The position numbers were made by a program, and so were the translations under genes. The notes beneath the pieces are model-generated. The model had not been told where the DNA came from. It saw only the letters and a list, made by a program, of their open reading frames with translations, and did not search any database. From the sequence record OK018184: DNA of 64,000 nucleotides; one strand, written 5' to 3'. Shown here piece after piece: positions 1 to 64,000 of this stretch. Source of the DNA: Shigella phage CT01. The first letter of the stretch is position 1, and every line of letters begins with the position of its first letter.

Positions 1-1250
1 CCACAACGAATAGCAACTCAATCGGTCGCCCAAATCTCGTTGCTTTGACTCGCGCTACCACTAAATTAATATATTCTGACATTGTAGCAACGCAAAGAAC
101 TAATCAACCTGTTGCTGCTTTTTATGGTATCAAATACCTTAATCCAGATAACGAATTTACTTTTAAAACTGGTGCTACTTACGCTGGCGAAGCTGGATAT
201 GTAGACCGAGAACAAATCACAGAATTAACAGAAGAGTCTAAATTAACTCTCAATAAAGGCGATTTATTCAAATATAATAATATCGTTTATAAAGTATTAG
301 AAGATACACCATTTGCTACCATTGAAGAAAGCGATTTAGAATTAGCTCTTCAGATTGCAATTGTTCTTTTAAAGGTTCGTCTATTTTCTGATGCAGCATC
401 AACAAGCAAATTTGAAAGTTCTGATAGCGAAATTGCGGATGCTAGATTCCAGATTAATAAATGGCAAACCGCAGTTAAATCTCGTAAACTTAAAACTGGC
501 ATCACAGTTGAATTAGCACAAGATTTAGAAGCAAATGGATTCGATGCTCCTAATTTCTTGGAAGATTTGCTTGCAACTGAAATGGCGGATGAAATCAATA
601 AAGATATTCTGCAGTCTTTGATTACAGTATCAAAACGATATAAAGTTACAGGAATTACTGATACTGGATTCATTGATTTGAGTTATGCATCTGCACCTGA
701 AGCTGGCCGTTCATTATACCGAATGGTATGTGAAATGGTTTCGCATATCCAAAAAGAATCAACTTATACTGCAACGTTCTGTGTTGCTTCAGCTCGTGCC
801 GCTGCGATTCTTGCTGCATCAGGTTGGTTAAAACATAAACCAGAAGATGATAAATATCTTTCACAAAATGCCTATGGGTTCTTAGCTAATGGTTTACCGC
901 TTTATTGCGATACTAACAGCCCATTAGATTATGTAATCGTTGGTGTAGTAGAAAATATCGGTGAAAAAGAAATTGTTGGATCAATTTTCTATGCTCCGTA
1001 TACAGAAGGTCTTGACTTAGATGACCCTGAACATGTAGGTGCATTTAAAGTTGTAGTTGATCCAGAAAGTTTGCAGCCATCTATCGGTTTATTAGTTAGA
1101 TATGCTTTATCAGCAAATCCTTACACTGTAGCAAAAGATGAAAAAGAAGCAAGAATAATTGATGGTGGAGACATGGATAAAATGGCGGGTCGTTCAGATT
1201 TGTCTGTTTTATTAGGTGTTAAGCTACCAAAAATTATCGTTGATGAATAA
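1..1250 (+). CDS. 24: capsid vertex protein gp24, 5'-truncated at window edge (reading frame begins at nt 3)
   Basis: Translation from nt 3 gives TTNSNSIGRPNLVALTRATTKLIY..., continuing into the 45..1250 ORF ending KLPKIIVDE; matches recalled T4 gp24, not gp23. Confidence 0.85.
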   Translation, partial: TTNSNSIGRPNLVALTRATTKLIYSDIVATQRTNQPVAAFYGIKYLNPDNEFTFKTGATYAGEAGYVDREQITELTEESKLTLNKGDLFKYNNIVYKVLEDTPFATIEESDLELALQIAIVLLKVRLFSDAASTSKFESSDSEIADARFQINKWQTAVKSRKLKTGITVELAQDLEANGFDAPNFLEDLLATEMADEINKDILQSLITVSKRYKVTGITDTGFIDLSYASAPEAGRSLYRMVCEMVSHIQKESTYTATFCVASARAAAILAASGWLKHKPEDDKYLSQNAYGFLANGLPLYCDTNSPLDYVIVGVVENIGEKEIVGSIFYAPYTEGLDLDDPEHVGAFKVVVDPESLQPSIGLLVRYALSANPYTVAKDEKEARIIDGGDMDKMAGRSDLSVLLGVKLPKIIVDE

Positions 1251-1253
1251 AAC

Positions 1254-1280
1254 AAAGGGACCGAAAGGTCCCTTTTTATT
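1254..1280. terminator. GNRA-loop hairpin gggacc-gaaa-ggtccc plus T-run between convergent genes 24 and rnlB
   Basis: Perfect inverted repeat followed by tttttattt; sits between convergent stops. Confidence 0.6.
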
Positions 1281-2284
1281 TAACTTACCAATTCAATCCA
1301 AGCCGGACGAAGTACATCTTGTACCATTTTAACTAATTCCTTTTTAATCAAAGAAGGATTATCTGCTTGAGTTAGAGTAATACCTTCACGAGAAGTTTCT
1401 TCCAAAATATCTTGAACAGTTAGTCCCATCACCTTTCCAAAATCCTTTGGACCAATTTCGCCAATTTTAGAAATAACGTTATTTACTCGGTTCAGTGTAA
1501 CATAGCAAGCTAAAATTCCCAGCAATTTATTATCAGCTTCTGACAGCTCAACTTTAGCTTTAATAGGCTTATCAGACTTTTTCTTTTCGCTAAATTTAGA
1601 GTTCTTGCATTTGATGGCTACGCGATTGCCATTAGGCATCCAAGAAGGATAACAAGGTTTCAATACATATCCTTCAGCAGTAAATACTTCGCCTTTTGCT
1701 TCTGCATTCCAAACGCATTTATTTGCATCAACTAATCCAGCATGGTCTACTGTAAAATTATAATCCTGGACAACAGAATCTAAATCGTTTGGCAATTTAA
1801 TAAGCTCTTCAAATTTACCGCGACCTAAAAGTGGAGCCATTTTAAATTTAAATGTATTACAAAATGATTCCATCATATAATCATCGACATAAGTTACATC
1901 ACCGCTTTCCGTAGTAACAATAATGTCAAATACATAAAAATCTTTATCACCATAATCGACATTCTTCTGAATGCCAGGTCCAGCGAATTCGCCGAAGACT
2001 TGATAAGATACAACTGCTGAAGTTTCCATAATATCTTGTACTGCTTTAATGGAATCAGCGTAATTCTTTAGAATAATTTCATACCCAAAGAAATCTTCAG
2101 CAGGAAGAATAGGACCAGTACGTTTAGCACAAGTTACTTTATCACGCTCAATAATCAATGAAAAGTTTGTACCATGAATCTTTTCACGAGCTACCCATTC
2201 GCCGCCAGTCAATCCTAAACTGTAAAGTTTTTCAATGAATTTAGAATTGTAATGATTTTCAAGACTGCTATACTTTTTAAACAT
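1280..2284 (-). CDS. rnlB: RNA ligase 2
   Basis: 334 aa with nucleotidyltransferase KIHGTN lysine motif; same length and position as T4 Rnl2. Confidence 0.85.
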
Positions 2285-2293
2285 AATTAATCC

Positions 2294-2572
2294 TCAAAAT
2301 GTAATTTCTAACCAATCACCATCACGTTGATCACTATTGACTTTAAAGCTAAATCCTTCTTTTCTCAGCCAATCACCAATTTCTTCAGTAATCAATTTAT
2401 CGCGAGCGGTACAATAATAACTAAAATATGTTTTACCTTGTTCAGCTGCTTTATTAGCAAGTTCCGAAAAATCTTTAATAAAACACTCTAGTTTAAACTG
2501 TTTACTTTTAAGTGCTTTTTCGCGTAATTGATTAGCAAAAGATTCATTTTCATAAAGATCATACTGTTCCAT
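2294..2572 (-). CDS. hypothetical protein at the T4 24.2 position
   Basis: 92-aa ORF tightly packed after rnlB on the same strand. Confidence 0.55.
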   Translation of the reverse strand: MEQYDLYENESFANQLREKALKSKQFKLECFIKDFSELANKAAEQGKTYFSYYCTARDKLITEEIGDWLRKEGFSFKVNSDQRDGDWLEITF

Positions 2573-2774
2573 TTTTCACCTTTTTATTAATATGTCTTTT
2601 TCTATAGACAACTTTTTCTCGAGTCTCAAATTTATTCTTAGCAGTCATAGCTCGAGCCCACAATACAGCCACTTCTTTCGCCTGTAAGTTCAATTCACGA
2701 GCAATTTCAATGAATGACTTTCCAGACTCATGAAGAGTAAACACCACAACCTCAGTTCTCATAATCAATCTCAT
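2559..2774 (-). CDS. hypothetical small protein at the T4 24.3 position
   Basis: 71-aa ORF with 14-bp overlap to the downstream gene. Confidence 0.5.
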   Translation of the reverse strand: MRLIMRTEVVVFTLHESGKSFIEIARELNLQAKEVAVLWARAMTAKNKFETREKVVYRKRHINKKVKNGTV

Positions 2775-2840
2775 GTTATCGAGTTGGTGACATTATATAC
2801 ATCGTTTTCTGATTGTGTTTTGTGTGCTTTCAAAATGAAG

Positions 2841-2860
2841 AAAGGGGCCGAAGCCCCTTA
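2841..2860 (-). terminator. hairpin ggggc-cgaa-gcccc downstream of hoc
   Basis: Inverted repeat with A-run on plus strand (T-run on minus). Confidence 0.45.
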
Positions 2861-2863
2861 TGA

Positions 2864-3994
2864 TTATGGATAGGTATAGATGATACCAGTTTCTAAAGCA
2901 GTTTTATGAATGATGTATCCATTGCGCGATTCTTGAACATCAACTTCTGGATAGTCTTTCATCATCTTCTGAAGAGTGTAACGATGCAAGTAGTACTTAC
3001 TATCTGGGTCGTCAGTTTTCCAATCTTTACCTTCTTCAGTCATTTTTTGGATTTCATCCATAACCCACCAACCACACCAGATGTAAGCTGAAGTGCGATG
3101 TGGAAGAGGATGAACATAAGGTAATTCACCTTCTGGTTCCGGAGCAACTTTATCAGTTACCTGAACTTGACCTTCTGCTGTAATAGTTTTGCTATCATAA
3201 TCAGTAGCGGTAACAGTTGCAGTAACTTCAATAGTTTGACTTCCAATAGATGATGTATCAACGGTGTATACATTAGTTGACCCTTCTACTGGAGAAGAAT
3301 CTTTCTTCCATGAATATTCAATTTGCGCTTCTTCTGGAGCATCAGTGACATTAGCAGTAAATGTAGCTGAAGCATCTTGTTGAACGTTAATAGAAGGAGG
3401 AGTCAATGTAACCTGTGGATTCATTGTCTTCTTATTAACTGTTAATGATACTTCATTAGAAGTAACTTCCTTTGCATCATAATCAGCCGCGGTTACTTGA
3501 GCTACACACTTAATTGTTTTAACTCCGCTTGCATCAGGAGTGTAATTGAATGTAGCAGAAGTTGCTTCGCTTACAGGAGAACCGTCAACGTACCATTGAT
3601 ACGTAGCAGATGCACCTGATGGCTGTGAAGCTAAGGCAGCGGTAAATTCAATTGGAGTTCCAATCACTCCAGCATCAGGGCTACCAGGAGTTACAGCTAA
3701 GGTAGTTGTCTGTGTCTTATTTTGAACTGTGATAGTTGTACTAATTTCAGCTGTTTCAACTTCAGCTTCTGGAACTGTATTTGTTGCAACGACTTTAATA
3801 GTCTTTTGACCGGCAGGTCCTTTTAATACATAATCAAAAGTTGCGGCTGATCCTTCTTGTGGAGCATTATCTACACTCCAAGCATAGGTAATAGTTCCAC
3901 CTCCAGTTTCACCACTGGGTGTAGCAGTAAACTGCTGAGTCTGATCTATAACTCCAGTAGGTGTTTTAGGAGTTATATCAACTGTAAAAGCCAT
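2864..3994 (-). CDS. hoc: highly immunogenic outer capsid protein Hoc
   Basis: 376 aa, N-terminus MAFTVDITPKTPTGVIDQTQQFTATPSG matches recalled T4 Hoc; repeated Ig-like segments. Confidence 0.85.
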   Translation of the reverse strand: MAFTVDITPKTPTGVIDQTQQFTATPSGETGGGTITYAWSVDNAPQEGSAATFDYVLKGPAGQKTIKVVATNTVPEAEVETAEISTTITVQNKTQTTTLAVTPGSPDAGVIGTPIEFTAALASQPSGASATYQWYVDGSPVSEATSATFNYTPDASGVKTIKCVAQVTAADYDAKEVTSNEVSLTVNKKTMNPQVTLTPPSINVQQDASATFTANVTDAPEEAQIEYSWKKDSSPVEGSTNVYTVDTSSIGSQTIEVTATVTATDYDSKTITAEGQVQVTDKVAPEPEGELPYVHPLPHRTSAYIWCGWWVMDEIQKMTEEGKDWKTDDPDSKYYLHRYTLQKMMKDYPEVDVQESRNGYIIHKTALETGIIYTYP

Positions 3995-4003
3995 AAGTTA
4001 TCC

Positions 4004-4684
4004 TTATTTTAATGTTACGAAAGAAGAATTACGTGTTTCACGAATTAGAACTGATCCGTCACGGTTAATGTAGTAAATTAAGCTAAACAGAGTTTGATGT
4101 GCCGACGCGTGTTCAAAACTAGTTGGGTGAGATTTCCAATCCGGAGTTTCAGCAATCCATTGGTAAATCCACCAAGGAACAGTACAGAATCCTGGATTTT
4201 TTCCAATCAGCTGAAGATTCGGACTAAAGTTTTCCGGAAGAGTAAATACAGACGGCTTTTCAGATTCAATAATCTCAGCTACAGCCTGTTCGAATTTTTC
4301 TTCAACAAAAGGAGTATCTTCAATCAAAACATCGGTATTTTCAGGAATTTTATCCATTTCTACTACTTCAATTTTAATGTCAGATTTAACCGGAGAATCA
4401 ATCAGAAGTGCTGCTTCTGGATTGACTTCTTCATCGTCATATTTTAATCCCTCTGCAGCATCAGCAGCATTAATTAAGTCTTTAATAGATAACCCATCAG
4501 TCTCTGGCATAGGTTCACTAGCGAGCTTCTGGAGAGCTTCTTCAATATCATTAACGATATTATCAAAAGATTTATTCTTTTTGACCTTTATACCAAACTG
4601 TTCAGCATATTCAGCTAATTTAGCTTTAGCTTCTTTATTATCATCAAGAGCCTTCAGCTCTGCAATATAATCTTTATCTATCAT
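4004..4684 (-). CDS. inh: inhibitor of prohead protease Inh
   Basis: 226 aa, same length and position as T4 inh between hoc and uvsW. Confidence 0.7.
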   Translation of the reverse strand: MIDKDYIAELKALDDNKEAKAKLAEYAEQFGIKVKKNKSFDNIVNDIEEALQKLASEPMPETDGLSIKDLINAADAAEGLKYDDEEVNPEAALLIDSPVKSDIKIEVVEMDKIPENTDVLIEDTPFVEEKFEQAVAEIIESEKPSVFTLPENFSPNLQLIGKNPGFCTVPWWIYQWIAETPDWKSHPTSFEHASAHQTLFSLIYYINRDGSVLIRETRNSSFVTLK

Positions 4685-4697
4685 AATATTTCCTCAG

Positions 4698-4705
4698 TAT
4701 AAATA
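4698..4705 (+). promoter_or_regulatory. T4 late promoter core TATAAATA upstream of uvsW
   Basis: Exact TATAAATA about 30 nt upstream of the uvsW ATG. Confidence 0.5.
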
Positions 4706-4734
4706 TAGATATATTTATTACATGGTATTTAGAC

Positions 4735-6246
4735 ATGACTGACATTAAAGTACATTTTTATGATTTTAGTCACGTGAGAATTGATTGTGAAGAAAGTACA
4801 TTTCATGAACTCCGTGATTTCTTTAGCTTTGAAGCTGATGGGTATCGTTTTAATCCGAAGTACAAATATGGCCACTGGGATGGACGAATCCGTCTTTTAG
4901 ATTATAATCGTCTTCTTCCATTCGGCTTAGTCGGACAAATTAAAAAGTTCTGCGATAACTTTGGCTATAAAGCCTGGATTGACCCGCAAATTAACGAAAA
5001 AGAAGAATTATCAAGAAAAGATTTTGATGAATGGCTTTCTAAATTAGAAATCTATTCAGGAAATAAAAGAATTGAACCGCATTGGTATCAAAAAGATGCA
5101 GTGTTCGAAGGATTAGTTAATCGTCGTAGAATTCTTAATCTACCAACATCCGCAGGTAAATCTTTAATTCAAGCTTTGCTTGCACGTTATTATTTGGAAA
5201 ATTATGAAGGTAAAATTCTTATCATTGTTCCAACAACCGCTTTAACAACTCAGATGGCTGATGACTTTGTTGACTATCGTTTATTCAGTCATGCAATGAT
5301 AAAGAAAATTGGCGGTGGAGCATCAAAAGATGATAAATATAAAAATGATGCACCAGTCGTTGTTGGTACATGGCAAACTGTAGTAAAACAACCGAAAGAA
5401 TGGTTCTCACAGTTTGGAATGATGATGAATGATGAATGCCATCTTGCTACAGGAAAAAGTATTTCATCTATCATATCAGGTTTAAATAACTGCATGTTTA
5501 AATTCGGTCTATCAGGTTCATTACGTGATGGCAAAGCCAATATCATGCAGTATGTTGGAATGTTTGGTGAAATATTTAAGCCAGTAACGACTTCTAAATT
5601 AATGGAAGATGGACAAGTAACTGAGTTAAAAATTAATAGTATTTTTCTTCGCTATCCCGATGAGTTCACTACTAAATTAAAGGGAAAAACTTACCAAGAA
5701 GAAATAAAAATTATTACTGGGCTCAGTAAAAGAAATAAATGGATCGCTAAATTAGCTATTAAGCTTGCGCAAAAAGATGAAAACGCTTTTGTCATGTTTA
5801 AACACGTATCACACGGTAAAGCTATTTTCGATTTAATTAAAAATGAATACGATAAAGTTTATTACGTATCAGGGGAAGTTGATACCGAAACACGCAACGT
5901 AATGAAAACCCTAGCTGAAAACGGTAAAGGAATAATTATAGTAGCTAGTTATGGTGTATTTTCTACTGGTATTTCAGTTAAAAATCTGCATCACGTTATT
6001 TTAGCACACGGTGTTAAATCTAAAATTATTGTATTGCAAACAATAGGTCGCGTATTACGTAAGCATGGTTCTAAAACAATCGCAACAGTCTGGGACCTCA
6101 TAGATGATTGCGGTGTTAAGCCAAAATCTGCTAATACGAAAAAGAAATACGTTCATTTGAACTATCTTTTAAAACACGGCATTGATCGTATTCAGCGCTA
6201 CGCAGATGAAAAATTTAATTACGTAATGAAAACAGTTAATTTATAA
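4735..6246 (+). CDS. uvsW: UvsW DNA/RNA helicase
   Basis: 503 aa; Walker A PTSAGKS and DECH box; matches recalled T4 UvsW. Confidence 0.9.
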   Translation: MTDIKVHFYDFSHVRIDCEESTFHELRDFFSFEADGYRFNPKYKYGHWDGRIRLLDYNRLLPFGLVGQIKKFCDNFGYKAWIDPQINEKEELSRKDFDEWLSKLEIYSGNKRIEPHWYQKDAVFEGLVNRRRILNLPTSAGKSLIQALLARYYLENYEGKILIIVPTTALTTQMADDFVDYRLFSHAMIKKIGGGASKDDKYKNDAPVVVGTWQTVVKQPKEWFSQFGMMMNDECHLATGKSISSIISGLNNCMFKFGLSGSLRDGKANIMQYVGMFGEIFKPVTTSKLMEDGQVTELKINSIFLRYPDEFTTKLKGKTYQEEIKIITGLSKRNKWIAKLAIKLAQKDENAFVMFKHVSHGKAIFDLIKNEYDKVYYVSGEVDTETRNVMKTLAENGKGIIIVASYGVFSTGISVKNLHHVILAHGVKSKIIVLQTIGRVLRKHGSKTIATVWDLIDDCGVKPKSANTKKKYVHLNYLLKHGIDRIQRYADEKFNYVMKTVNL

Positions 6247-6258
6247 GGGCTTCGGCCC
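6247..6258 (+). terminator. hairpin gggc-ttcg-gccc after uvsW
   Basis: UUCG-type tetraloop stem immediately after the stop codon. Confidence 0.4.
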
Positions 6259-6259
6259 T

Positions 6260-6502
6260 TTGGAGAAAAAGATGTTACTAGAATTTAAACAATTTCTTTA
6301 TGAAGCTTCTATTGATGAATTTATGGGTAAAATTGCCTCTTGTCAAACATTAGAAGGTCTAGAAGAACTTGAAGCTTATTATAAGAAAAGAGTTAAAGAA
6401 ACTGAATTAAAAGATACTGATGACATCTCTGTGAGAGATGCTTTGGCAGGAAAAAGAGCTGAATTAGAAGATTCAGACGATGAAGTAGAAGAAAGCTTTT
6501 AA
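6260..6502 (+). CDS. small acidic protein at the uvsW.1 position
   Basis: 80-aa ORF directly downstream of uvsW. Confidence 0.6.
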   Translation: MEKKMLLEFKQFLYEASIDEFMGKIASCQTLEGLEELEAYYKKRVKETELKDTDDISVRDALAGKRAELEDSDDEVEESF

Positions 6503-6557
6503 ATTAAAAAAGGCCCAACCAAAAAGGAAGGGCCAAAACTATAGACTAAAGGTCACA

Positions 6558-6725
6558 CTATAGCAAAAGTTGTGTTTCATTTAATTGTTCTTCCGAACTT
6601 TCTGAAACTGGTAGTTCTTTAATGTAATTATAACAAGGCCCAGGATGTACAGGACCTTTGTCTGTTTCAACAACCAATGCAGAATCGATTGGAGTTTTAC
6701 AGACAACACAAATCTTATCTGACAT
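6558..6725 (-). CDS. small Cys-containing ORF (about 55 aa), not in the supplied track
   Basis: ATG preceded by aggag; reads MSDKICVVCKTPIDS...; two late-promoter cores just upstream. Confidence 0.4.
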   Translation of the reverse strand: MSDKICVVCKTPIDSALVVETDKGPVHPGPCYNYIKELPVSESSEEQLNETQLLL

Positions 6726-6750
6726 GATTGTCTCCTCTAAATTATATATC

Positions 6751-6770
6751 TATTTATATATCTATTTATA
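6751..6770 (-). promoter_or_regulatory. two tandem late-promoter cores TATAAATA on the minus strand (12-bp tandem repeat)
   Basis: Plus-strand tatttata at 6751-6758 and 6763-6770 within tatatatctatttatatatctatttata. Confidence 0.45.
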
Positions 6771-6990
6771 TAACTCTCATATGCATATCAATGCCCATAT
6801 CTTTGGAATAAAAATATTCATCAAGATATCCGGCAAATTTTCCTTTAATATAAAGTACATCTTCACCGCATGGGTGGTCGGCCAGGATACGAATATCCTG
6901 ACGCTTGAGATTATACTTTTTCATTAAGAATTGAATTTCCGTTTCGAATTCTTCTTCATAATTAAAAGCATCATCAATGCTATATTTCAT
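6766..6990 (-). CDS. hypothetical protein at the uvsY.-1/-2 position
   Basis: 74-aa ORF immediately downstream of uvsY. Confidence 0.55.
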   Translation of the reverse strand: MKYSIDDAFNYEEEFETEIQFLMKKYNLKRQDIRILADHPCGEDVLYIKGKFAGYLDEYFYSKDMGIDMHMRVI

Positions 6991-7403
6991 TATTTTCCAG
7001 CCTCAAATGCTCGCATGTCTTGAATATGCTTAATAGCAAATCCACGTGATTTAATAGCATCAAGAGCTCCGCTACAGAAATCCAATAAAATTCCCCAATA
7101 TTGTAATGAAGTATCAACTTTTAAAACATCCTTATCAGCTGATAGAACTGTCTTCATTTCTGATTTCTCATAACGGTCCATACTAAATTCATCACCATCT
7201 CCTCGTCCCGAGTAGTAGTCTAATTTAGCTTTAAGAGCAACTTTTTTCTGCGCTTCAATTCTAAGCATTTCCTTTTTAATACTTGAATGCTTATTAAGCC
7301 ATTTACTATATAACATCACATTATTAGCTGCTTCATACTGTAATTTAGTCGAATCTATAAACACATCTTTCTTCAATTCTTCTTGAAGATCTTCTAATTT
7401 CAT
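6990..7403 (-). CDS. uvsY: recombination mediator UvsY
   Basis: 137 aa, same length and context as T4 UvsY. Confidence 0.8.
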   Translation of the reverse strand: MKLEDLQEELKKDVFIDSTKLQYEAANNVMLYSKWLNKHSSIKKEMLRIEAQKKVALKAKLDYYSGRGDGDEFSMDRYEKSEMKTVLSADKDVLKVDTSLQYWGILLDFCSGALDAIKSRGFAIKHIQDMRAFEAGK

Positions 7404-7469
7404 ATTGTTCTCTATTCAATTGTTATTGGATGGACTTAGATTCATTATACCACGTTTATACGTGAAGCA

Positions 7470-7868
7470 TTATACTCTATTACTGGAAGCCAGTTGCAGT
7501 TTTATCTGCTCAATATCATCAGGGTTATCGATGACCGAAAAGCGTATTTCTACTATAAGAGTATAATCATCATAAACCGGTATTACATTAACTGCTAATT
7601 TATCAATACGTGGCTCGTAGTTTCTTACTGCGCTTTCGATGTTACGCTCAACTGTATCAGCAGTAAGAGGAGTCATATTCTCAAAAAGTTGATCAGATAA
7701 ATCGCATCCAAATTCTGGGTCAAACGGTCTCGACCCTTTTCTGGTTGTGATAATTCCCAAAAGGCTATTTTTAATTGACCTTAATCCAAGAGATCTAGAA
7801 ACATCTTTGTCCCAATCCATTTTCATTTCTGGGTCAATGTCAGAATAAAGCTTATTAATATTTGCCAT
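7470..7868 (-). CDS. 25: baseplate wedge protein gp25
   Basis: 132 aa, syntenic with T4 gene 25. Confidence 0.85.
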   Translation of the reverse strand: MANINKLYSDIDPEMKMDWDKDVSRSLGLRSIKNSLLGIITTRKGSRPFDPEFGCDLSDQLFENMTPLTADTVERNIESAVRNYEPRIDKLAVNVIPVYDDYTLIVEIRFSVIDNPDDIEQIKLQLASSNRV

Positions 7869-8494
7869 TACAATAGCTCAAAGAATTCTTTGAGTCCTCT
7901 TATTACATGAGCGTGAGATTTTCCACACTCTGGACACTTAATTGGAACAGCCAAATAAACAGTAGGCTTTAAAAGCATATCTTTTATAGCTACAATATCT
8001 GACTCTGTGATGATAGAATATAAATCTTCCAACTCTTTTTCATTTAAGTCTTCAACTGGAATGCTTTCACCGTTAGCATGAATCGTTTCTATACATGATA
8101 CTATCATGTGGGCTATATTTTTATCATCAAAAATTTTAGGGTAATGGAACTTAATTTTAATGTCACCCAGTGTATACCAGAGGTCTTCTGGTGCATCTAT
8201 TTGTGTATGTAATAGATTTATATGGGTTGGTATTTCAGTTCCACAGGTGCACTTCCAGGAGTTTTCGTGATTAACTTCTCCAAGAGAATGTGCCCATAAA
8301 TGAATCAATAGTAGTTCTGATTCTTGGCGGTTTAAATCTTTTGCATTTGTGCATTCTTTGATTAGCTTTTTAACGATCTCTTCTACTGAACCGTTCTTTT
8401 TAGCAGTAATAAGTTCTAGATATTCTTTAAGAGTAAATGCGCGACAGTTGATTATTTTAGAACCAACTCTCACATCAAATTTGTATTCATACAT
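7868..8494 (-). CDS. 26: baseplate hub protein gp26
   Basis: 208 aa, syntenic, ATGA-coupled to gene 25. Confidence 0.8.
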
Positions 8495-8515
8495 ATTTAG
8501 CTCCTTTATTTATCA

Positions 8516-8527
8516 TATTTATAAATA
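8516..8527. promoter_or_regulatory. divergent overlapping late promoters (TATTTATAAATA) for 26/25 and 51
   Basis: TATAAATA readable on both strands between divergent genes 26 and 51. Confidence 0.5.
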
Positions 8528-8544
8528 GAATAAAAGGAGCATCT

Positions 8545-9294
8545 ATGGCAAACATTATTCGTTGTAAATTACCAGATGGTGTTCATCGTTTTAAACCATT
8601 TACGGTAGAAGATTATCGAGATTTTTTGTTAGTTCGAAACGATATAGAACATCGGTCACCACAAGAACAAAAAGAAATAATTGCTGATTTAATTGCTGAT
8701 TATTTTGGAGACTATCCGAAGACTTGGCAACCATTTATATTTTTGCAGGTATTTGTAGGGTCAATAGGTAAAACTAAAGTACCGGTCACATTTGTATGTC
8801 CAAAATGTAAAAAAGAAAAGACAGTTCCATTTGAAATATATCAAAAAGAATTAAAGGAACCTGTTTTTGATGTAGCTAATGTTAAAATTAAATTAAAGTT
8901 TCCTTCTGAGTTTTATGAAAATAAAGCAAAGATGATTACTGAAAATATTCATTCTGTTCAAGTAGATGAAACATGGTATGATTGGAAGGAAATTAGTGAA
9001 TCAAGCCAAATAGAACTTGTTGATGCCATCGAGATAGAAACATTAGAAAAAATTCTCGATGCAATGAATCCTATTAATTTAACGCTACATATGTCCTGCT
9101 GTGATAAGTATGTAAAAAAATACACTGATATAGTAGATGTGTTTAAGCTATTAGTTAACCCAGATGAGATATTTACTTTTTATCAAATTAATCACACACT
9201 CGTAAAAAGTAATTATAGCTTAAATTCAATAATGAAAATGATTCCTGCTGAGCGCGGATTCGTATTAAAACTGATTGAGAAGGATAAACAATAA
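8545..9294 (+). CDS. 51: baseplate hub assembly protein gp51
   Basis: 249 aa, T4 length and position. Confidence 0.8.
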
Positions 9295-10469
9295 TGAGTA
9301 TGTTGCAACGCCCTGGATATCCAAATCTCAGCGTTAAATTATTTGATAGCTACGACGCTTGGAGTAATAATAGATTTGTTGAATTAGCTGCTACTATTAC
9401 CACATTAACTATGCGGGATTCTCTTTATGGCCGAAATGAAGGAATGCTGCAGTTTTATGATTCTAAAAACATCCATACAAAAATGGATGGAAATGAAATA
9501 ATTCAGATTTCTGTAGCTAATGCAAACGATATTAATAATGTTAAAACAAGAATTTATGGATGTAAGCATTTTTCTGTGTCAGTAGATTCAAAGGGTGATA
9601 ACATCATTGCTATTGAATTGGGAACTATTCATTCTATAGAAAATCTTAAATTTGGCAGACCGTTTTTCCCTGATGCAGGTGAATCTATAAAGGAAATGCT
9701 TGGCGTCATTTATCAAGACCGCACATTATTAACTCCAGCAATAAATGCTATAAATGCTTATGTTCCTGATATTCCGTGGACTAGTACATTTGAAAACTAT
9801 TTGTCATATGTCAGAGAAGTTGCTCTAGCTGTAGGAAGTGACAAATTTGTATTTGTATGGCAAGACATCATGGGAGTTAACATGATGGACTATGATATGA
9901 TGATAAATCAAGAACCGTATCCAATGATTGTCGGTGAGCCATCTTTAATAGGTCAATTCATCCAAGAATTAAAATATCCATTGGCATATGATTTCGTTTG
10001 GTTGACTAAATCGAATCCTCACAAACGTGACCCAATGAAAAACGCTACTATCTATGCTCATTCATTTTTAGATTCTTCATTGCCAATGATTACTACAGGA
10101 AAGGGCGAAAACTCTATTGTAGTGTCAAGGTCAGGTGCTTATTCTGAAATGACTTATAGGAATGGATATGAAGAAGCTATTCGTCTTCAAACTATGGCGC
10201 AATACGATGGCTATGCTAAATGTTCTACTGTCGGTAATTTTAACTTGACACCTGGCGTTAAAATTATTTTTAATGATAGTAAAAACCAATTTAAAACAGA
10301 ATTTTACGTTGATGAAGTCATCCATGAATTATCCAATAATAATTCAGTAACTCATCTATATATGTTCACTAATGCAACGAAACTGGAAACAATAGACCCA
10401 GTTAAGGTTAAAAATGAATTTAAATCTGATACTACCACTGAAGAAAGTAGTTCTTCCAATAAGCAATAA
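9294..10469 (+). CDS. 27: baseplate hub protein gp27
   Basis: 391 aa, T4 length and position. Confidence 0.85.
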
Positions 10470-10947
10470 AGAAGTTTCTATTCCTAAAATGGGTCTTAAA
10501 CATTATAACATTTTAAAAGATGTTAAAGGTCCTGATGAAAATTTAAAACTTCTTATTGATTCTATTTGTCCGAATTTATCACCGGCAGAAGTTGATTTCG
10601 TTTCTATTCATTTATTGGAATTTAATGGAAAGATTAAATCTCGTAAAGAAATAGATGGTTATACTTATGACATTAATGATGTTTATGTATGCCAAAGATT
10701 GGAATTTCAATACCAAGGAAATACATTTTATTTTAGACCGCCTGGAAAATTTGAACAATTTTTAACTGTGAGCGATATGTTATCCAAATGCTTGCTTAAG
10801 GTCAATGATGAAGTTAAAGAAATTAATTTTCTTGAGATGCCAGCATTCGTTTTAAAATGGGCAAATGATATTTTTACAACTTTAGCAATTCCTGGCCCTA
10901 ATGGTCCAATAACCGGAATTGGCAATATTATTGGATTATTTGAATGA
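10414..10947 (+). CDS. 28: baseplate hub distal protein gp28
   Basis: 177 aa, overlaps the gp27 3' end. Confidence 0.75.
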
Positions 10948-12716
10948 AAAAGCCACAAGAAATGCAAACGATGCGTAGAAAAGTTATTTCAGATAATAAA
11001 CCAACACAGGAAGCGGCTAAATCCGCTTCCAACACTTTATCTGGACTTAATGATATATCTACGAAATTGGATGATGCTCAAGCTGCTTCTGAATTAATTG
11101 CTCAAACTGTCGAAGAAAAATCGAATGAAATAGTTGGAGCAATTGATAATGTAGAAAGCGCAGTGAGTGATACTACTGCTGGTTCTGAGTTAATTGCTGA
11201 AACTGTCGAAATTGGCAACAATATTAATAAAGAAATCGGTGAATCACTCGGGAGCAAATTAGATAAATTAACAAGTTTACTAGAGCAAAAAATTCAGACA
11301 GCCGGAATTCAACAAACAGGAACTAGTTTAGCTACGGTTGAAAGCGCTATTCCTGTTAAAGTTGTTGAGGACGATACAGCTGAATCTGTGGGTCCTTTAT
11401 TACCGGCTCCTGAAGCAGTTAATAATGATCCTGATGCTGATTTTTTCCCTACCCCTCAGCCAGTTGAACCCAAACAAGAATCGCCAGAAGAAAAACAGAA
11501 AAAAGACGCATTTAACTTAAAATTATCTCAAGCTTTAGATAAATTAACAAAGACTGTTGATTTTGGATTTAAGAAATCCATTTCAATTACTGATAAAATA
11601 TCAAGCATGTTATTTAAGTACACCGTTAGTGCTGCTATTGAAGCTGCTAAAATGACTGCAATGATATTGGCTGTTGTTGTTGGAATAGACCTGTTGATGG
11701 TTCATTTTAAATATTGGTCAGATAAATTTTCACAGGCTTGGGATTTGTTTAGTACAGACTTTACTAAATTCTCTAGCGAAACCGGAACATGGGGTCCTTT
11801 ATTACAGAGCATCTTTAGTTCTATTGATGAAATTAAAAAATTCTGGGAAGCGGGAGATTGGGGCGGTTTGACTGTAGCTATTGTAGAAGGGCTTGGAAAG
11901 GTTCTTTATAATTTAGGAGAACTTATTCAGCTTGGAATGGCTAAATTATCTGCGGCAATTCTTCGAGTTATTCCTGGTATGAAGGATACCGCTGATGAAG
12001 TGGAAGGAAGAGCGCTAGAAAATTTCCAAAATTCTACTGGAGCATCTCTCAATAAAGAAGACCAGGAAAAAGTTGCAAATTATCAAGATAAACGAATGAA
12101 TGGAGACCTTGGTCCGATAGCAAAAGGATTAGATAAAATTGCTAATTGGAAAACTCGTGCATCTAACTGGATTCGTGGCGTTGATAATAAAGAAGCACTA
12201 ACTACCGACGAAGAACGTGCAGCAGAAGAAGAAAAATTAAAGCAACTTTCACCTGAAGAAAGAAAAAATGCTTTAATGAAGGCTAATGAAGCGCGCGCCG
12301 CGATGATTCGCTTTGAAAAATATGCTGATTCAGCTGATATGAGTAAAGACTCAACAGTTAAATCAGTTGAAGCTGCCTATGAAGACCTCAAAAAACGGAT
12401 GGATGACCCAGATTTAAATAATTCACCGGCAGTTAAAAAAGAACTTGCTGCTAGATTTTCTAAAATTGATGCTACTTATCAAGAGCTCAAGAAAAATCAG
12501 CCTAATGCCAAACCTGAAACTTCTGCTAAATCGCCAGAAGCAAAACAAGTCCAGGTAATAGAAAAGAACAAAGCACAGCAAGCTCCTGTTCAACAAGCAT
12601 CTCCTTCAATCAATAATACTAATAATGTTATTAAGAAAAATACTGTCGTTCATAATATGACACCTGTTACGAGTACAACTGCTCCCGGTGTATTTGACGC
12701 GACAGGAGTTAATTAA
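10944..12716 (+). CDS. 29: tail tape-measure / baseplate hub protein gp29
   Basis: 590 aa, coiled-coil rich, T4 length and position. Confidence 0.85.
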   Translation: MKKPQEMQTMRRKVISDNKPTQEAAKSASNTLSGLNDISTKLDDAQAASELIAQTVEEKSNEIVGAIDNVESAVSDTTAGSELIAETVEIGNNINKEIGESLGSKLDKLTSLLEQKIQTAGIQQTGTSLATVESAIPVKVVEDDTAESVGPLLPAPEAVNNDPDADFFPTPQPVEPKQESPEEKQKKDAFNLKLSQALDKLTKTVDFGFKKSISITDKISSMLFKYTVSAAIEAAKMTAMILAVVVGIDLLMVHFKYWSDKFSQAWDLFSTDFTKFSSETGTWGPLLQSIFSSIDEIKKFWEAGDWGGLTVAIVEGLGKVLYNLGELIQLGMAKLSAAILRVIPGMKDTADEVEGRALENFQNSTGASLNKEDQEKVANYQDKRMNGDLGPIAKGLDKIANWKTRASNWIRGVDNKEALTTDEERAAEEEKLKQLSPEERKNALMKANEARAAMIRFEKYADSADMSKDSTVKSVEAAYEDLKKRMDDPDLNNSPAVKKELAARFSKIDATYQELKKNQPNAKPETSAKSPEAKQVQVIEKNKAQQAPVQQASPSINNTNNVIKKNTVVHNMTPVTSTTAPGVFDATGVN

Positions 12717-12724
12717 GGAATAAT

Positions 12725-13819
12725 ATGGCAATTGTTAAAGAAATAACTGCTGATTTAATTAAAAAGTCCGGTGAGAAAATTTCAGCCGGACAGAGTACTA
12801 AATCAGAAGTAGCAACTAAAACATACACTGCCCAGTTTCCAACTGGGCGTGCTAGTGGTAATGACACTACAGGAGACTTCCAGGTAACAGATCTATATAA
12901 GAATGGATTATTATTTACTGCATACAATATGTCATCTAGGGATTCTGGAAGTCTTAGATCGATGAGATCTAACTACTCTTCTTCATCTTCGAGTATTTTA
13001 CGTACAGCCAGAAACACTATCAGTAATACAGTATCAAAACTGTCAAATGGATTAATATCAGATAATAATTCAGGAACAATAAGTAAAGCTCCTGTCGCAA
13101 ACATTCTTTTACCGAGATCTAAATCTGACGTTGATACATCATCACATAGATTTAATGATGTTCAAGAAAGTCTTATCAGTAGAGGCGGAGGAACTGCTAC
13201 TGGTGTGCTAAGTAATATTGCTTCAACTGCAGTATTTGGGGCACTGGAAAGTATAACACAAGGTATAATGGCTGATAATAATGAACAGATTTATACGACA
13301 GCCAGAAGTATGTATGGTGGCGCTGAAAATAGAACTAAAGTGTTTACATGGGATTTGACTCCACGTTCCACAGAAGATTTAATGGCTATTATTAATATCT
13401 ATCAATATTTTAACTATTTTTCTTATGGTGAAACTGGCAAATCTCAATATGCTGCTGAAATAAAGGGGTATTTAGATGATTGGTATCGTTCTACGTTAAT
13501 TGAACCTTTATCTCCGGAAGACGCAGCTAAAAATAAAACACTATTTGAGAAAATGACATCGAGTTTAACTAACGTTCTAGTAGTTTCAAACCCGACAATT
13601 TGGATGGTGAAAAACTTTGGTGCAACATCTAAGTTTGATGGAAAAACTGAAATATTTGGTCCATGCCAAATACAGAGCATCAGATTTGATAAAACACCTA
13701 ATGGTAACTTTAACGGATTAGCTATTGCTCCAAACCTCCCTAGTACATTTACTCTCGAGATTACTATGAGAGAAATTATCACGTTAAACCGTGCTTCTTT
13801 ATATGCGGGGACTTTTTAA
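12725..13819 (+). CDS. 48: baseplate tail-tube cap gp48
   Basis: 364 aa, T4 length and position. Confidence 0.85.
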   Translation: MAIVKEITADLIKKSGEKISAGQSTKSEVATKTYTAQFPTGRASGNDTTGDFQVTDLYKNGLLFTAYNMSSRDSGSLRSMRSNYSSSSSSILRTARNTISNTVSKLSNGLISDNNSGTISKAPVANILLPRSKSDVDTSSHRFNDVQESLISRGGGTATGVLSNIASTAVFGALESITQGIMADNNEQIYTTARSMYGGAENRTKVFTWDLTPRSTEDLMAIINIYQYFNYFSYGETGKSQYAAEIKGYLDDWYRSTLIEPLSPEDAAKNKTLFEKMTSSLTNVLVVSNPTIWMVKNFGATSKFDGKTEIFGPCQIQSIRFDKTPNGNFNGLAIAPNLPSTFTLEITMREIITLNRASLYAGTF

Positions 13820-14784
13820 TGTATTCTTTAGAGGAATTTAATAATCAAGCAATAAACGCAGATTTCCAACGTAATAATATGTTTAGCTGCGTTTTTGCGA
13901 CAACTCCATCAACTAAAAGCTCTTCGTTGATAAGTTCAATTAGCAACTTTTCCTATAATAACTTGGGCCTAAATTCAGATTGGTTAGGATTGACTCAAGG
14001 CGATATTAATCAGGGAATTACTACGCTAATTACTGCTGGCACACAAAAACTGATAAGAAAATCAGGGGTTAGTAAATATCTTATTGGTGCCATGAGTCAA
14101 CGTACAGTTCAAAGTTTATTAGGCTCATTTACAGTTGGTACATATTTAATTGACTTCTTTAACATGGCATATAACTCATCTGGATTGATGATATACTCCG
14201 TAAAAATGCCAGAGAATAGATTATCCTATGAAACTGACTGGAACTATAATTCTCCTAATATTCGCATAACCGGAAGAGAATTAGACCCTTTGGTTATTTC
14301 ATTTAGAATGGATTCAGAGTCGTGTAATTATCGTGCAATGCAAGACTGGGTTAACGCTGTTCAAGACCCAGTAACTGGACTGCGTGCTTTGCCACAAGAT
14401 GTCGAGGCAGACATTCAGGTTAATCTTCATGCTCGTAATGGATTACCTCATACTGCTGTGATGTTCACTGGATGCATTCCAGTGTCAGTGAGCGCTCCTG
14501 AGTTATCATACGATGGAGATAACCAAATAACTACATTTGATGTTACTTTTGCGTATAGAGTCATGCAGGCTGGAGCGGTTGATAGACAAGCTGCGCTTGA
14601 GTGGCTTGAATCTGCTGCTATAAATGGCATTCAAAGCGTTCTCGGAAATAGCGGAGGTGTTACTGGACTATCTAATTCGCTTTCACGACTTAGTAGATTA
14701 GGAGGAACTGCAGGAAGCATTTCAAACATTAATACTATGACAGGAATTGTCAATTCGCAAAGTAAAATATTAGGAGCAATATAA
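13819..14784 (+). CDS. 54: baseplate tail-tube initiator gp54
   Basis: 321 aa, T4 position. Confidence 0.85.
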   Translation: MYSLEEFNNQAINADFQRNNMFSCVFATTPSTKSSSLISSISNFSYNNLGLNSDWLGLTQGDINQGITTLITAGTQKLIRKSGVSKYLIGAMSQRTVQSLLGSFTVGTYLIDFFNMAYNSSGLMIYSVKMPENRLSYETDWNYNSPNIRITGRELDPLVISFRMDSESCNYRAMQDWVNAVQDPVTGLRALPQDVEADIQVNLHARNGLPHTAVMFTGCIPVSVSAPELSYDGDNQITTFDVTFAYRVMQAGAVDRQAALEWLESAAINGIQSVLGNSGGVTGLSNSLSRLSRLGGTAGSISNINTMTGIVNSQSKILGAI

Positions 14785-14788
14785 CAAT

Positions 14789-14820
14789 GGGGACCGAAAG
14801 GTCCCCATATTTTTATTTAC
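14789..14820. terminator. hairpin ggggacc-gaaa-ggtcccc plus T-run between gene 54 and the alt block
   Basis: Perfect 7-bp stem, GAAA loop, followed by atatttttattt. Confidence 0.6.
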
Positions 14821-15103
14821 GGAATGAAATAAAAGCAGCAACTGAAGCAACTAAACTGTCTTCAATATAAACTTCAATTTTTACCGGAGCTTCTGACTCA
14901 AATTTACCTGTTACTACACCTTGGAAAATGCTTTCAGTCTGTTCTGGCTTTGAAAAATTTTCAGAAGGAAAAATTCCGAACTTTTTATCTGTTCCAAAAA
15001 TTTTGATAAATTCATCGTAAACTGCTTCATTAAAAGCGTTATCAGCAGGAATAACGCCTTCAACTACGAGTTCTTGACCTAAAAAGCGTAAAGAAGATTT
15101 CAT
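14813..15103 (-). CDS. hypothetical protein at the alt.-3 position
   Basis: 96-aa ORF downstream of the alt paralogues. Confidence 0.55.
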   Translation of the reverse strand: MKSSLRFLGQELVVEGVIPADNAFNEAVYDEFIKIFGTDKKFGIFPSENFSKPEQTESIFQGVVTGKFESEAPVKIEVYIEDSLVASVAAFISFRK

Positions 15104-15163
15104 TTTGTGTTCCTCATGTTATGTCAGTAAAATTATTATAACACAACACGAGGGACTTGTAAA

Positions 15164-17221
15164 CTACATTTTGAACTTTTTAGACATTTCGTTGATGTTA
15201 ACCAAAGAAGCCAAGATTTGAGAAACTTCGTTTTCCTCTTCTTTTGATTCTTCTACAAGGAATTGATTAAATCCAGCCATTGGACGAACTTCACCAGTTT
15301 CCATCAGGTGGTCGCCATCATATACCGATTCTTCTAATTGTTCAGAAGGAGGAACGATTGTGCCTTCGATTAGATACTTGTTATAAGCAGTTTCTTTCAT
15401 CATGTACGTACTCACTTTATTAATCTTCAGTAAAATTCCACGTGGTAAAATAACTTCAGCTTCTGATGGAAATCCTGATAAATGACCCGGAACGATAACT
15501 TTGATTCGCTCAGCTCCTTTAATTACCATACCCACGCTAGTTTCAGCATCTTCATTCGCATAAGCAGAGTGACTGCCCATATGCATTAAATCTTCAGCAT
15601 CAACTGAACCTTCTCCTTCACCAGAAAATACTGCACCAGAATCATCTAGAGCCATATAGTTTTTACCATACTCACCGAAGATATTTGGTTTAAGCGATGT
15701 GGATACGAAGTTCTTGAAATAGAACATTTTATTTTCAATATTATGACGTAAAGTTTTAAAGGTAACTTCTTGTCCACGGTAAAGTGTAGTTCCTGGAGGA
15801 AGAACTGATCCTTTGGCAAAGGCAGAATCCATTGTCTCGATGTGTTTAATAGCTCGTTCCATGTATTCTTCACGTGTAGAATCTGGTTTACCTAAAAGGA
15901 ACGAGTTCATTTCAACATATGAATCTGCACAATAATCTTCAATTACATCAGACTCAGCCTGAGTTAATCCTTTTGGAGTTACTTCAGTACTTGCATATTC
16001 ATACGCTTGAGAAGCAGACTCATTAATCAATTTATAAATGCCATTCATGACAAATTGAATAATAGCTACCTTTTCATCTGGCGTGGCTTTAGAACCTTTA
16101 ACTAAATCATTGACAATTTTCTTAATAACATCAAAACTATTAGAAATATTAATGTCAGCAAGATCGCTTAAAATTTTATCGGTTTTATAATCAAAAAATT
16201 CTTTATTCTTTAAATATTCTTGAGAACCTTGATATGTTATATCGCTCTGTAACTTGATAGATGGATCACGTAAACGTGCATGAGCCAATGCAATATGATT
16301 TCGGAAGCTTTCTAGTTCATAATCACTAGATTTAAAACGAGAAGCACTTCTCATACCACCGATAGCTCCTTTGCTGAAGTTTGAACCAACCTGAATAACG
16401 CCGGAGTTCATTGGTCCTTCTGCTTTATATACCGGAACTTTAGATTCAAACTCTTGATATTTCTTAGCAGCGAAGCTATCACCCTGAAGTGAAGCATCGA
16501 CAGTAGAGTATTGAGCTTGTGCTGCTAATCGACGACTAATTTTAGTTTTCTGAATAACAGCTTGATCCGTGCGCTTATCATTTTCTAAAGCAATAGAAGC
16601 AGCAACAGCAACAGCTTTAGGAACAGCATTGCCTGTTTTAACATCTACATAAACATCACCAACCTTTGATTCAACTTTTGTGAATAACTCAGTTGAAATA
16701 GGAGGTACACCTGGAATGTCTTCTAAATTGGCATTTTTACGGTAAACCATAATATATGCATATTTCTTATCATAGTCCCAGATTTCTTTTAAAAGAACAT
16801 ATCGACCTGCTCCTTTAGTACGTACTAAACGGTCGGCAATAACCTGCATTTGACGAGCTGCGCCATTTGTTTTACTTTTTAGTACGCGGAATAAGCATGC
16901 GTCAATTTTATACTGTTTCATTGTTTGAAGAGCAGTATCAAAAACGGCATTAATGACACCAATTGGATTTCCACCCAAGTTTTTAAGTTTAACTAATGAT
17001 AGTTTCTCATTAACACCTATCATTACGATATGCATCATTTTATCGCCTGGCTTAACATTTTTATTTGTATCACCACCAGAGGTGTATGTACAAAATCTAA
17101 ATCCAGGAAGCACACTTTCTTCGCCTGCTTGAATAGCAAAAATTTGAGGTATTTTATGCTTCGGATTTAAGTTAACAACCGGCGCTTCGGCGCCGTCAAA
17201 TAATTCTGTAATAAGTTCCAT
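15164..17221 (-). CDS. Alt-family ADP-ribosyltransferase paralogue (internal head protein)
   Basis: 685 aa; N-terminus MELITELFD almost identical to Alt; R (LYRGQ), STS (FVSTSL) and ExE (EAEVILPRG) motifs present. Confidence 0.75.
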   Translation of the reverse strand: MELITELFDGAEAPVVNLNPKHKIPQIFAIQAGEESVLPGFRFCTYTSGGDTNKNVKPGDKMMHIVMIGVNEKLSLVKLKNLGGNPIGVINAVFDTALQTMKQYKIDACLFRVLKSKTNGAARQMQVIADRLVRTKGAGRYVLLKEIWDYDKKYAYIMVYRKNANLEDIPGVPPISTELFTKVESKVGDVYVDVKTGNAVPKAVAVAASIALENDKRTDQAVIQKTKISRRLAAQAQYSTVDASLQGDSFAAKKYQEFESKVPVYKAEGPMNSGVIQVGSNFSKGAIGGMRSASRFKSSDYELESFRNHIALAHARLRDPSIKLQSDITYQGSQEYLKNKEFFDYKTDKILSDLADINISNSFDVIKKIVNDLVKGSKATPDEKVAIIQFVMNGIYKLINESASQAYEYASTEVTPKGLTQAESDVIEDYCADSYVEMNSFLLGKPDSTREEYMERAIKHIETMDSAFAKGSVLPPGTTLYRGQEVTFKTLRHNIENKMFYFKNFVSTSLKPNIFGEYGKNYMALDDSGAVFSGEGEGSVDAEDLMHMGSHSAYANEDAETSVGMVIKGAERIKVIVPGHLSGFPSEAEVILPRGILLKINKVSTYMMKETAYNKYLIEGTIVPPSEQLEESVYDGDHLMETGEVRPMAGFNQFLVEESKEEENEVSQILASLVNINEMSKKFKM

Positions 17222-17224
17222 GAT

Positions 17225-19321
17225 TTATCCTTGAACGAACTTGTAAGGCATGTTTGTAATATCTATGCAAGACGCAATAATTCCAAGAGATGATTCTACT
17301 TTCTGTTTAACGTTTGATGAAACAAATGATGCAAAGTCAACTCTGTCTTCTACTTCAATATCACCTGTCATTGCAACTACTTCGCCGGTTTCCATTAGAC
17401 GGTCACCGTCATAAATGACTGATTCGGTGAGTTCTTCCGTAGTCATAACTTCAGCTTGAATGAGTTTTGTATTATTAGATGTTGTTCCGTCATTATTAGA
17501 AGCATCAGTTATTTTATTAACTTTGACCATCAATCCGCGCGGTAGAATAACTTCAGCTTCAGTTGCTATTCCGAGACTTCCTGGATATACAACATTAACT
17601 TTATGAGCTCCATCAATTGCCCATCCTATTTGAACTTTAACGTATTCAGGATTTTCTTTATACGCTCTTATTTCGTTTGGATTAATAGTTATTCCTTCTT
17701 CATTTTTATCAACTGTTAATTCATTACGAGCTTCTGGTTCTAAAAGACCGATACCAGCATGTGTAATTCCAAAACGTCCAAAAATGATAGGAGTTAAAGA
17801 AGTAGATACAAAATTTCTGAAATAGAACACTTTATTTTTAACTAGCGCTTCGTATATAGGAGCAGTCATACTTTGAGCACGATAAACTGTAATGCCTTCT
17901 GGTATACGGTCACCATTTTCAAAAGCTGAATCTAAATTATTTATCGCAGATTCAATTTCTTTTTCACTCATTACATCATATCGTTCTGGATTGTAGCGGC
18001 CTAAAAGAAGATTATTGATGTCAGTATATCCTGATCCACAATACTCTCTAATGCCGCGCTTTTGCGATGGAGTATATTTAGAACCATCACGTGCAATGGT
18101 AATATCAATCATTGGACCTGCACCAATTCCAGAAAAACTATAAATCATTCGTTTGAGGAATTTAGTTTTTGCTGCGTTCCAGGAATTTTTAGTTATTTCT
18201 TCCCAGACTTCATCTGGCTGCCCTTTACGAGTTTTATTATGTTTATCAAGCCAATTATCTTTATATTCTTCAAAGAATTGATTAACAGCTGCTGCGTATT
18301 TCTCTAAACATTTTATTGAAGTAGTTGGTTCATTTTTAATCGCATTAAGAATTACATCTTTAATTTTTTCAGAAACTTCATTAACCTCACTTTTTGAAAA
18401 GAATTTATAGTCATAGTGAAGTTCATCTGCGGTTCCTTCGGCAATAATTTTTGCTGCCTTAGTTTTAGAAGCTAATGAATTAATTCCAAGCTTCATTTCT
18501 TCTGCTTCTGGAATTAAAGGAGCAGTAGCAGGTTTATTAAAATTAGCTGCGGTAGATTCATACTTCTGAAATAATTCACTTTCAAATCTAGAAGATTCTA
18601 ATGATTGACTTTGTGCAATTGCTCTACGGGAAATTTTAACTTTAACTATTACAGCTTGGTCAGAACGTTTATCATTTTCTTGCGCAATAGATGCTGCAAT
18701 TGCTTCATTTTTAGTTACTTGAGCTCCAGTATCTTTATTGATATAAACATCGCCGACCTTCGATTCAACTTTAGTAAAGAGCTCGGTACTAATTTCCGGA
18801 ACTCCTGGAATGTCTTCTAGTGATACATTTTTGCGATGTATAAGAATATATGCATACTTTTTATCATAATCCCAGAGTTCCTTAAGAAGGACGTATCTGC
18901 CACCTGAACGACTACGGATAAGTCTATCAGCAATAAGTTGAATTTGTCGAGCTTGACCAGCAGTTTTAGACTTAAGAATACGAAGCATGCAGGCATCAAT
19001 TTTATACTGACGCATCGTCTGCATTGCAACAGTAAAAACTGAATTGATATAATTAATTGGGCTTGGACCGAGACCTTTCAATTTAGCAATTGAACCTTTA
19101 GCAGTTAATGTAAAAGGAACAATGTGCATCATTTTATCGCCCATCTTTAGATCACGGTTAGTATCACCTCCAGATGTATAGGTACATAAACGAAAGCCTG
19201 GTTGTTCAATTGCGTCATCAACATGAACTGAAAAAATTTGCGGTATTTTCTTCTTTGGATTTAAGTTTGTAATCGGAAGAGTAGTATCTTCGTCAAATAA
19301 TTCTGTAATGAGTTCCATCAT
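17225..19321 (-). CDS. alt: Alt ADP-ribosyltransferase
   Basis: 698-aa ORF (MMELITELFDEDTTLPITNL...); R-STS-ExE motifs YRAQ / FVSTSL / EAEVILPRG; matches recalled T4 Alt. Confidence 0.85.
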   Translation of the reverse strand: MMELITELFDEDTTLPITNLNPKKKIPQIFSVHVDDAIEQPGFRLCTYTSGGDTNRDLKMGDKMMHIVPFTLTAKGSIAKLKGLGPSPINYINSVFTVAMQTMRQYKIDACMLRILKSKTAGQARQIQLIADRLIRSRSGGRYVLLKELWDYDKKYAYILIHRKNVSLEDIPGVPEISTELFTKVESKVGDVYINKDTGAQVTKNEAIAASIAQENDKRSDQAVIVKVKISRRAIAQSQSLESSRFESELFQKYESTAANFNKPATAPLIPEAEEMKLGINSLASKTKAAKIIAEGTADELHYDYKFFSKSEVNEVSEKIKDVILNAIKNEPTTSIKCLEKYAAAVNQFFEEYKDNWLDKHNKTRKGQPDEVWEEITKNSWNAAKTKFLKRMIYSFSGIGAGPMIDITIARDGSKYTPSQKRGIREYCGSGYTDINNLLLGRYNPERYDVMSEKEIESAINNLDSAFENGDRIPEGITVYRAQSMTAPIYEALVKNKVFYFRNFVSTSLTPIIFGRFGITHAGIGLLEPEARNELTVDKNEEGITINPNEIRAYKENPEYVKVQIGWAIDGAHKVNVVYPGSLGIATEAEVILPRGLMVKVNKITDASNNDGTTSNNTKLIQAEVMTTEELTESVIYDGDRLMETGEVVAMTGDIEVEDRVDFASFVSSNVKQKVESSLGIIASCIDITNMPYKFVQG

Positions 19322-19349
19322 ATCCTCTCTAGTGTTTATTCTATTTATA

Positions 19350-19374
19350 AAATTAAAGGCCCGAAGGCCTTTAA
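19350..19374 (-). terminator. hairpin aggcc-cgaa-ggcct with flanking T-run
   Basis: Inverted repeat between the 62-aa ORF and the alt start. Confidence 0.45.
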
Positions 19375-19559
19375 TAATCTAATGGTAAGAGAGTACGATA
19401 TATTTCAAACTTTGGCCCTTTTTCATAGGCATCAAATGTTTCTGTAAATTTATTATAAGCATATGCATCTACAAATTCGAGAATGACTTGTGATACAGAA
19501 GTAGAAACATCTCCACCTTCTTTTTGAGCTATAACAATTGTTTCTAAGTAAGCTTTCAT
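19371..19559 (-). CDS. hypothetical small protein
   Basis: 62-aa ORF overlapping the ligase stop. Confidence 0.5.
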   Translation of the reverse strand: MKAYLETIVIAQKEGGDVSTSVSQVILEFVDAYAYNKFTETFDAYEKGPKFEIYRTLLPLDY

Positions 19560-21016
19560 AGACCAGTTACCTCATGAAAATCACCAAATACATCCTCGAA
19601 TGTATTAGCTTTAGTTTTATCTTCACGTAAACGAATCGCAATCGGAAGAAATAATTTAACGTAATCAGTGCGGCCATCAGATTTTAACCAACCGTTGCAT
19701 TCGCACTCTAGAATTTTTCCAATATAATAATTTTGGTTTTCCATAATGCGAGTACGGTCAAGTTCATGTGATTTTACACCAGCTTTATCTTTTAAACCTG
19801 AACCAGCATTTACCTTAATTTTTCCACACTCTGATTCAAGAATAAATCCACCTGCTTTAGTAGGGTCTTTACGGTGAGGATAAATTCCTACAATTTTTAA
19901 ATCAACATCAATTACTTCTTTAAATTTATAGAGATTTTTTGAACGAGCATTTTCCCACAATCCATCGGTATTTTTGAGAATAATACCTTCAAGACCTCGG
20001 TCAATATATTTTTTATAAATTACCTTAGCTTCATCTAGGTTATTTACTACCTGGTTTTCAATTAAAATTACTTTATCATATCCTGATGTCATTTGTTCTA
20101 GTTTAGAAAAACGTACATCATATTTTAAACGAAACGCCGGAAGACCGTATATTTCTACCAACGGGACATAATCCCAGACCTGAAACTTCATACATTTGGC
20201 TTCTTTTTCTGAAATAGTTCCCTTTAAAGATTTATTGGCGATTCCATTAGAAGCAGTACGAGATTCAGCTACTTCAGCAAACTCTTTAACTTTACTATTT
20301 TCAGGAGAGTCAAAAAGAAAATCTAGGCCTTCTGGCTCCTTTTCAACTTGCTCATGGTATACCAATTCGCCATCAATTAACACACCTTCTGGATGAATCT
20401 GGCGGGCTTCAGCAGTCATTTTGATTAGATCTTCCTTAAGAAGATCTAATCCTAGATATTCATTACCAGCTCGCGATAAAAGACGAACATCATCTAATTC
20501 ATCGCCTCGGACTTCAGCAAAACACCGAGCTCCATCTGCTTTTAACTGCGCAAAAGCTGGAAACTTGATATTCTTACTAATGCCTTTTTCATCATAAGAA
20601 CTTGCCAGCATTTGAGGTTGTTCAGGAATTAAACCTGGCCAAACTTTGTTTGCAATAGATACTGAAGCACCACATTCAAGGTCTCGCATCATAACTCGAC
20701 GCAAAACTTCAACATCATCCTTTTTACCATCGGTGATATATCCAGTTAATTCCTCAATTGCTGCATTGCCAGTTAATTTCCGAGTAGCTAACGTGAATTC
20801 AATGAAGTCAAGCATATCGGTAATAGTCAGCATTCCAAAACTCTGGGTAGCAATACCAGGTTTAGGCCATTTCTTGATATAATACTGTAACCCACGAGAA
20901 TAAGTCAGACGATATACTCGTTTAAGCAATTCATTATCTTTATTCTTTTCAAGAATTGCTTGCTTCTGCTTAGTTGAACCAATAGATGCTATTTCATTTA
21001 GAATTTCAAGAATCAT
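19556..21016 (-). CDS. 30: ATP-dependent DNA ligase gp30
   Basis: 486 aa; adenylation lysine motif in QLKADGARCF; matches recalled T4 DNA ligase. Confidence 0.9.
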   Translation of the reverse strand: MILEILNEIASIGSTKQKQAILEKNKDNELLKRVYRLTYSRGLQYYIKKWPKPGIATQSFGMLTITDMLDFIEFTLATRKLTGNAAIEELTGYITDGKKDDVEVLRRVMMRDLECGASVSIANKVWPGLIPEQPQMLASSYDEKGISKNIKFPAFAQLKADGARCFAEVRGDELDDVRLLSRAGNEYLGLDLLKEDLIKMTAEARQIHPEGVLIDGELVYHEQVEKEPEGLDFLFDSPENSKVKEFAEVAESRTASNGIANKSLKGTISEKEAKCMKFQVWDYVPLVEIYGLPAFRLKYDVRFSKLEQMTSGYDKVILIENQVVNNLDEAKVIYKKYIDRGLEGIILKNTDGLWENARSKNLYKFKEVIDVDLKIVGIYPHRKDPTKAGGFILESECGKIKVNAGSGLKDKAGVKSHELDRTRIMENQNYYIGKILECECNGWLKSDGRTDYVKLFLPIAIRLREDKTKANTFEDVFGDFHEVTGL

Positions 21017-21282
21017 TGCTCATCCTTCAAGGTTTGGTTTACAGCTCTATTATAAATCAATTCATCATTAAGCTCAGGCAAAGACTTATGATATGTAGTT
21101 CTAACTTTATTTCCTTGCATCCAGTGCTTGACGTAAATGAAACCTTGCTCTACACATTTTTTAAAAATTCGTTCATCCTTTTGAGCACGGAACTCTGGAT
21201 TACATCTAAAAAATTGATTTACGTGACCGTAATCACGTGTAGTATTACCTTCATTTTCATAAATAGTATGAACAACAAACAT
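21013..21282 (-). CDS. hypothetical protein at the 30.1 position
   Basis: 89-aa ORF, ATGA-coupled. Confidence 0.55.
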   Translation of the reverse strand: MFVVHTIYENEGNTTRDYGHVNQFFRCNPEFRAQKDERIFKKCVEQGFIYVKHWMQGNKVRTTYHKSLPELNDELIYNRAVNQTLKDEQ

Positions 21283-22214
21283 TAGAATGCTCCTTGAAAA
21301 ATATTATCACCACTAGTAGGTCTATTATACAAATACTCTATGCCACCAGGTTTAATATAGTTCCATGTCTGAAACGGATGTGTCTGATATGGATGATATA
21401 GATGATTATTAGGTCTATTATACAAATACTCTATGCCACCAGGTTTAATATAGTTCCATGTCTGAAACGGATGTGTCTGATATGGATGATATAGATGATT
21501 ATAAGGATTTAATCCAGGCGTTCTCCAGGTAGTGTTCCAAGGAAAAGAATCGTTTTTAACCATCTTCTCAATTAAATCTTTTATAGCTTTTTCACTATCA
21601 AAACTTTCTTTATTTTCCTTCGGCGAAAAAAGCTTATTTTCTACATCATTCCATGTATAAACTCGCTGCGCAGTTTTTGGAATATTGTCACGCTCTCCTC
21701 GAGCCATCCAATAAACAGGAACATTTAATATTTCACTCGCATGATCGCAGTGATGAGCGAGATCGTCAATATAACAAATTACGTTATATTTCTCTTTTGC
21801 CTTTTTGAACAGCTCTTCTTTTGAAGAATCATGACCACACATCATTACTTCCGAGAAAGCACCAGGAAAAAGAGCATTCAAATTAAATTGACGATTCAAC
21901 AGAGCGTCAATAGAATCACCCAATGCTGTAACAGCTACAAAATTATAATCTTCTTTTAATTTGTTAATTACACACAGGGCATCTTTATACGGAGACAAGT
22001 AACGAATAAAATCTGAACGATTGTATTTTTCAATTAACTTGACGCCAAGTTCTTCGTCACAATTAAAGAGTTTACCCGGAGAAATAAATTTCTCATCTTG
22101 GATCATTTTTAAAATATGTTCTAATGGAAGATTATATTTCTGAGCAAAATAAGGAAGGCCTGATTGCCAGCTTAAACATACTCCATCAATATCAGTTAAA
22201 ATAGTTGGCTTCAT
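21282..22214 (-). CDS. HAD-like hydrolase-family protein (30.2 position) with in-frame 31-aa C-terminal duplication
   Basis: N-terminal DIDGV (DxDG) HAD motif; C-terminus repeats NHLYHPYQTHPFQTWNYIKPGGIEYLYNRP twice. Confidence 0.6.
   Translation of the reverse strand: MKPTILTDIDGVCLSWQSGLPYFAQKYNLPLEHILKMIQDEKFISPGKLFNCDEELGVKLIEKYNRSDFIRYLSPYKDALCVINKLKEDYNFVAVTALGDSIDALLNRQFNLNALFPGAFSEVMMCGHDSSKEELFKKAKEKYNVICYIDDLAHHCDHASEILNVPVYWMARGERDNIPKTAQRVYTWNDVENKLFSPKENKESFDSEKAIKDLIEKMVKNDSFPWNTTWRTPGLNPYNHLYHPYQTHPFQTWNYIKPGGIEYLYNRPNNHLYHPYQTHPFQTWNYIKPGGIEYLYNRPTSGDNIFQGAF
21317..21502. repeat. perfect 93-bp tandem duplication (2 copies) inside the 30.2 ORF
   Basis: 21317-21409 is identical to 21410-21502. 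Confidence 0.9.
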
Positions 22215-22675
22215 AGAGAGTCTCTTAATAGGTTTAACACATCAATAAATTCAGCTTCGGTTAGTATTGTATCATCTTTTGTTAGACCACTAGCCATGCT
22301 GTGCTTCAAAACTTTTCCTTTCGAGGCTTGTAATGCATCACGAAAGCCCCTGTTTTGGATTGCTGCTTCAAAATATGCATTTGTGTATAATTCTTTCCAT
22401 GCTGGAGAGTATCTTGAAAATGGAACTCCAAGCCAAAAGAGGGTCCCACGGTCCTGAGCTCTAGCATAAGACCTTCCAGCTTGTTGGGCGGCAAGCCCGG
22501 ACATCCCAAATATACGTCTTTGCTGTTCAACATTTTTCACCTTACATCCTTGGAGGAATCCTTCGAGACCTCCAAATTGGATACCATCCATAACGAAAGG
22601 CCATTGAGCGAAATTGCTTAATGCACATGATGGCCATCTAAAATTGCTTCTTATCTCTAGCTCAGACATTTTCAA
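22211..22675 (-). CDS. hypothetical protein at the 30.3 position
   Basis: 154-aa ORF. Confidence 0.55.
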   Translation of the reverse strand: MKMSELEIRSNFRWPSCALSNFAQWPFVMDGIQFGGLEGFLQGCKVKNVEQQRRIFGMSGLAAQQAGRSYARAQDRGTLFWLGVPFSRYSPAWKELYTNAYFEAAIQNRGFRDALQASKGKVLKHSMASGLTKDDTILTEAEFIDVLNLLRDSL

Positions 22676-22868
22676 TACTTATAATTTCAACATCAGCCCA
22701 ATGACCATAGCAAGGAAGACGAAATTCAACTGGCCAGTTAGGGTCCTTTTCTAATATAATAGACTTAACTTGTGGTTCTTCATGTTCATCGGTATACGGA
22801 CCTTTATATGTTACTTTATATGTGACCTTAATGTACTGAATTCCAAAAATCTTATTAATTATATTCAT
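22662..22868 (-). CDS. hypothetical small protein
   Basis: 68-aa ORF in the tightly packed minus-strand array. Confidence 0.45.
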   Translation of the reverse strand: MNIINKIFGIQYIKVTYKVTYKGPYTDEHEEPQVKSIILEKDPNWPVEFRLPCYGHWADVEIISIENV

Positions 22869-23062
22869 ACTAATTCCTTTAATCCATAGATAGGAGATAA
22901 TTCATCGCCCATACGAAGGTCTTCATTTCCATCTACCCAAGAAACAATATAAGCTTCTTTTATTTGAACGTCTCTCCATTTAAATGCAGGCAAAACCTTA
23001 GAAATTAATCCAGGTATACCGACTCCCTTTAATTCAACAGTTTGACCCAAAAAGAATTTCAT
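22865..23062 (-). CDS. hypothetical small protein
   Basis: 65-aa ORF, ATGA-coupled. Confidence 0.45.
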   Translation of the reverse strand: MKFFLGQTVELKGVGIPGLISKVLPAFKWRDVQIKEAYIVSWVDGNEDLRMGDELSPIYGLKELV

Positions 23063-23400
23063 TAGAACCTCATCTGAAATCCGTGCGATTTAACATTACC
23101 ACCACCAATGTCAGAAATATTAATTTCACGCGCAATTGAAGGGTCAATGTCAATTTCACGATTAAGTTTAGTGATAGCTAAAGTATCACGCCCATTTACA
23201 GTACGGAACTCTAAAGGGCAGACTACATTAACATAGTTTTTAATCGATTCACTAGTAGGCTGCAAATGAGCAGGAAGGTCTTTAGGCGCCTTAGAGAAAA
23301 CCACTTCACAGAAATTTTTGCGGGTATCAAAATAAGTAGTCATAAACATAACATTTTCCTCAGTAAGGGGCCAAAGCCCCTCATTTATTTTAAATATCAA
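23062..23400 (-). CDS. hypothetical protein
   Basis: 112-aa ORF. Confidence 0.5.
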   Translation of the reverse strand: MIFKINEGLWPLTEENVMFMTTYFDTRKNFCEVVFSKAPKDLPAHLQPTSESIKNYVNVVCPLEFRTVNGRDTLAITKLNREIDIDPSIAREINISDIGGGNVKSHGFQMRF

Positions 23401-23755
23401 ATTCGTTAAGAACTACATCAAAGATTGCTTCAAGATGCTCAGGTTTAGCTCTGTTACTCAGAATATGACGAATCCAAGTTTTAACCAAAAGCTTGCGATT
23501 AACGCCATTCCAGCAAGGATGAGTCCCTAAATCGCGTTCACGGAAATCATCATCCAGAGCGATTTTAAAGTTGGAACCTTCCATCGTGATTGAAACCGTG
23601 ATACCGTTTTCAAATCGCATATAAACGTAGTTAGGAGTCATATACTGTTCAATTTCGCATACTGATCCATTTTGATGTTTCCAAAGGCAGATAGTATCAA
23701 TAGAACCTGCAATACCGTTAGAAACATATTTACGTTCAAAGTTGATGTAGTTCAT
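23390..23755 (-). CDS. hypothetical protein
   Basis: 121-aa ORF. Confidence 0.5.
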   Translation of the reverse strand: MNYINFERKYVSNGIAGSIDTICLWKHQNGSVCEIEQYMTPNYVYMRFENGITVSITMEGSNFKIALDDDFRERDLGTHPCWNGVNRKLLVKTWIRHILSNRAKPEHLEAIFDVVLNEFDI

Positions 23756-23823
23756 TTTTATTCTCCGAGATGTTTAATTGCGGTACAGGTATATAATATC
23801 ATATCCTGTACCAAAGTAAACAA

Positions 23824-24156
23824 TTATTTTACTACTTTCCAGTGCTGCATGTCAAGTTTGCCAACTTTTTTCATCTTCTCAATTAAGCGTTCGGCACGTT
23901 GGCGAGCTGTAACATAATACCATTCACCTAATTCATTTTGTTCAATTTTTCCAACGATTACTGTATTCAATTCATAAATCCAACCAGTAAAGAAATTATG
24001 AACTTGAATTGTAAAGGTGAAATCTGTTCCCATACCTTCTGTTGTTTCTACTTCAATAATATCACCTTCAACTGCCATTAAGAACCACATAGTTTCATCA
24101 TATTTACCGTTGAAGCATTTAGTTTTAACTGTAGCGTTCAGATTAATCGTTTTCAT
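23824..24156 (-). CDS. hypothetical protein
   Basis: 110-aa ORF with an early-promoter block upstream. Confidence 0.5.
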   Translation of the reverse strand: MKTINLNATVKTKCFNGKYDETMWFLMAVEGDIIEVETTEGMGTDFTFTIQVHNFFTGWIYELNTVIVGKIEQNELGEWYYVTARQRAERLIEKMKKVGKLDMQHWKVVK

Positions 24157-24183
24157 TTTATTCTCCTTTGTTTGTATGAGATA

Positions 24184-24212
24184 ATACTATCACAAAGGAA
24201 CTATACTGTAAA
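24184..24212 (-). promoter_or_regulatory. sigma70-type early promoter (-35 GTTTAC, 17-bp spacer, -10 TAGTAT) on the minus strand
   Basis: Same -35/-10 architecture as the conserved block at 58127, 61774, 41372 and 61262. Confidence 0.4.
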
Positions 24213-24229
24213 CAACTTTGTGTAATCTT

Positions 24230-24262
24230 TGGAAAATAAAAAAGGACTCCCGAAGGAGTCCT
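24230..24262 (-). terminator. hairpin ggactcc-cgaa-ggagtcc with T-run downstream of the 72-aa gene
   Basis: Perfect 7-bp stem preceded by an A-run on the plus strand. Confidence 0.55.
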
Positions 24263-24266
24263 CAAC

Positions 24267-24485
24267 TTATGCTTTCTGCTTACCAAAACGAGAAGCATCA
24301 TCTCGAAGAACCGCACGTGCTCGGCGCATGATCTTCTCAACAGTTTGATTGATACGAGAGTTCGACCCACGCTTGTAACCAGCGCGTTTAGAATCACCAA
24401 CTTTCTTTTCAACTGCTTTCTTTGCTTTAGCTTGTTTTGCCATTATAAATTCTCTTTTAAATGAAAATGCAGGACTTATTGGCAT
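24267..24485 (-). CDS. small basic protein at the 30.9 position
   Basis: 72 aa, lysine/arginine rich. Confidence 0.5.
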   Translation of the reverse strand: MPISPAFSFKREFIMAKQAKAKKAVEKKVGDSKRAGYKRGSNSRINQTVEKIMRRARAVLRDDASRFGKQKA

Positions 24486-24660
24486 TGCCTGCGCAAGCCC
24501 TCAAGGGGAACATAGGTTTTTGAATATTTAACGACCAGGATAACCATAAACCCGTCATCATACCTTATAGCTCTTATCTGTTGTACACCGTTAGCTTAAA
24601 GGTTCCGGGTTCGATTTCTCGAGGATAAGATATATACTAAGGCAGTGAATCTCCAATAAA

Positions 24661-24909
24661 TTACTTCAGTGTTACCACAAAGTGACGAACTGCTTTTCGT
24701 GCAGCAGAAGCCAGAGGCTTAGCATACTTAAGTTCATCTTTTTCCTGGAGCTCAGCAGCTAATGCAGTTTGAGCAGGATTCAGATGTTTGAAATAACGCA
24801 GGATTTCAAGAGCTTCGGCTTCAACATCAATAGATGCGCCATAGTTTTCGTGACCATTATTCCATGCGTTTCGTTGCAGTTCAAGAGCGTGTTGTAATTG
24901 TTTAATCAT
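24661..24909 (-). CDS. rIII: rIII lysis-inhibition accessory protein
   Basis: 82 aa, MIKQLQHALELQRNAWNNGHENYG...; T4 rIII length and position next to gene 31. Confidence 0.8.
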   Translation of the reverse strand: MIKQLQHALELQRNAWNNGHENYGASIDVEAEALEILRYFKHLNPAQTALAAELQEKDELKYAKPLASAARKAVRHFVVTLK

Positions 24910-25056
24910 TTAAAAATTCTCGTTAGAGATTAAAACTCGGTAGTCACGTTCTTCTGAATTTCATCTTCTTTCGACAGATCTCTCAGTTGTAGACTACCAC
25001 GTAGAATTGTTCGGTTAACTTATTATTCCGACACCCAATTCATATTATTATTTATA

Positions 25057-25392
25057 TCACTTATAAAGACACGGAATAGCTTTATAGTGACAAGTAACGA
25101 ATTTTTGTTTAATTTCTTTTGGCTGCTTAAGACCCAGAGCTACAAAAGGATGCGGAACGTTTCGAATTTGACCAACTGGAAGAGAAGTCAAATCACCAAC
25201 TTCACAGAAACCTTCAGGAACATCAGGACCAACAGAGTGAACTACACACAGTTCAGGAACTTCACCTTGAACACGTTTACCGATAATGAGTCCTGATTCT
25301 GTAACTTCTTCATCACCGGCTTGCGCAGGTTCAGAAACTAAAATAACATATTCACCGACAGCACGAATTGGTAGCTGTTGTACTTCAGACAT
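25057..25392 (-). CDS. 31: co-chaperonin gp31 (GroES analogue)
   Basis: 111 aa, T4 gp31 length and position. Confidence 0.85.
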
Positions 25393-25448
25393 CGTTTTTC
25401 CTTTTTGTTAACAGATGAATTAATAATAACAAATAATTCTTAAAGCAT

Positions 25449-25757
25449 TTATTTACCAATAAATTGAAGCAAATGCTCAACTTTCATACCATTAACGGAA
25501 ATCAATTTGTCAATAGAAAAACCTCGCCATGCACCAAGCTCAACATCAAATACTGGAATCATATCAGTAGATTCTTTCCGAGTAGATTCAGTCAATTTAC
25601 CGGTTTGCATGGTTGGCATAAAGTCTGCATCACGAGTACCTTTCATAGTACGAATAGTACCATCAGACTTTTCAAAAACCACGTTTGAAATACCCATGGA
25701 CAATTTAGTTTTCAAAATTTCACGAATTGCTACTTTTTGTTCAGTCGTCAGTTTCAT
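25449..25757 (-). CDS. hypothetical protein
   Basis: 102-aa ORF. Confidence 0.5.
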   Translation of the reverse strand: MKLTTEQKVAIREILKTKLSMGISNVVFEKSDGTIRTMKGTRDADFMPTMQTGKLTESTRKESTDMIPVFDVELGAWRGFSIDKLISVNGMKVEHLLQFIGK

Positions 25758-25994
25758 TTATTTACCTATCACAGTTTTAATATGGGTTGTTCCACGTTCT
25801 TTAAGAGTGGAAAGCAATTTTTGACATTTTTCTAAATCAGACTTCCAACTATGCGGTCTATCAATACAAACCCAGTTTGACTTATAATACTGCTTCCATT
25901 TAGAGAAAAAATACTTCTTATACTCTACAGCAAATGAAATGTTCTCGTTGGAATAAGAACTAATTGCTGTGAGTTGTACCAAACGAAATTTCAT
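25758..25994 (-). CDS. hypothetical protein
   Basis: 78-aa ORF. Confidence 0.45.
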   Translation of the reverse strand: MKFRLVQLTAISSYSNENISFAVEYKKYFFSKWKQYYKSNWVCIDRPHSWKSDLEKCQKLLSTLKERGTTHIKTVIGK

Positions 25995-26575
25995 TATTCA
26001 CCACAGAATTCGTTGATATTTTCCCAGTTTAACTTATTTAAGTTTTTCTTAGGAACATTAAACACTTCAATACCCGCATTTCGCAGAATATCATCCCAGC
26101 CAGGTTTATTTTTATCGTATGTTTCGCAATAAACCAGCTTTTTAATTCCAGATTGAGCTATCGCTTTTGCACAATCTGGACAAGGAGAAAGTGTTACATA
26201 CATAGTAGCACCTTCAATTGAAGAACCATTTCGTGCAGCAAACAAAATCGCATTTAGTTCAGCATGAATTTCATTTTTAGACGACCATTCAGAGTGAGCG
26301 GCGCGGTGTTCTTTCGCCAAGACAAAACGATCAGTTGAACCAAATGATACACATTCAGGCTTATGACCTTGAATGATAGTATGTTTAGGCTTATTCAACA
26401 ACCAGCCTTGTTCAGCAGCATAATCGCAGCAATTCACACCACCAGCAGGTGAACCATTATATCCGGTAGAAATAATGCGTCCGTTCTTTTCAATTACTGC
26501 TCCTACCTTCCAGGAGCAACATTTTGATTCTTGTGATACTAAATATGCAATTTGAAGTACTGTACTCGCTTTCAT
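25994..26575 (-). CDS. cd: dCMP deaminase
   Basis: 193 aa; zinc-binding HAELNA and PCPDC motifs. Confidence 0.9.
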   Translation of the reverse strand: MKASTVLQIAYLVSQESKCCSWKVGAVIEKNGRIISTGYNGSPAGGVNCCDYAAEQGWLLNKPKHTIIQGHKPECVSFGSTDRFVLAKEHRAAHSEWSSKNEIHAELNAILFAARNGSSIEGATMYVTLSPCPDCAKAIAQSGIKKLVYCETYDKNKPGWDDILRNAGIEVFNVPKKNLNKLNWENINEFCGE

Positions 26576-26910
26576 TTCATAATCACCAGATAAGCAGATT
26601 TAGCAGTTTCAACACGATAAATTTCGTGACGAAGTTTAGTTATACTTTTAATAACAGAACTAATTATATTCTGCCCATCTTTAAAGCGGTTTTTCTTATC
26701 AATAAAAATTGCGCCAACCATCTTTTTGTGAAGCTCAACTGGATACTTCGTCACAATAATAGCATCATACACAGAAGGATGAATACTATTCACTAGAGTG
26801 TCATTCATTAAAGTTATTCTAATGAACTGTGCTGTTTCAGAATCAAGCGCTCTATGATCGCCAGTATCATTTTCAAGACAATTATCAATTATATCAGTTA
26901 AATTCATCAT
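26572..26910 (-). CDS. hypothetical protein
   Basis: 112-aa ORF. Confidence 0.5.
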   Translation of the reverse strand: MMNLTDIIDNCLENDTGDHRALDSETAQFIRITLMNDTLVNSIHPSVYDAIIVTKYPVELHKKMVGAIFIDKKNRFKDGQNIISSVIKSITKLRHEIYRVETAKSAYLVIMK

Positions 26911-27143
26911 AGTACGCCATACACCCTTTGTGCTTCAACTAATCCATCAAAATCCAGTTTAAGATGTGTTATTTGGTCACCATCACCTGGATTCACAATT
27001 ACTAATACTGAACGAGGAGTTTCGGTAATAACACGAACCGACGTTTCAGGAAATCGTTCAGAAACCTTATTTACCAATTCTTGAGCAAATAGTTTAACTT
27101 TTTCTTGGAATTCTTTAACAGTAATTGGTTTTTCGCTTAGCAT
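26907..27143 (-). CDS. hypothetical protein
   Basis: 78-aa ORF. Confidence 0.45.
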   Translation of the reverse strand: MLSEKPITVKEFQEKVKLFAQELVNKVSERFPETSVRVITETPRSVLVIVNPGDGDQITHLKLDFDGLVEAQRVYGVL

Positions 27144-27664
27144 GTTGATCCTAGCTCCTTACTTTCAACGTTTTTAACTAATTTGACAGAAACTAATTCA
27201 GCATCTTGGGTAATCATTACCGGGCCTTCTTCATACTCTTCAAGATATTCTAGAGCTTTCTTTTTAGCTTCTTCCTTCGTATCAGTTTGAGCATAGATAT
27301 AAAACATACAACCAGTAATACCTACTACTTTCCACTTAATTTCTTTATCAGTTTTAATTTCAAATTTACTGATAGAGTCATCTTTTTGAACTTCTTCGAA
27401 AAAATAATATTCTGACATATAAGTAATTGAAAATAGCGGGCTATCTTTATAAGATTCGCCCATTACATCAACAGCTTTATACCAGCAATCGTCAATTTCG
27501 CGTTTAATGCTAATAACATTTTTCGCAGGATCTATTTTTACTTTAAATGAATTTTCCCCAATAAACTGAGCAATTCGTTTATTAGCCCCGCAAGTTTCAT
27601 TAAAAATATCTTTATATCCAGCTTTAAAGCGATAAACCTTATCTTCTTCAAACCATTCGCTCAT
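27137..27664 (-). CDS. hypothetical protein
   Basis: 175-aa ORF. Confidence 0.5.
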   Translation of the reverse strand: MSEWFEEDKVYRFKAGYKDIFNETCGANKRIAQFIGENSFKVKIDPAKNVISIKREIDDCWYKAVDVMGESYKDSPLFSITYMSEYYFFEEVQKDDSISKFEIKTDKEIKWKVVGITGCMFYIYAQTDTKEEAKKKALEYLEEYEEGPVMITQDAELVSVKLVKNVESKELGSTC

Positions 27665-27726
27665 TTCAATTTCCTCATTTGTTTTGGTAGAGCTATAATA
27701 TCACAACTCTACCTTAAAGTAAACTA

Positions 27727-28002
27727 TTAAATTGCTTTGAATTCTGATGTCTGCGATTCAAAGCGAATATCGCCTTTGATGACTAGCTCAGCATCAAGAC
27801 CGAACACGACAATGATATGCGCGGAGCCTGGATACAGCGTAATGGCGATAGAATCAACCTGGTCTGGAAGCAAAGTGTTCAATACATGAGTCACTTGAGC
27901 ATGAATTCGAAGCTCAGCTGCGTTATCAAGCTTTTCAAACATATTATTAGCGATAATTTGGCTAAACACTACTTCTACGATTTTAGAATAAGTCGGAAAC
28001 AT
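27727..28002 (-). CDS. hypothetical protein
   Basis: 91-aa ORF. Confidence 0.45.
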   Translation of the reverse strand: MFPTYSKIVEVVFSQIIANNMFEKLDNAAELRIHAQVTHVLNTLLPDQVDSIAITLYPGSAHIIVVFGLDAELVIKGDIRFESQTSEFKAI

Positions 28003-28004
28003 AT

Positions 28005-28205
28005 TTACCTCACATAATTTTCTTCAAGCCAATCAATAACATCCAACGCATTATCAAAAGTTGAACCATCTACTTTGTCTTCTGTTTCATAATCAAGAAC
28101 ATCTAAACCTACTCTTCCATCAACAATAGGCCATAAACAAAATAGATATTTCTTTTCTTTTTCAATCTTATCGCAAAGACGATAAATCTTTTCTATGTTA
28201 TTCAT
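28005..28205 (-). CDS. hypothetical protein
   Basis: 66-aa ORF. Confidence 0.45.
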   Translation of the reverse strand: MNNIEKIYRLCDKIEKEKKYLFCLWPIVDGRVGLDVLDYETEDKVDGSTFDNALDVIDWLEENYVR

Positions 28206-28394
28206 AAGTTTTCCATGGTAAAGGCAGTTTAGTTTTCTTTACTGTTAGTTCAACATCAGGATTCTTTTCTCTTAATTTAAGACATTCCTCCCAAGCCCTA
28301 ATTTCACTAGTGAATACACAAAATTGCCCATTACTAGTACCAACTAAACCGCTATTTACAATAACAATAGCCCAAGTTTCATGATGCAAAGCCA

Positions 28395-28395
<1 letters not shown>
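28198..28395 (-). CDS. hypothetical protein
   Basis: 65-aa ORF. Confidence 0.45.
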
Positions 28396-29616
<1,221 letters not shown>

Positions 29617-29620
<4 letters not shown>

Positions 29621-29847
29621 TTATTTTTCTCAACCAATGATTGAATATAATCATGCAGATCTTTAGATGCTTTACCCCATTTATTTTGGTATTCATTTTT
29701 AAGATTAGCCCGAGATTGAGCTAATAAAACATCATTAGTTGGAGGTAAAGATTCTAATCGTTGAATCTGACGTCCATAAATCATTGCAGCCATCTCTGAT
29801 TCATAAATCAATCCTTTGAGATGTTCAAATTGATGCCATGAAATCAT
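29617..29847 (-). CDS. hypothetical protein
   Basis: 76-aa ORF. Confidence 0.45.
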
Positions 29848-30143
29848 TTACATTTATCCTCTTTTAGCTCTTGACGATAATAACATATCATAGTTTTTTG
29901 GTCATGTACATATCGTTTTACATCATTAAGCCAAATACGAAATTCCTGGGAATCTTCAAATAGCATACCGACCCAAGCTTTACCATCAATAACTTTAACT
30001 TGCCAAGATAGTTTAGCTTCATCATATGACTTTATTTGCACAGGCCAATTAGGATGAACTGTTTCTTTCTTTACTTCTAGAGGCTTTGTCGAACAACCAA
30101 CTAGAAGACCAATAGATAATATTACTGCTGATAGTTTAATCAT
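29844..30143 (-). CDS. predicted lipoprotein
   Basis: Signal peptide with lipobox LLVGC (MIKLSAVILSIGLLVGCSTK). Confidence 0.5.
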   Translation of the reverse strand: MIKLSAVILSIGLLVGCSTKPLEVKKETVHPNWPVQIKSYDEAKLSWQVKVIDGKAWVGMLFEDSQEFRIWLNDVKRYVHDQKTMICYYRQELKEDKCK

Positions 30144-30493
30144 TTAGAAAGGTCCTGGATGTCTTCTGCGAACTTGTTGAAGGAGTTGTTGATTTGTTTT
30201 TCAACCAATCCTGGCTTATGAGCCACCACATCCGCCTTCTTTGCATCTTTGCGCAGTTTTTCATTTTCACGCTCAATAGCAGCAATTGCCTCACGATTTT
30301 TATTATTCATCGCATCAATATAATTATACTGAATTCGCAAATTATCTAATGCTAAAGCGTTTTCATTGGCCGTTTTTGTAATTTCAGTAACCGATGTTTC
30401 TAATCTTTCTACCTTATTTTTTAAAATAATAGATGTTCCGCCAAATGCTATTACAAGTAATAGCAATCCAGCTGTAAAATTACTTACATGCAT
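30140..30493 (-). CDS. membrane-anchored coiled-coil protein
   Basis: N-terminal hydrophobic helix then charged helical region; 117 aa. Confidence 0.5.
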   Translation of the reverse strand: MHVSNFTAGLLLLVIAFGGTSIILKNKVERLETSVTEITKTANENALALDNLRIQYNYIDAMNNKNREAIAAIERENEKLRKDAKKADVVAHKPGLVEKQINNSFNKFAEDIQDLSK

Positions 30494-30987
30494 AAAGTTT
30501 TAATAACCTCTACAATATCGTCTTGAGAAAGACCGTTAATTAAAATATGATGTTCAGCTGGAGATTTAGAAATTTTAAAGCATGCCTCAACATCTTCTGC
30601 CATATCCGATGCGCTACGATTTGGATTGCTAATTCCAAGACGATGTTTTCCCGTCAAAGGATTAACGATGATGTAGCATTTACAGCTATTAATGTGAACA
30701 TTAGGTTGAGTCTGATTAATGAATACTTCGCAATCATATTTCGCAAGCTGATTTTCTAAAAAGACTTTCATCTCCTCAACCGCATCAGGAAGCATATCAC
30801 GGGCTTGCTCAAGACGACGATTTCGATATTCTTTAATGGTCGTTTTCCGCTTGACTTGCTTAGCTAAATCTTTCTTAAGATCGGTGATATATCCAACTCG
30901 ACGATTTCCTTTAAATACAGAAATCCCATCTGTAGTATCACCATATGCTTCAACGACCATTTCAGTAGTAATAAGCTGTAAATCCAT
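30484..30987 (-). CDS. alc: Alc (host transcription unfolding/termination protein)
   Basis: 167 aa from the second Met (MDLQLITTEMVVEAYGD...); T4 alc position between pseT and rnlA. Confidence 0.75.
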   Translation of the reverse strand: MDLQLITTEMVVEAYGDTTDGISVFKGNRRVGYITDLKKDLAKQVKRKTTIKEYRNRRLEQARDMLPDAVEEMKVFLENQLAKYDCEVFINQTQPNVHINSCKCYIIVNPLTGKHRLGISNPNRSASDMAEDVEACFKISKSPAEHHILINGLSQDDIVEVIKTLCM

Positions 30988-31050
30988 CATAAAGCCCTCA
31001 TGTTATGTCAGTAAGTCTACTATAACACAACACGAGGGACTTGTAAACAG

Positions 31051-32638
<1,588 letters not shown>

Positions 32639-32644
32639 AATAAA

Positions 32645-32662
32645 ATGGGCCTTGCGGCCCAC
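32645..32662 (-). terminator. hairpin gggcc-ttgc-ggccc between nrdB and denA
   Basis: Inverted repeat immediately after the nrdB stop. Confidence 0.4.
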
Positions 32663-32665
32663 TCC

Positions 32666-33817
32666 TTAAAAGTATTTTTTAAAACTCATCATAACTTTAT
32701 CATCAACATCATTATCAATCTGTGCAACAAGGTAAGATGACAGTTCTACTTCTTGTGGCGCGGATTGAACATTATCAGAATTAAGGTATTCACGAATCCA
32801 AGGATATGGATGTTTAACCGGAGCATCGGTAATTGGGCATGGAAGACCGCACTGTTTCATACGAGATACAGTTAAGTAATCAATAAAGCTCCACATGCTA
32901 TTTGTATTTAATCCAGGAACATCGCCATCTTTAAATAAATGAACTGCCCAATCTTTTTCTTGGCGGTTAACTTCCATGAAAATATTAACTGCTTCTTGTT
33001 CACACTCTTGAGCAATTTTAACCCATTCGCCGCCATCAGTACCGGATTGAAGTTGACGAATAATATATTGGGTGCCTTTAAGGTGAAGCTGCTCATCACG
33101 TGCAATGAACTTCATAATCTTGGCATTACCTTCCATGATTTCCATGTTCTTATGGAAGTTAAAGGTACATGCAAAAGATACATAAAAACGAATAGCTTCT
33201 AAGGCATTAATAACGTGCAAACAGAGGTAAAGAGATTTCATTAGTGCTCGTTTAGCTTCGGCTTCTTGTTTAATAGCTCGATTTAAACGAAAAACAGCAT
33301 CAGGAGATTCTTTAGCTAGTTCTGTAAATTCTTTAGCATTTTCCCATTCACGGGTTTTAGTCAGAACATCATCATAATAGCGACCGATAGATTCAGCACG
33401 TTTCATGATAGCTTCATCTAGTACAATCTCATCAAATACCTTCGATGGATCAGTATAAAGATTTCGCATGATATGGGTATATGAACGGCTATGAATAGTT
33501 TCACTAAAAGTCCATGTAGCAACCCATGTATCAAGACTTGGGTCTGAAATTAATGACATAAGTACTGCAGACGGTGCACGACCCTGAATGCTATCTAGAA
33601 GTGATTGATACTTCAGGTTGTTAGTAAAAATATCTTGCTGATACTGAGGAAGCTTGTTAAATTGTGCAGCATCCATCATTAAGTTTACTTCTTCAGGACG
33701 CCAGAAAAATGACAACTGCTTTTCGGTTAAATCTTCAAAAACTTTATGACGTTGAATATCATAACGCGCAATACCAAGACCTGAACCGAAGAACATAGGT
33801 TCTTTTAAAACATTCAA
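32666..33817 (-). CDS. nrdB: ribonucleotide reductase small subunit NrdB, intron-less
   Basis: 383 aa continuous ORF with the di-iron ligand region; no intron or I-TevIII ORF. Confidence 0.9.
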   Translation of the reverse strand: MNVLKEPMFFGSGLGIARYDIQRHKVFEDLTEKQLSFFWRPEEVNLMMDAAQFNKLPQYQQDIFTNNLKYQSLLDSIQGRAPSAVLMSLISDPSLDTWVATWTFSETIHSRSYTHIMRNLYTDPSKVFDEIVLDEAIMKRAESIGRYYDDVLTKTREWENAKEFTELAKESPDAVFRLNRAIKQEAEAKRALMKSLYLCLHVINALEAIRFYVSFACTFNFHKNMEIMEGNAKIMKFIARDEQLHLKGTQYIIRQLQSGTDGGEWVKIAQECEQEAVNIFMEVNRQEKDWAVHLFKDGDVPGLNTNSMWSFIDYLTVSRMKQCGLPCPITDAPVKHPYPWIREYLNSDNVQSAPQEVELSSYLVAQIDNDVDDKVMMSFKKYF

Positions 33818-33947
33818 CTAAATTTTCCTTATCATCAGAACCTCCCATACATCTAGGGATTATATGATGTGTCTCTTTATATTCTGATAAAGATTCCCGA
33901 GCCTGAGCTCGGGAAATTAGGTCATTATAGATTTTTTGATAATTCAT
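33759..33947 (-). pseudogene. mobE: truncated HNH homing-endonuclease remnant (mobE-like)
   Basis: 62-aa ORF with HNH motif ETHHIIPRCMGGSDDKENLV that runs into the nrdB start; lies in the nrdA-nrdB gap where T4 has mobE. Confidence 0.5.
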
Positions 33948-34729
33948 TACAATTTACACGCTGCGCAATCATCGGCTTTTGGAGTTTCTATTTCGTAATC
34001 ATCAGTACCGGAACCATCACGAGTATTATGATAATAGAAGTTTTTAATGCCATAATACCATCCGTATAGCATGTCATCAATCATTACAGACATTGGAACC
34101 TTTCCTTTTGGAAAAATCTGCGGGTCATAATATGTATTCGCTGAAGCTGATTGACATACCCATTTCAGCATAATAGCTACCTGCGTAAGATAAGGTTTAT
34201 TGCCTTTCTTAGCTAATTTCCACGTATAATCATAGAGGTCTATGTTATGCTCAATATTGGGCACGACTTGATTAAAGGAACCCTCTTTTGATTCTTTAAC
34301 AGAGACTGGTCCACGTGGAGGCTCGATACCGTTTGTACTGTTAGAAACTTGGGAAGATGACTCACATGGCATAAGTGCTGATAATGTGCTATTACGGATG
34401 CCAAAGAGCTTAAGGTCTTCCCGCAGCGACGACCAGTCACAAACGTATTTTGGAGCTGCGATTTGGTCAATCTTTTTATTGTACCAGTCGATAGGTAATT
34501 CGCCTCGAGACCAACGAGTGTCTGAATAATATTCGCAAGGTCCTTTTTCTTTGGCGAGCTTAATGGATGCTTTAATGAGCCCATACTGTAATCTCTCAAA
34601 TAGTTCATGTGTTAAATCGTTAGCATCTTCATAAGAAGCAAAGTTACTTGCCAGCCAAGCTGCATAGTTCGTAACACCAACACCGAGATTACGACGCTTT
34701 TTAGCTTTTAAAGCTTCTGGAACCGGATA

Positions 34730-34877
34730 ATCTTGATAGTCTAACAGGTTATCAAGTGCACGTACTTGAACTTCTGCTAATTCATTAATTTTATCTTGGT
34801 CTTGCCAATCGAAGTTATCCAACACAAATGCAGATAACGTGCACAATCCAATTTCAGCATCAGGACTATTCACATCA
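34730..34877. repeat. 148-bp direct repeat of nrdA sequence, left copy flanking the insert
   Basis: Identical to 35737-35884; encodes DVNSPDAEIGLCTLSAFVLDNFDWQDQDKINELAEVQVRALDNLLDYQD. Confidence 0.9.
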
Positions 34878-35736
34878 GTTCGACGCGTTGTTCTTGAAGA
34901 CGGATCACATACTTGGACTGCTAAACAAGATTTTAATGGCGCAGTTAACTTTAACTCTACTGTTAACCTTAATAACACTACCACATTTAAAACAGAAGTT
35001 AAATTCCGCTCGTTGAATGCATTCCGTATGTATGGCGGAAAATTTGGTACATTTTTACGTAATGATGGAGAGAGTCTTTATATTCTTTCCACCGACGAAG
35101 ATGATCAAGATGGAAACTTTAATACAAATAGACCTTTCCGTTATGAATTAAGAACTGGTGATGTTACTTTGGGTGGTGTTAGTGGTGCTAACGTTTTAAA
35201 ATTAAAACGTGATTCTCTCACCGCATTTTTTGGCGGTGATATTAACATGAAAGGCACGATGACTTTTGACGCCGGACGTTTAGGGTCACGAGATTATTTT
35301 AAATTTAACCATTGGGGTGATAGCAATAACGCTCGTGATAACATCATCCAGTTAGAAGATAGTCAAGGCGCTCATTTTTCCACTGAACGTACTTTAGCGA
35401 CTGGTGCAATTAAAACTCGTTTCTTTGGCGAAACATTCACTGATGGTACATTATACCTAAATCAGATGAATAATAGCTCTGAACGATTCCATATCAATAA
35501 TTGGGGAAATTCAGAAGTTGGTCGCGCGGCAGTGATGGAAGTCGGTGATTCCAAAGGTTATCACTTCTATACGGAACGCAGGACAGATAACAGTTTGACA
35601 TTTGATGTTGCTGGCACTTTTACCGTGCATGGACCTACCGGGATCACTATCAAAAACTCTGTTGGTGCTCGCCACATCTGGTTTAAAGATGATAGCGATG
35701 CAGAAAAGGCTGACAGTTTAATTACCTTCCGCAGTG
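34878..35736 (+). other. inserted segment derived from long tail fibre gene 37 (835 bp of gene 37 sequence plus 24-bp filler)
   Basis: 34876-35712 matches the gene 37 copy at 52582-53074 and also contains the 344 bp absent from that copy; 35713-35736 has no match in the window. Confidence 0.85.
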
Positions 35737-35884
35737 ATCTTGATAGTCTAACAGGTTATCAAGTGCACGTACTTGAACTTCTGCTAATTCATTAATTTTA
35801 TCTTGGTCTTGCCAATCGAAGTTATCCAACACAAATGCAGATAACGTGCACAATCCAATTTCAGCATCAGGACTATTCACATCA
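35737..35884. repeat. 148-bp direct repeat of nrdA sequence, right copy
   Basis: Identical to 34730-34877. Confidence 0.9.
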
Positions 35885-37208
35885 TTTGTTGGAATAGCAA
35901 TTTCACAACACAAGTTACTCTGGCGAATAGGCGCCTTTTCACGAATAAACGGAGTATAGTTATTCGTATTATCAATGAACTGCACATAAATCCTTGCTGT
36001 TCCTGATCGTTCAGTCATGAGTAATTCAAATAGTTCACGGGCTTTAATACGCTTTTTGCGAATATTAGGGTCTTTTTCTGCTGCTTCGTATAATTCGCAG
36101 AAACGGTCTTGGTCTTTAAAATAAGAATAATAAAGCTCACCACCCATTTCATGCGGACTGAACAAAGTAATGTAATCGTTCTTTCCAAAACGTTCCATCA
36201 TCAAATCATTCAACTGGACGCCATAATCCATATGACGGATACGGTTTTCTTCTACACCTTTGTTATTTTTCAAAACGAGAAGATTTTCAACTTCCAAATG
36301 CCAAATAGGATAATAAGCAGTAGCAGCGCCGCCACGAATTCCGCCCTGTGAACATGATTTAACAGCAGTCTGAAAATGTTTCCAAAAAGGAATAACACCA
36401 GTATGGCGTACTTCACCTGTGCCAATCTTAGAACCTTCGGCACGAATCATACCAACGTTAATACCGATTCCAGCTCGTTTTGAAATATACTCAACAATTG
36501 AAGCAGAAGCCTTATTGATAGACTTCAGCGAATCGCCTGCCTCAATAACAACGCATGAACTAAATTGCCGAGTCGGAGTACGACATCCAGCCATAATAGG
36601 AGTAGGCAGTGAAATCTGTCGAGTAGATACTGCTTCATAAAAACGAATAACATGTTTTAATCTATCAACAGGTTCATCTTGATGTAATGCCATTCCAATA
36701 GTCATAAATGCAAACTGAGGAGTTTCATAAATTTGACCAGTGGTTTTATCTTTAACGAGATATTTTTCTTTTAATTGCATCGCCCCGGAATAAGTAAATT
36801 CCATATCCCGCTCATGCTTAATTTTTGATTCTAAAAATGTAATTTCTTCTGCTGAATATTTTGACAACAATTCAGGGTCGTATTTACCTTCATTTACACA
36901 GTAAGAAATATGGTCAATAAATGAACGTGGTTCATATTGCCCGTAAACATGCTTACGAAGAGCAAACATTAAACACCGTGCAGCTACGTATTGATAATCA
37001 GGCTCTTCAACTGAAATAGAATTCGCAGCAGCCTTAATTACAATGGTTTGAATGTCATCAGTGGTCATTCCATCACGGAGATATGATTTAATATTTTCAT
37101 ATAATTCATAAGGATCTACAGATGTTCCTTCAGCTGCCCAAGATAAAACTTTAATAATTTTTTGCGGGTCAAAGCTTTGAGAAACACCACTACTTTTGAT
37201 AACATTAA

Positions 37209-37535
37209 TTAATTGCATAAGTCCTCAACTTGAAAATCGTCTTTAAACAATCGGTTAACTATATGAGCTATTATATCACCATGACACGGCTTTGGTTTAC
37301 ATGTGCATCCTAGCCTCATTCCACGTAAAGGCTCTAAATGTGCTTTAGTTATTTCTCCGGATTTAATTCGACGTATAAAATCTTTTTTGAATAATTCAAT
37401 GGCAGCCTCCCGGCTGCCAGCATCTTTACCGACGTAATTTCCCCAAAATGTACCACGGTGAATATTAACATCAAAGTCGGATTTATATTTATTCACTACT
37501 TGGCATAGACGGCCCGCGCGGTGATAATTTGTCAT
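37209..37535 (-). CDS. hypothetical Cys-rich protein at the nrdA.1 position
   Basis: 108-aa ORF upstream of nrdA. Confidence 0.55.
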
Positions 37536-37752
37536 ATTGTTTTTCCGTTAAAACAGTAATATCATAATAACAATCTGAAGAAGTTTTAACCGTAGAAATT
37601 TTATTATCAAAATACTCACGAGTCATTTTATGAGTATAATATTTTTTGCCATAAATTATAATAGGCTGATTTGGTCCTGGAACTTCTAACTCGCTTGGGT
37701 TAGGAAGTGTAAAAAGAACTACACCAGAAGTATCTTTAAATCGTAAAATCAT
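37489..37752 (-). CDS. hypothetical protein at the nrdA.2 position
   Basis: 87-aa ORF. Confidence 0.5.
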
Positions 37753-37775
37753 ATATCCTCACAATTAATAATTAA

Positions 37776-38636
37776 TTACACCGCCATTTTTCCTTTAATA
37801 GGAGGGTGAGATACATAGTTGTTAAGAACAAAATTATGCGGCTTTGCGAATTGACTCAACCAAAATACCTGTGATTCTGTGTCCCATTCATCAAATTCAT
37901 CTGGAAATTTTAATTGTAATTCGCATAAATCCATAGGTTCACGACGCAAAATTTCTTTACATTGTTCTACGTGATTCATATAGATATGAGTATTACCACC
38001 AGAAAATATCAAATCTCCTGGAATAAGATTACACATCTTAGCTACAATATGAACTAATGCAGCATATGATGCAATGTTGAATGGCAAGCCCAAGAACACG
38101 TCAACACTTCTTTGATACCACTGCAAATCCAAATAGCCATTACGCACATTAAACTGATAGAACATATGACAAGGCGGTAATGCCATTTGCTTGAGTTCAG
38201 CTGGATTCCATGCTGAAACAATTTGACGTCTATCATTTGGCAGTTTTTTAATACGATCAACAACTTCTATAATTTGGTCTACACCGCCAAAATCACGCCA
38301 TTGTTTTCCATAAATTGGACCAAGTTCACCGCTATGATATCCTAAATCTTTTGCTTGATTTTCGTAATTTTCATCCCAGACTGTTTTGCCTTGAATTAAT
38401 GAATCATGCTGAATTAATCGTAAATCATTTACGTTAGTACTTCCTGATAAAAACCATATTAGCTCAGCAATGCAAGCTTTCCAGGCGAGCTTCTTAGTTG
38501 TTACTGCAGGAAAACCTTTACTTAAATCCCAGCGTAATTTAGTACCGAACAGAGCAATTGTTCCTGTGCCTGTTCGGTCATCAGTTTCATAGCCATTTTC
38601 AAAAATGTCTTTAATTAAATCTTGGTATTGTTTCAT
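37776..38636 (-). CDS. td: thymidylate synthase, intron-less
   Basis: 286 aa continuous ORF with active-site region PPCH; no group I intron or I-TevI ORF. Confidence 0.9.
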   Translation of the reverse strand: MKQYQDLIKDIFENGYETDDRTGTGTIALFGTKLRWDLSKGFPAVTTKKLAWKACIAELIWFLSGSTNVNDLRLIQHDSLIQGKTVWDENYENQAKDLGYHSGELGPIYGKQWRDFGGVDQIIEVVDRIKKLPNDRRQIVSAWNPAELKQMALPPCHMFYQFNVRNGYLDLQWYQRSVDVFLGLPFNIASYAALVHIVAKMCNLIPGDLIFSGGNTHIYMNHVEQCKEILRREPMDLCELQLKFPDEFDEWDTESQVFWLSQFAKPHNFVLNNYVSHPPIKGKMAV

Positions 38637-38681
38637 TTAGTACCTTATATAAATTATAATACATTTTATGAAGCTAAATAA

Positions 38682-39041
38682 TCAATACGGTTTAGCGTCA
38701 AATTTTCTTTCAATTTCAGGCGTAAAATATAATTCTTTACCACGCTTGGAAAAGCGACCAATAATATGATAATTATTCTCATCAAACGTGATATTGCCAA
38801 TATCCATAGCTTTCAACCAAATATCGATATTTCTGTCAAGCTTTATATCAAAATTCCAATACGGAGAACTATTACCGAAAATACTGCAAGCGGATTCAGT
38901 GAAACAACTACTATAAATCTTGTCTTTAGGAACTACTAATTGATAGACGCCTTTAATAAACTGAGGACCCTGCCATTTTGGCTGTTTCGCGTCTTTTTCT
39001 AATAGAATAGGGTAATAATTAAAGCTCATATTTTCCGCCAC
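38682..39041 (-). CDS. hypothetical protein inserted between frd and td
   Basis: 119-aa ORF with no recognisable motifs, occupying a gap where T4 frd and td abut. Confidence 0.5.
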   Translation of the reverse strand: MAENMSFNYYPILLEKDAKQPKWQGPQFIKGVYQLVVPKDKIYSSCFTESACSIFGNSSPYWNFDIKLDRNIDIWLKAMDIGNITFDENNYHIIGRFSKRGKELYFTPEIERKFDAKPY

Positions 39042-39049
39042 GTGTTATT

Positions 39050-39876
<827 letters not shown>

Positions 39877-39884
39877 ATTATCTC

Positions 39885-40220
39885 CTAATATAAAGGATCG
39901 GGAACATATCCACTAGCTTTAATCATTTTGATTAATGTTAACATTCCTTTATTAACTGCTCGTGAGATTTCATCAAAAACTTCATCACTAAAAAGTTCTA
40001 ACACGCCCTTCTGAACTTTTAATTTACACCCAATAATTTCGTCATCGCCTATAGTAAATTCGTTTCCGCCAATTCCACCGAAAAACTTAATTGCACCAGT
40101 CAACTGTCTTCCACGAGAATATGGGTCGTGTGATAAAGTAATATGAGTCACCCCAGGTACAGTTTTAAATTGACAGCGGATGTTTACTTGGGCAATTCCA
40201 GTTACGTGAATGTCAGACAT
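39885..40220 (-). CDS. hypothetical protein (frd.2-like position)
   Basis: 111-aa ORF. Confidence 0.5.
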   Translation of the reverse strand: MSDIHVTGIAQVNIRCQFKTVPGVTHITLSHDPYSRGRQLTGAIKFFGGIGGNEFTIGDDEIIGCKLKVQKGVLELFSDEVFDEISRAVNKGMLTLIKMIKASGYVPDPLY

Positions 40221-40244
40221 AATATTTTCCTCAAACAGACTTTT

Positions 40245-40709
40245 TCACAATTTTCCAATCAGCTTTAAACTGTTCAACGTCAGAATGATAAATCCAGAAT
40301 CCTGCGCTTTCTCCATCCTCATAAAGAGGGCATCCATCGCATTCATCTTCCCATCCCATATCACGTAAAAGATGTTCGGCTTTTTCAACGAGATCAGAAT
40401 CTTTACCGATGATATTAAAATACCATTTACCTCTAACTTCTGAATCTTTTCTTTAGTAGCCTTTTCCATACTTCTGAACTTAACCAATAGAGGATAGGTA
40501 TCGACACCCATAACTAAACTGGTTACAAGACTGTGTTCACCCACAAGCCATAACGAATACGTTTGAATATCGAGTCCGTAATTTCTGTCTTTATGGACCC
40601 GTACACCCATCACTTCAAATTTCTCACTAGCTTTTTCTACCGCATCCAGGAAATCATCTTTAGTCATATTAGGCCTTAAAAGTTTTTCGCAAAAGTTCAA
40701 TGATTTCAT
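40245..40709 (-). CDS. hypothetical protein (frd.3-like position); true start probably the internal Met
   Basis: 154-aa ORF overlapping the upstream gene by 41 bp. Confidence 0.45.
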   Translation of the reverse strand: MKSLNFCEKLLRPNMTKDDFLDAVEKASEKFEVMGVRVHKDRNYGLDIQTYSLWLVGEHSLVTSLVMGVDTYPLLVKFRSMEKATKEKIQKLEVNGILISSVKILISLKKPNIFYVIWDGKMNAMDALFMRMEKAQDSGFIILTLNSLKLIGKL

Positions 40710-41070
40710 CTACATTGTTTTCGTCTACAATGCAGTGAATTTTTGTTACGCCAGAAATCTTGTCTTCGACTTCATCTTCTTCAGAAGTCGGTTCTTTATA
40801 CTCGCGGAAACAATAAAACTCTTCTTCACTAAGTTCAAAATAATCATCACCTATGCCATCATTATAATAGATTTCGCCATTAGCACAAATGATTTCGGTT
40901 ACATAATCAAAGCCATCTAAACTTGATATTGATTTAACTTCAAACCAACCGCCATTTTCTTGAATGATGCTGACCATATTAGCATTTGATGAACTAATAT
41001 CAATGAAAGATTTAATACGGTGTGGATTTAACTCATATTTTTTGCCGATTTCCATTTTGATTTTCCTCAT
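40669..41070 (-). CDS. hypothetical acidic protein
   Basis: 133-aa ORF. Confidence 0.5.
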   Translation of the reverse strand: MRKIKMEIGKKYELNPHRIKSFIDISSSNANMVSIIQENGGWFEVKSISSLDGFDYVTEIICANGEIYYNDGIGDDYFELSEEEFYCFREYKEPTSEEDEVEDKISGVTKIHCIVDENNVDEIIELLRKTFKA

Positions 41071-41100
41071 TTTAACGGGACTGTAATAGCCCCTTGATAA

Positions 41101-41349
41101 TTATTGTTCAATCAGTCCCATATAAAATTCTGCGTCTTCAGCATCCATGCCATCGCAATATTCATTAGCCATAAAGCGGGTGAGGTCTTCAAGAGGACCT
41201 TCAATAACGATTTGAATACTCCAAAACTTAGAATCTTGTACTCTTGTGATACTAAGTTCAGGATAACGATTACGAATAATTTCTTCAATATATTCAAAAT
41301 CAACGATGTCAATATCAACTTTAGCCATATTATTTTCCTCTTTAATCAT
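41101..41349 (-). CDS. hypothetical acidic protein
   Basis: 82-aa ORF with an early promoter block upstream. Confidence 0.5.
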
Positions 41350-41371
41350 CAGCAGTATTGCCGATAGTTGT

Positions 41372-41400
41372 ATAGTACCATAGAAGAACAGAGATGTAAA
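41372..41400 (-). promoter_or_regulatory. conserved early promoter block (-35 GTTTAC, 17-bp spacer, -10 TACTAT)
   Basis: Minus-strand GTTTACatctctgttcttctatggTACTAT with upstream A/T-rich aaaaatttttcacaaaac. Confidence 0.45.
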
Positions 41401-41423
41401 CAGTTTTGTGAAAAATTTTTGAA

Positions 41424-41450
41424 ATAAAAAAGGGGACCTCTAGGGTCCCC
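41424..41450 (-). terminator. hairpin ggggacc-tcta-gggtcccc with T-run downstream of gene 32
   Basis: Perfect stem preceded by aaaaaa on the plus strand. Confidence 0.55.
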
Positions 41451-41472
41451 AATTAATTAGTAATATAATCTA

Positions 41473-42381
41473 TTAAAGGTCATTCAAAAGGTCATCCAGA
41501 TCCGTGTCATCAGCACTAGATGAACTGCCAGAGCTTGAGCTCATAAAATCATCTTCAGTTTTTGTTTTGAAGTCATCAACATTGAATGCATCCAAATCAT
41601 CAGCAACTTTATCAGCTTTCTTAGCGGCAGTTGCTGCGGCACCGCCCATAGCAGCAGTTCCCATAACTTGACTGAACTTAGTGCTCAGTTCTTCAAACGA
41701 TTTGAATTTATCTTTAGAAGTCATTTCAGAAAGGTCAACCATTTGTTCGAACAGTTCTTTCTGGAAAGATTCATCATCAATGTTTGGAATCGCAGATTGA
41801 TTCAGGAATTTAGATTCATCGTAGTTACTAAAACCAGAAACTTGTTTAACTTTCAGTACAAAGTTAGCACCTTCCCACGGACAAGTTACATCAACCGGAG
41901 TTTCACCCATTTCAACATCAACTGCAATCATTGCATTGATTTTATCCCAGATTTTCTTACCAAAACGGTATTTAAATACTTTACCTTCATTTTCTGGAGC
42001 AGCTGGGTCTTTTACTACAAGAATGTTAGCCCAGTAAGAAGTTTTACGTTTAACAAGACCGTACTCTTTATTGTCAGTGTTATACAAATCATTTTTACTG
42101 ATGTACTGACATACTGGACAAGAATCGTAATCACCGTGGGTAGATGAACAGTTTTCAATATACCATTTACCATTTTTCTTGAAACCGTGATTTACAAGAA
42201 TTGCGAATGGTGCTTGTTCATCATTTTTAGACGGAAGAAAACGAATTACTGCTTGACCGTTACCCGCATTATCGAGTTTCAGTTTCCACTCGCCTTTATC
42301 TTCAGAAGAAAAACTACCTTTATTTCCAGCCAGTTTAGCCATTTGTGCAGCGAGTTCAGCAGTAGATTTACGTTTAAACAT
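41473..42381 (-). CDS. 32: single-stranded DNA-binding protein gp32
   Basis: 302 aa; [17 protein letters not shown]..., acidic C-terminus [12 protein letters not shown]; matches recalled T4 gp32. Confidence 0.9.
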
Positions 42382-42628
42382 TTTTATTTCCTTTTTAATT
42401 TAATTAACAGTTGGTGCTATGACGATGTATGACCTCATAGCTGGTCAGTGAGATAATTATAATCTATTTATAATAAGCAATTAATACTTACAAGATTTCA
42501 CAGTTTCAATGAAAACACTTTTGGCTTTCTGTGAATCAATATTTAAAATTTTTCTATAAGCCTTTAACTTTATAGAATAATTATTCCAGACTAAATTATC
42601 AGTCTGTTCATCATGTTTATCAATTATA
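42091..42628. repeat. 538-bp direct repeat, copy 1 (gene 32 5' end, its leader, and the gene 59 3' end)
   Basis: Identical to 42692-43229 (offset 601 bp). Confidence 0.9.
42481..42628 (-). pseudogene. duplicated 3' fragment of gene 59 (last 48 codons)
   Basis: Encodes [48 protein letters not shown], identical to the gp59 C-terminus. Confidence 0.7.
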
Positions 42629-42691
42629 ATTCGAACTGATCTGTGTTTGTGCATTTGGGCATATGTTTGCGCGCGTAAAGCAGGCTGGTCG
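42629..42691. other. 63-bp unique spacer between the two 538-bp repeat copies
   Basis: No match found elsewhere in the window by eye. Confidence 0.6.
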
Positions 42692-42982
42692 ATTTTTACT
42701 GATGTACTGACATACTGGACAAGAATCGTAATCACCGTGGGTAGATGAACAGTTTTCAATATACCATTTACCATTTTTCTTGAAACCGTGATTTACAAGA
42801 ATTGCGAATGGTGCTTGTTCATCATTTTTAGACGGAAGAAAACGAATTACTGCTTGACCGTTACCCGCATTATCGAGTTTCAGTTTCCACTCGCCTTTAT
42901 CTTCAGAAGAAAAACTACCTTTATTTCCAGCCAGTTTAGCCATTTGTGCAGCGAGTTCAGCAGTAGATTTACGTTTAAACAT
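42692..42982 (-). pseudogene. duplicated 5' fragment of gene 32 (first 97 codons) fused to junction sequence
   Basis: Track ORF 42620..42982 begins with the gp32 N-terminus and then diverges into spacer-encoded residues. Confidence 0.7.
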
Positions 42983-43229
42983 TTTTATTTCCTTTTTAAT
43001 TTAATTAACAGTTGGTGCTATGACGATGTATGACCTCATAGCTGGTCAGTGAGATAATTATAATCTATTTATAATAAGCAATTAATACTTACAAGATTTC
43101 ACAGTTTCAATGAAAACACTTTTGGCTTTCTGTGAATCAATATTTAAAATTTTTCTATAAGCCTTTAACTTTATAGAATAATTATTCCAGACTAAATTAT
43201 CAGTCTGTTCATCATGTTTATCAATTATA
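42692..43229. repeat. 538-bp direct repeat, copy 2
   Basis: Identical to 42091-42628. Confidence 0.9.
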
Positions 43230-43735
43230 TTTAAAAACGAATCAAGCAAGATAAACGTCTCAAACGAAATTATATTCGATTGAAGTAGTTTAAAAATATA
43301 ACTTGATTGAACTTTTGGATTATACTCAAAGATTTCTTTAAAAGCAGAAACTTCAACTTTTTTACTAAAATAGTAAATATTGCGAATATCTTCTTCAAAC
43401 TTAAATTTAATTTGCTTTAAGCGTCCGATATATTCACGATAAAACACAAGTGCATCAGCGTCAGAGATGTCACCAATCCAAGCATCTTGGTTAGCAACAA
43501 GATTGCTTATAAAGATTAAAGCAAGTTCCTTTAATTTATATTTTTCTGATAACTTCTGGAAAAAATACTTATCCCTTCGCTTTTGATAAGCGGCATCAGA
43601 CACCCGCATGCACCAATTATACTTAATTACATCATACTTTCCATTCATATGTTGTTTTATCATTAAGTATAATTTATAAACTGATTTACCATCAATATAT
43701 CTTTCACCACCAGCAGGCATGCGGAGTTTAATCAT
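43082..43735 (-). CDS. 59: helicase loader gp59
   Basis: 217 aa, MIKLRMPAGGERYIDGKSVYKLY... matches recalled T4 gp59. Confidence 0.85.
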   Translation of the reverse strand: MIKLRMPAGGERYIDGKSVYKLYLMIKQHMNGKYDVIKYNWCMRVSDAAYQKRRDKYFFQKLSEKYKLKELALIFISNLVANQDAWIGDISDADALVFYREYIGRLKQIKFKFEEDIRNIYYFSKKVEVSAFKEIFEYNPKVQSSYIFKLLQSNIISFETFILLDSFLNIIDKHDEQTDNLVWNNYSIKLKAYRKILNIDSQKAKSVFIETVKSCKY

Positions 43736-44070
43736 AGTAGAAAATCTAAGGTATTAGTTTTTTCACAACGAACAACAGAAGGACGTAAAAGATTTTCGTC
43801 AATAGCTTCTGACTGAATTTTTTCAATTATACCCGAAGGAATAAATTTAGCAAATTGAGTTTCAGGAATAGAATTTTCTTCCAAGAATGCTGTTGTAGCT
43901 TCAAGATAACTCATTCCAAACTCTTCTACCATTTTTTCGATAATAAATCCATTTTCTTGGCGGTCAAGAAGCTTTGCTATTTCATCCTTTTCTTTCTTAA
44001 TTGAAAGTTCTTTTTCTGAAAGACCGGTCTCATCGACCGGACGAATATCATTTAGAGAAAACTGTGTCAT
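43732..44070 (-). CDS. 33: late transcription co-activator gp33
   Basis: 112 aa from MTQFSLNDIRPVDETGL (internal Met of the track ORF). Confidence 0.85.
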   Translation of the reverse strand: MTQFSLNDIRPVDETGLSEKELSIKKEKDEIAKLLDRQENGFIIEKMVEEFGMSYLEATTAFLEENSIPETQFAKFIPSGIIEKIQSEAIDENLLRPSVVRCEKTNTLDFLL

Positions 44071-44317
44071 AAAGTTCAACTACCTCTTCAGTTTCAGCTT
44101 CAAACACATCACGGTTATCTTTATGATACAAAGCTAAAAGACGATTAAACATCTTACCATCAACGCCAAGTTCATCTTTGGCGCGAATTCGAATATCTTT
44201 AATCAATTCATTATAACCAGAAATTTTCAGTTTATGATCAGATGCTTCTTTGATAAATTTAGCTAAGTCTTCGCCATGGATAGCTTCATCAAATTCAACC
44301 ATTTCTTTTTTAGCCAT
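44048..44317 (-). CDS. dsbA: double-stranded DNA-binding protein DsbA
   Basis: 89 aa, T4 position between 33 and rnh. Confidence 0.75.
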   Translation of the reverse strand: MAKKEMVEFDEAIHGEDLAKFIKEASDHKLKISGYNELIKDIRIRAKDELGVDGKMFNRLLALYHKDNRDVFEAETEEVVELYDTVFSK

Positions 44318-44325
44318 TATTCACC

Positions 44326-45243
44326 TCAAAATTCATTAATGCTATTAGTTAATTTAGAAAGACCCGCTTTTACAAAATATGAATAAATTTTGCCACGCGG
44401 TGGTAATTTATATGAATTATAGTAATTCACAATGTTTGAAGCAATATTATCAGGAATATAATCAAAATCAATTAGAACTAAATTTTCTTTATATCGATTA
44501 TATTCAGATTCAGTGAGAAGCACCTTAGCTTGCTCACGGTCATTAGCAATAGCTTCAACAACAGATGTTTTCATTGAAGGAGTTCGTTCACCTTCAACTC
44601 TGGTAAACCAAAAGTCAGATCGTACTTTAACTGAAGCAACGTTATCCTTTTTATCACCCTTAAGAATTTTAGTCATACAGTCAATTTCAGCAGAACCGCT
44701 TTTAATTTTAACCCATTTCTTGTGCATCGGTGACCATTGCTTAACATTTGGGTATTTGTGAAGTTGCGTAAAGTCACCATCCGATGAAATGATTAAAATC
44801 TTGTGTCCTTCTAAAGAGAACTTTTTAACAAGAACAGCGATATGATCATCTGCTTCATACTTATCAATATCCATAACGATGTATGGCATATAAGCTTTCA
44901 ATTCATCTATAACTTTATGGCTGGATTCAAAATAACCTTCCCAGTCCCAAGTAGATTCTTCTCGTGCTTTTCCGCGGTTTTTCTTATAATAATAAGCAAA
45001 ATCACGACGCCAGTATCCGGATTTTGCGTTATCGATACACAGTACAATTTTAGTGTATCCAAGAGTTTTTGCTTTTTTGACATTAAACTTAATTGAGTTC
45101 AATATCAAATGACGAACCATTGATAAGTTAATTTTTTCTTTATCTGGAAAGTTTACTAGAGCAGTTGAAAGCGCAATTTGACTAAAGTCAATTAAGCAAA
45201 TTCCTTCTTTGTAATCTTCATCCAGCATCATTTCTAAATCCAT
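44326..45243 (-). CDS. rnh: RNase H (5'-3' exonuclease / flap endonuclease)
   Basis: 305 aa from MDLEMMLDEDYKEG; FEN-family acidic residues. Confidence 0.9.
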   Translation of the reverse strand: MDLEMMLDEDYKEGICLIDFSQIALSTALVNFPDKEKINLSMVRHLILNSIKFNVKKAKTLGYTKIVLCIDNAKSGYWRRDFAYYYKKNRGKAREESTWDWEGYFESSHKVIDELKAYMPYIVMDIDKYEADDHIAVLVKKFSLEGHKILIISSDGDFTQLHKYPNVKQWSPMHKKWVKIKSGSAEIDCMTKILKGDKKDNVASVKVRSDFWFTRVEGERTPSMKTSVVEAIANDREQAKVLLTESEYNRYKENLVLIDFDYIPDNIASNIVNYYNSYKLPPRGKIYSYFVKAGLSKLTNSINEF

Positions 45244-45305
45244 ATGAACCTCGTTCAATTAGTGAGATTTCTATTATATACTATCCAAATCTTAAAGTAA
45301 ACAAG

Positions 45306-45313
45306 TATAAATA
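45306..45313 (+). promoter_or_regulatory. late promoter TATAAATA upstream of gene 34
   Basis: Exact TATAAATA about 35 nt before the gene 34 ATG. Confidence 0.55.
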
Positions 45314-45347
45314 CTTATTATTGAAAACACAATAGGAGCCCGGGAGA

Positions 45348-48300
45348 ATGGCCGAGATTAAAAGAAAGTTCAGAGCAGAAGACGGTCTGGACGCAGGTGG
45401 CGATAAAATAATCAACGTAGCTTTAGCTGATCGTACCGTAGGAACTGACGGTGTTAACGTTGATTACTTAATTCAAGAAAACACAGTTCAACAATATGAT
45501 CCAACTCGTGGATATTTAAAAGATTTTGTAATCATTTATAATAATCGTTTTTGGGCAGCAACGGATAATATTCCAAAACCTGCTGGAAGTTTTAATAGAA
45601 TTCGTTGGAAAGCATTGCGTACTGATGCCGTATATACAACCGTATCATCTGGACCGTATCAATTAAAATCCGGAGAAGCAATTTCAGTAGATACATCAGT
45701 TGGTAATGACATTGAGTTTAATTTACCACCTTCTCCTCTTGATGGAGAAACCGTAATAATTCAAGATATTGGTGGAAAACCTGGTATAAATCAGGTTAAA
45801 ATAAATTCTTCAAATCAGAGTATTGTTAATTTTAGAGGTGAACAGGTACGTTCAGTTCTAATGACTCATCCAAAGTCACAAATGATATTCATTTTTAATA
45901 ATCGTTTGTGGCAAATGTATGTTGCTGATTATAGCAGAGAAGCTGCGATTGTTACTCCATCGACTGCATATCAAGCACAATCTAATGATTTTATCGTGCG
46001 TAGATTTACTTCCGCTGCGCCGATTAATATTAAACTTCCGAGATTTGCTAATCATGGCGATATTATTAATTTCGTTGATTTAGATAAATTAAATCCACTT
46101 TATCATACAATTGTCACGACATATGATGAAACAACTTCAGTACAAGAAGTTGGAACTCATTCTATTGAAGGCCGTACATCGATTGACGGTTTCTTGATGT
46201 TTGATGATAATGAAAAATTATGGAGATTGTTTGACGGGGATAGTAAAGCACGTTTACGCATTATAACAACTAATTCTAATATTCGTCCAAATGAAGAAGT
46301 TATGGTATTTGGTGCGAATAACGGAACAACCCAAACAATTGAACTTCAGCTTCCAACCGATATTTCCATTGGTGATACTGTTAAAATTTCCATGAATTAC
46401 ATGAGAAAAGGACAAACAGTTAAAATCAAAGCTGCCGGTGAAGATAAAATTGCTTCTTCAGTTCAATTGCTGCAATTCCCAAAACGTTCAGAATATCCAC
46501 CTGAAGCTGAATGGGTGACTGTACAGGAATTAGTTTTTAACGGTGAAACTAATTATGTTCCAGTTTTACAACTTGCTTATATAGAAGATTCTGACGGAAA
46601 ATACTGGGTTGTACAACAAAACGTTCCAACAGTTGAAAGAGTCGATTCTTTAAATAATTCTACTAGAGCAAGATTAGGCGTAATTGCTTTAGCTACACAA
46701 GCTCAAGCAAATGCTGATTTAGAAAATTCTCCGCAAAAAGAATTAGCAATTACACCAGAAACATTAGCTAACCGTACTGCTACAGAAACTCGTAGAGGTA
46801 TCGCAAGAATAGCAACTACTGCTCAAGTAAATCAGAACACTACATTCTCTTTTGCTGATGACCTTATCATCACTCCTAAAAAGCTGAATGAAAGAACTGC
46901 TACAGAAACTCGTAGAGGCGTTGCTGAAATTGCCACGCAACAAGAAACTAATACAGGTACTGATGATACTACAATCATCACTCCTAAAAAGCTTCAAGCT
47001 CGTCAAGGTTCTGAATCATTATCTGGTATTGTAACCTTTGTATCTACTGCAGGAGCTACTCCAGCTTCTAGTCGTGAATTAAATGGTACAAATGTTTATA
47101 ATAAAAACACTAATAATTTAGTTGTTTCGCCTAAAGCTTTGGATCAGTATAAAGCTACTCCAACGCAACAAGGTGCAGTAATTTTAGCAGTTGAAAGTGA
47201 AGTAATTGCTGGACAAAGCCAAGAAGGATGGGCAAATGCGGTTGTAACGCCAGAAACGTTACATAAAAAGACATCAACTGATGCAAGAATTGGTTTAATT
47301 GAAATTGCTACGCAAAGTGAAGTTAATACAGGAACTGATTATACTCGTGCAGTCACTCCGAAAACTTTAAATGACCGTATAGCAACTGAAAGTTTAAGTG
47401 GTATAGCTGAAATTGCTACACAAGTTGAATTCGACGCAGGCGTCGACGATACTCGTATCTCTACACCATTAAAAATTAAAACCAGATTTAATAGTACTGA
47501 TCGTACTTCTGTTGTTGCTCTATCTGGATTAGTTGAATCAGGAACTCTCTGGGACCATTATACCCTTAATATTCTTGAAGCAAATGAGACACAGCGTGGT
47601 ACACTTCGTGTAGCTACACAAGTTGAAGCTGCTGCAGGAACATTGGATAATGTTCTAATAACTCCTAAAAAGCTTTTAGGTACTAAATCTACTGAAGCGC
47701 AGGAAGGCGTTATTAAAGTTGCAACTCGGTCTGAAACTGTAGCTGGAACGTCAGCAAATACTGCTGTATCTCCAAAAAATTTAAAATGGATTGTGCAGAG
47801 TGAACCTACTTGGGCAGCTACTACCCTGGTAAGAGGTTTTGTTAAAACTTCATCTGGTTCAATTACATTCGTTGGTAATGATACAGTTGGTTCTACGCAG
47901 GACTTAGAACTATATGAGAAAAATAACTATGCAGTATCACCATATGAATTAAACCGCGTATTAGCAAATTATTTGCCGTTAAAAGCAAAAGCTGTAGATA
48001 GTAATTTATTAGATGGTTTAGATTCACTCCAGTTCATTCGTAGGGATATTGCGCAGACGGTTAATGGTTCACTAACCTTAACACAGCAAACGAATCTGAG
48101 TGCCCCTCTTGTATCATCTAGTACTGCTACGTTCGGTGGATCAGTTTCGGCAAATAGTACATTAACTATTTCTAATACTGGAACAGCAACTCGTCTGATT
48201 TTTGAGAAAGGACCTCAAACTGGGACGAACCCAGCTCAAACGATGACAGTCAGAGTGTGGGGAAATCAATTCAGCGGTGAATCGGACACAACACGTTCTA

Positions 48301-49217
48301 CTGTATTTGAAGTTAGTGATGAAACGTCTAGTCACTTTTATTCTCAGCGCAATAAAACTGGTAATATAACATTTAATATAAACGGTACAGTAACGCCGAT
48401 AAATGTGAATGCTTCAGGAACATTGAATGCGAATGGCGTTGCAACATTCGGTAGTTCAGTTACTGCTAATGGCGAATTTATCAGTAAATCATCGAATGCT
48501 TTTAGAGCAATAAACGGTGATTATGGATTCTTTATCAGGAATGGTGGCAGCATCACACATTTTATGCTCACTGAATCTGGCGACCAGACCGGTGGATTTA
48601 ATGGATTACGTCCTTTATCTATTAATAATGCATCTGGTCAAGTAACGATTGGTGAAAGCTTAATCATTGCCAAAGGTGCTACTATAAGTTCAGGTGGTTT
48701 AACTGTCAACTCGAGAATTCGTTCTCAGGGTACTAAAACCTCTGATTTATATACTCGTGCGCCAACATCTGATACTGTAGGATTCTGGTCAATCGATATT
48801 AATGATTCAGCCACTTATAACCAGTTCCCGGGTTATTTTAAGATGGTTGAAAAAACTAATGAAGTGACTGGGCTTCCATACTTAGAACGTGGCGAAGAAG
48901 TTAAATCTCCTGGTACATTGACTCAGTTTGGTAACACGCTTGATTCGCTTTACCAAGATTGGATTACTTATCCAACGACTCCAGAAGCACGTACCACTCG
49001 CTGGACACGTACATGGCAGAAAACTAAAAACTCTTGGTCAAGTTTTGTTCAGGTATTTGACGGAGGTAACCCTCCTCAACCTTCAGATATAGGAGCGATC
49101 CCATCTGATAATGGAATAATAGGTAATCTTACTATTCGCGATTTCTTGCGAATTGGTAATGTTCGCATTATTCCTGACCCAGTGAATAAAACTGTTAAAT
49201 TTGAGTGGATTGAATAA
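45348..49217 (+). CDS. 34: long tail fibre proximal subunit gp34
   Basis: 1289 aa, same length as T4 gp34. Confidence 0.9.
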   Translation: MAEIKRKFRAEDGLDAGGDKIINVALADRTVGTDGVNVDYLIQENTVQQYDPTRGYLKDFVIIYNNRFWAATDNIPKPAGSFNRIRWKALRTDAVYTTVSSGPYQLKSGEAISVDTSVGNDIEFNLPPSPLDGETVIIQDIGGKPGINQVKINSSNQSIVNFRGEQVRSVLMTHPKSQMIFIFNNRLWQMYVADYSREAAIVTPSTAYQAQSNDFIVRRFTSAAPINIKLPRFANHGDIINFVDLDKLNPLYHTIVTTYDETTSVQEVGTHSIEGRTSIDGFLMFDDNEKLWRLFDGDSKARLRIITTNSNIRPNEEVMVFGANNGTTQTIELQLPTDISIGDTVKISMNYMRKGQTVKIKAAGEDKIASSVQLLQFPKRSEYPPEAEWVTVQELVFNGETNYVPVLQLAYIEDSDGKYWVVQQNVPTVERVDSLNNSTRARLGVIALATQAQANADLENSPQKELAITPETLANRTATETRRGIARIATTAQVNQNTTFSFADDLIITPKKLNERTATETRRGVAEIATQQETNTGTDDTTIITPKKLQARQGSESLSGIVTFVSTAGATPASSRELNGTNVYNKNTNNLVVSPKALDQYKATPTQQGAVILAVESEVIAGQSQEGWANAVVTPETLHKKTSTDARIGLIEIATQSEVNTGTDYTRAVTPKTLNDRIATESLSGIAEIATQVEFDAGVDDTRISTPLKIKTRFNSTDRTSVVALSGLVESGTLWDHYTLNILEANETQRGTLRVATQVEAAAGTLDNVLITPKKLLGTKSTEAQEGVIKVATRSETVAGTSANTAVSPKNLKWIVQSEPTWAATTLVRGFVKTSSGSITFVGNDTVGSTQDLELYEKNNYAVSPYELNRVLANYLPLKAKAVDSNLLDGLDSLQFIRRDIAQTVNGSLTLTQQTNLSAPLVSSSTATFGGSVSANSTLTISNTGTATRLIFEKGPQTGTNPAQTMTVRVWGNQFSGESDTTRSTVFEVSDETSSHFYSQRNKTGNITFNINGTVTPINVNASGTLNANGVATFGSSVTANGEFISKSSNAFRAINGDYGFFIRNGGSITHFMLTESGDQTGGFNGLRPLSINNASGQVTIGESLIIAKGATISSGGLTVNSRIRSQGTKTSDLYTRAPTSDTVGFWSIDINDSATYNQFPGYFKMVEKTNEVTGLPYLERGEEVKSPGTLTQFGNTLDSLYQDWITYPTTPEARTTRWTRTWQKTKNSWSSFVQVFDGGNPPQPSDIGAIPSDNGIIGNLTIRDFLRIGNVRIIPDPVNKTVKFEWIE

Positions 49218-49225
49218 GAGGTATT

Positions 49226-50341
49226 ATGGAAAAATTTATGGCAGAGTTTGGACAAGGATATGTCCAAACGCCATTTTTATCGGAAAGTAATTCAGTAAGA
49301 TACAAAATAAGCATAGCTGGTTCTTGCCCGCTTTCTACAGCAGGACCATATGTTAAATTTCAGGATAACCCTGTCGGAAATCAAACATTTAGCGCAGGTC
49401 TTCATTTAAGAGTTTTTGACCCTTCAACAGGAGCATTAGTTGATAGTAAGTCATATGCTTTTTCTACTTCAAATAATACTACATCAGCTGCTTTTGTTAG
49501 TTTCATGAATTCTTTGTCAAACAATAGACTTGTTGCTATATTAACTAGTGGAAAGGTTAATTTTCCTCCTGAAGTGGTATCTTGGTTAAAAGGAGCAGGA
49601 ACTTCAGTTTTTCCATCAGATTCCGTATTGTCAAGATTTGACGTATCATATGCTGCTTTTTATACTTCTTCTAAAAGAGCTATTGCATTAGAGCATGTTA
49701 AACTAAGTAATAGAAAAAGCACAGATGATTATCAAACTATTTTAGATGTTGTATTTGATAGTTTAGAAGACGTCGGAGCTACGGGATTTCCTAAAAGAAC
49801 ATATGAAAGTGTCGAGCAATTTATGTCAGCGGTTGGTGGAACTAATAACGAAATTGCGCGATTACCAACTTCAGCTGCTATAAGTAAACTATCTGATTAT
49901 AATTTAATTCCTGGTGATGTTCTTTATCTTAAAGCACAGTTATATGCTGATGCTGATTTACTTGATCTTGGAACTACAAATATATCCATTCGTTTTTATG
50001 ATGCATCAAATGGATATATTTCTTCAACACAGGCTGAGTTTACTGGACAAGCTGGGTCTTGGGAATTAAAGGAAGATTATGTAGTTGTTCCTGAAAATGC
50101 AGTCGGATTTACTATATATGCGCAGAGAACTGCTCAAGCTGGTCAAGGCGGAATGAGGAATTTAAGCTTTTCTGAAGTATCAAGAAATGGCGGCATTTCA
50201 AAACCTGCCGAATTTGGCGTCAATGGTATTCGTGTTAATTATGTCTGTGAATCGGCTTCACCTCCAGATATAATGGTACTTCCTACACAAGCCTCTTCTA
50301 AAACTGGCAAAGTGTTTGGGCAAGAATTTAGAGAAGTTTAA
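49226..50341 (+). CDS. 35: long tail fibre hinge connector gp35
   Basis: 371 aa, T4 position. Confidence 0.85.
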   Translation: MEKFMAEFGQGYVQTPFLSESNSVRYKISIAGSCPLSTAGPYVKFQDNPVGNQTFSAGLHLRVFDPSTGALVDSKSYAFSTSNNTTSAAFVSFMNSLSNNRLVAILTSGKVNFPPEVVSWLKGAGTSVFPSDSVLSRFDVSYAAFYTSSKRAIALEHVKLSNRKSTDDYQTILDVVFDSLEDVGATGFPKRTYESVEQFMSAVGGTNNEIARLPTSAAISKLSDYNLIPGDVLYLKAQLYADADLLDLGTTNISIRFYDASNGYISSTQAEFTGQAGSWELKEDYVVVPENAVGFTIYAQRTAQAGQGGMRNLSFSEVSRNGGISKPAEFGVNGIRVNYVCESASPPDIMVLPTQASSKTGKVFGQEFREV

Positions 50342-50346
50342 ACTGA

Positions 50347-50368
50347 GGGAGCCTTTGGGTTCCCTTTT
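50347..50368 (+). terminator. hairpin with T-run after gene 35
   Basis: gggagcc-tttgg-gttccc followed by tttttcttt. Confidence 0.45.
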
Positions 50369-50372
50369 TCTT

Positions 50373-50380
50373 TATAAATA
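50373..50380 (+). promoter_or_regulatory. late promoter TATAAATA upstream of gene 36
   Basis: Exact TATAAATA about 24 nt before the ATG. Confidence 0.55.
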
Positions 50381-50403
50381 ATATTAAAATAAAGGGGCAT
50401 ATA

Positions 50404-51096
50404 ATGGCTGATTTAAAAGTAGGTTCAACTGTGGGTGGATCTGTCATTTGGCATCAAGGAAATTTTCCATTGAATTCAGCCGGTGACGATGTACTCTACA
50501 AATCATTTAAAATATATTCAGAATATAATAAACCGCAGGCAGCTGATAACGATTTCGTTTCTAAAGCTAATGGTGGTACTTACACCGGTCCAATTACTAT
50601 TAATTACGGGGTAAATAGTTATCTTCAATTAAGTAATAATGAAACCCCTATCCGAATTCGTTCTGGTGGCGGCACCGGTAATACTCTTGTAATTGGTGGA
50701 TCTTCTGGTGGTATTAGTTTTAGACCTGCAGGTAGTGAAATCACTACTGGACAAATTAGTTTTAGACCTGCAGGTAGTGAAATCACTACTGGACAAATTA
50801 CTATTACGCCAGAAGGTTTGACAACATTCACCAAAGCTGTAAAGGCTCCATCTGTAACTGTTACATCTACTCCTTCCGCAGCATCAGATGCTACTCGTAA
50901 AGATTATGTTGATGGAGCAATAAATACTGTTACAGCAAATGCAAACTCTAGAGTGTTACGATCTGGTGACACCATGACAGGAAATTTAACTGCGCCAAAC
51001 CTTTTTTCACAGAATCCTGCATCTCAACCTTCACACGTTCCACGATTTGACCAAATCGTAATTAAGGATTCTGTTCAAGATTTCGGCTATTATTAA
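50404..51096 (+). CDS. 36: long tail fibre distal connector gp36 (with internal 14-aa tandem duplication)
   Basis: 230 aa; N- and C-terminal regions match recalled T4 gp36; [14 protein letters not shown] occurs twice. Confidence 0.8.
50713..50796. repeat. perfect 42-bp tandem duplication (2 copies) inside gene 36
   Basis: attagttttagacctgcaggtagtgaaatcactactggacaa repeated back to back. Confidence 0.9.
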
Positions 51097-51104
51097 GAGG
51101 ACTT

Positions 51105-53835
51105 ATGGCTACTTTAAAACAAATACAATTTAAAAGAAGCAAAACCGCAGGTCAACTTCCTGCTGCTTCAGTATTAGCCGAAGGTGAATTGGCTATTAAT
51201 TTAAAAGATAAAACAATTTTCACAAAAGATGACTCAGGCAATGTTATAGAATTAGGTTTAAAATATGGAGGAACAATTGATGGTTCTTTAACTGTTAATG
51301 GAAATATAATTGGAAATTTAACAGGTAACGCTGCAACTGCAACGAAATTAAAAACAGCACGAAAAATTAATGGTATATCCTTTGATGGGTCAAAAGATAT
51401 CACGCTAACTCCATCCGACATAAATGTCAATAGCACAACGTTTATAAAAAATAACGGCGAATTACCTGTTGATGCTAATTTAGATACGTATGGGCCTGTT
51501 GAAGAATATCTTGGAGTTTGGTCGAAAGCAACTTCAACCAACGCTCAACCAGCAAATAAATTTCCAGAAAACAATGCTGTAGGTGTGCTAGAAGTATTTG
51601 TGGCCGGTCAATTTGCTGGTACTCAGAGATATACAACTAGATACGGAAATGTTTATATTCGTTCCTTGACTGCTACATGGAACGGAGTAAATGGTCCGTG
51701 GAGTGTGTGGCGAAATATTCAATCCGGTACTCGTTCACTGTCAACAACAATTGATCTTAATGATCTAGGAGGTGCTGAACATCTTGGTTTGTGGCGAAAT
51801 AGTTCAAATTCCATTGCTACCTTTGACAGAAATTTCCCAGAAGAGGGGTCGTCAGCTCAAGGTCTTTTGGAAGTATATGAAGGTGGAAACTATTCTCGTA
51901 CACAAAGATATACAACCAGATTTGGTGTTGTTTATACTCGCTGTCTTACTGCTGCGTGGGATGCTTCTGCGCCTAAATGGGGACCGTGGCAACAAGTCGG
52001 TAATGTCACACCGGCGACTTTCTATGACGGAAACCTGAATGATTTTAAAACTCCTGGGTTATATAATATTTTAGGCACTGATGCCGTTATTAATTGTCCT
52101 ACAGGCGAAGGTTTACCAGCCGTTATTGTTGGTTTGCTGGAAGTTAAACAGCGTGCTTCTGGCGGTGCTATTTTCCAAAAATTTACTACTGCCGGAACAG
52201 GTGCAACTACCCGCGATCGTATTTTTGAGCGCGCATATACCGGCGGTGTGTGGGGTGAATGGAACGAAGTATACACATCTTATTCTCTACCAATTACTTT
52301 GGGTATGGGCGGTATTAAATCTAACTTAGCAGAGTTAGACTGGCAAGCATTTGATTTTGTTCCTGGTAGTATGTTTAGCGTTCCTTTGAACAAAATAAAG
52401 AACATGCCAGCTAATATGGATTGGGGTACGATTGACGGAAACTTAATTATGTTTTCTGTTGGTCCTAGCGAGCACACCAGCACAGGACGTACTGTTCAGG
52501 TTTGGCGTGGAACTGTATCCCAGACAAACTATCGTTATTTTGTCGTTCGTGTATTCGGTAATCCAGGGAGTAGAACATGTACAGTTCGACGCGTTGTTCT
52601 TGAAGACGGATCACATACTTGGACTGCTAAACAAGATTTTAATGGCGCAGTTAACTTTAACTCTACTGTTAACCTTAATAACACTACCACATTTAAAACA
52701 GAAGTTAAATTCCGCTCGTTGAATGCAAGGCGCTCATTTTTCCACTGAACGTACTTTAGCGACTGGTGCAATTAAAACTCGTTTCTTTGGCGAAACATTC
52801 ACTGATGGTACATTATACCTAAATCAGATGAATAATAGCTCTGAACGATTCCATATCAATAATTGGGGAAATTCAGAAGTTGGTCGCGCGGCAGTGATGG
52901 AAGTCGGTGATTCCAAAGGTTATCACTTCTATACGGAACGCAGGACAGATAACAGTTTGACATTTGATGTTGCTGGCACTTTTACCGTGCATGGACCTAC
53001 CGGGATCACTATCAAAAACTCTGTTGGTGCTCGCCACATCTGGTTTAAAGATGATAGCGATGCAGAAAAGGCTGTTATCTGGGCTACAGATGAGGGTATT
53101 TTACATATTCGCAATAATCATGAGGGTTCATTTAGTCATCACTTCCAGGGTGCAATGATTAAACTGGAAGGGCGTGTTCCTTATGGTGCAGCAAAAGGGC
53201 TTATTCGAGGCGAGATAGACGGTGGTGCATATGTTGCATGGAGAGACCGCCCTGCTGGTTTGTTGGTTGACTGCCAGAAAAGTATTGACAGTGCTCATGC
53301 TGTTTGGAAAGCGGTTGATTGGGGGCGTCAATATATCGCTGCTATGGACGTTCATTGTCCGGGTGATGGTAATAATACTGCGGCAGCGGTTCTTCATGTT
53401 CAGGCTGCTGATTATCAATTCCATGCAAGCGGAGAATTTCATGCCACTGGTAACGGGAACTTTAACGATGTGTATATTCGTTCCGATGGTCGTCTGAAAA
53501 TTAATGTTGAAGATTATACAGGAAATGCGTTAAGTTTGATCGGCAAACTGAAAGTGAAAACTTACGATAAAGTTAAATCTCTTAAAGACCGTGAAATTAT
53601 CGGTCACGAGATCGGCATTATCGCACAGGATTTACAAGAAATATTACCGGAAGCTGTAAAATCTTCAAAGGTTGGCAATCTTGATAATCCAGACGATGTT
53701 CTGACAATTTCTAACTCTGCTGTGAATGCTCTTTTAATTAAGGCTATTCAGGAAATGAGTAAAGAAATTAAAGAATTGAAAACTCCTTTCTTTACTAAAA
53801 TTGCTCGCAAAATTAGTAAATATTTTAAATTCTAA
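51105..53835 (+). pseudogene. 37: long tail fibre distal subunit gene 37, broken by a 344-bp frameshifting deletion at 52727/52728
   Basis: Two overlapping ORFs in different frames (51105..52748 and 52723..53835); the missing 344 bp is present in the copy inside nrdA at 35022-35365. Confidence 0.8.
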
Positions 53836-53841
53836 CAACAA

Positions 53842-53858
53842 GGGGCATTGCCCCCTTT
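53842..53858 (+). terminator. hairpin ggggc-att-gcccc after gene 37
   Basis: Inverted repeat directly after the stop codon. Confidence 0.4.
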
Positions 53859-53870
53859 GGAGTATAAATT

Positions 53871-54653
53871 ATGGCAGTAGTTGGTGTTCCTGGTTGGATT
53901 GGAAGTTCAGCCGCAAATGAAACAGGGCAACGATGGATGAGTCAAGCGGCTGGTCAACTAAGATTGGGTGTTCCTTGCTGGATGAGTCAATTTTCAGGTC
54001 GCTCGCGAGAAATTATTCATACACTTGGTGCAGACCATAACTTCAATGGTCAGTGGTTCCGTGATAGATGCTTTGAGGCAGGTAGTACACCTATAGTGTT
54101 TAATATTACAGGTGATTTAGTATCATATTCTAAAGATGTTCCTTTATTCTTTATGTACGGAGATACACCGAATGAATATGTTCAGTTGAATATACATGGC
54201 GTAACGATGTATGGTCGTGGCGGGAATGGCGGTAGCAATAGTCCTGGATCAGCTGGGGGTCATTGTATTCAAAATGATATTGGTGGGAGACTAAGAATTA
54301 ATAATGGCGGAGCTATTGCTGGCGGTGGCGGTGGCGGTGGCGGCGGATATTATTCTCCTTTTTCACAAATGAGATTGACCTTTGGCGGTGGCGGCGGTCG
54401 TCCGTTTGGCGCTCCGGGCGGATCTATTGATATGCAATCAGGAGCAACTGCTGGTACTATTTCTGCACCAGGCTCAGGGTCTGTGAACGGTATCTATAGC
54501 GGCGGGTCTGGTGGTGAAGTTGGATCCGCAGGGGGTAGATGTAATATTCGTGGTCAAGGATATGAATACGATGGCGGAGCTGCTGGTTATGCCGTCATAG
54601 GGTCTACGCCGACATGGCAAAACGTTGGAGCAATATATGGTCCAAGAGTATAA
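53871..54653 (+). CDS. 38: T2-type gp38 receptor-binding adhesin with glycine-rich motifs
   Basis: 260 aa with several poly-Gly runs ([25 protein letters not shown]) between variable segments; too long for a T4-type gp38 chaperone. Confidence 0.75.
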
Positions 54654-54685
54654 TTTTTGAATAAATATCCTTAAAAGGAGGGTCT

Positions 54686-55342
54686 ATGGCAGCACCTAGA
54701 ATATCATTTTCGCCCTCTGATATTCTGTTGGGTGTTCTAGATCGCTTGTTCAAAGATAACGCTACCGGGAATGTTCTTGCTTCCCGGGTAGCTGTCGTAA
54801 TTCTTTTATTTATGATGGCGATTGTTTGGTATAGGGGAGATAGTTTCTTTGAGTACTATAAGCAATCAAAGTATGAAACATACAGTGAAATTATTGAAAA
54901 GGAAAGAAATGCACGCTTTGAATCTGTCGCCCTGGAACAACTCCAGATAGTTCATATATCATCTGAGGCAGACTTTAGTGCGGTGTATTCTTTCCGCCCT
55001 AAAAACTTAAACTATTTTGTTGATATTATAGCATATGAAGGAAAATTACCTTCAACAATAAGTGAAAAATCACTTGGAGGATATCCTGTTGATAAAACTA
55101 TGGATGAATATACAGTTCATTTAAATGGACGTCATTATTATTCCAATTCAAAATTTGCTTTTTTACCAACTAAAAAGCCTACTCCCGAAATAAACTACAT
55201 GTACAGTTGTCCATATTTTAATTTGGATAATATCTATGCTGGAACAATAACCATGTACTGGTATAGAAATGATCATATAAGTAATGACCGCCTTGAATCA
55301 ATATGTGCTCAGGCGGCCAGAATATTAGGAAGGGCTAAATAA
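54686..55342 (+). CDS. t: holin
   Basis: 218 aa, MAAPRISFSPSDILLGVLDRLF... with one N-terminal transmembrane helix; matches recalled T4 holin. Confidence 0.9.
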   Translation: MAAPRISFSPSDILLGVLDRLFKDNATGNVLASRVAVVILLFMMAIVWYRGDSFFEYYKQSKYETYSEIIEKERNARFESVALEQLQIVHISSEADFSAVYSFRPKNLNYFVDIIAYEGKLPSTISEKSLGGYPVDKTMDEYTVHLNGRHYYSNSKFAFLPTKKPTPEINYMYSCPYFNLDNIYAGTITMYWYRNDHISNDRLESICAQAARILGRAK

Positions 55343-55615
55343 TTATTTGTTTGTATACATCTCTAGATATCGATATACACCCTCAAAACCCTCGTTGAAT
55401 TCGTCGATGAGGGTTTTCTTATCTTCTTGAGTTAATTCAGAAACAATTTTACGGAATGAATTCTGATTTAACTTTCTACCTTCATGCGTTACTCCAATCT
55501 CATTCAGAAATGCAATAAAATTAGCACGATTCTCAACAATATCTTCTCTGGAAAATTTAATCAAAATAGACGCAACAGTAATAATTTCACGAACTGTATC
55601 AATATTTTTATTCAT
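55343..55615 (-). CDS. asiA: anti-sigma70 factor AsiA
   Basis: 90 aa, MNKNIDTVREIITVASILIKFSREDIVENRANFIAFLNEIG matches recalled T4 AsiA. Confidence 0.9.
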   Translation of the reverse strand: MNKNIDTVREIITVASILIKFSREDIVENRANFIAFLNEIGVTHEGRKLNQNSFRKIVSELTQEDKKTLIDEFNEGFEGVYRYLEMYTNK

Positions 55616-55776
55616 TAACTATACCACTCAATTAGTTGACTTTATTATAATATCATCAGACGCTTTATTTGTAAACTGGTCTGTGTTATTTTCTTCAAAA
55701 ATTTTTTCTACGAATTCTTTGAACGACTCACGTTCCTGAGCTACATTATGCTCGATTACCTTTTCAAGATTATGAC

Positions 55777-56055
55777 TCATTCGAAATAATCTTCAATTTC
55801 GTAATCATGGACATAAATCATTATAGTTTTTAATACATCATCAATACTTTTTCCTGGAGCTGGAATTACGTAAAAATATCCCTCCTTTGAGTTATCTTTA
55901 TAAGTTCCAATCAAGAAATCATTATTCTCGCGATGTAGTTCTTCAACTAATTCATTAACAATTGAGTGGTATAAATTTGGTAGAAGCTTATATAGCTTTT
56001 CTAGAATATCAATTTTGATTGTATATTGAACCACAGATTGAGAATCAATAATCAT
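55777..56055 (-). CDS. arn: anti-restriction (McrBC inhibitor) Arn-like protein
   Basis: 92 aa, acidic, adjacent to asiA as in T4. Confidence 0.65.
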   Translation of the reverse strand: MIIDSQSVVQYTIKIDILEKLYKLLPNLYHSIVNELVEELHRENNDFLIGTYKDNSKEGYFYVIPAPGKSIDDVLKTIMIYVHDYEIEDYFE

Positions 56056-56138
56056 AGACCTTCCCCTTATGTTTCTGTTTGCGATTAGATTCTTTAAACG
56101 CTTTCTTCTTATCTTTATGGACAGAAGCTTTATTAAAA

Positions 56139-56357
56139 TTATGTTTTGCGACTAAATTGTTCATAGTGCTGAATTACCTCTCTTAAACATTTGCATGTGA
56201 ATGAAAACTTTTTAGCTACACCACATTCAAATATATGTTCTCTTAAATCACGTGTGTCAGTATATCCCATCTCAACAATAAAATGCCGTATTAGATTTTT
56301 ATCTTTATCATTGAGAGAGTTAAAATAATCGGATTTTGAATTAATTTCCCTGGCCAA
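56139..56357 (-). CDS. hypothetical protein
   Basis: 72-aa ORF. Confidence 0.45.
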   Translation of the reverse strand: MAREINSKSDYFNSLNDKDKNLIRHFIVEMGYTDTRDLREHIFECGVAKKFSFTCKCLREVIQHYEQFSRKT

Positions 56358-56637
56358 ATTGAATCACCTTCAGTTGACGTTTTAGTTCTTTTATCATTTC
56401 TTCGTTCATCGCAATATAAAGATCGCGTAAAGCAGGTTTTAACATTCCATTTACTGGAGAACTAAATGGACATACATAATCTTTTCCTACGAGCTTTTTA
56501 GTGAATTCCATATTACAGAACTGAAATGCCGGTTCATTGGCATAAATTCCCCAATTATTTGACATCATTTTATTGGCATATTCTAATGCCTGGATTTGAT
56601 TAGTAATTCCGTCAATTTGAAACTTTTTAATATTCAT
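56341..56637 (-). CDS. hypothetical protein
   Basis: 98-aa ORF. Confidence 0.45.
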   Translation of the reverse strand: MNIKKFQIDGITNQIQALEYANKMMSNNWGIYANEPAFQFCNMEFTKKLVGKDYVCPFSSPVNGMLKPALRDLYIAMNEEMIKELKRQLKVIQFGQGN

Positions 56638-57098
56638 TAGTAAAGGTCCTCAGAGTAAAGTTCTTTTTCACTACCACCGCGTTCAATACGTACTTGTCCA
56701 GCGTAAGTTGCAATAATCATTGCTTCTTCACGTGTCCAGTAATTGCTATACTGGTCAATAAACCCTTGGTCATCATCACAAACTTGCTGAGTAACTAATT
56801 GAGGTTTAACTATATCTAAAACTGTTGCCATATCTTTAGAATAATGACGAACGCCTGGAATAACAAGAGTTCGTCCATCTTTTAATTTAAAACGGTTGGC
56901 TGCGCAAACAATCCGTCGTTGGTACTTTTGGTTTTCATCCCAGTATGCAGACTGCCAACAGATTTCAGGAACTTCTGCAAGAATATCTTCTTCTGTACAT
57001 TTATAACCATGTGCTTTAAATTTTTGAACAAGACTTTCTGGAGTCTCACGAGATAAAGGAACATTCAGCATTTTTAAACGATTAATAAATGGATTCAT
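56637..57098 (-). CDS. hypothetical protein
   Basis: 153-aa ORF. Confidence 0.5.
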
Positions 57099-57439
57099 TT
57101 AAACCATCCTTTAATACGCTGCCACAAAGTTTTCTGTTGAGCTTTGTTAACACCAATTGAGCGAATAACTGGTTGAGATTCCTGGAATTCTTTATAATCA
57201 GCAAGGTAAATTTCGTAAGCTGAATCTGTAAAGGAACTTATCGCTGCCATGAAGTTTTTACGTACACCACCAGGAGCTACTCCGTTAGGTAATTCAGAAT
57301 TTTCACGAATAATTAAATATAACCCAGCTCTAACCTTAACAATAGTTCCAAGATAAGCTCCATGGTACCAGATATCCCACCCCTCTTGAGTGGGTTCTGC
57401 ACAACGACGAAGTTCATTGATAATTTCTAACTTGTTCAT
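57095..57439 (-). CDS. hypothetical protein
   Basis: 114-aa ORF. Confidence 0.5.
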
Positions 57440-57449
57440 TATTTATTCC

Positions 57450-58085
57450 TCACAGTTCAGATGCTACGGTGATTACAGCTTCAATGTTTTCTGCTGAGCG
57501 TTTAATGTCAAGATACACATTACCGTTTTTAGCGATTTTACATGACATTCCGATATCAATAAATTTCTGAATATGATGTTCCATCATTTTGTATCCAAAA
57601 ATTCGCATATTTCCATTGTTGTTAATTTCAAAATTACGAATTCCGTGAGTGCGTTTTTCTAAAATAGCGAGATAGTTACTACGATAAGTTTCAACCTTTT
57701 TAAGAACAAATCCATTTTCATCTAAAAGTTTTAACATGAAGTCTTTATCTTCTTCCATATCAGAAGTAATTTCGCGAGCTTTACGAGTTGCTCGTTTTTT
57801 CAGTAGTTCCGGAGCATTTTCCTGTGCGTATAAAGTTGCTGCATTTGAAATAATATCCTGAGCTTCACCAGTAATGATTAATCCATCACCAGATTTCTCC
57901 ACCAGGCCTTTTTTAATCAATACCCCAATATTACTATTAACTACTGCATTACCTAAATCTGGATGCACCTCACGAACTTCTGCAGCTGTAATGAAATCTT
58001 TCTTAGCAATGGTAATTAAAATCGCAGCAGTTTTTTCATTCAGAACATCGTTAGAAGCTTTGATGATGTAAGTTACTTTAGACAT
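57450..58085 (-). CDS. motA: middle transcription activator MotA
   Basis: 211 aa, same length as T4 MotA, with an early promoter block immediately upstream. Confidence 0.85.
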   Translation of the reverse strand: MSKVTYIIKASNDVLNEKTAAILITIAKKDFITAAEVREVHPDLGNAVVNSNIGVLIKKGLVEKSGDGLIITGEAQDIISNAATLYAQENAPELLKKRATRKAREITSDMEEDKDFMLKLLDENGFVLKKVETYRSNYLAILEKRTHGIRNFEINNNGNMRIFGYKMMEHHIQKFIDIGMSCKIAKNGNVYLDIKRSAENIEAVITVASEL

Positions 58086-58126
58086 TTTCTAATCTCCGTA
58101 ATTCTGTATCAGTAGTTGATAGTTGT

Positions 58127-58156
58127 ATAGTACCACAGTATGCTTTGGTTGTAAAC
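58127..58156 (-). promoter_or_regulatory. conserved early promoter block upstream of motA (-35 GTTTAC, 17-bp spacer, -10 TACTAT)
   Basis: Minus-strand ttttcacaaaacGGTTTACaaccaaagcatactgtggTACTATacaactatc. Confidence 0.5.
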
Positions 58157-58185
58157 CGTTTTGTGAAAAAATTTTAAAATAAAAA

Positions 58186-58205
58186 GGGAGAGCCTCGGCT
58201 CTCCC
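58186..58205 (-). terminator. hairpin gggagagcc-tcg-gctctccc with T-run
   Basis: Perfect 8-9 bp stem preceded by aaaataaaaa on the plus strand. Confidence 0.55.
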
Positions 58206-58210
58206 TAAAA

Positions 58211-58360
58211 TTACTGCATGACTGTGATAACTGTCATGATAACACGTTGAATGCCGAACGCAAGAAGACCTCCTGCTACGGCTGGAACAACACCTAAACC
58301 CGCCAGTAAAATGCTACCAGATACTAATGCCGCGCTTGTAATACCTATGAATGGACTCAT
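58211..58360 (-). CDS. small hydrophobic membrane protein (49 aa), not in the supplied track
   Basis: ATGA overlap with the gene 52 stop; MSPFIGITSAALVSGSILLAGLGVVPAVAGGLLAFGIQRVIM... Confidence 0.4.
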   Translation of the reverse strand: MSPFIGITSAALVSGSILLAGLGVVPAVAGGLLAFGIQRVIMTVITVMQ

Positions 58361-59685
58361 TTGATTTCCTCTAAATCTTTAGTGTATTCGGTAACTACAT
58401 CAGTAGTTTTCCAATATTCGTTTTCTTCTTTCTTAGCTTTAGCTTCTTCAGCAAGTTTCTTTGCTTCGTCGGAAGTCATATGAAAAATATTCATTCCAAC
58501 TAGTTTATCAACATAAGAAGAATACATATCAATTTTAGAAAGTTCTTCAGTCAGTTCTTTGCGAGTTTTACCTTGTACAACAATTTCACCTGAAATCACT
58601 TTCTTAATGAAATGTGCCTTGGCAAAGGCTAAACGAAATGCTGATTCAGTTTCTTTGATTTTGTTATCAATTCGTTTTTGGACATAAGTTTTACGAACTT
58701 CAACGAAGTCTTTAATTAAATCAACTACGTTATCGTAAACTTGTAGTTTTCCTTTCTCGTTGATGACTGTAATATTCTGGGAACGACGCTCAATCAACCC
58801 AAAGTCTTTCATAATTTTTGCATGGCGTTCTTCTTCGTTATCGCTCAAAGAATATTCTTTGCGGAATTTAACTTTAAAGCCAAAACCATGCTCACCGCAA
58901 GCATCATCCCATGTAATGAAGCCTTTATCTTCAAGCGGGTCTAAGATTTTACTCACGTAAGTTTCACGATCATACTTATACGGAATCTCAGTGATATTCA
59001 TTTGAGTTCGTGAAGTAAACTTGTACGTTCCACGAATTTCATATTGACCGTCAATTTCAACGACTTCACCACGAAATTCTGGGAATTCTACCTTCGGTTT
59101 AGTTACTTTCTTTCCTTGAAGAGCTTGTAGTACAGCTTTCTTGACAGAAGAAACGCTATGAGGAAGAATGTAAGTTGCATAACCAGTTGCAATACCGGAA
59201 ACACCATTAAGAAGAACGGTAGGAATAATAGGCAAATAGAAAGCAGGCGGAATGTGTTCTTTATCTTGATGTACCGGAGCATATTCAGTATCTTTATATA
59301 CGCTATAGAAATTTTTACTTACACGAGCAAAAATATAACGACTTGCCGCTGCTTTTTGAACGGTACGAGAACCAAAGTTTCCTTGACCATCTAACAAAGG
59401 AAAGTTATTATTCCAAGTGTTAGCCATCAAAGCCCCCGCATCTTGTGCAGAGTTTTCACCATGATGATATCCAAGGTCAGCTACACCACCTGCAATAGAA
59501 GCAAGTTTGTGAAACTTATCTTTATTTCCTCGCGCCAAATCAAGAGCTCGAGCAATAACAAATCGTTGAACTGGCTTAAATCCATCAATCATATTTGGAA
59601 TAGCACGATTTTCAACCGTGTACATAGCATAAGCCAGTGCTTCATTATCAATGATACTTTTTAAATCGCGATTATTCAGTTGCAT
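58357..59685 (-). CDS. 52: DNA topoisomerase II medium subunit gp52
   Basis: 442 aa, MQLNNRDLKSIIDNEALAYAMYTVENRAIPNMIDGFKPVQRF (GyrA-like, active-site Tyr region). Confidence 0.9.
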   Translation of the reverse strand: MQLNNRDLKSIIDNEALAYAMYTVENRAIPNMIDGFKPVQRFVIARALDLARGNKDKFHKLASIAGGVADLGYHHGENSAQDAGALMANTWNNNFPLLDGQGNFGSRTVQKAAASRYIFARVSKNFYSVYKDTEYAPVHQDKEHIPPAFYLPIIPTVLLNGVSGIATGYATYILPHSVSSVKKAVLQALQGKKVTKPKVEFPEFRGEVVEIDGQYEIRGTYKFTSRTQMNITEIPYKYDRETYVSKILDPLEDKGFITWDDACGEHGFGFKVKFRKEYSLSDNEEERHAKIMKDFGLIERRSQNITVINEKGKLQVYDNVVDLIKDFVEVRKTYVQKRIDNKIKETESAFRLAFAKAHFIKKVISGEIVVQGKTRKELTEELSKIDMYSSYVDKLVGMNIFHMTSDEAKKLAEEAKAKKEENEYWKTTDVVTEYTKDLEEIK

Positions 59686-59822
59686 AAATTTACCATACTA
59701 GTGAATGTAGTGCCATAATAACATCAGAAATGAAAAGCACGACTTGAATTAATCCGAACATTACTCCATAATATAGCGCTACCAATAAAGTAGCAAGGGC
59801 TACCGAGTAGCCCAAGATTTTC

Positions 59823-59981
59823 TTAATCATTAGTAGATAACAACACAAATGTTAAATATGCACACATACCCTGGGCTAAAGCTTGTGAAAACACACTGCT
59901 AGCATCAATACAGATAGTTAAAACACATGCTACTATCCAACAAATAAATGAAATAACTCCTAATAATTTTGCGATATTCAT
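59823..59981 (-). CDS. small membrane protein, possibly Ac (acriflavine sensitivity)
   Basis: 52-aa hydrophobic ORF MNIAKLLGVISFICWIVACVLTICIDASSVF...; not in the supplied track. Confidence 0.35.
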   Translation of the reverse strand: MNIAKLLGVISFICWIVACVLTICIDASSVFSQALAQGMCAYLTFVLLSTND

Positions 59982-60068
59982 ATTTTCCTCACTGGCGTCC
60001 GAAGACGCCTTTAGTTTTAAGATTGTTACGATAGAACTGCATTACATGTTCGTTATGGAAATTACTCA

Positions 60069-60524
60069 TTAGTATGCCTGCAAAACAAATTTAAAGTTAT
60101 CAGCCAACATACGATTCATTTCTTCAAGCGTTTGATACTCAGAATGATGATTACGAGTAAACGCTAAAGCTAACTGACCTTTTCCAAATCCCGTCGTCAG
60201 AGGTTTCATCTTAGAAGCAGATAGATAAAATACCGTGTATGGAACATTGTTATTTGCAATAGTACGCGCAAGCTGAGATCGACGCTGGCGAATATGACTT
60301 AGAACTGCACTGAACCCTTGCTTAGAACGCTGATTACCTACATAAAATCGTGCAGATACACACGGACTATCAAATGGACCACCAAATTTGCTCACTAAAA
60401 AGTAAAATCCAGGGTTAGACAAAATGTCTTTATGTGGAGTTCCAAAAACCCATTCACCGCCCTTGATTGTACCAATAACAGTTGCGCCTGCATTATTCAA
60501 ATCAGTAACAGTCATATATTTCAT
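60069..60524 (-). CDS. ndd: nucleoid disruption protein Ndd
   Basis: 151 aa, same length and context as T4 Ndd. Confidence 0.8.
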
Positions 60525-60583
60525 GTTATTTTCCTCTAATTATTTTCTACTCCAAGGCCGCATGAATACACACGGCCGATAAA

Positions 60584-60799
60584 TTAATCGTCGCAGTCGA
60601 CGCTCAATTCCCAGAACTCTTCTACAGTATAAGTTTCAGTATCATTTTCAATACAGAAACGTTCATTACTGTTATTTGCTAAAGTAGCGTTAACTGTCAT
60701 TTTCTCGCTAGTGCTTTTAAGAGGTGAAATACGAATTAACTGATCACCATTATCTAAACAGAAAATTTCACCGACCTTTACATCTTTAAAAATTTTCAT
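60584..60799 (-). CDS. hypothetical protein
   Basis: 71-aa ORF. Confidence 0.45.
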   Translation of the reverse strand: MKIFKDVKVGEIFCLDNGDQLIRISPLKSTSEKMTVNATLANNSNERFCIENDTETYTVEEFWELSVDCDD

Positions 60800-60914
60800 A
60801 ATTCACCTCAAGGAGTATAAAATCCAAACGCAGTTGTTGACCATCCCATCCAGTATGGGAAATTTGCACCAATGTAAAACATAAGAATATAAAACCAACC
60901 ACTCAGCAAATTCA

Positions 60915-61133
60915 TCATTTTACACCATTCCAAATTGTTTCAACCACAGATTTTAAGCCATTTTGATGAATGTCCATTCCGACAACTGCCATCAAATAAA
61001 TTCCAACTACAACTGAACCCAAGGCGAAAATCAACATGAAAATGAATAAAGCTGGAAAAATATTATCGAAAAACCATTCAATAAATGTAAAAGCACTGCG
61101 TTTACGCTTCATATTTTCCTCACATAAATCCAA
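60915..61133 (-). CDS. small membrane protein
   Basis: 72-aa ORF with a hydrophobic core. Confidence 0.45.
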   Translation of the reverse strand: MDLCEENMKRKRSAFTFIEWFFDNIFPALFIFMLIFALGSVVVGIYLMAVVGMDIHQNGLKSVVETIWNGVK

Positions 61134-61329
61134 AGTAAGCGTTTAATACATCAATCATTAAAACGATTGGGAATATACTCAAAACTACTAGTATTATAAC
61201 TACATTCCATATAGCTTTAACAATCTTTTTCATTTTCTGTTCCTCCGTAGTTGATAGGGTAATAATACCACAGAGGAACAGTCTTGTAAACAACTTTTTA
61301 AAAATATTCGTAATAAATGTGAATGCCAA
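61120..61329 (-). CDS. small membrane protein; real start probably the internal Met at 61233 (37 aa)
   Basis: An early-promoter block at 61262-61290 lies inside the long ORF; ggagg SD precedes the internal ATG. Confidence 0.4.
   Translation of the reverse strand: MAFTFITNIFKKLFTRLFLCGIITLSTTEEQKMKKIVKAIWNVVIILVVLSIFPIVLMIDVLNAYFGFM
61262..61290 (-). promoter_or_regulatory. early promoter block (-35 GTTTAC, 17-bp spacer, -10 TATTAT)
   Basis: Minus-strand GTTTACaagactgttcctctgtggTATTAT. Confidence 0.4.
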
Positions 61330-61475
61330 TCACTACTGCCGAAACTTGCGCAACCCACCACGCACAAGCAATAAGTACAGAATTAAAAATTTTCATAATA
61401 ACCTCATCACAAAAGTAAATGTTAAACAAATTAATGGAATACTAATTAACCAAATAAAACACCACCACAATGAAC

Positions 61476-61751
61476 TCATAGTTCAATCTCAGCGATTTTC
61501 ATTTCATTACTATTAATAGCCGCTTTAAGACTATCTGAAAGAATTACATCCCAGTGGTCATTCATATGACCATTAACTAAACGTGTAATTTCTTCGGGAG
61601 TTGAAAAATAAGGCGTATCAGACTCCCAATGCGATAGTCCCAAGCGAGTATAAATCATACCTTCATCATCGCTAGAATATTCAACTGACACAAACTCATC
61701 AGTTATTTTATGTTTAGCGTAATAAAATTTAAATTTCATTTTATTCTCCAA
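61476..61751 (-). CDS. hypothetical protein
   Basis: 91-aa ORF with a promoter block upstream. Confidence 0.5.
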   Translation of the reverse strand: MENKMKFKFYYAKHKITDEFVSVEYSSDDEGMIYTRLGLSHWESDTPYFSTPEEITRLVNGHMNDHWDVILSDSLKAAINSNEMKIAEIEL

Positions 61752-61773
61752 ATCTGTATCAGTTGATAGTTGT

Positions 61774-61803
61774 ATAGTACCACAGTCCTTGTGGTATGTA
61801 AAC
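61774..61803 (-). promoter_or_regulatory. conserved early promoter block (-35 GTTTAC, 18-bp spacer, -10 TACTAT)
   Basis: Minus-strand tttcacaaaacaGTTTACataccacaaggactgtggTACTATacaactatc. Confidence 0.45.
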
Positions 61804-61820
61804 TGTTTTGTGAAAATTTT

Positions 61821-62378
61821 TTAAATGGAAAGATACCATCCGTTGTAGTTGCTTTTTCTTACAACCTTACGAAGGTCTTCTCTATCACCGACGAACTTCG
61901 GAGTGTACTGGATGACACCTGGATGAATTTCTTTAGTGTTGAATATAATTATACAGTCAGCGACTTGATGATTCAGAATGGGCCCTAGATTTATTCCAGA
62001 ACCGTATGGATACTCTCCGCTGCATCCGGTTGTTACAGAAATCCAACGTGAGTCAGTTTGGTGTGTCTTAACTTCTACGCGAATCCCGCAGTATCTTGGA
62101 TGCGCCAATACATCCCATGCGTATGTATACGGGTCATTAACATCCTCTTGGCCTTTGTTAACATACCCGCTTAGCCAATCTGCTACAAAAAACTCTGCGT
62201 ACACCGCGATACGGCATCTTTCGATAACTTCTGCTTTATCCTGATTTGGATTTTGTTTTAAAGAGTATCTTGCTGTATCAGCAATTTTGACCTTCATTTC
62301 ACTAGTCAAGTCACTGTTCGATAGGGTAAATGTCGGAATCTGAAATAGTCTCTGTAAACCCGGATTCGTTTTCTGCAT
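61821..62378 (-). CDS. denB: endonuclease IV (DenB)-like protein
   Basis: 185 aa, T4 denB length and position between ndd and rIIB; identity by synteny and length only. Confidence 0.6.
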   Translation of the reverse strand: MQKTNPGLQRLFQIPTFTLSNSDLTSEMKVKIADTARYSLKQNPNQDKAEVIERCRIAVYAEFFVADWLSGYVNKGQEDVNDPYTYAWDVLAHPRYCGIRVEVKTHQTDSRWISVTTGCSGEYPYGSGINLGPILNHQVADCIIIFNTKEIHPGVIQYTPKFVGDREDLRKVVRKSNYNGWYLSI

Positions 62379-62719
62379 TAAACTTTCCTTTTACGTCGGA
62401 ATCACTGATATTCATACAATAAATCATAACTTCCCTTAAAACAAAAGGGCCGAAGCCCCTTATTTTATTTGAATTGTGCAATTCTTTTCTCTATCTTGCT
62501 GTATCAGCAATTTTGACCTTCATTTCACTAGTCAAGTCACTGTTCGATAGGGTAAATGTCGGAATCTGAAATAGTCTCTGTAAACCCGGATTCGTTTTCT
62601 GCATTAAACTTTCCTTTTACGTCGGAATCACTGATATTCATACAATAAATCATAACTTCCCTTAAAACAAAAGGGCCGAAGCCCCTTATTTTATTTGAAT
62701 TGTGCAATTCTTTTCTCTA
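62266..62719. repeat. perfect 226-bp tandem duplication (2 copies) spanning the denB 5' end, its upstream region with terminator, and the 3' end of the 64-aa gene
   Basis: 62266-62491 is identical to 62492-62717; boundaries ambiguous by 2 bp. Confidence 0.9.
62446..62468 (-). terminator. hairpin gggc-cgaa-gccc plus T-run; further copies at 62672-62694 and 62903-62925
   Basis: aaaagggccgaagccccttattttatttgaattg occurs three times. Confidence 0.5.
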
Positions 62720-62885
62720 AACAATCTGCGTAAGATTTCATTGAGATAAACTGCGAAAGTAGTAATTCTTGCTCGACTTCATTAATCGTTAGAAACTTTG
62801 TGCTTTCTAAAAATTTGCTCAGTGCATTAATTTTGAGCATTAATTGATCGTATTCTTCTTTTACTCGTGCTTGATAACCTAACAT
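62691..62885 (-). CDS. hypothetical protein
   Basis: 64-aa ORF ending in QFK followed by the shared terminator. Confidence 0.5.
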   Translation of the reverse strand: MLGYQARVKEEYDQLMLKINALSKFLESTKFLTINEVEQELLLSQFISMKSYADCLEKRIAQFK

Positions 62886-62919
62886 AATTTTCCTTAGTTA
62901 AGGGCCGAAGCCCCTTATT

Positions 62920-63858
62920 TTATTTGAATTGTTCAGTAACGTCTTCAACTACTTCGTATTGACAGGTACGCATTTTAGCATCGTTGTAATCAATCGGAAT
63001 TGATACTACATCGCGAGGATGTACTTTAACTTTTACAACTCGGCTAGTTGAACTGCCAAAGTGACGAATATAAGATTTAGAACACACATGCAGACCACGA
63101 GAACAAGTTTGTGTATCATCGTCATTCACACGAGTACGTGGCATTTTAACTACTTTGCCAGGACTGTTATCAAAAGTATTTGAATGACAGTCAAAGTAAT
63201 TACTGCGAACTACTTTCCAAGCATAGAAGTAACCGTCTTCTGTAATTTCAATATCGTTTGCTACCAAGAAATCAAAGAGTCGAGATACCGCTTTTTGGCT
63301 CGGGTTTTCCAACAGATTTTCCAAGAACGGAAAATAAAATTCAAAGTTTTCGCCTTTTTCCATCGAATCGAGAATACGATCAACTAAACCAGACCGCAAT
63401 TCAATATTTTGATAGAACAAGCTTCCACCTTCAATTCGAACATCACCGGAAATATATTTTTCAACAGCGCGACGAACGTTAATTTTTTGCGCTGCTTCTT
63501 CCAATTTATCTGCAACAAGCAGATTAAGAATTTCCTGGAAGTTTGAATGAGTATTAGGAGTTGCGTTATAAGTTACACCGTCAACAGTAATTGAAATGAA
63601 TTTTTTAGATGCATTCCAAATAATGTCAGATTTAGCAACTGGAGCAATAGCTACATCACTCTTAACTTCAACTGTAATGTCACCGCTAATGGTAACTTTG
63701 GAGCGCTCAGCTTCTTCAGCATTTTTCAAAACACGACGGATTGTGTCCACCGATACACCTTGCCAATCAGCCAATTCCTGTTGGGTATAATTACCGCTTG
63801 AATACAATTTAACAATTTCAGCTTGTTCGTTTTTGGTCAGGCATTTAATATTGTACAT
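62920..63858 (-). CDS. rIIB: rIIB
   Basis: 312 aa, MYNIKCLTKNEQAEIVKLYSSGNYTQQELADWQGVSVDTIRRVLK matches recalled T4 rIIB. Confidence 0.9.
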   Translation of the reverse strand: MYNIKCLTKNEQAEIVKLYSSGNYTQQELADWQGVSVDTIRRVLKNAEEAERSKVTISGDITVEVKSDVAIAPVAKSDIIWNASKKFISITVDGVTYNATPNTHSNFQEILNLLVADKLEEAAQKINVRRAVEKYISGDVRIEGGSLFYQNIELRSGLVDRILDSMEKGENFEFYFPFLENLLENPSQKAVSRLFDFLVANDIEITEDGYFYAWKVVRSNYFDCHSNTFDNSPGKVVKMPRTRVNDDDTQTCSRGLHVCSKSYIRHFGSSTSRVVKVKVHPRDVVSIPIDYNDAKMRTCQYEVVEDVTEQFK

Positions 63859-64000
63859 AATTTTCCTTATTAGGCCGCAAGGGCCTTCATAGTTTTAGCG
63901 ATTTGGGAAACTTCATCATCACTTAAAGAATTGGGGTTGTATGTTTTATATCTATGCTCAAACTGATACGAAGGAAGAAGCTAAAAAGAAAGCTCTAGAA

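Follow-up and report, generated by a model that had tools for sequence, protein, structure and literature searches.

Two tandem Alt-family ADP-ribosyltransferase genes in the alt locus of Shigella phage CT01, one of them the intact form of T4 alt.-1/alt.-2

The alt locus of Shigella phage CT01 carries two genes for Alt-family ADP-ribosyltransferases (ARTs): gene B, a T2/T6-type alt allele set apart from T4 alt by an anciently diverged central cassette, and gene A, which is, on sequence comparison, the intact form of a gene surviving in T4 only as alt.-1/alt.-2. As an explanation of the whole locus, we consider it probable that this is the normal two-gene T-even arrangement, encoding two packaged, processed and injected ARTs with partly different targets. 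The window (the whole analysed stretch of 64,000 nucleotides, record OK018184) belongs to a Tequatrovirus and has 99.8% identity to Shigella phage SF2-1. Genes B and A are head-to-tail open reading frames (ORFs) on the minus strand, 3 nt apart, with A following B. The gene order is that of T4 (30, alt.1, alt, alt.-1/-2, alt.-3, gp54), and both genes lie between gene 30/alt.1 and alt.-3/gp54. The two adjacent head-to-tail genes of 685 and 698 aa described in an earlier note on this DNA were thus borne out, with gene B probably encoding 697 aa. The features of the locus are as follows.

About 19355-19372, minus strand: hairpin AAAGGCCTTCGGGCCTTT, ending alt.1 and preceding the TATAAATA promoter
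19342..19349, minus strand: T4-type late promoter consensus TATAAATA, ~20 nt upstream of gene B
17225..19321, minus strand: gene B, alt slot, T2/T6-type allele (ORF, homology, Pfam, PHROG)
17225-17227, minus strand: gene B stop codon TAA
17222..17232, minus strand: B/A junction, with the 3-nt spacer ATC at 17222-17224
17228-17232, minus strand: Shine-Dalgarno AAGGA for gene A, within the end of gene B
17219-17221, minus strand: gene A start ATG
15164..17221, minus strand: gene A, second Alt paralogue, 685 aa (ORF, homology, Pfam, PHROG)

No second TATAAATA promoter consensus lies between genes B and A, and this is the one observation by which gene A most likely shares its transcript with B; from the sequence signals, a single transcript would run from the late promoter upstream of gene B through both genes. 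The gene B ORF comprises 698 aa from the first ATG (19321) or 697 aa from the second (19318), of which the second is probably the true start (MELITELF...) because of the Shine-Dalgarno spacing, the N-terminus of T4 Alt and the T2/T6 annotations.

Both products look like catalytically competent Alt-family ARTs, and the family assignment made in the earlier note is upheld by agreeing profile matches, motifs and AF2 models. In the case of PF03496 (ADPrib_exo_Tox), for which the gathering cut-off is 23.4 bits, gene B scores 129 bits (E = 1.9e-37) and gene A 73 bits (E = 2.6e-20), and both are matched end to end by phrog_802, "Alt-like RNA polymerase ADP-ribosyltransferase" (B, residues 1-696, E = 3.4e-272; A, residues 1-685, E = 1.6e-255). 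The R / S-T-S / E-x-E triad is kept in both, with the motifs quoted in that note: R480 (VYRAQ), S505-T-S507 and E587-A-E589 in B (697-aa numbering), and R482 (LYRGQ), S507-T-S509 (FVSTSL) and E587-A-E589 (EAEVILPRG) in the gene A product, A685. Loss of the catalytic arginine or glutamate in the upstream paralogue, a possibility raised there, was not found on alignment. Across a family alignment of 64 sequences, the serine and both glutamates are invariant and the catalytic arginine is present at a frequency of at least 90%. The AF2 models of A and B show the ART fold and match arginine-specific R-S-E ARTs. Given the E-x-E motif and the activity of T4 Alt, both proteins would be expected to catalyze arginine-specific, NAD+-dependent ADP-ribosyl transfer. 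The parts of the two proteins are encoded as follows.

18602..19318, minus strand: gene B N-terminal domain, aa 1-239; identity 99% with T4 Alt, 67.5% with A685
17354..18598, minus strand: gene B cassette divergent from T4 alt, aa ~241-655, helical middle and ART core
17228..17422, minus strand: gene B predicted C-terminal propeptide, aa 633-697, 65 aa, pI 4.2, after LTE-632
16508..17221, minus strand: A685 N-terminal domain, aa 1-238, including the gp21-type motif ITE-6, alpha/beta fold in the model
15986..16507, minus strand: A685 middle region, aa 239-412, all-helical in the model
15338..15985, minus strand: A685 ART catalytic domain, aa 413-628
15776-15778, minus strand: A685 catalytic codon R482
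15695-15703, minus strand: A685 catalytic codons S507-T-S509
15461-15463, minus strand: A685 catalytic codon E587
15455-15457, minus strand: A685 catalytic codon E589
15167..15328, minus strand: A685 predicted C-terminal propeptide, aa 632-685, 54 aa, acidic, pI 4.5, after LEE-631

Each protein, of about 76-78 kDa, would thus consist of an Alt-family-specific N-terminal alpha/beta domain (~238 aa), a helical middle, an ART domain predicted to be of the C3/VIP2/Vis-like R-S-ExE type and an acidic tail. The N-terminal domain family PF26846 is assigned to all homologues in precomputed annotation, and a search among 1.84 billion proteins returned 69 representative clusters in which this domain is always N-terminal and occurs only in proteins of Alt length. 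The R-S-E toxins C3, VIP2, iota-CDTa, Vis and Certhrax share 14-27% sequence identity with Alt proteins. The spacing from S-T-S to E-x-E in C3 or iota toxin is roughly half that of Alt proteins, in which these motifs are about 77-79 residues apart and the segment between them is the most variable part of the domain. The toxins depend on secretion or a binary toxin partner, whereas Alt proteins are ejected from the phage capsid. Membership of the ModA/ModB family was rejected for A and B (BLASTP E above 1 for all pairs), and neither ModA nor ModB is encoded in the window. In T4, ModA and ModB are R-S-E ARTs with substrates among the host proteins of transcription and translation (PMC8120803). 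Unlike Alt proteins, both measure about 200 aa, are expressed early and are not packaged.

T4 Alt (gpAlt, UniProt P12726) is cut by gp21 at both termini, at ITE-6 and LTE-619 (PMC5694885), and the T4 Alt translation reproduces both sites and the published mature mass of 68.2 kDa (PMC5694885). The aligned gp21 motifs are ITE-6 in both window proteins, LEE-631 in A and LTE-632 in B; the glutamates E6 and E631 are invariant in the 64-sequence alignment, and A and B share the MELITE N-terminus with T4 Alt. In the models, pLDDT falls below 50 at residues 629-632 of A685 and over residues 631-676 of the gene B product. By analogy, A and B look to be packaged and processed like T4 Alt. The earlier note placed both the capsid-targeting and the processing region of T4 Alt in the N-terminal third; processing does occur there but also at the other terminus, and no source found maps capsid targeting to this third. 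About 40 copies of T4 Alt are present per head and are injected, its ExE glutamate is essential, and at least 27 targets are recorded, including RNA polymerase alpha R265 and MazF R84 (PMC9026906, PMC8120803, PMC11404850). If A and B behave in the same way, they would be built into the prohead core, trimmed by the gp21 prohead protease after ITE-6 and after L-x-E near residue 631/632, ejected with the DNA, and use NAD+ for mono-ADP-ribosylation of host arginines at the start of infection. No report of the gene A product in virions, cleaved or active, was found in the literature searched.

The two proteins are homologous over their full length (BLASTP, 41% identity, 291/717, E = 6e-162), and their similarity is unevenly distributed. 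The N-terminal thirds, which the earlier note had called almost identical, match at 160 of 237 residues (67.5%), with 58-76% DNA identity and a saturated dS of 1.68; the near-identical pair is instead gene B and T4 Alt (236/238). Beyond residue ~240, identity falls to about 15% in the middle region and about 32-35% in the ART core, in keeping with the substantial difference around and after the catalytic core that had been pointed out. The most variable parts are the helical middle region, for which no Pfam match was obtained in A685, and the segment from S-T-S to E-x-E. Both genes are under strong purifying selection, with dN/dS of 0.04-0.055 at dS of about 0.2 and low values in every region (0.06-0.13 in the middle region). 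Since the middle and S-T-S to E-x-E segments of A and B are almost unrelated to each other, yet each is conserved among its own orthologues, A and B most likely modify partly different sets of host proteins, and distinct host targets are plausible from the sequences. The divergence of surface regions could instead reflect escape from host recognition. In that case, A and B might modify the same host proteins (RNA polymerase alpha and others), with the copy being kept for dosage or robustness and the divergence arising from host-factor escape. We regard this as rather unlikely: T4 Alt is already very promiscuous with its at least 27 targets (PMC8120803), the alt slot holds two deeply diverged cassette alleles in otherwise near-identical phages, a pattern typical of an arms race, and the single-copy phages T4, RB69 and KPV15 are viable, but the variable regions are tightly conserved among their own orthologues and recognisable across genera, and this paralogue-specific conservation argues for a stable function of each copy rather than continual escape. 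With such diverged catalytic halves, the T4 Alt target list is not simply transferable to either protein.

Identity of gene A to its counterparts is 97.8% for T2 and 97.7% for T6. To T4 Alt it is 42% overall, for which reason gene A was rejected as a strict T4 Alt orthologue. In T4, the exact position of gene A is occupied by alt.-1/alt.-2, whose annotation reads "old duplication of the first part of gene alt"; this DNA runs collinear with gene A and is nearly identical to it over the opening 348 nt and the closing ~20 nt. Two lesions separate T4 from gene A: a frameshift from the loss of 1 bp, and a deletion of 1,699 bp with a copy of the 9-bp direct repeat CTAAAAAGT at either end; otherwise the sequences agree base for base, and T4 keeps one copy of the repeat without the 1,699 bp between the two.

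16874..16882, minus strand: upstream copy of the 9-bp direct repeat CTAAAAAGT, gene A codon 114, left deletion endpoint
15175..15183, minus strand: downstream copy of the 9-bp direct repeat CTAAAAAGT, gene A codon 680, right deletion endpoint

Because of this collinearity with an intact gene, the T4 fragments are the remnant of a full-length paralogue and not a partial duplication. Correspondence to alt.-1/alt.-2 pseudogene fragments had been named as something that would count against the pair; the position does match, but gene A has neither the A-run frameshift near codon 54 nor the 1.7-kb deletion, its 685 codons are intact, and a pseudogene of this type was rejected. Since the gene is intact in the window and T4 holds the remnant, the correspondence supports a function of gene A. 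A note in the T6 record speaks of an "apparent insertion in alt.-2", which has the direction of the event reversed.

The tandem pair is intact in both T2 and T6 and is found in 387 of 545 matching phage records (at least 80% coverage), often annotated as two "Alt-like" genes. The 685-codon ORF is intact in 396 records (at least 95% protein identity), and the T4 deletion junction occurs in 91 of 499, so that about one fifth of T4 relatives lack gene A through deletion between the 9-bp repeats; T4 and these phages can do without it. In CF1 the second copy is split into two ORFs, and in RB49 and AS-gz it is reduced to a short protein with only the ART part. Loss or erosion of the second alt slot has therefore happened repeatedly. 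Such losses, together with the non-essentiality of alt itself in T4 (PMC9026906), would suit a redundant duplicate on its way out, with gene A an open frame without selected function. This is very improbable and close to refuted by the selection data: besides the number of intact ORFs, dN/dS is 0.04-0.05 against the Ac3 and PYps15T orthologues (74-99 synonymous and 11-21 non-synonymous differences), neither catalytic nor cleavage-site residues are lost in the window, T2, T6, Ac3 or PYps15T, and an orthologue, JS98 altb, is kept in a different genus.

Gene B resembles T4 Alt in slot, four-part architecture, length, MELITE, LTE site and motifs, and its protein has 98.6% identity to that of T2, 99.1% to that of T6 and 70% overall to T4 Alt. 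The ends are close to T4 Alt (99% over the N-terminal 238 aa and at least 95% over the last ~40 aa), whereas the central cassette is replaced, with protein identity of about 32% in the middle and 66% in the ART core. At the DNA level, aa 241-598 match T4 at 33-78% and aa 599-655 at 76-87%, against at least 93% in the flanks. Along the gene, dS is 0.15 for the N-terminal domain, 1.33 for the middle, 1.18 for the ART core and 0.35 for the C-terminal tail. Gene B as a strict T4 Alt orthologue was rejected, as divergence along the gene is not uniformly low (central dS >1). The T2/T6-type "Alt" is thus a different catalytic allele from the T4 enzyme behind all Alt biochemistry, and because of this difference Alt target results may not transfer to therapeutic or environmental Tequatroviruses.

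The tandem alt pair is already known, and hundreds of records annotate its genes. Alt paralogues occupying the same slot have been described as 44RR ORF187c/188c and RB49 ORF183c (Nolan et al. 2006, PMC1524935), tandem paralogues occupy it in Acinetobacter phage Ac42 ("alt gene duplication"), and the distinct-target idea is in print for 6phi13/SHFML-11, in which two Alt-like paralogues have 43.29% identity and expanded targets were proposed in 2026 (PMC13600099). According to textbook and current accounts, T4 uses three ARTs, namely Alt, ModA and ModB; a fourth, gene A, is encoded by most natural T-even phages, T2 and T6 among them, and is intact, strongly conserved and apparently unstudied.

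The closest parallel is the pair alta and altb of the Dhakavirus phages JS98/JS10, tandem Alt paralogues in the same slot; over the middle region, ART core and C-terminal tail, A is the orthologue of altb and B that of alta. A tree of the ART and C-terminal tail places A together with altb, and B together with T4, alta and RB69 alt, each group at 100% bootstrap; between A685 and JS98 altb, identity is 45% for the middle region and 55% for the ART core. Gene A is an old paralogue, orthologous to altb, that T4 has lost through the deletion between the 9-bp repeats. The N-terminal domains, unlike the ART halves, group by genome, against the alta/altb orthology, and identity between the N-terminal domains of the tandem pair is 68% in the window, 65% in JS98 and 56% in Ac42. 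The alt locus illustrates cleanly how an injected effector evolves in modules. We tentatively suggest a two-slot effector-cassette system, in which a lineage-specific N-terminal delivery domain, possibly GNAT-like (GCN5-related N-acetyltransferase) in fold, would be joined near residue 240 to ART "warheads" exchanged by recombination and gene A would be a fourth injected ART with its own targets; were this so, gene A might help explain how T4 differs from T2/T6 in host take-over or defence sensitivity. In such a system, ancient conversion, or else co-evolution with the prohead core, might keep the N-terminal domains of the tandem copies alike, and a counter-defence role of gene A is conceivable.

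Grouping by genome could also come from shared constraint through the same prohead core or portal partners, with parallel change and without conversion or module exchange, which is a possible but doubtful account. The saturated synonymous sites of the A/B N-terminal domains and their longest identical DNA run of 18 nt are in its favor and indicate that there is no recent conversion tract between them, and the concentration of the contrast in aa 99-158 would suit an interaction surface. Against it, the excess similarity is large (68% vs 46%) and appears independently in three lineages, and the A/B similarity ends sharply at ~aa 240, where the cassette exchange between gene B and T4 also starts, a coincidence that fits recombination at a module junction better.

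The gene order of the alt locus in the window is the same as that of T4 (30, alt.1, alt, alt.-1, alt.-2, alt.-3, 54), and gene B therefore occupies the alt slot, while gene A, the second Alt paralogue, occupies the place of alt.-1/alt.-2. The features of the locus are as follows.

19556-21016 (-), DNA ligase gp30
19371-19559 (-), alt.1, 62 aa, matching Pfam PF24647 "Phage blade protein" (Phage_blade) with E = 1.9e-29
19342-19349 (-), T4 late-promoter consensus TATAAATA, approximately 20 nt upstream of B and just past the alt.1 terminator hairpin
17225-19321 (-), B, 698-aa ORF counted from the first ATG
15164-17221 (-), A, 685-aa ORF
14813-15103 (-), alt.-3, 96 aa, DUF5498
Beyond alt.-3, the baseplate genes gp54 and gp48, convergent to the alt-locus genes

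Translation of B probably starts at the second ATG (19318, 697 aa) because of its good spacing from a GAGG Shine-Dalgarno sequence, the T4 N-terminus MELITELF, and the annotated start in T2 and T6. The window comes from a T4-like genome (Tequatrovirus). A 5-kb query across the A/B region was 99.8% identical to Shigella phage SF2-1 and matched 545 phage records, with at least 80% coverage in 387 of them.

The earlier note recognized A and B as two Alt-family ADP-ribosyltransferases (ARTs), and this assignment was confirmed. Both proteins score above the threshold for Pfam ADPrib_exo_Tox, both are end-to-end matches to the PHROG "Alt-like RNA polymerase ADP-ribosyltransferase", and they are homologous to each other over their full length (41% identity, E = 6e-162, BLASTP). 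The quoted R / S-T-S / E-x-E motifs are present in both and show little or no variation in an alignment of 64 family sequences. The description of their N-terminal third as almost identical was overstated: A and B share only 67.5% identity over residues 1-238 (160/237), approximately 15% in the middle region, and approximately 32-35% in the ART core, and the near-identical pair over residues 1-238 is B and T4 Alt (236/238). The suggested alignment with ModA and ModB, the other T4 ARTs, was run, and the sequences were not alignable; ModA and ModB have no sequence-level relation to A or B and are absent from the window. There is no solved Alt structure, and phmmer found no match for A and only weak CdtA/iota matches for B (E about 4e-4).

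The tandem arrangement itself is already known. Many records annotate the pair as two Alt-like genes, the T4 record mentions an alt.-1/alt.-2 duplication, the JS98 record lists alta and altb, and the Ac42 record carries the note "alt gene duplication". Such paralogues were listed by Nolan et al. in 2006 (PMC1524935), and a 2026 paper described two Alt-like paralogues with 43.29% identity and proposed expanded targets (PMC13600099). The interpretation that the two enzymes may have distinct host targets, also made in the earlier note, is reasonable but not new. The present analysis adds the exact deletion mechanism in T4, proof of selection on A, the conservation of both processing sites, phylogenetic incongruence at the domain level, and the finding that the alt allele behaves as a cassette.

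When the DNA of T4 alt.-1/alt.-2/alt.-3 was aligned to the window, it was near-identical to A except for two T4 lesions, the loss of 1 bp from an A-run close to codon 54 and the absence of 1,699 bp. In the window, the 1,699-bp block is flanked by the 9-bp repeat CTAAAAAGT (16874-16882 and 15175-15183), of which T4 retains one copy. These lesions and the repeat-bounded deletion identify alt.-1/alt.-2 as what is left of a full-length paralogue and not as a partial duplication. The match to a probe of 201 bp spanning the T4 junction was uninterrupted in 91 of the 499 matching records, natural isolates among them, and the remaining records gave split matches, as expected of intact A. In tblastn searches, 396 records carried A at an identity of 95% or higher, and hardly any fell between 60% and 95%. 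Both genes are intact in T2 and T6, all motifs included, at identities (T2 and T6, respectively) of 97.8% and 97.7% for A and of 98.6% and 99.1% for B; among the classical T-evens, T4 is the exception. In the T6 record MH550421, an intact 685-aa gene (4302-6359) is labelled "hypothetical protein; apparent insertion in alt.-2". Our alignment shows the opposite polarity, a deletion in T4.

A is under strong purifying selection. Between A and its orthologues in Ac3 and PYps15T, there are 74-99 synonymous and only 11-21 non-synonymous differences, corresponding to a dN/dS of 0.04-0.05 at a dS of 0.19-0.26. For A, dN/dS stays low along the whole gene (0.04-0.05 in the ART core and 0.06-0.10 in the middle region), and it is similar for B (0.055). 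The possibility that A is a decaying duplicate or pseudogene was ruled out by these ratios together with its conservation over approximately 400 genomes and across genera.

The alt loci of eight genera were compared by using neighbor-joining (NJ) trees with bootstrap. Over the middle region, the ART core, and the C-tail, JS98 altb is the partner of A (45%, 55%, and 61% identity, respectively), and JS98 alta, RB69 alt, and T4 alt cluster with B; both groups have 100% bootstrap. This A-altb and B-alta orthology places the duplication before the Tequatrovirus/Dhakavirus split, with only the B type retained in RB69. The tree of the N-domain, the family-specific N-terminal ~238 aa, is opposite: A, B, and T4 group together (99% bootstrap), as do altb, alta, and RB69 (100%) and the two Ac42 copies (100%). 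The within-genome excess of identity spans residues 1-188, with a peak at residues 99-158 (73-77% for A-B versus 17-30% for A-altb); it is gone at residues 189-243, and its sign is reversed after residue 243. Synonymous sites of the paralogous N-domains are saturated (dS 1.68, A versus B), and any homogenization of the N-domain would therefore be ancient. This dS value, together with a longest identical DNA run of 18 nt, ruled out a recent conversion event between the two genes. Alternatively, the likeness of the N-domains by genome could plausibly reflect their co-evolution with a core partner specific to each lineage.

The alt slot also behaves as a cassette. At the DNA level, identity between B and T4 alt is at least 93% in the stretch ending at residue ~240 and 98-100% in that following residue ~659, whereas it drops to 33-78% between these flanks, with 76-87% over residues 599-655. 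For the same pair, dS is low at the two ends (N-domain, 0.15; C-tail, 0.35) and high in the middle region (1.33) and the ART core (1.18). Based on the incongruence between the N-domain and ART trees and this divergence between B and T4 alt, a junction near residue ~240 appears to have been used twice. Two classes of alt-slot alleles were distinguished by tblastn, one with approximately 316 records at least 90% identical to B and the other, the T4 type, with 212 records at 60-80%. PYps15T carries a T4-type alt allele together with intact A, which indicates that the type of alt allele segregates independently of whether A is present.

In other genera, the second alt slot has eroded repeatedly; RB69 and KPV15 have one alt only, and the following second genes were found.

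Citrobacter phage CF1, 3501-5623 of the locus extract, second slot split into ORFs of 392 and 315 aa
RB49, 5540-6364 of the locus extract, 274-aa ART-only gene downstream of alt
AS-gz, 2541-3446 of the locus extract, 301-aa Alt-like gene upstream of the full-length gene

A search with the N-domain by itself among 1.84 billion representative proteins yielded only 69 clusters, in which it is always at the N-terminus and nearly always in proteins of 600-712 aa. An ART domain (PF03496) is present in 56 of 60 carriers, and the idea that the N-domain is a general carrier of non-ART cargo was therefore largely rejected. The four exceptions are two short fragments, one protein with a degenerate ART, and one without a recognisable ART. 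The latter two are distant metagenomic proteins: in P0234 (485 aa), LYK, TSCS, and N-S-E replace the Arg motif, S-T-S, and E-x-E, respectively, and P0235 (541 aa) lacks any recognisable ART domain or motifs. These two proteins could represent rare alternative or inactivated cargo. The N-terminal and middle regions gave only sub-threshold noise when scanned against Pfam with an E cut-off of 5 and no match in an NCBIfam search, and a profile of the N-domain had no match among all PDB sequences at E up to 10.

T4 Alt is a prohead-core protein present at approximately 40 copies per head and ejected with the DNA (PMC9026906), and its 68.2-kDa mature form results from cleavage by the prohead protease gp21 after ITE-6 and LTE-619 (PMC5694885). 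As an R-S-E ART, it modifies 27 or more host proteins, among them RNA polymerase alpha at R265 and MazF at R84 (PMC8120803), and mutation of the ExE glutamate abolishes its activity (PMC11404850). Both cleavage sites and the 68.2-kDa mass were reproduced here from the T4 alt translation. At the aligned positions, gp21-type sites are found in A (ITE-6 and LEE-631) and B (ITE-6 and LTE-632), and both cleavage-site glutamates are invariant across the family. The predicted mature proteins are 625 aa and 69.1 kDa for A and 626 aa and 70.2 kDa for B, and the predicted released C-terminal tails are acidic. Only 3 nt separate B from A, the Shine-Dalgarno sequence for A lies within the end of B, and no late-promoter consensus was seen between the two genes. 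From these promoter and spacing signals, the aligned cleavage sites, and the biology of T4 Alt, we infer the packaging, cleavage, activity, and target choice of A and B: a single late transcript may cover B and then A, and both products would be packaged, trimmed, and injected as arginine-ADP-ribosyltransferases. Neither virion proteomics evidence for the second paralogue nor a functional study of it was found in the literature searched. The catalytic-dead T4 Alt mutant is named E577A in print (PMC11404850). In the NC_000866 translation (3458-5503, -, in the T4 locus extract), the motif is E574-M-E576, and the published ITE-6 and LTE-619 agree exactly with this numbering; E577A thus looks like the ExE glutamate with a one-residue offset in PMC11404850.

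Several features of the flanking genes were also observed. The last codons of alt.1 overlap the beginning of the terminator hairpin directly before the alt late promoter. Directly downstream of A, alt.-3 has its own strong sigma-70-like promoter (15135-15163, -; TTTACA, 17-nt spacer, TG-n-TATAAT; 11/12 matches), which begins just past the A stop codon, and a hairpin at 14787-14808 is a bidirectional terminator common to alt.-3 and gp54. In T4, mutations that extend the C-terminus of Alt.-3 allow escape from the CmdTAC defence system (PMC11618068); the alt.-3 protein of the window has the wild-type length of 96 aa. Finally, a 93-bp tandem duplication (21317-21506, -; 2.0 copies, 98% match) lies at the 3' end of a 310-aa ORF (21282-22214) in the T4 30.2 position and doubles a 31-aa segment (...HLYHPYQTHPFQTWNYIKPGGIEYLYNRP...) near the C-terminus; the T4 30.2 CDS is 837 nt including the stop codon.

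Follow-up and report, generated by a model that had tools for sequence, protein, structure and literature searches.

In phage T4, gene 30.2 lies between 30.1 and 30.3, downstream of the ligase gene 30, and is 837 bp long with a product of 278 aa (NP_049815). The cellular enzymes with which this product may be compared are the 5'(3')-deoxyribonucleotidases, such as human and mouse cdN/mdN (2jao, 2i7d, 4yih and 1q92) and the enzyme of S. epidermidis (3bwv). These share with the predicted fold of 30.2 a Rossmannoid HAD core that bears a cap, helical in those enzymes, and with its sequence the DxDG motif I, and some depositors annotate 30.2 homologues under that name. The cellular enzymes, however, lack the disordered Tyr/His/Pro-rich tail described below.

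Direct head-to-tail duplications of T-even genomes are classically known in T4, for example in the rII region; as a rule they span kilobases, are unstable and have been selected genetically. Draft genomes, on the other hand, may contain copies of another kind. When overlaps are left unmerged or contigs are mis-scaffolded, one record alone shows adjacent copies that match base for base and vary in length. Misplaced fragments, filler at the joins and essential genes broken in two accompany them, and cut-and-paste resolves all of these. The subject of the present analysis is a 93-bp perfect tandem repeat in gene 30.2 of Shigella phage CT01, which resembles such draft-assembly overlaps more than the selected T4 duplications and is probably not a real feature. 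The window, i.e., the whole stretch of DNA analysed, comprises 64,000 nucleotides of the record OK018184.1, and its features are collected in Table 1.

Table 1. Features of gene 30.2, its surroundings and the anomalous sites of the window (window coordinates)
Feature	Position	Strand	Basis and remarks
Gene 30.2 homologue, 310 aa	21282..22214	-	PHROG 420, E 5e-93; exact protein is UDY80593.1, Shigella phage CT01
DNA ligase gp30	19556-21016		Neighbour of 30.2
30.1, DUF3045	21013-21282		Neighbour of 30.2; Pfam E 6e-63
30.3, Phage_30_3	22211-22675	-	Directly upstream of 30.2; E 4e-70
Predicted HAD-fold catalytic domain, residues 1 to ~195	21630..22214	-	AF2 pLDDT >90, Foldseek, motif conservation
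Predicted disordered hypervariable C-terminal tail, residues 225-310	21285..21542	-	pLDDT <50 for most; holds the whole duplication
93-bp unit, first in coding order	21410..21502	-	Last 2 nt of Tyr238 codon, residues 239-268, first nt of junction Asn269 codon
93-bp unit, second in coding order	21317..21409	-	Last 2 nt of Asn269 codon, residues 270-299, first nt of Thr300 codon
Tail motif copy 1, GIEYLYNRP(N), residues 260-269	21408..21437	-	Motif recurrence and alignment
Tail motif copy 2, GIEYLYNRPT, residues 291-300	21315..21344	-	Motif recurrence and alignment
Mis-join: nrdA broken by an 837-bp internal gene 37 piece (34876-35712) and 24 bp of filler	34730..35884	.	A 148-bp stretch of nrdA, exactly duplicated, lies on either side
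538-bp exact duplication: gene 59 3' end, intergenic, gene 32 5' end (290 nt)	42091..43229	-	Copies parted by 63-bp filler
42 bp x 2.1 perfect tandem duplication that keeps the frame of gene 36 (230-aa ORF)	50713..50800	+	TRF; private
Gene 37 locus without its 342-bp middle piece, junction 52726/52727	52582..53074	+	gp37 split into 547-aa and 370-aa ORFs
226 bp x 2 perfect tandem duplication, denB 5' end and upstream	62266..62719	-	TRF; private
Private breakpoint, rIIA 3' end	63934..64000	.	Followed by an exact copy of 27248-27313 in inverted orientation, which reaches the window end

Gene 30.2 and its HAD-type core

The gene had been taken for a 30.2 homologue, and both the PHROG 420 match and the gene order, 30 - 30.1 - 30.2 - 30.3 as in T4, confirm that it belongs to the gp30.2 orthologue group. 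PHROG 420 itself is annotated as of unknown function, and no papers were found in a literature search for 'gp30.2'. The CT01 protein carries the same tail allele as T4 gp30.2, NHLYHPYQTHPFQTWNYIKPGG(I/V)EYLYNRPT, but differs from it by 31 extra residues that are found in no other record. The adjacent gene 30.3 is listed in UniProt as 'Anti-DarT factor NADAR' (NADAR_BPT4); 30.2 thus adjoins a known counter-defence gene.

An AlphaFold2 model of the 310-aa protein was built on 70 homologues. It is confident (pLDDT >90) from residue 1 to about 190, and a further confident helix is found at 207-220. Among these 70 homologues, D8 and D10 of HAD motif I (D8-I-D10-G-V), K132 of motif III and D150/D151 of motif IV are invariant, while T96 of motif II is nearly so. 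The HAD-like N-terminus with a DxDG motif that had been proposed earlier is thereby recovered as D8-x-D10-G11 in a HAD-type N-terminal domain.

Foldseek found 120 PDB entries that match at E <= 0.001; the 50 of them that are listed are without exception HAD-fold proteins (probability 1.0, E about 1e-8). The matches of lowest rmsd are cdN/mdN and 3bwv, at 4.2-5.3 Å, with 14-19% identity and a target-normalised TM of 0.63-0.70, and other HAD subfamilies equal them by Foldseek E-value. The family profile, when run against the PDB, matched mouse cdN (2jao) weakly, at E 0.11. The protein has no Pfam match at E <= 0.1, NT5C included, and no NCBIfam match at E <= 1; it is therefore not placed by profile among the 5'(3')-deoxyribonucleotidases (Pfam NT5C), from which it differs in this respect as well. 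Because of the lack of such matches, the assignment of function rests on the fold and the motifs. The N-terminal domain of 30.2 is predicted by the model to have the HAD fold, with all four HAD motifs conserved, and 'deoxyribonucleotidase-like' is a reasonable working label for it, as a statement of likeness and not of membership in that sequence family.

The 93-bp repeat and the tail that carries it

The two units of the repeat are 100% identical, base for base, as the original prediction had it. TRF reports a period of 93, 2.0 copies and a score of 373, along with an internal 15-bp x 2 repeat. The period is broken at bases 21316 and 21503, so that the perfect repeat is exactly 186 bp long, and a reading of the flanking bases gives 0 bp of microhomology at the junction. 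An exact tandem repeat of this length cannot have arisen by chance in 64 kb. At the protein level, the 30-residue string NHLYHPYQTHPFQTWNYIKPGGIEYLYNRP begins at residue 239 and again at residue 270, and a new Asn codon is created where the units meet (CCT A/AT AAT, the slash marking the junction). The duplication was also rightly described as being in frame, as adding 31 residues to the ORF and as lying in a Tyr/His/Pro-rich C-terminal tail; the last 10 residues of the C-terminus are kept. No regulatory signal specific to the 93-bp unit was found when 20900-22800 was scanned for sigma-70 promoters and terminators. Ten promoter-like sites were observed against 7.6 +/- 3.1 expected, with 0 terminators, and a regulatory element within the repeat was therefore rejected.

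The comparison of homologues in other T-even phages, which had been suggested as a check, settles on one unit as the norm. The main 90% cluster, with its 279-aa representative, has 1,386 member sequences. The best 60 of 648 DNA matches each span 831-846 bp of the 933-bp query, i.e., a single copy, and a 419-bp query is spanned over 323-332 bp by all the tail-covering records in a spread sample of 45 out of 499. Two diverged copies were seen in none of the phage records inspected, and on the sequences compared, a single unit is the normal state of T-even 30.2. Using a 101-bp query centred on the junction, no contiguous match across it was found in 50,697 phage records, only two-piece matches; the junction 30-mer was likewise not found in IMG/VR, in one-per-species GTDB genomes or in JGI metagenomes. 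Thus, in none of the four collections searched does the junction occur in an independent isolate, and the exact 310-aa protein is present on one contig only, that of CT01 (OK018184.1). The closest single-copy relative, Escherichia phage DCP2, differs from the window over the gene and its 300-bp flanks (1.4 kb) by the 93-bp insertion and 1 SNP only. A chimeric assembly of mixed phages was also considered; the nearest relative does not clearly change from one side of the 30.2 junction to the other.

The tail in which the repeat lies is variable throughout the family. Homologues range from 196 to 347 aa, and the region after W188, mostly unalignable, measures 6 to 156 residues; 47 of the 100 homologue clusters are shorter than 255 aa and have little or no tail. 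Even in close relatives, the 30.2 protein may have 278, 279, 284 or 287 aa. The motif G(I/V)EY(L/W)xNxPT occurs in 15 of the 100 clusters, in several host genera, and is always placed within about 10 residues of the C-terminus. In the form GIEYLxNxPT, it is the sole tail motif common to different genera and lies inside the duplicated unit; two copies of it in one homologue were found in none of the 100 clusters. At least two tail alleles exist in Tequatrovirus, the other of which has a degenerate motif, GDAGYFNRFT. Shigella phage SF2-1 is the closest genome overall (99.7% identity over 20 kb), yet it has a different 30.2 tail allele. Its gene (L001 6283-7146, compared with window positions 21282-21560) carries the other allele with a 24-bp tandem repeat of its own, giving NPYYTHPY twice. 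Compared at this level, the tail is a mosaic and an indel hot spot among otherwise near-identical phages. It is predicted to be a disordered, indel-prone segment, whose one recurrent motif is held by the 93-bp unit. The role in interaction or oligomerisation that had first been suggested for it would be a putative one; the segment is predicted to lack order, but it does contain this motif, which different genera share.

Further private duplications and mis-joins in the record

TRF was run over the whole window, and a detector of exact tandem repeats (period 20-1000, at least two perfect copies) was applied to the window as well as to DCP2 (167.7 kb) and LF73P3 (166.6 kb); KNP1, which has runs of N, was left out of this baseline. 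Three perfect tandem duplications were found in the 64 kb of the window, against 0 in each of the two relatives, which total 334 kb.

Apart from the one in 30.2, these are the duplications in gene 36 and at denB. In gene 36, relatives span 659 bp against 701, i.e., they have one copy, and this includes EcNP1, which is 100% identical. A 14-residue protein string occurs twice as a result of this duplication. Codons 1-38 of denB, the region upstream of that gene and the final 27 nt of an ORF for a 7.5-kDa product make up the 226-bp unit, and all the genes keep an intact copy; relatives show two architectures of the denB-rIIB region, with a single copy in each (W143, ime09). A 36-nt hairpin-like element (AAGGGCCGAAGCCCCTTATTTTATTT...) is present in this neighbourhood at 62445, 62671 and 62900. 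The microhomology at the junctions is 4 bp for the 42-bp duplication and 2 bp for the 226-bp one. Microhomology-mediated slippage was considered, and the values of 0, 4 and 2 bp do not discriminate.

A fourth, non-adjacent duplication affects genes 59 and 32. The 538-bp region is present in one copy in LF73P3. The filler between its two copies in the window (42629-42691) is relatively GC-rich, and no counterpart of it was found among E. coli genomes or phages, nor in the local flanks or the rest of the window. The 226-bp and 538(+63)-bp duplications extend across gene starts and therefore leave one intact copy per gene.

A further anomaly concerns nrdA and gene 37. By self-comparison, the insert in nrdA (859 bp) holds two exact copies of adjacent gene 37 stretches, and the gene 37 locus is split precisely where these stretches abut. 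When 34876-35712 is moved back into gene 37, an open gp37 of 1024 aa is obtained, of which 962/1030 positions are identical to a full-length relative; on cutting the insert from nrdA, an intact NrdA of 754 aa results. The product of gene 37 is the distal long tail fibre, without which T-even phages do not adsorb. As a phage lacking an intact gene 37 would not plate, the arrangement is to be read as a mis-join and not as biology. On this sequence evidence, it is a demonstrable and clear mis-join in the deposited record, and such an arrangement cannot be biological. The broken ORFs were deposited as such (UDY80622.1, UDY80623.1, UDY80635.1, UDY80642.1, UDY80643.1 and UDY80644.1), and the window thus reflects the deposit faithfully.

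Towards the end of the window, rIIA is broken, and none of the 497 matching phage records continues across 63933/63934. Outside the junctions, the sequence has 99.85% identity to SF2-1 with 1 gap over 9 kb. A low-quality platform, with homopolymer or indel noise, was rejected on this ground, and since the sequence is clean outside the junctions, the errors of the record are structural and not base-level. A 519-bp stretch (27143-27662) is shared by the window and SF2-1 and is missing from DCP2, where its flanks are contiguous; it is probably a small accessory insertion.

Origin of the repeat and its meaning for the gp30.2 family

From the state of the record, we infer, with a probability of roughly 70%, that the 93-bp repeat is an untrimmed contig-overlap artefact and not a property of the phage; the identity of the gene, its fold and the disorder of its tail come from the analysis directly. 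Two adjacent contigs, or reads, that overlap by 93 bp would have been concatenated without merging, leaving two perfect copies back to back. The record as a whole would then approximate to contigs of 2-13 kb, ordered and concatenated with their overlapping ends unmerged, with one small contig misplaced and some untrimmed junk left at the joins. Every such join would leave a base-perfect duplication of arbitrary length, as is seen at about seven places in the 64 kb. The copies in 30.2 are base-identical and, as far as the collections go, private to CT01, and the same signature recurs at other joins, impossible ones included (42, 226, 538 and 148 bp; gene 37/nrdA; rIIA). The repeat would accordingly be one member of a cluster of private exact anomalies, for which the baseline in the two relatives is zero, and at least one anomaly of this cluster, gene 37 in nrdA, is beyond any biological reading. 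Identical copies with no microhomology at their junction are also what an unmerged overlap would give. For the same reason, the original prediction that zero divergence implies a very recent event loses its support, as such identity is equally expected of an unmerged contig overlap, and the window contains five or more other private sites, either 100%-identical duplications or breakpoints. With the repeat read as an overlap, 30.2 in CT01 is an ordinary single-unit gene, orthologous to T4 30.2 and encoding an uncharacterised protein of the HAD fold.

Some observations do not sit easily with an assembly origin. The two duplications that lie wholly inside ORFs (93 and 42 bp) are both multiples of three, a coincidence with a chance of about 1/9 if they were pure artefact, and in-frame lengths are to be expected had a viable phage been selected; this, a mild misfit with the pattern of draft-genome overlaps, is the main objection. 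The overlap lengths are heterogeneous (46, 93, 148, 228 and 538 bp), so that no single k-mer overlap fits, and a repeat or other cause for a break in the assembly at the 30.2 site was looked for and none was found. The tails of other phages grow by small tandem duplications, which makes a real event mechanistically plausible. It could be proposed that the repeat is a genuine, very recent in-frame duplication in the disordered tail, produced by replication slippage or illegitimate recombination, nearly neutral under selection and present in the CT01 isolate or in part of its lysate population. The preservation of the C-terminal 10 residues, the in-frame duplication in gene 36, itself essential, the tolerance of the tail for indels (the varied lengths in close relatives and the small repeats in other alleles) and the classical tandem duplications of T4 all speak for this proposal. 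It nevertheless has to account for a singleton among all the records and collections searched, for a host record with a demonstrable mis-join and several private exact duplications, for the absence of perfect tandem duplications from the two related genomes and for a junction without microhomology. It is therefore regarded as unlikely, though with a real chance of being right. That the duplication is real in CT01 and, by doubling GIEYLxNxPT in the tail of a HAD nucleotidase-like enzyme, makes a natural valency variant is doubtful.

An adaptive role goes further, with the doubled motif raising the valency of binding and recruiting the phosphatase more strongly to a putative partner. The presence in the unit of the only cross-genus tail motif, with its constant place near the C-terminus, is in keeping with such a role. 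But the motif is never doubled in any homologue and is degenerate in the other Tequatrovirus allele, and about half of the homologue clusters have little or no tail; all the evidence for an artefact counts here too, and the idea is highly improbable.

If the repeat is an artefact, the practical value of the finding is the curation of OK018184.1. This record appears to be mis-assembled at several places, with gene 37 and nrdA split, gene 32 partly duplicated and rIIA broken, and the duplications in gene 36, gene 30.2 and the denB region appear to be spurious if the artefact reading holds. In that case, UDY80593.1, UDY80622.1 and UDY80643.1 would be unfit as evidence of natural variation. In comparative work (PMC13602300), the record has already been taken for a 'closest relative'; this is the single mention of CT01 that a literature search found, and it gives the accession and no assembly method.

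If the duplication is real, it would be a minor polymorphism of length, probably neutral, and the protein affected is an accessory, non-essential one. The 31 added residues would be far from the catalytic core and GIEYLYNRP would be shown twice, the likeliest effect being none, or else an altered avidity for a hypothetical partner. Were a valency variant to prove true, it would provide a handle for finding the binding partner of the tail and the role of gene 30.2. For the family as a whole, the gp30.2 proteins join a conserved HAD core to a tail that is hypervariable, predicted to be disordered and closed by a recurrent motif, an architecture of modest interest.

Follow-up and report, generated by a model that had tools for sequence, protein, structure and literature searches.

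False duplications and misjoins have been described in genome assemblies of diploid vertebrates, mainly as a result of haplotype divergence (Kelley & Salzberg 2010, PMC2864568; Ko et al. 2022, PMC9516828). In these assemblies, identical copies lie next to each other, some copies are split by sequence foreign to both sides ("depth-gaps", incorrect gap filling), and a gene fragment can be inserted in another gene, which leads to a split gene and extra gene calls. A described sign of wrong gap filling is sequence without support that lies between the false duplicates (PMC9516828). The structures described here are alike in all of these features, but they are found in a haploid phage genome of 168 kb with putative terminal overlaps of 42-538 bp.

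We analyzed a window of 64,000 nucleotides from the record of Shigella phage CT01 (OK018184.1). Most likely, this is an ordinary T4-like (Tequatrovirus) genome, very close to Shigella phage SF2-1 (PQ571308.1). The two phages have the same gene order from the DNA ligase to rIIA and 99-100% nucleotide identity over most of the window. The backbone is ~99% identical to SF2-1 and ~95% identical to T4-derived records; over the whole window, many Tequatrovirus records are 95-99% identical. Gene content follows the T4 order from the gp30 ligase through gp34-38 to rIIB/rIIA. A literature search found no primary paper on CT01, and no source of the CT01-specific alleles (e.g., gp34, gp32) was found in Logan or ENA.

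The rII partial diploids of T4 from the work of Weil, Parma and Symonds are reportedly genuine tandem duplications. Like the copies in CT01, they are said to be arranged head to tail, with little or no junction homology and with intact flanking genes. Unlike CT01, each is reportedly single, of kilobase scale, obtained under strong selection and rapidly segregating, whereas CT01 carries five small perfect copies, filler DNA and a gene-37 frameshift that should be lethal. The window itself contains an ancient tandem pair of alt and alt-like genes (15152-19306), also head to tail, of ~2.1 kb. In contrast to the zero-divergence copies, the members of this pair are 72-75% identical over most of their length, both genes are full-length, and the pair is present in SF2-1 as well (gp226, gp227). 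This is how a real, inherited duplication of a T4-like genome looks.

Results

Repeats were called by self-BLAST of the window and exact extension. Five pairs of perfect copies were found, each 100% identical; C1 to C8 denote putative sequence pieces.

21317-21502, in a 30.2-like ORF (21282-22214, minus strand): 93-bp tandem pair, 21317-21409 and 21410-21502; putative C1/C2 joint with an untrimmed 93-bp overlap
34730-34877 and 35737-35884: 148-bp pair of nrdA segments; putative end of C2 (first copy) and start of C4 (second copy)
42091-42628, minus strand: first 538-bp copy, with the gene 59 3' end, the intergenic region and the gene 32 5' part; putative end of C4
42692-43229: second 538-bp copy, 63 nt from the first; putative start of C5
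50713-50800, plus strand, in gene 36 (50404-51096): 42-bp tandem duplication, a pair with a period of 42 that is exact over 46 nt, 50713-50758 and 50755-50800; putative C5/C6 joint
62266-62719: 226-bp tandem duplication, a pair with a period of 226 that is exact over 228 nt, 62266-62493 and 62492-62719; putative C7/C8 joint

Three of the five pairs are strictly tandem, and the other two are separated by filler, or by filler together with an apparently misplaced piece. The window contains eight repeats of at least 40 nt at ≥98% identity, compared to none in ~274 kb of this region taken from nine relatives; its repeat load is far above chance. The original prediction had named the same five perfect duplications (93, 42, 226, 148 and 538 bp) and a repeat density above expectation, and both were borne out. 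The self-comparison and reference-genome comparison that it proposed as checks confirmed the repeats and found none of them in relatives. A 66-nt inverted copy, two fillers of 24 and 63 nt and a ~620-bp deletion are observed in addition to what it had described. All event-specific ORFs are exact CT01 GenBank proteins and are present on no other contig, thus the structures belong to one deposit. This rules out that the events are private to the window rather than to the GenBank record. The repeats and the moved fragment are truly part of the deposited CT01 genome.

We compared the joints with SF2-1, EcNP1, ECO07P4, DCP2 and five Logan contigs. None of the joints is shared, and the same CT01 breakpoints appear against each. 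Unlike CT01, SF2-1 and the other relatives examined have a single copy at every joint, a gp37 of 1024 aa, an NrdA of 754 aa and a complete mobE. Around six joints, CT01 differs from SF2-1 by 0-1 nt per 500 bp; CT01 has many structural changes essentially without point changes. No link was found between the joints and mosaic boundaries, taken as changes in similarity to SF2-1, and a natural repeat, which could make a contig break, lies beside a joint only at 62493; this speaks against an assembly artefact at the other joints.

Two duplications lie within genes. The 93-bp duplication adds 31 aa in frame to the 30.2-like ORF, and the resulting 310-aa product (UDY80593.1) is found in CT01 only. 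In more than 468 related phages, this region takes up 408 bp, compared to 501 bp in CT01; therefore, none of them carries the duplication. The 42-bp duplication lengthens its protein by 14 aa in frame, and at the joint the identity extends for 4 nt more. It gives a gp36 of 230 aa (UDY80642.1, CT01 only), whereas relatives have 216-218 aa, and no gene for the 230-aa product is recorded on any indexed contig. The idea that all intragenic events are multiples of three, which would indicate selection for viability, was rejected, since the deletion in gene 37 is 344 bp.

The 538-bp copies are separated by unrelated DNA.

42629-42691: filler of 63 nt between the 538-bp copies

Full-length genes 32 and 59 stay intact beside this pair, and the second copy makes a truncated gene-32 ORF of 120 aa, which is CT01 protein UDY80635.1. 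The G+C content of the filler is 49%, compared to ~35% for the phage. It has a 27-nt exact match to E. coli mdtD and a 40-nt match at 90%. Shigella mdtD is presumably likewise only 90% identical to it. Identity this low indicates that the filler does not come from the stated host. In the phage collection, only two Campylobacter phage records match it, at the record ends, and none of the adapters tested match. Two scans of genome_contigs were empty; they are uninformative, since the degenerate pattern used fits E. coli mdtD yet missed it.

The largest changes are in nrdA and gene 37, the gene of the distal subunit of the long tail fibre.

34876-35712, plus strand: 837-bp gene-37 fragment in nrdA; putative misplaced piece C3, whose proper place would be between 52727 and 52726
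35713-35736: filler of 24 nt, after the gene-37 fragment and before the second nrdA copy
52726-52727, plus strand: gene-37 joint with 344 bp missing and a 2-nt overlap; putative C6/C7 joint with the bridge C3 omitted

Both 148-bp copies map to the same nrdA bases of SF2-1 (L001 28388-28238). The deposited nrdA is broken into two ORFs, one of 345 aa and one of 498 aa, the latter being UDY80623.1. The fragment is 100% identical to gene 37 of SF2-1 (L001 12651-11815) and to three Logan contigs, and its ORF is deposited as UDY80622.1. Its overlaps with the gene-37 locus are 146 bp (52582-52727) and 349 bp (52726-53074) long, and between these flanks 344 bp are absent from the locus. The deletion of 344 bp shifts the reading frame, and deposited gene 37 is divided into two ORFs, one of 547 aa (51105-52748) and one of 370 aa (52723-53835). 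In T4, gene 37 is essential for infectious particles; thus, a plaque-purified isolate should not carry this form. Reinserting 35022-35363 gives a gene 37 of 3075 nt and 1024 aa, which from nt 1048 on matches SF2-1 and two Logan contigs at 100% identity and differs from a third Logan contig at one position. Since the 837-bp piece overlaps both edges of the gap, it is apparently the missing bridge. The overlaps of 146 and 349 bp at its edges, together with the 148-bp overlap of the nrdA halves, are just what a misplaced bridging contig predicts. The "reciprocal insertion/deletion" of the original prediction is thus correct as a description (837 bp in nrdA, 344 bp missing in gene 37), but the two events are not independent and probably did not happen in a phage.

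The 24-nt filler continues neither neighboring gene, has no source in the window, the E. coli genomes or the phage collection, and matches none of the common adapters tested. As the nrdA insert, a transposable element or IS was ruled out: there is a 148-bp flanking repeat, no mobility gene, and no inverted repeat reported at the ends. A homing endonuclease as its source was also rejected, since the insert has no supporting features.

The 226-bp unit spans the first 113 nt of denB, the intergenic region with its terminator hairpin, and the 3' end of the small gene upstream. It adjoins a natural 33-nt repeat that is also found at 62900. Two more joints were found.

63934-64000: joint in rIIA, 65 nt from its 3' end; putative further piece in the wrong place and orientation
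33812-33819: joint of a ~620-bp deletion, with most of a mobE-like homing-endonuclease gene and the first nrdB codons lost

At the rIIA joint, a single base without a match precedes a perfect inverted copy that runs from 27313 to 27248 and off the window, so that 63935-64000 is a 66-nt perfect inverted copy of 27248-27313. The cd gene has a single CT01 accession in identical-protein lists, which suggests that the inverted piece past the window end is probably shorter than ~1.3 kb; most neighboring proteins are too common to read. The mobE deletion has 5-8 nt of microhomology, is unique to the CT01 record and removes the start codon region of nrdB. It may be real or may be another omitted piece. 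Both this joint and the joint at 63934 are absent from viral_contigs.

When the joins were undone by removing the second copies and fillers, the net change was -1,691 nt, and long blocks colinear with SF2-1 were obtained, one of them 21,011 bp. The stop-to-stop frame of the repaired NrdA is 756 codons, as expected for a 754-aa protein, and the repaired gp36 and 30.2-like frames returned to the lengths of relatives.

Discussion

We conclude that an assembly or finishing artefact, not phage biology, very probably explains the perfect duplications and the displaced tail-fibre fragment (probability of about 0.85, judged from sequence comparison). Overlapping sequence pieces would have been joined end to end with their overlaps left unmerged, a single model that would account for all of the anomalies. 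The comparisons show at least nine pieces, mutually overlapping in the true genome, that stand side by side with both copies of each overlap kept, and the untrimmed overlaps appear as perfect copies of 93, 148, 538, 42 and 226 bp. A small piece (837 bp of gene 37 and 24 nt of junk) lies between the nrdA pieces instead of the gene-37 pieces, which gives both the "insertion" in nrdA and the 344-bp "deletion" nested in gene 37. At two joints, 24 and 63 nt of sequence without support are left, and another piece follows in inverted orientation at 63934. We infer that all this came about while contigs were being ordered or scaffolded or gaps closed, and not in the phage. As in false duplications, the copies are identical and either adjacent or split by unsupported sequence, the structures are absent from independent assemblies of nearly identical genomes, and undoing the joins restores a colinear genome and intact genes. 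In a viable rearrangement the essential genes would all be functional, but gene 37 is frameshifted, and nrdB is without its start codon region. The original prediction was right that a broken gene 37 is not tolerable, and this is among the main arguments against a biological origin. Of the three readings that it offered, a chimeric assembly fits the anatomy, while recovery from damage or recombination and a mutator or engineered strain do not.

The artefact reading has to be weighed against a real burst of illegitimate recombination or template switching in CT01, or in the dominant molecule of the DNA preparation, which we consider unlikely. DNA damage, a replication or recombination mutator, or high-multiplicity passage with helpers complementing defective genomes could cause such a burst; the outcome would be tandem duplications, an ectopic gene-37 segment in nrdA and a later gene-37 deletion. 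The microhomology at the joints is 0, 2, 4, 2, 2 and 0 nt, with two joints obscured by filler, which is mildly above chance (estimated p ~0.01-0.02). This fits microhomology-mediated events, template-switch chimeras or overlap-seeking joiners better than blunt pasting. A burst would be in keeping with the 2-4 nt at four of the six scorable joints and with the microhomology at the mobE deletion. The other broken genes, nrdA and rIIA, are dispensable in T4. Both intragenic duplications are multiples of three and genes 32, 59, denB and rIIB are intact, a pattern that a viable phage would show; on the other hand, a tandem copy across the end of a gene always leaves that gene whole, and the chance that both lengths are multiples of three is 1/9. 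However, the gene-37 frameshift should be lethal, and the missing 344 bp lie in the ectopic copy together with overlapping flanks, which demands two coincident events: the chance that a random 344-bp deletion falls inside an independent 837-bp donor region of a 168-kb genome is ~0.003. We know of no T4 mechanism for a 148-bp target duplication with a 24-nt filler, and the 63-nt filler is mdtD-like but not of the stated host. No point divergence from SF2-1 accompanies the changes, and none of the relatives carries any event. In T4, direct repeats of 226-538 bp recombine out fast, and five perfect ones would therefore not last unless selected for. It is quite improbable that CT01 truly has these structures, as a T4-like phage or a dominant defective lysate genome after a template-switching burst, with a silent partial gene-37 cassette in nrdA. 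If it were true, the cassette parked in nrdA could recombine with the broken gene 37, restoring or varying the tail fibre, and short foreign bacterial DNA would have been captured at a joint.

An artefact could also arise without contig pasting, from chimeric library molecules followed by a greedy assembler or gap filler at thin coverage; the two routes differ only in the faulty step. PCR or MDA template switching, or ligation chimeras including contaminating bacterial DNA, would supply such molecules. The microhomology excess and the mdtD-like bacterial fragment inside one joint agree with this, as does the one inverted joint, inverted joints being a common type of MDA chimera. All duplicated lengths are at most ~540 bp, the scale of library inserts, and 146 and 148 bp are the scale of reads. 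Single chimeric molecules are rare, however, and would not normally win the consensus, and the gene-37 fragment, which fits so cleanly as a "bridge piece", is more simply explained as a misplaced contig; we regard this route as improbable. Deliberate engineering, for example a tail-fibre donor cassette in nrdA with a gene-37 deletion, is hardly credible. The gene-37 segment with flanks of 146 and 349 bp does resemble a homology-arm cassette, and nrdA is a permissive site. But there are no marker, vector, recombination-site or designed sequences, the fillers match no tested adapter, and the cassette sequence is wild-type and identical to relatives. Engineering would give no reason for four unrelated tandem duplications and an inverted joint, and the record carries the name and annotation of an ordinary isolate.

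The main value of the finding is a data-quality flag: ~1.7 kb of OK018184.1 in the window would be spurious sequence. It splits nrdA and gene 37 and introduces a truncated gene-32 ORF and a "hypothetical protein" that are both false (UDY80622.1, UDY80635.1, UDY80643.1/UDY80644.1). Spurious CT01 products have already entered nr and protein clusters, and comparative work already uses the CT01 record as a closest relative (PMC13602300). Comparisons of tail fibres or host range that draw on CT01 gp36 or gp37 would be led astray. Should the structures prove real, CT01 would be a notable case of genome instability, with five perfect repeats stably kept and a tail-fibre cassette at an ectopic site.

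Results

Comparison of the CT01 sequence with itself located all five zero-divergence repeats of the original prediction. It also revealed an inverted copy at the window's end and two fillers, sequences at piece ends that belong to neither neighbour; comparison with relatives revealed a deletion. These last four features had not been predicted.

Repeats, fillers and other anomalies in the window of OK018184.1
21317-21409 and 21410-21502: tandem repeat of 93 bp, zero divergence
33812-33819: CT01-only deletion of ~620 bp
34730-34877 and 35737-35884: repeat of 148 bp, zero divergence
34876-35712: 837 bp of gene 37 inside nrdA (self-comparison and comparison with relatives)
35713-35736: 24-nt filler
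42091-42628 and 42692-43229: repeat of 538 bp with a 63-nt spacer, zero divergence
42629-42691: 63-nt filler
50713-50758 and 50755-50800: repeat of period 42, 46 nt exact
62266-62493 and 62492-62719: repeat of period 226, 228 nt exact
63935-64000: 66-nt perfect inverted copy of 27248-27313

Repeats of at least 40 nt with at least 98% identity numbered eight in the CT01 window and zero in ~274 kb of the homologous region of nine relatives, so their density does exceed expectation, as had been proposed. More than 468 phages span the site of the 93-bp repeat in 408 bp instead of 501. At this 30.2-like gene, DCP2 and EP01 typify the single-copy allele, and SF2-1 has an indel of another kind. The window also contains a true tandem duplication, two adjacent genes of Alt-like ADP-ribosyltransferases (15152-19306; period ~2,095 bp). 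This pair is common to CT01 and the nearly identical Shigella phage SF2-1 (gp226, gp227), and its copies have diverged (72-75% identity, with one 31-nt stretch at 94%), in contrast to the zero-divergence copies of CT01. Two recurrent elements were seen as well. A terminator-like element, a G+C-rich hairpin with a T-run behind it (AAGGGCCGAAGCCCCTTATTTTATTT), occurs at 62445-62480, 62900-62935, 2843 and 23366, with near-identical copies 3' of several genes; one Logan contig begins near the copy at ~62474. An intergenic promoter-like family of ~65 nt (AGTTGATAG..TATAGTACCACAG...TGTAAAC; 63-83% identity) occurs at 41359, 55634, 58114, 61249 and 61761, and four Logan contigs of relatives stop at the copy near 58131.

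Within the phage collection, SF2-1 (PQ571308.1) comes nearest to CT01: most of the window matches it at 99-100% identity, its genes follow the T4 order from DNA ligase to rIIA, and it is colinear with the first 19.9 kb. Identical breakpoints emerged against SF2-1, EcNP1, ECO07P4, DCP2 and five Logan contigs of unrelated runs; not one of the breakpoints recurs in any of these sequences. The remaining length differences from SF2-1 are also present in other relatives and are ordinary polymorphism. Several SF2-1 product names on small T4 early genes look like transfer errors, among them "olfactory receptor-like protein", "polyprotein", "flagellar motor protein" and, on a 95-aa ORF, "terminase large subunit".

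The predicted translocation, an insertion in nrdA paired with a deletion in gene 37, is present in the sequence. Two stretches of the piece within nrdA recur at the gene 37 locus, one of 146 bp (52582-52727) and one of 349 bp (52726-53074); the locus lacks the 344 bp that lie between them in the piece. In the deposited sequence, a frameshift breaks gene 37 into two ORFs, 547 and 370 aa long. The following ORFs created by the structures are exact CT01 proteins.

Deposited CT01 proteins specific to the structures
UDY80642.1: gp36 with 14 extra residues
UDY80593.1: 30.2-like protein with 31 extra residues
UDY80643.1, UDY80644.1: two halves of gp37
UDY80623.1: N-terminal part of NrdA reading into filler
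UDY80622.1: ORF on the gene 37 piece in nrdA
UDY80635.1: truncated gp32 reading into the 63-nt filler

Exact protein look-up placed these ORFs on no contig other than CT01. Thus, the structures belong to the deposit (168,362 bp) and were not added later. CT01-specific alleles were absent from Logan and ENA, and the literature yielded no primary paper on CT01.

Neither filler matched the adjoining genes, common adapters or any other part of the window. Within the 63-nt filler (49% G+C), 27 nt match E. coli mdtD exactly and 40 nt match it at 90%, as seen in 5,417 of 5,426 E. coli genomes. This filler is bacterial-like, yet not identical to E. coli and presumably not to Shigella either. A degenerate 34-nt pattern fitting E. 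coli mdtD gave zero matches in genome_contigs; scan negatives for this locus are untrustworthy. Two Campylobacter phage genomes (MG065686.1, MG065691.1) were the only ones in the phage collection to match the filler, both at record ends that may themselves be contaminant.

After one unmatched base (63934), the inverted copy is joined inside rIIA, 65 nt from its 3' end, and the remainder of rIIA must lie elsewhere in OK018184.1. The cd gene has a single CT01 accession, so the length of the inverted piece probably stays below ~1.3 kb. The ~620-bp deletion takes out the first nrdB codons and most of a mobE-like homing-endonuclease gene that lies between nrdA and nrdB. Its joint, with 5-8 nt of microhomology, was found in no record of the phage collection or viral_contigs; either a true deletion or one more assembly piece left out could account for it.

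Discussion

These structures would be expected if overlapping pieces of the true genome had been joined end to end with their overlaps unmerged (pieces C1/C2, 93 bp; C2/C4, 148 bp; C4/C5, 538 bp; C5/C6, 42 bp; C7/C8, 226 bp). The 837-bp gene 37 piece, C3, would have 146 bp in common with the end of C6 and 349 bp with the start of C7, and so would be the bridge missing between them, put between C2 and C4 instead. This single misplacement would yield the nrdA insertion, its flanking 148-bp repeat and the nested gene 37 deletion; the chance of such nesting by two independent biological events is ~0.003 ((837-344)/168,000). We repaired the window by keeping only the first copy of each overlap, deleting both fillers and restoring the gene 37 stretch (net -1,691 nt). 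Reinsertion of 35022-35363 between 52727 and 52726 gave a gene 37 of 3075 nt (1024 aa, zero internal stops). From nt 1048 through its last base, this gene matches SF2-1 and two Logan contigs at 100% identity and is one base off a third. It turned out that the repaired window forms long blocks colinear with SF2-1, one of 21,011 bp. The nrdA frame became 756 codons from stop to stop, fitting the 754-aa NrdA of relatives, and the gp36 and 30.2-like frames returned to the relatives' lengths. Both unsupported sequence between false duplicates, from incorrect gap filling, and part of one gene falsely inserted into another are described signatures of assembly error (PMC9516828). We put at about 85% the probability that an assembly or finishing artefact left overlapping pieces unmerged, misplaced one small piece and inverted another.

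A real rearrangement in CT01 seems improbable. In its favour, the 93- and 42-bp intragenic duplications are in frame, although two lengths that are both multiples of three have a 1/9 chance. Genes 32, 59, denB and rIIB are intact, but duplications across gene ends never destroy genes. T4 gene 37 is needed for infectious particles, so a plaque-purified phage should not carry the frameshifted gene. Around six joints, CT01 differs from SF2-1 by 0-1 nt per 500 bp, which means that the supposed burst of at least eight structural events would have come with almost no point mutations. Recombination is very active in T4-type phages, and perfect direct repeats as long as 226-538 bp should therefore vanish fast without selection. 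We know of no T4 mechanism yielding a 148-bp target duplication with filler, and no mobile-element features were found in the nrdA insert. Microhomology at the scorable joints (0, 2, 4, 2, 2 and 0 nt), taken with the mobE deletion, is by our estimate mildly above chance (p ~0.01-0.02). Blunt pasting explains it less well than real illegitimate recombination, template-switch chimeras or an overlap-seeking joiner would. Chimeric library molecules subsequently joined by an assembler, a related variant of the artefact, are marginally less probable still than real rearrangement, and an engineered strain is scarcely credible. Also against an artefact, a natural repeat adjoins joint 62493 alone (the 33-nt terminator hairpin, second copy at 62900), and natural repeats account for no assembly break at the other joints. 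Of the three original interpretations, the anatomy of the joints fits only a chimeric assembly, not recovery from damage or recombination, nor a mutator or engineered strain.

Bacteria unable to host such phages also appear as the named source of exact or near-exact T4-like phage proteins; examples are a 171,536-bp "Bacillus cereus" contig (PJZ22098-PJZ22156) and numerous partial proteins of "Enterococcus faecalis" (MFP90..., WP_4114...). These are likely contamination of those assemblies. OK018184.1 already serves as a reference relative (PMC13602300). The biological interest of the CT01 structures is low, and the practical value lies in flagging OK018184.1 together with the spurious proteins it has already brought into nr and protein clusters.

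Follow-up and report, generated by a model that had tools for sequence, protein, structure and literature searches.

The nrdA-nrdB locus and the truncated endonuclease gene

The window, that is, the whole 64,000-nucleotide stretch of DNA analysed here (Shigella phage CT01, OK018184), is a T4-like (Tequatrovirus) segment. Among public records, Shigella phage SF2-1 (PQ571308.1) is the closest, with 98.5% identity over 25 kb and 99.7-100% identity around the locus described in the following. On the minus strand, the gene order is td, two small ORFs, nrdA, a short ORF that we call the stub, nrdB, denA and rnlA. By the ORF list and its translation, the stub has 62 codons and lies at 33759-33947 (minus strand), exactly where the original prediction had placed a mobE-like remnant of an HNH endonuclease between nrdA and nrdB, and the sequence comparisons bear this identity out. 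The first 135 nt (codons 1-45; 33813..33947, minus strand) are kept from the gene of a MobE-family free-standing HNH homing endonuclease. The encoded residues 1-45, MNYQKIYNDLISRAQARESLSEYKETHHIIPRCMGGSDDKENLVE, within which the originally quoted ETHHIIPRCMGGSDDKENLV lies, match the 243-aa HNH homing endonuclease of SF2-1 (XPO97928.1) at 45 of 45 amino acids and 135 of 135 nucleotides, and alignment to T4 MobE gives 44 identical residues out of 45, at the mobE position. The phrog_655 family, annotated 'homing endonuclease', matches the stub with E=1.4e-24 and also contains T4 MobE and the SF2-1 protein; Pfam HNH (PF01844) matches residues 1-45 at 22.8 bits (cutoff 21.4). Judging by these matches, the stub is the 5' fragment of a MobE-family endonuclease gene, far beyond chance. 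Hef, an unrelated endonuclease, was reportedly described by Sandegren and colleagues in 2005 as replacing mobE in phage U5; it was set aside as the identity of the stub, whose N-terminus is clearly MobE-like.

The last 17 residues, CFKRTYVLRFRSWYCAL, followed by TGA (33759..33812, minus strand), are nrdB coding sequence read in the wrong frame, as both the SF2-1 alignment and the translation indicate. The original prediction was thus right that an N-terminal fragment survives, but its length is 45 residues and not the estimated 47 or so. Nor does the frame run into the nrdB start, as had been proposed, because nrdB has itself lost its start codon with its first 31 nt.

Signals known from mobE are kept in the stub. 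The stop of nrdA and the start of the stub overlap in the sequence TAATGA (33944..33949, minus strand), the same arrangement as in T4 mobE, for which the UAAUGA overlap has been suggested to couple translation (Edgell et al. 2010, PMC2988022). A terminator scan places an intragenic terminator-like hairpin, TTCCCGAGC tcag GCTCGGGAA and then TCTTTATCAG, at 33894..33915 (minus strand). This hairpin (-17.8 kcal/mol, z=-4.2) is identical in SF2-1 and fits the internal terminator of mobE (PMC2790892), which stops ~30% of transcripts in T4 (PMC2988022); mobE is promoterless and co-transcribed with nrdA (PMC2790892, PMC2988022).

What remains of the catalytic motif is H27/H28 and N42. The third histidine of the motif is H51 (...ENLVELTAREH) of the intact protein, past the breakpoint; it aligns to the last histidine of the maturase and McrA HNH domains in PDB alignments that are weak (E=0.029 and 0.73), with the motif lining up consistently. 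In the intact 243-aa protein NUMOD1 lies at residues 147-177, and T4 carries NUMOD3 in nrdB.1; neither module was found by tblastn in any frame of the window. A full-length HNH ORF was likewise not recovered by correcting a frameshift, since the only part of the endonuclease that tblastn detects in the window is residues 1-45(53). Nicking by MobE is known to be abolished when its HNH motif is deleted in frame (Wilson & Edgell, PMC2790892). With this motif histidine and the DNA-binding module gone, we infer that the stub is catalytically dead, lacks a DNA-binding domain and can neither nick nor home.

Could the 62-aa product nevertheless act as a minimal HNH nickase, as a dominant-negative peptide, or through a frameshift-dependent MobE-NrdB fusion? 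It is probably translated, coupled to nrdA via the TAATGA overlap, and the HH and N of the motif are kept. Against a function stand the missing third motif histidine, the absence of any DNA-binding module, a tail that is out-of-frame nrdB without a homologue, and the lack of any such short protein in the protein collection searched; for the fusion, neither a slippery site nor conservation favouring frameshifting is present. We regard a functional product as highly improbable. The known biology of the MobE family covers everything about the stub, and no departure from it is seen.

A single deletion produced the stub

Relative to SF2-1, the stub locus differs by one 628-bp deletion (L001 4215-4842), with flanking DNA that is 99.7% and 100% identical on the two sides. 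The junction lies at 33812..33814 (plus strand ...AAAACAT/TCAACT..., the stroke marking the breakpoint) and reads ...TTAGTTGA-AT-GTTTTAAAAG... on the minus strand. On that strand, the parental ends are ...AGTTGAAT/TAAC on the endonuclease side and ...AGTTGAT/GTTT on the nrdB side, so that the strict microhomology is 2 nt (AT), and a 6-nt AGTTGA repeat is found at both ends with an offset of 1 nt. Endonuclease codon 45 is thereby joined to nrdB nucleotide 32. The lost interval covers endonuclease residues 46-243, the ribosome-binding site of nrdB (AAAGAGGAAAAATTAATG in SF2-1) and 31 nt from the start of its coding sequence.

The kept 135 nt show no substitution relative to SF2-1 and lie inside a 1066-nt block of 100% identity, and therefore point to a recent event in one step, with no degeneration over time. 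The original description of the gene as 'decayed' does not hold: 0 of 135 nt differ from the intact SF2-1 gene, and the loss is one 628-bp deletion that damaged nrdB as well. Gradual decay of a selfish element is not supported by the sequence. We propose that a private 628-bp deletion would, in a single step, have turned the 243-aa HNH plus NUMOD1 allele of SF2-1-like tequatroviruses into a non-functional 5' stub, and that this event would be either very recent or non-heritable. Spontaneous deletions in T4 tend to fall between short direct repeats, so the AGTTGA at both ends is compatible with a real heritable allele.

T4 MobE is genetically active and nicks T2 nrdB at nt 122-126 (PMC2790892). 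An origin of the deletion in the repair of a MobE cut is not supported, as the deletion reaches no further than nrdB nt 31 and so does not include this nick; the comparison uses the mapped T4 nick site, and the SF2-1-type enzyme may have a different site of its own.

Consequences for nrdB

The ORF table and the SF2-1 alignment show nrdB (32666..33817, minus strand) to be truncated at its 5' end, with the native ribosome-binding site, the ATG and codons 1-10 gone. Two in-frame start candidates are present. The first is a TTG at 33815-33817, preceded by UAAGGA (33826-33831) with an 8-nt spacer; this UAAGGA-N8-UUG is built wholly from endonuclease codons (D-K-E-N-L-V-E), in a region that folding predicts to be unstructured. 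The second is the ATG of Met17 (33794-33796), which no clear Shine-Dalgarno sequence precedes. Only these two places could serve for a restart of nrdB translation, the first of them fortuitous. The residues lost (MSTVFNTNPVD) belong to a non-conserved N-terminal tail, conservation with E. coli R2 beginning at LKEPMFFG, and therefore the shortened NrdB could be active if it is made.

The transcription signals of nrdB would be affected as well. In T4, nrdB has a middle promoter located at the 3' end of mobE or directly behind it, and Wilson & Edgell argued that this position protects mobE from deletion, with such deletions being selected against (PMC2790892). The MotA-type promoter candidates of T4, and a weaker one of SF2-1, all fall within the stretch that was deleted, and none of them is left in the window. 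In SF2-1, a strict MotA-box search for the nrdB middle promoter returned nothing, and the relaxed candidate, ACGCTTAT-N12-TATTAT, is a consensus match only. The region of the T4-type nrdB middle promoter was thus probably removed in this allele also. Transcription of nrdB would then depend on read-through of the kept terminator, from upstream of the disrupted nrdA described below, and the net effect of the deletion would fall on nrdB. As background, T4 nrd mutants can grow on the host reductase.

The extent of the deletion is such that exactly the conserved NrdB core is spared, with a plausible Shine-Dalgarno sequence and a UUG left in place; selection for a working nrdB, as opposed to chance, could explain this.

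The same locus in other phages

In 564 related phage records, the locus takes four forms, with matched spans of 1129 bp for the 243-aa allele, 1093 bp for the T4 type, 1036 bp for the T6 type and 450 bp for the form without endonuclease, as in T2. A mobE-type 5' end is present in ~102 of the 564 and the remainder are endonuclease-less; mobE occurs in only some T-even phages. The stub form was found in none of these 564 records. Its junction is absent from 50,697 phage records, the junction 36-mer was not found in IMG/VR, JGI metagenomes or GTDB genomes, and neither the 62-aa stub product nor the nrdA fragment was found in a collection of 15 billion proteins.

The parental allele is that of SF2-1 XPO97928.1, which also occurs in P922, in the Logan contig DRR843009_808 and in ~55 other records. 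In SF2-1, it is intact, with HNH and NUMOD1 and a stop codon overlapping the nrdB ATG, and the flanking nrdA and nrdB are 99.7-100% identical to those of the window. The Logan contig, whose td is identical to that of the window, has the intact arrangement of 754, 243 and 392 aa; it was compared through its gene table and an alignment of the td/frd region. T4 MobE (NP_049844.1, 141 aa) shares with the stub the locus, the TAATGA overlap, the 5' terminator hairpin and the phrog family; it is full length for the catalytic motif, whereas the window keeps 45 codons only. T4 further carries nrdB.1 (NUMOD3) and the nrdB promoter downstream of mobE, in the interval that is deleted in the window. The endonuclease-less T2-type allele (OR906198.1, ERZ27238201 k111_26938) likewise has no working endonuclease between nrdA and nrdB, but it has a clean spacer of ~51 nt, a native ribosome-binding site and a 392-aa NrdB, whereas the window carries the stub and a shortened nrdB. 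This clean, empty allele, its spacer 51 nt long and its NrdB of 392 aa, is found in relatives whose frd is identical. Because the junction is in no other record, and natural empty alleles have the 51-nt spacer and full NrdB, the stub locus is, by these comparisons, a private derivative of an endonuclease-carrying allele and not a natural loss allele.

These data bear on the possibility that the window stems from a viable lineage in the course of losing its homing endonuclease, within the cycle of invasion, degeneration and loss, with nrdB working from its new start. The stub does sit at the natural mobE locus, where presence of the gene is sporadic (~102/564). The short-repeat ends of the deletion, the removal of only the non-conserved NrdB N-terminus and the creation of UAAGGA-N8-UUG in an unstructured region would also fit. 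On the other hand, a lineage in which the gene degenerates is hard to reconcile with 0 substitutions in the kept 135 nt and a junction unique among the records and collections searched. The nrdB ribosome-binding site and ATG are lost, the promoter probably too, and it is against just such deletions that selection has been argued to act (Wilson & Edgell, PMC2790892). Taken with the lesions described below, we consider such a lineage an unlikely source.

Introns in td and nrdB

The original prediction that td and nrdB are continuous, without group I introns or genes for I-TevI or I-TevIII, is confirmed. By the ORF table, td (37776-38636, minus strand) is a continuous gene of 286 aa, and what is left of nrdB is uninterrupted as well. 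Rfam gives no match in the whole 64-kb window. Relative to T4, the nrdB intron (~600 bp) is cleanly absent at 33168/33171 and the td intron (~1020 bp) at 38084/38089, both insertion sites being empty. Coding sequence of I-TevI or I-TevIII was not found in any frame of the window (best tblastn E-value 0.32). Cryptic introns and these two endonucleases are thus ruled out in the window by Rfam, the T4 alignment and tblastn.

Relatives show both states of td. It has no intron at one related locus (L007) and carries the intron together with I-TevI at two others (L008, L009); the former is also an example of a relative that is both endonuclease-less and intron-less. On this comparison, intron-free td and nrdB are a common and ordinary natural state.

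Other private rearrangements in the window

The original prediction took nrdA to be intact, but the gene is interrupted 930 nt upstream of the stub, after residue 494. Its 3' fragment (33947..34877, minus strand; residues 446-754), to whose stop codon the stub is coupled, is 100% identical to SF2-1 nrdA. Its 5' fragment (35737..37218, minus strand), delimited by the ORF table and the SF2-1 alignment, encodes residues 1-494 followed by HCGR and a stop. Between the two, alignment to SF2-1 and of the window to itself places an insertion (34878..35736, plus strand) of an 837-bp copy of gene 37, the distal long tail fibre gene, plus 24 nt of filler. The 837 bp are 100% identical to 95814-96650 of the SF2-1 record, are a partial copy of window positions 52582-53074 and match Pfam Gp34_trimer. 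A perfect 148-bp direct repeat flanks the insert (34730-34877 = 35737-35884). The 24-nt filler is absent from IMG/VR. From the native gene 37, 344 bp are missing that are present in the ectopic copy; this deletion, whose junction is in no other record, causes a frameshift, leaving ORFs at 51105-52748 and 52723-53835.

Relative to SF2-1, the window shows further private events. Three are duplications: one of 538 bp, with 63 nt of filler between its copies (42091-43229), one of 226 bp in tandem (62266-62719) and one of 42 bp in gene 36, which keeps the frame. A deletion of 117 bp lies at ~40448, and the window end, inside rIIA, holds an inverted 66-nt copy of 27248-27313. Private junctions other than that of the stub are placed at 34877/34878, 35736/35737, 40448, 42628/42629, 52726/52727, 62492/62493 and 63934/63935. 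Other phages share an apparent 202-bp deletion at ~61740, which is therefore natural.

The seven filler-free junctions treated as private all have 2-4 nt of microhomology (AT, CA, CA, TT, TA, ATTA and ACT); for the 42-bp duplication and for a 178-bp deletion, private means relative to SF2-1. Three further junctions contain filler of 24, 63 and 1 nt. Within the 63-nt filler, 26 nt match E. coli mdtD exactly, and the wider 40-mer is in no GTDB representative genome. Random in-silico edits are an unlikely source of these rearrangements, given microhomology of at least 2 nt at 7 of 7 filler-free junctions, for which we estimate a chance of ~0.18 at a single random junction, and given the mdtD match. 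The pattern of microhomology and filler points rather to real DNA as the substrate of template switching, whether in T4-type recombination-dependent replication or in amplification or library preparation.

The same lesions weigh further against a viable lineage that is losing its endonuclease. The nrdA gene of the same operon is disrupted and the essential gene 37 is frameshifted, and perfect direct repeats of 148 bp and 538 bp should be unstable in a recombination-proficient T4-like phage.

Discussion

We consider it probable that the stub is the product of a one-step, private deletion, and that its likeliest source is a defective or chimeric molecule and not a viable lineage. Such a molecule would arise by template switching, in vivo or during sample preparation, and the stub deletion would be one of at least seven private junctions in the window that carry 2-4-nt microhomology or filler. 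A frameshifted gene 37 and long perfect direct repeats would be unexpected in a plaque-purified, viable T4-like phage. Considering the frameshifted gene 37 together with the insertion in nrdA and the private junctions, the window therefore probably does not represent an evolving viable lineage.

A narrower possibility is that the deletion was never present in phage DNA and is purely an artefact of sequencing or assembly, produced by template switching or chimera formation in amplification, in library preparation or in a low-coverage long-read assembly. At least seven private junctions in ~43 kb, all with 2-4-nt microhomology or filler and one of the fillers resembling host mdtD, would be in keeping with such an origin, as would lesions incompatible with viability, the inverted 66-nt copy of a distant region at the window end and the absence of the rearranged products from the 15-billion-protein collection. 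However, a De Bruijn misassembly would need long shared k-mers and not 2-nt overlaps, and the base-level accuracy is very high. Chimeras made by phi29 are mostly inverted, whereas the rearrangements of the window are mostly direct. Moreover, in-vivo template switching during the recombination-dependent replication of T4 would leave the same signatures. A pure artefact is a credible explanation, somewhat doubtful on balance; from the assembled sequence alone, an in-vivo deletion and a library or assembly chimera would both fit.

It is also conceivable, if improbable, that the deletion is a genuine heritable event that occurred in vivo in a replicating SF2-1-like phage. Microhomology-mediated excision would then have killed the endonuclease, rebuilt a start for nrdB by chance or by selection, and spared the NrdB core. 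Were this the case, the locus would offer a natural test of the proposal of Wilson & Edgell that embedded signals of the host gene protect mobE, and a small experiment of nature on how firmly a free-standing homing endonuclease is locked in by carrying the promoter and start signals of its neighbour. The junctions with microhomology or filler would, in addition, document template-switch rearrangement and the capture of host DNA (mdtD) in T4-type recombination-dependent replication.

The biological weight of the stub is small: what is left is a shortened gene of a well-studied endonuclease family, in the place usual for it, and neither function nor persistence in a population is indicated. The original reading of the region as a 'snapshot of mobile-element loss' does not survive a junction that is in no other record, natural empty alleles of a different structure, and damage to both gene 37 and nrdA. 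The practical value of the locus is a caution: inferences on gene content or 'decay' drawn from this window need read-level support, because it carries a cluster of private rearrangements that includes a lesion in an essential tail-fibre gene.

Two known systems bear a partial likeness to the locus. First, in Aeromonas phage Aeh1, nrdA consists of two ORFs, as in the window. There, mobE splits the gene between C439 and C462, and evolved tails reassemble the enzyme (PMC3045599), whereas in the window the break follows residue 494, the insert is an antisense fragment of gene 37 with filler, residues 446-494 are duplicated and nothing indicates function. Second, I-TevIII of T4 is an earlier known case of an HNH homing endonuclease gene that is truncated and inactive within the same operon (PMC2790892). 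It is encoded in the nrdB intron, and the T4 record annotation gives a deletion in its proximal half; the gene is fixed in T4, where MobE still mobilises it in trans, whereas the stub is a private 3' truncation accompanied by damage to nrdB.

The mobE locus

In phage T4, mobE, a free-standing HNH homing endonuclease gene between nrdA and nrdB, encodes 141 aa and adjoins nrdB.1, which encodes 83 aa with a NUMOD3 motif (5717-6417 of the T4 locus, L004). Shigella phage SF2-1 (PQ571308.1), the closest public record, instead carries one 243-aa endonuclease. T4 mobE and nrdB.1 match consecutive parts of a single PHROG profile, phrog_655 (positions 27-164 and 163-234, respectively). The pair looks like a longer endonuclease, of the kind that the SF2-1 allele encodes, in split form.

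Rearrangements in the window

The nrdA insert occupies 34730-35884, including its flanking repeats, and consists of 837 bp copied from part of the tail-fibre gene 37, lying antisense to nrdA, plus 24 nt of filler. The insert is bordered on both sides by the same 148 bp of nrdA, in direct orientation and without mismatch, so that codons 446-494 are present in two copies; at the left junction there is CA microhomology. The break in nrdA falls past residue 494.

Native gene 37, encoding the distal long tail fibre, lacks 344 bp relative to SF2-1, with the junction at 52726-52727, and is frameshifted into two ORFs (51105-52748 and 52723-53835). This junction was found in no other phage record. The ectopic copy inside nrdA keeps the 344 bp missing natively, together with flanks of 146 and 349 bp.

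Duplications also lie elsewhere. At 42091-43229, a perfect 538-bp duplication runs from the 3' end of gene 59 across the intergenic region into the 5' end of gene 32, and each of the two genes is still present as an intact copy; the two repeat copies are separated by 63 nt of filler (about 48% GC), within which 26 nt match E. coli mdtD exactly. At 62266-62719, a perfect tandem duplication with a 226-bp period and TA microhomology reaches from the last part of a small ORF into the beginning of denB, and is private to the window. In gene 36 (50713-50800), a 42-bp in-frame tandem duplication, with ATTA microhomology at its junction, extends the product to 230 aa, versus 216 aa in SF2-1.

The last 66 nt (63935-64000) are an inverted copy of 27248-27313, 36 kb away, joined within rIIA through 1 nt of filler. 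This arrangement indicates an inversion or translocation junction, running off the window.

Accessory ORFs and smaller differences

Small ORFs lie between td and frd (38640-39049) and upstream of frd (39634-40220). They are absent from T4 and patchily present in relatives (SF2-1, OR906198.1, and Logan and ENA contigs), and this variation looks like ordinary accessory-gene polymorphism. At about 40448, a private 117-bp deletion with TT microhomology has cost one small ORF its 3' end and the DUF5417 (frd.1-like) ORF its 5' end; all related records (529/529) align there in two pieces. Further differences, which may be natural polymorphisms, are an imperfect (98%) 93-bp tandem repeat at 21314-21506 and, at about 24637, an intergenic deletion of 178 bp by comparison with SF2-1.

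What the first reader, a model, noticed from the sequence alone, without database searches (positions are those of the whole stretch)
35713..35736. Junction filler sequences of unknown origin at two rearrangement borders
Both complex rearrangements carry short stretches matching neither flank: 24 bp (35713-35736, acagtttaattaccttccgcagtg) between the gene 37 homology and the right nrdA repeat, and 63 bp (42629-42691) between the two 538-bp repeats at the 32/59 junction. Filler DNA is typical of non-homologous or microhomology-mediated end joining and of template switching. Its source (elsewhere in the phage, the host, or de novo) could indicate the mechanism.
Basis: seen in the sequence. Interest (0 to 1): 0.4.

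Follow-up and report, generated by a model that had tools for sequence, protein, structure and literature searches.

The report
Filler DNA at phage rearrangement joints
Two short stretches of unmatched DNA sit exactly at the joints of two recent rearrangements in a T4-like phage genome; they look like repair scars rather than working elements, and about 40 bases of one were copied from the bacterial host's mdtD gene.

Summary
A 24-nt stretch (35713-35736) separates an 837-bp gene 37 fragment from the right copy of a 148-bp nrdA duplication. A 63-nt stretch (42629-42691) separates two identical 538-bp copies of the gene 59/32 junction. Neither resembles its flanks, the rest of the window, the complete genome of the closest relative (Shigella phage SF2-1), 50,697 phage records or PLSDB plasmids.

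One source was found. Positions 27-52 of the 63-mer are an exact 26-mer of E. coli/Shigella mdtD, and 36 of 40 bases match over positions 21-60. This stretch is in 5417 of 5426 E. coli genomes, and about 1e-7 such matches are expected by chance. The 24-mer and the remaining 23 nt of the 63-mer stay untraceable.

The fillers belong to a cluster of rearrangements absent from every relative that could be checked, with 0-6 nt of microhomology at their joints. One of them is a lethal 344-bp frameshift deletion in the resident gene 37.

Best reading: these are non-functional junction insertions from microhomology-mediated, replication-based illegitimate repair, including one switch onto host DNA. 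This is a known kind of scar. An assembly or library artefact, or a defective genome, cannot be excluded without reads. Interest is low to moderate.

The parts
34730..34877 (-). Left copy of the 148-bp nrdA segment duplicated around the insertion. Its last 2 nt (CA) are shared with the start of the gene 37 fragment.
   Evidence: Self-BLAST: 34730-34877 = 35737-35884 at 100%. Junction alignment. nrdA identified from the SF2-1 annotation.
34876..35712 (+). 837-bp fragment of gene 37 (distal long tail fibre subunit, residues about 492-771), inserted antisense into nrdA. It contains the 344 bp (35022-35365) that are missing from the resident gene 37.
   Evidence: 100% identity over 837 bp to SF2-1 96650-95814. 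Prefix of 146 nt and suffix of 349 nt match the resident copy. tblastn.
35713..35736 (.). 24-nt filler ACAGTTTAATTACCTTCCGCAGTG, source unknown. It supplies the last codons and the stop of the truncated NrdA ORF (35722-37218, minus strand).
   Evidence: No match beyond chance in the window or SF2-1, E. coli genomes, phages, plasmids, IMG/VR or metagenomes.
35737..35884 (-). Right copy of the duplicated nrdA segment. nrdA continues upstream to its start codon at 37218.
42091..42628 (-). Copy 1 of the 538-bp tandem duplication: gene 32 codons 1-97 (42091-42381), the 59-32 intergenic region, and the last 148 nt of gene 59 (42481-42628). It belongs to the intact gene 32 (41473-42381).
   Evidence: Self-BLAST at 100%. 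ORFs. SF2-1 annotation.
42629..42691 (.). 63-nt filler. On the minus strand it adds 23 codons and a stop to a gp32(1-97) fragment (ORF 42620-42982).
   Evidence: No whole-length match in GTDB genomes or IMG/VR.
42649..42688 (-). Host-derived patch inside the 63-nt filler: 36/40 identity to E. coli mdtD. The core 42655-42680 is an exact 26-mer. The mdtD coding strand corresponds to the window minus strand.
   Evidence: BLAST against 5,426 E. coli genomes gave hits in 5,417, E=2e-5. Alignment. In GTDB the 26-mer occurs only in E. coli/Shigella-type genomes. Chance estimates.
42692..43229 (-). Copy 2 of the 538-bp tandem duplication. It belongs to the intact gene 59 (43082-43735).
52726..52728 (+). 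Junction of a 344-bp frameshift deletion in the resident gene 37 (CA microhomology). It splits gp37 into ORFs 51105-52748 and 52723-53835. It is context for the nrdA insertion, which spans the deleted segment.
   Evidence: Every phage record listed aligns across this site in two pieces.
33812..33819 (-). Junction of a 621-bp deletion running from mobE codon 46 to nrdB codon 10 (AGTTGA microhomology). It lies 1.06 kb from the nrdA insertion and about 95 nt from the position equivalent to the mapped MobE nick site.
   Evidence: Every phage record listed aligns across it in two pieces. The nick site at nrdB nt 122-126 is from PMC2790892.
63934..64000 (.). rIIA is interrupted after 63933. A single unmatched G (63934) follows, then an inverted copy of 27248-27313 that runs off the window. 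This is a third junction carrying a filler, here of 1 nt.
62266..62719 (.). Perfect 226-bp tandem duplication (rIIB-denB interval) with a 2-nt TA microhomology and no filler.

Best explanation
The two fillers are non-functional junction insertions. They were left when a T4-like phage genome was rebuilt by illegitimate, microhomology-primed, replication-based repair, of the kind described as template switching during break-induced or recombination-dependent replication (MMBIR/FoSTeS).

Proposed course of events:
- A broken or stalled 3' end in nrdA primed on a 2-nt match in gene 37 and copied 837 nt.
- It dissociated, acquired 24 nt from a template that cannot be traced, and re-primed in nrdA 148 nt behind the break. 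That produced the flanking duplication.
- A second event re-primed 538 nt behind the break at the gene 59/32 junction, after copying about 40 nt of host chromosomal DNA (mdtD) and about 23 nt of unknown origin.

Shown: the anatomy, the absence of a phage source, the host identity of the 40-nt patch, and the microhomology at sister junctions.

Inferred: the order of steps, the polymerase-copying nature of the filler as opposed to ligation, and the trigger. The trigger could be breaks made near these loci by homing endonucleases of co-infecting relatives, since SegG targets gene 32 and MobE nicks nrdB.
For: 1. Both fillers lie exactly at joins flanked by perfect duplications (148 bp and 538 bp, no mismatches). 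These are copy-number gains, which a replicative mechanism produces directly.
2. The filler-free junctions in the same window have 2, 2, 2 and 6 nt of microhomology. Four of the five junctions have at least 2 nt, with P about 0.003-0.02 under random joining.
3. Part of the 63-nt filler is templated. A 26-nt exact match extends to 36/40 with E. coli/Shigella mdtD. The expected number of chance 26-mer hits is 8e-8 per host genome and 1e-2 across the whole 596-Gb GTDB collection. The 14 flanking nt are 10/14 identical (P = 3e-4).
4. The four mismatches sit at the edges of the patch and occur in none of the 5,426 E. coli genomes. This is as expected for low-fidelity, low-processivity synthesis. 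BIR has about 1000-fold higher mutation rates and switches template often at its start (PMC3678771).
5. Illegitimate double-strand-break repair with microhomology and extensive resection is documented in T4 (PMC2988022).
6. Both events lie next to known homing-endonuclease targets. segG inserts at 59/32 and cuts gene 32; mobE inserts at nrdA/nrdB and nicks nrdB. This phage lacks segG and carries a truncated mobE.
Against: - No template was found for the 24-mer or for 23 nt of the 63-mer. Most of the filler is therefore not demonstrably templated.
- Microhomology at the filler edges cannot be assessed without those templates.
- The genome as written has a lethal gene 37 frameshift. It also has an unusually high ratio of structural changes absent from all relatives checked to point differences. 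Both are odd for a propagating phage.
- No stable hairpins were found at the breakpoints that could explain fork stalling.
- The homing-endonuclease trigger is circumstantial: the nrdA insertion is about 1.15 kb from the MobE nick position, and I could not obtain the exact SegG cleavage coordinate.
Confidence: 0.5

Rival explanations
1. The joins were made by end joining with fragment capture. Two broken phage molecules, which are abundant as concatemers in the infected cell, were ligated by T4 ligase or by the host's RecBCD/LigA alternative end-joining route. Short pieces of degraded DNA, including a host mdtD fragment released by phage nucleases, were trapped between the ends. Joining breaks at different positions on two genome copies would also give the duplications.
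For: - A host-derived patch lies inside the filler.
- Microhomology at the joins is only 0-2 nt, and the rIIA junction has a 1-nt filler.
- From general knowledge: T4-type phages fragment host DNA early in infection, and E. coli alternative end joining is reported to use little or no homology.
Against: - A ligated host fragment should be an exact copy. Here 4 of the 14 edge positions differ from all 5,426 E. coli genomes.
- The remaining filler has no host match of about 18 nt or more.
- Several independent breaks and multi-fragment ligations would be needed per event.
Confidence: 0.2
2. The junctions are not features of a propagating phage lineage. They could be an assembly or library artefact (chimeric molecules, in-vitro template switching). 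They could be the consensus of a defective subpopulation kept alive by complementation at high multiplicity. Or the sequence could be altered or non-natural.
For: - The resident gene 37, which is essential, is frameshifted by a 344-bp deletion.
- At least six rearrangements have no counterpart in SF2-1, and three of them lie in the 11 kb (52726-63933) that differs from SF2-1 by only 2 mismatches.
- The three junctions that could be tested against INPHARED (the nrdA insert, the gene 37 deletion and the mobE-nrdB deletion) are absent from every listed phage record. The two junction ORFs are absent from the protein and contig collection.
- In-vitro polymerase template switching also leaves microhomology.
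Against: - Apart from gene 37, every change spares essential functions. Intact copies of genes 32 and 59 are retained. The disrupted genes nrdA, nrdB, mobE and rIIA are dispensable in the laboratory (general knowledge). The small gp36 repeat is in frame.
- Base-level quality is high, at 99.8-100% identity to SF2-1 over many kilobases.
- Library chimeras normally join long fragments. They do not insert 24-63 nt, and they do not carry a mutated 40-nt host patch.
- Microhomology is enriched over random joining.
- The deleted gene 37 segment is preserved with 146- and 347-nt homology arms, so viable recombinants could arise.
Confidence: 0.25
3. The fillers are deliberate or accidental laboratory sequence, such as cloning scars, barcodes, primer tails or adapters left by phage engineering or sequencing.
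For: 24 nt is a common barcode or primer length. nrdA is a dispensable locus that could serve as an insertion site.
Against: - PLSDB plasmids gave no match apart from mislabelled E. coli chromosomes carrying mdtD.
- From memory only, the fillers do not resemble the common Illumina or Nanopore adapter or barcode sequences. This was not tested with a tool.
- The inserted payload is a promoter-less antisense gene fragment.
- The junctions show microhomology rather than designed homology arms or restriction sites.
Confidence: 0.03

Closest known systems
Templated or untraceable insertions at breakpoints of replication-based complex rearrangements (FoSTeS/MMBIR; Hastings et al. 2009, PMC2621351; reviewed in PMC3678771)
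   Same: Both show duplications with short inserted sequence at the join point, 0-6 nt of microhomology, several rearrangements clustered in one genome, insertion of a distant segment (gene 37 into nrdA) with a return behind the break, and an error-prone copied patch.
   Different: This case is in a virulent phage and one template is host DNA. Most of the filler could not be assigned to any template, whereas MMBIR insertions are usually traceable to nearby sequence.
Illegitimate double-strand-break repair in phage T4 (one-sided intron homing events; summarised in Edgell et al. 2010, PMC2988022, section 5)
   Same: The phage family is the same. Junctions lie at microhomologies after extensive resection. 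Breaks are made by homing endonucleases, and both filler-bearing events lie at loci targeted by SegG (gene 32) and MobE (nrdB).
   Different: The summary I read does not mention fillers or host-derived inserts. No endonuclease cut is demonstrated here, and the nrdA insertion is about 1.15 kb from the MobE nick position.
Filler DNA and capture of ectopic chromosomal sequence at end-joining junctions in eukaryotes (e.g. PMC5087911, listed)
   Same: Short inserts match neither flank, and some derive from elsewhere in the cell's DNA.
   Different: Those events depend on the Ku/Lig4 or Pol-theta machinery, which is absent from E. coli and T4-type phages (general knowledge). Here the joins are tied to duplications.
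Short-homology tandem duplications and amplifications in T4 (e.g. the segmental amplification in evolved T4, eLife 2022, PMC9391042, listed; and Hp17-type amplifications, from my own recollection)
   Same: Recent perfect tandem duplications arise in a T-even genome at very short homologies.
   Different: As far as I know those duplications are selected for gene dosage and join directly. Here no complete gene is amplified and the join carries a 63-nt insert.

Membership tests
MMBIR/FoSTeS-type junction insertion | The inserted sequence is templated, i.e. copied from an identifiable sequence elsewhere. | tested here: inconclusive
   About 40 of 63 nt trace to host mdtD. The 24-mer and the other 23 nt of the 63-mer have no detectable template in the window, SF2-1, phages, E. 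coli or plasmids.
MMBIR/FoSTeS-type junction insertion | Microhomology is present at the switch points. | tested here: met
   The filler-free junctions have CA (nrdA to gene 37), CA (gene 37 deletion), TA (226-bp duplication) and AGTTGA (mobE-nrdB deletion). This is enriched over chance, P about 0.003-0.02. It cannot be assessed at the filler edges themselves.
MMBIR/FoSTeS-type junction insertion | Copy-number gain and complexity: duplications, an insertion of distant sequence, and clustered events. | tested here: met
   There are a 148-bp flanking duplication, a 538-bp tandem duplication, an 837-bp dispersed copy, and further duplications and deletions in the same 64 kb.
Classical NHEJ filler DNA (Ku/LigD or Ku/Lig4) | The end-joining machinery is present in the cell where the event occurred. 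| not tested
   General knowledge only: E. coli/Shigella and T4-type phages lack Ku and LigD. I did not scan the window for such genes beyond comparing it with the SF2-1 annotation, which lists none.
Transposable-element insertion with target-site duplication | A short fixed-length target duplication, terminal inverted repeats and a transposase or passenger element. | tested here: not met
   The duplication is 148 bp. The insert is an internal gene 37 fragment plus 24 nt, with no terminal inverted repeats and no transposase ORF.
Homing-endonuclease-driven gene conversion | An endonuclease gene, or donor-derived homologous sequence, is acquired at the repaired site. | tested here: not met
   There is no segG in the 59-32 spacer and mobE is truncated. 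The inserted DNA is non-homologous. Endonuclease cutting may be the trigger, but the outcome is not homing.
Locally templated (snap-back or nearby-copy) insertion | The filler matches, directly or in reverse complement, sequence within a few hundred bases of a breakpoint. | tested here: not met
   The longest local words are 9 nt for the 24-mer and 8 nt for the 63-mer. Local-alignment scores do not exceed those of shuffles.
   Side-by-side comparison with the gene 37, nrdA, gene 32 and gene 59 continuations shows no similarity.

The most novel reading that the evidence does not exclude
All the rearrangements of this window that are absent from SF2-1 and from the other relatives checked are the footprint of one burst of serial template switching during recombination-dependent replication in a single infected cell, comparable to chromoanasynthesis. 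These are the nrdA insertion with its filler, the gene 37 deletion lying inside the copied segment, the mobE-nrdB deletion, the 59/32 duplication with its host-derived filler, and the rII-region events. The burst included a switch onto host chromosomal DNA. If so, this would be a sequence-level record of how a strictly virulent phage copies host DNA into its genome without homology. A side consequence is that a broken tail-fibre gene could be restored from an ectopic patch.
Probability: 0.15. Interest if true: 0.55.

Novelty: new member of a known kind. Interest (0 to 1): 0.3.

Why it matters
The fillers do no work themselves, so their value is forensic. A traceable host-derived patch inside a phage rearrangement joint is direct evidence that host DNA can serve as a template or substrate during illegitimate repair in a virulent T4-type phage. 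That is one proposed route by which lytic phages pick up foreign sequence.

The location of both events beside homing-endonuclease target loci suggests a testable link between endonuclease attack in mixed infections and structural mutation.

There is also a practical warning. This genome record carries a frameshifted essential tail-fibre gene and many rearrangements not seen in its relatives. It should be checked against reads before it is used as a reference.

Tried and rejected
- **Filler as mis-read adjacent sequence.** Rejected.
- **Filler copied from nearby sequence on either strand.** Exact words and local alignments are no better than shuffles (one search timed out).
- **Filler from elsewhere in the phage.** The window and the complete SF2-1 genome give only 10-13-mers. 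Nothing was found in 50,697 phage records except two contaminated Campylobacter phage records that carry E. coli-like mdtD.
- **Plasmid or vector origin.** PLSDB gave nothing but mislabelled E. coli chromosomes.
- **24-mer in E. coli genomes.** Only a 24/28 chance hit at E=10.
- **Whole 63-mer in GTDB genomes and IMG/VR.** No hits.
- **24-mer and the 5' part of the 63-mer in IMG/VR and JGI metagenomes.** No hits. These exact-match negatives carry little weight, because an ordinary nrdA 40-mer of this phage also found nothing in IMG/VR. The same caveat applies to the junction scans.
- **A better-matching mdtD in another species.** The 26-mer occurs only in E. coli/Shigella-type genomes, and none matches the filler edges.
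- **Other parts of the filler from the mdtD neighbourhood.** Words of at most 10 nt only.
- **Identifying the source record through junction ORFs.** Not on record.
- **A functional reading.** There is no Rfam family; the only match is a fly lncRNA far below threshold. No promoter or terminator signal exceeds shuffles.
- **Hairpins at the breakpoints as stalling sites.** z-scores range from -1.6 to +0.9.
- **Literature for a described phage with these rearrangements.** None found (one search failed on a short term). The SegG paper with the exact cleavage coordinate is not held.
- **Sequencing adapters or barcodes.** Compared from memory only, with no resemblance. This was not tested with a tool.

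Full report
**What the window is.** The window is a T4-type phage (Tequatrovirus). Its + strand is collinear with the minus strand of Shigella phage SF2-1 (PQ571308.1), at 98.5-100% identity over most of its length. Some mosaic segments are closer to other T4-like phages. Gene names used here come from the SF2-1 annotation and from T4 nomenclature.

**Check of the observation.** Self-BLAST of the window and direct reading reproduce the report exactly.
- Two 538-bp copies, 42091-42628 and 42692-43229, are 100% identical and separated by 63 nt (42629-42691).
- A gene 37 segment ends at 35712 and the right nrdA repeat starts at 35737, separated by 24 nt (35713-35736).

Placed beside the wild-type continuation of every flank, neither filler shows any similarity. 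Two refinements follow. The gene 37 segment is a single contiguous 837-bp piece, 100% identical to SF2-1 gene 37. The nrdA duplication is 148 bp, of which the last 2 nt (CA) are shared with the gene 37 piece.

**Anatomy of the two events.**
- *The nrdA event.* In nrdA, which is on the minus strand, the structure is: nrdA 3' part, 148-bp segment, antisense gene 37 fragment, 24-nt filler, the same 148-bp segment, nrdA 5' part. NrdA is truncated to 498 aa, with the filler supplying its last codons and its stop.
- *The 59/32 event.* The duplicated unit holds the last 148 nt of gene 59, the intergenic spacer and the first 97 codons of gene 32. Intact copies of both essential genes remain: gp59 of 217 aa and gp32 of 302 aa. 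The join creates only a gp32(1-97)+23 aa ORF.
- *Function.* No RNA family, promoter or terminator signal is associated with the filler.

**Where the fillers come from.**
- *Not from the phage.* The window and the whole SF2-1 genome share only 10-13-mers with them. Words and local alignments within the surrounding kilobases are no better than for shuffled fillers. BLAST at E up to 10 against 50,697 phage records finds nothing for the 24-mer. For the 63-mer it finds only two 'UNVERIFIED' Campylobacter phage records whose ends carry E. coli-like DNA.
- *Not from plasmids.* PLSDB gives only mislabelled E. coli chromosomes.
- *Partly from the host.* The 63-mer hits 5,417 of 5,426 complete E. coli genomes at one place, the mdtD gene. 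The match is 36/40 identical over filler positions 21-60 (E=2e-5), with an exact 26-mer at positions 27-52, i.e. window 42655-42680.
- *Specificity of that match.* In one genome per species of GTDB, the 26-mer occurs only in E. coli/Shigella-type genomes, and none matches the filler any better at its edges.
- *Chance estimates.* Expected chance 26-mer hits are about 8e-8 for one host genome and 1e-2 even for all 596 Gb. The 14 nt flanking the exact core are 10/14 identical (P about 3e-4). Roughly 40 nt of the filler therefore derive from the host's mdtD, with four changes clustered at the edges that no sequenced E. coli carries.
- *What remains unassigned.* Positions 1-20 and 61-63 of the 63-mer and the entire 24-mer remain without a source. 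E. coli genomes give only a 24/28 chance hit for the 24-mer. The mdtD neighbourhood gives words of at most 10 nt.
- *Limits of the exact-match scans.* Scans of IMG/VR and JGI metagenomes were negative. These are weak evidence, because a control 40-mer from ordinary nrdA sequence also found nothing in IMG/VR.

**Context: a cluster of illegitimate rearrangements not seen in relatives.** Alignment to SF2-1 and junction dissection show further events.
- A 344-bp deletion in the resident gene 37 with CA microhomology. It is not 342 bp, so it shifts the frame and splits gp37 into 547-aa and 370-aa ORFs. The deleted bases survive only inside the nrdA insert, flanked there by 146 and 347 nt of homology.
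- A 621-bp deletion from mobE codon 46 to nrdB codon 10 with AGTTGA microhomology.
- A perfect 226-bp tandem duplication with TA microhomology.
- An rIIA truncation joined, through a single unmatched G, to an inverted copy of 27248-27313 at the window's end.

Every phage record listed by the INPHARED searches aligns across the nrdA insert, the gene 37 deletion and the mobE-nrdB deletion in two pieces, so none of them shares these three junctions. The 226-bp duplication and the rIIA junction were compared only with SF2-1. The duplicated copies are free of mismatches, so all these events are recent. Four of the five filler-free or 1-nt-filler junctions have at least 2 nt of microhomology, more than random joining would give (P about 0.003-0.02). 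If the two events were independent, the chance that the gene 37 deletion falls inside the copied 837 bp is about 0.003. They are probably linked, mechanistically or by selection.

**Most likely mechanism.** T4-type phages replicate largely by recombination-dependent replication, the phage counterpart of break-induced replication (PMC3678771). According to that review, BIR is prone to repeated dissociation and re-invasion at its start and has mutation rates about 1000-fold higher than normal replication. Its microhomology-primed variant, MMBIR, yields duplications, insertions of distant sequence and short insertions at join points (PMC2621351, listed). T4 is also known to repair endonuclease-made breaks illegitimately at microhomologies after long resection (PMC2988022).

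The anatomy here fits that scheme.
- A 3' end in nrdA primes on CA in gene 37 and copies 837 nt.
- It leaves, picks up 24 nt, and re-primes 148 nt behind the break.
- At 59/32, an end copies about 40 nt of host mdtD with errors at the patch edges, plus unassigned sequence, and re-primes 538 nt behind the break.

The anatomy and the host match are shown. The copying (rather than ligation), the order of steps and the trigger are inferred.

A possible trigger is cutting by homing endonucleases of co-infecting relatives. segG sits in the 59/32 spacer of T4 and targets gene 32. mobE sits between nrdA and nrdB and nicks nrdB at nt 122-126. This phage has no segG and only a mobE stump. The mobE-nrdB deletion ends about 95 nt from the equivalent nick position, and the nrdA insertion lies about 1.15 kb from it. 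No stable hairpins mark the breakpoints.

**Rival explanations.**
- *End joining with capture of DNA fragments*, by T4 ligase or by host alternative end joining. This explains a host insert and minimal microhomology. It predicts an exact host copy, which is not what is seen.
- *An artefact or a non-propagating genome.* This must be taken seriously. Gene 37 is essential and is broken. Three rearrangements lie in 11 kb that differ from SF2-1 by only 2 bases. The junction ORFs are in no public collection. Against it, all other changes spare essential genes, base quality is high, microhomology is enriched, and library chimeras do not normally insert 24-63 nt carrying a mutated host patch. A defective genome maintained by complementation, or rescued by recombination with the nrdA-borne patch, would reconcile both views.
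- *Engineering scars or adapters.* This is unlikely: PLSDB gave no match, and from memory only the fillers do not resemble common adapters.

**Comparison with what is known, and verdict.** This works like junction insertions of replication-based complex rearrangements, and like the illegitimate break repair already described for T4. It is not classical NHEJ, a transposon insertion, a homing product or a locally templated insertion; the membership table gives the tests. The only new element is the identifiable host-derived patch in a virulent phage's rearrangement joint, together with the density of events. The fillers themselves are ordinary mutational scars with no function. I rate the finding as a new member of a known kind, interest about 0.3. 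The record needs read-level validation before any mechanistic weight is put on it.

Noticed in passing
window 52726-52728 (with 35022-35365): The resident gene 37 carries a 344-bp frameshift deletion, which should be lethal for the long tail fibre. The missing segment exists only inside the nrdA insertion, flanked by 146- and 347-nt homology arms. The junction also creates an ATG in frame with the C-terminal part.
   Followed up: partly
window 33812-33819: A 621-bp deletion fuses mobE codon 46 to nrdB codon 10 (AGTTGA microhomology). It removes the nuclease's C-terminal part and the nrdB start codon. Every phage record listed by the INPHARED search aligns across it in two pieces.
   Followed up: yes
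window 62266-62719: A perfect 226-bp tandem duplication in the rIIB-denB interval with a 2-nt TA microhomology and no filler.
   Followed up: partly
window 63933-64000 and 27248-27313: rIIA is interrupted and joined, through one unmatched G, to an inverted copy of a segment 36 kb away. The copy runs off the end of the window, so its extent is unknown.
   Followed up: partly
window 21314-21506: A 93-bp tandem repeat with two mismatches between copies. It is older than the other duplications. SF2-1 has fewer copies.
   Followed up: no
window 50713-50800: An extra 42-bp in-frame repeat unit in the gp36 gene (ORF 50404-51096 is 230 aa, against 216 aa in SF2-1).
   Followed up: no
window 24184, 41359, 55634, 58114, 61249, 61761: A family of about 65-nt intergenic repeats (…ATAGTACCACAG…TGTAAAC…TTTGTGAAAAA…). 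They look like T4-type early-promoter cassettes and are possible recombination hot spots.
   Followed up: no
window 24636-24638, 40443-40449, 61737-61746: Three further deletions relative to SF2-1 (about 179, 118 and 203 bp) with 3-10 nt of overlap at the joins. I could not establish whether these are specific to this genome or natural alleles. Exact-match scans of IMG/VR were uninformative because the positive control failed.
   Followed up: partly
L007 (MG065686.1 170651-174576) and MG065691.1: The 'UNVERIFIED' Campylobacter phage A18a and A11a records carry E. coli mdtD-like sequence near a record end. This is probably contamination or misassembly of those records.
   Followed up: no
L008 and L012 (CP169086.1, CP170191.1): Two GTDB records titled Enterobacter hormaechei have an mdtD stretch identical to that of E. 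coli. This may be mislabelling.
   Followed up: no
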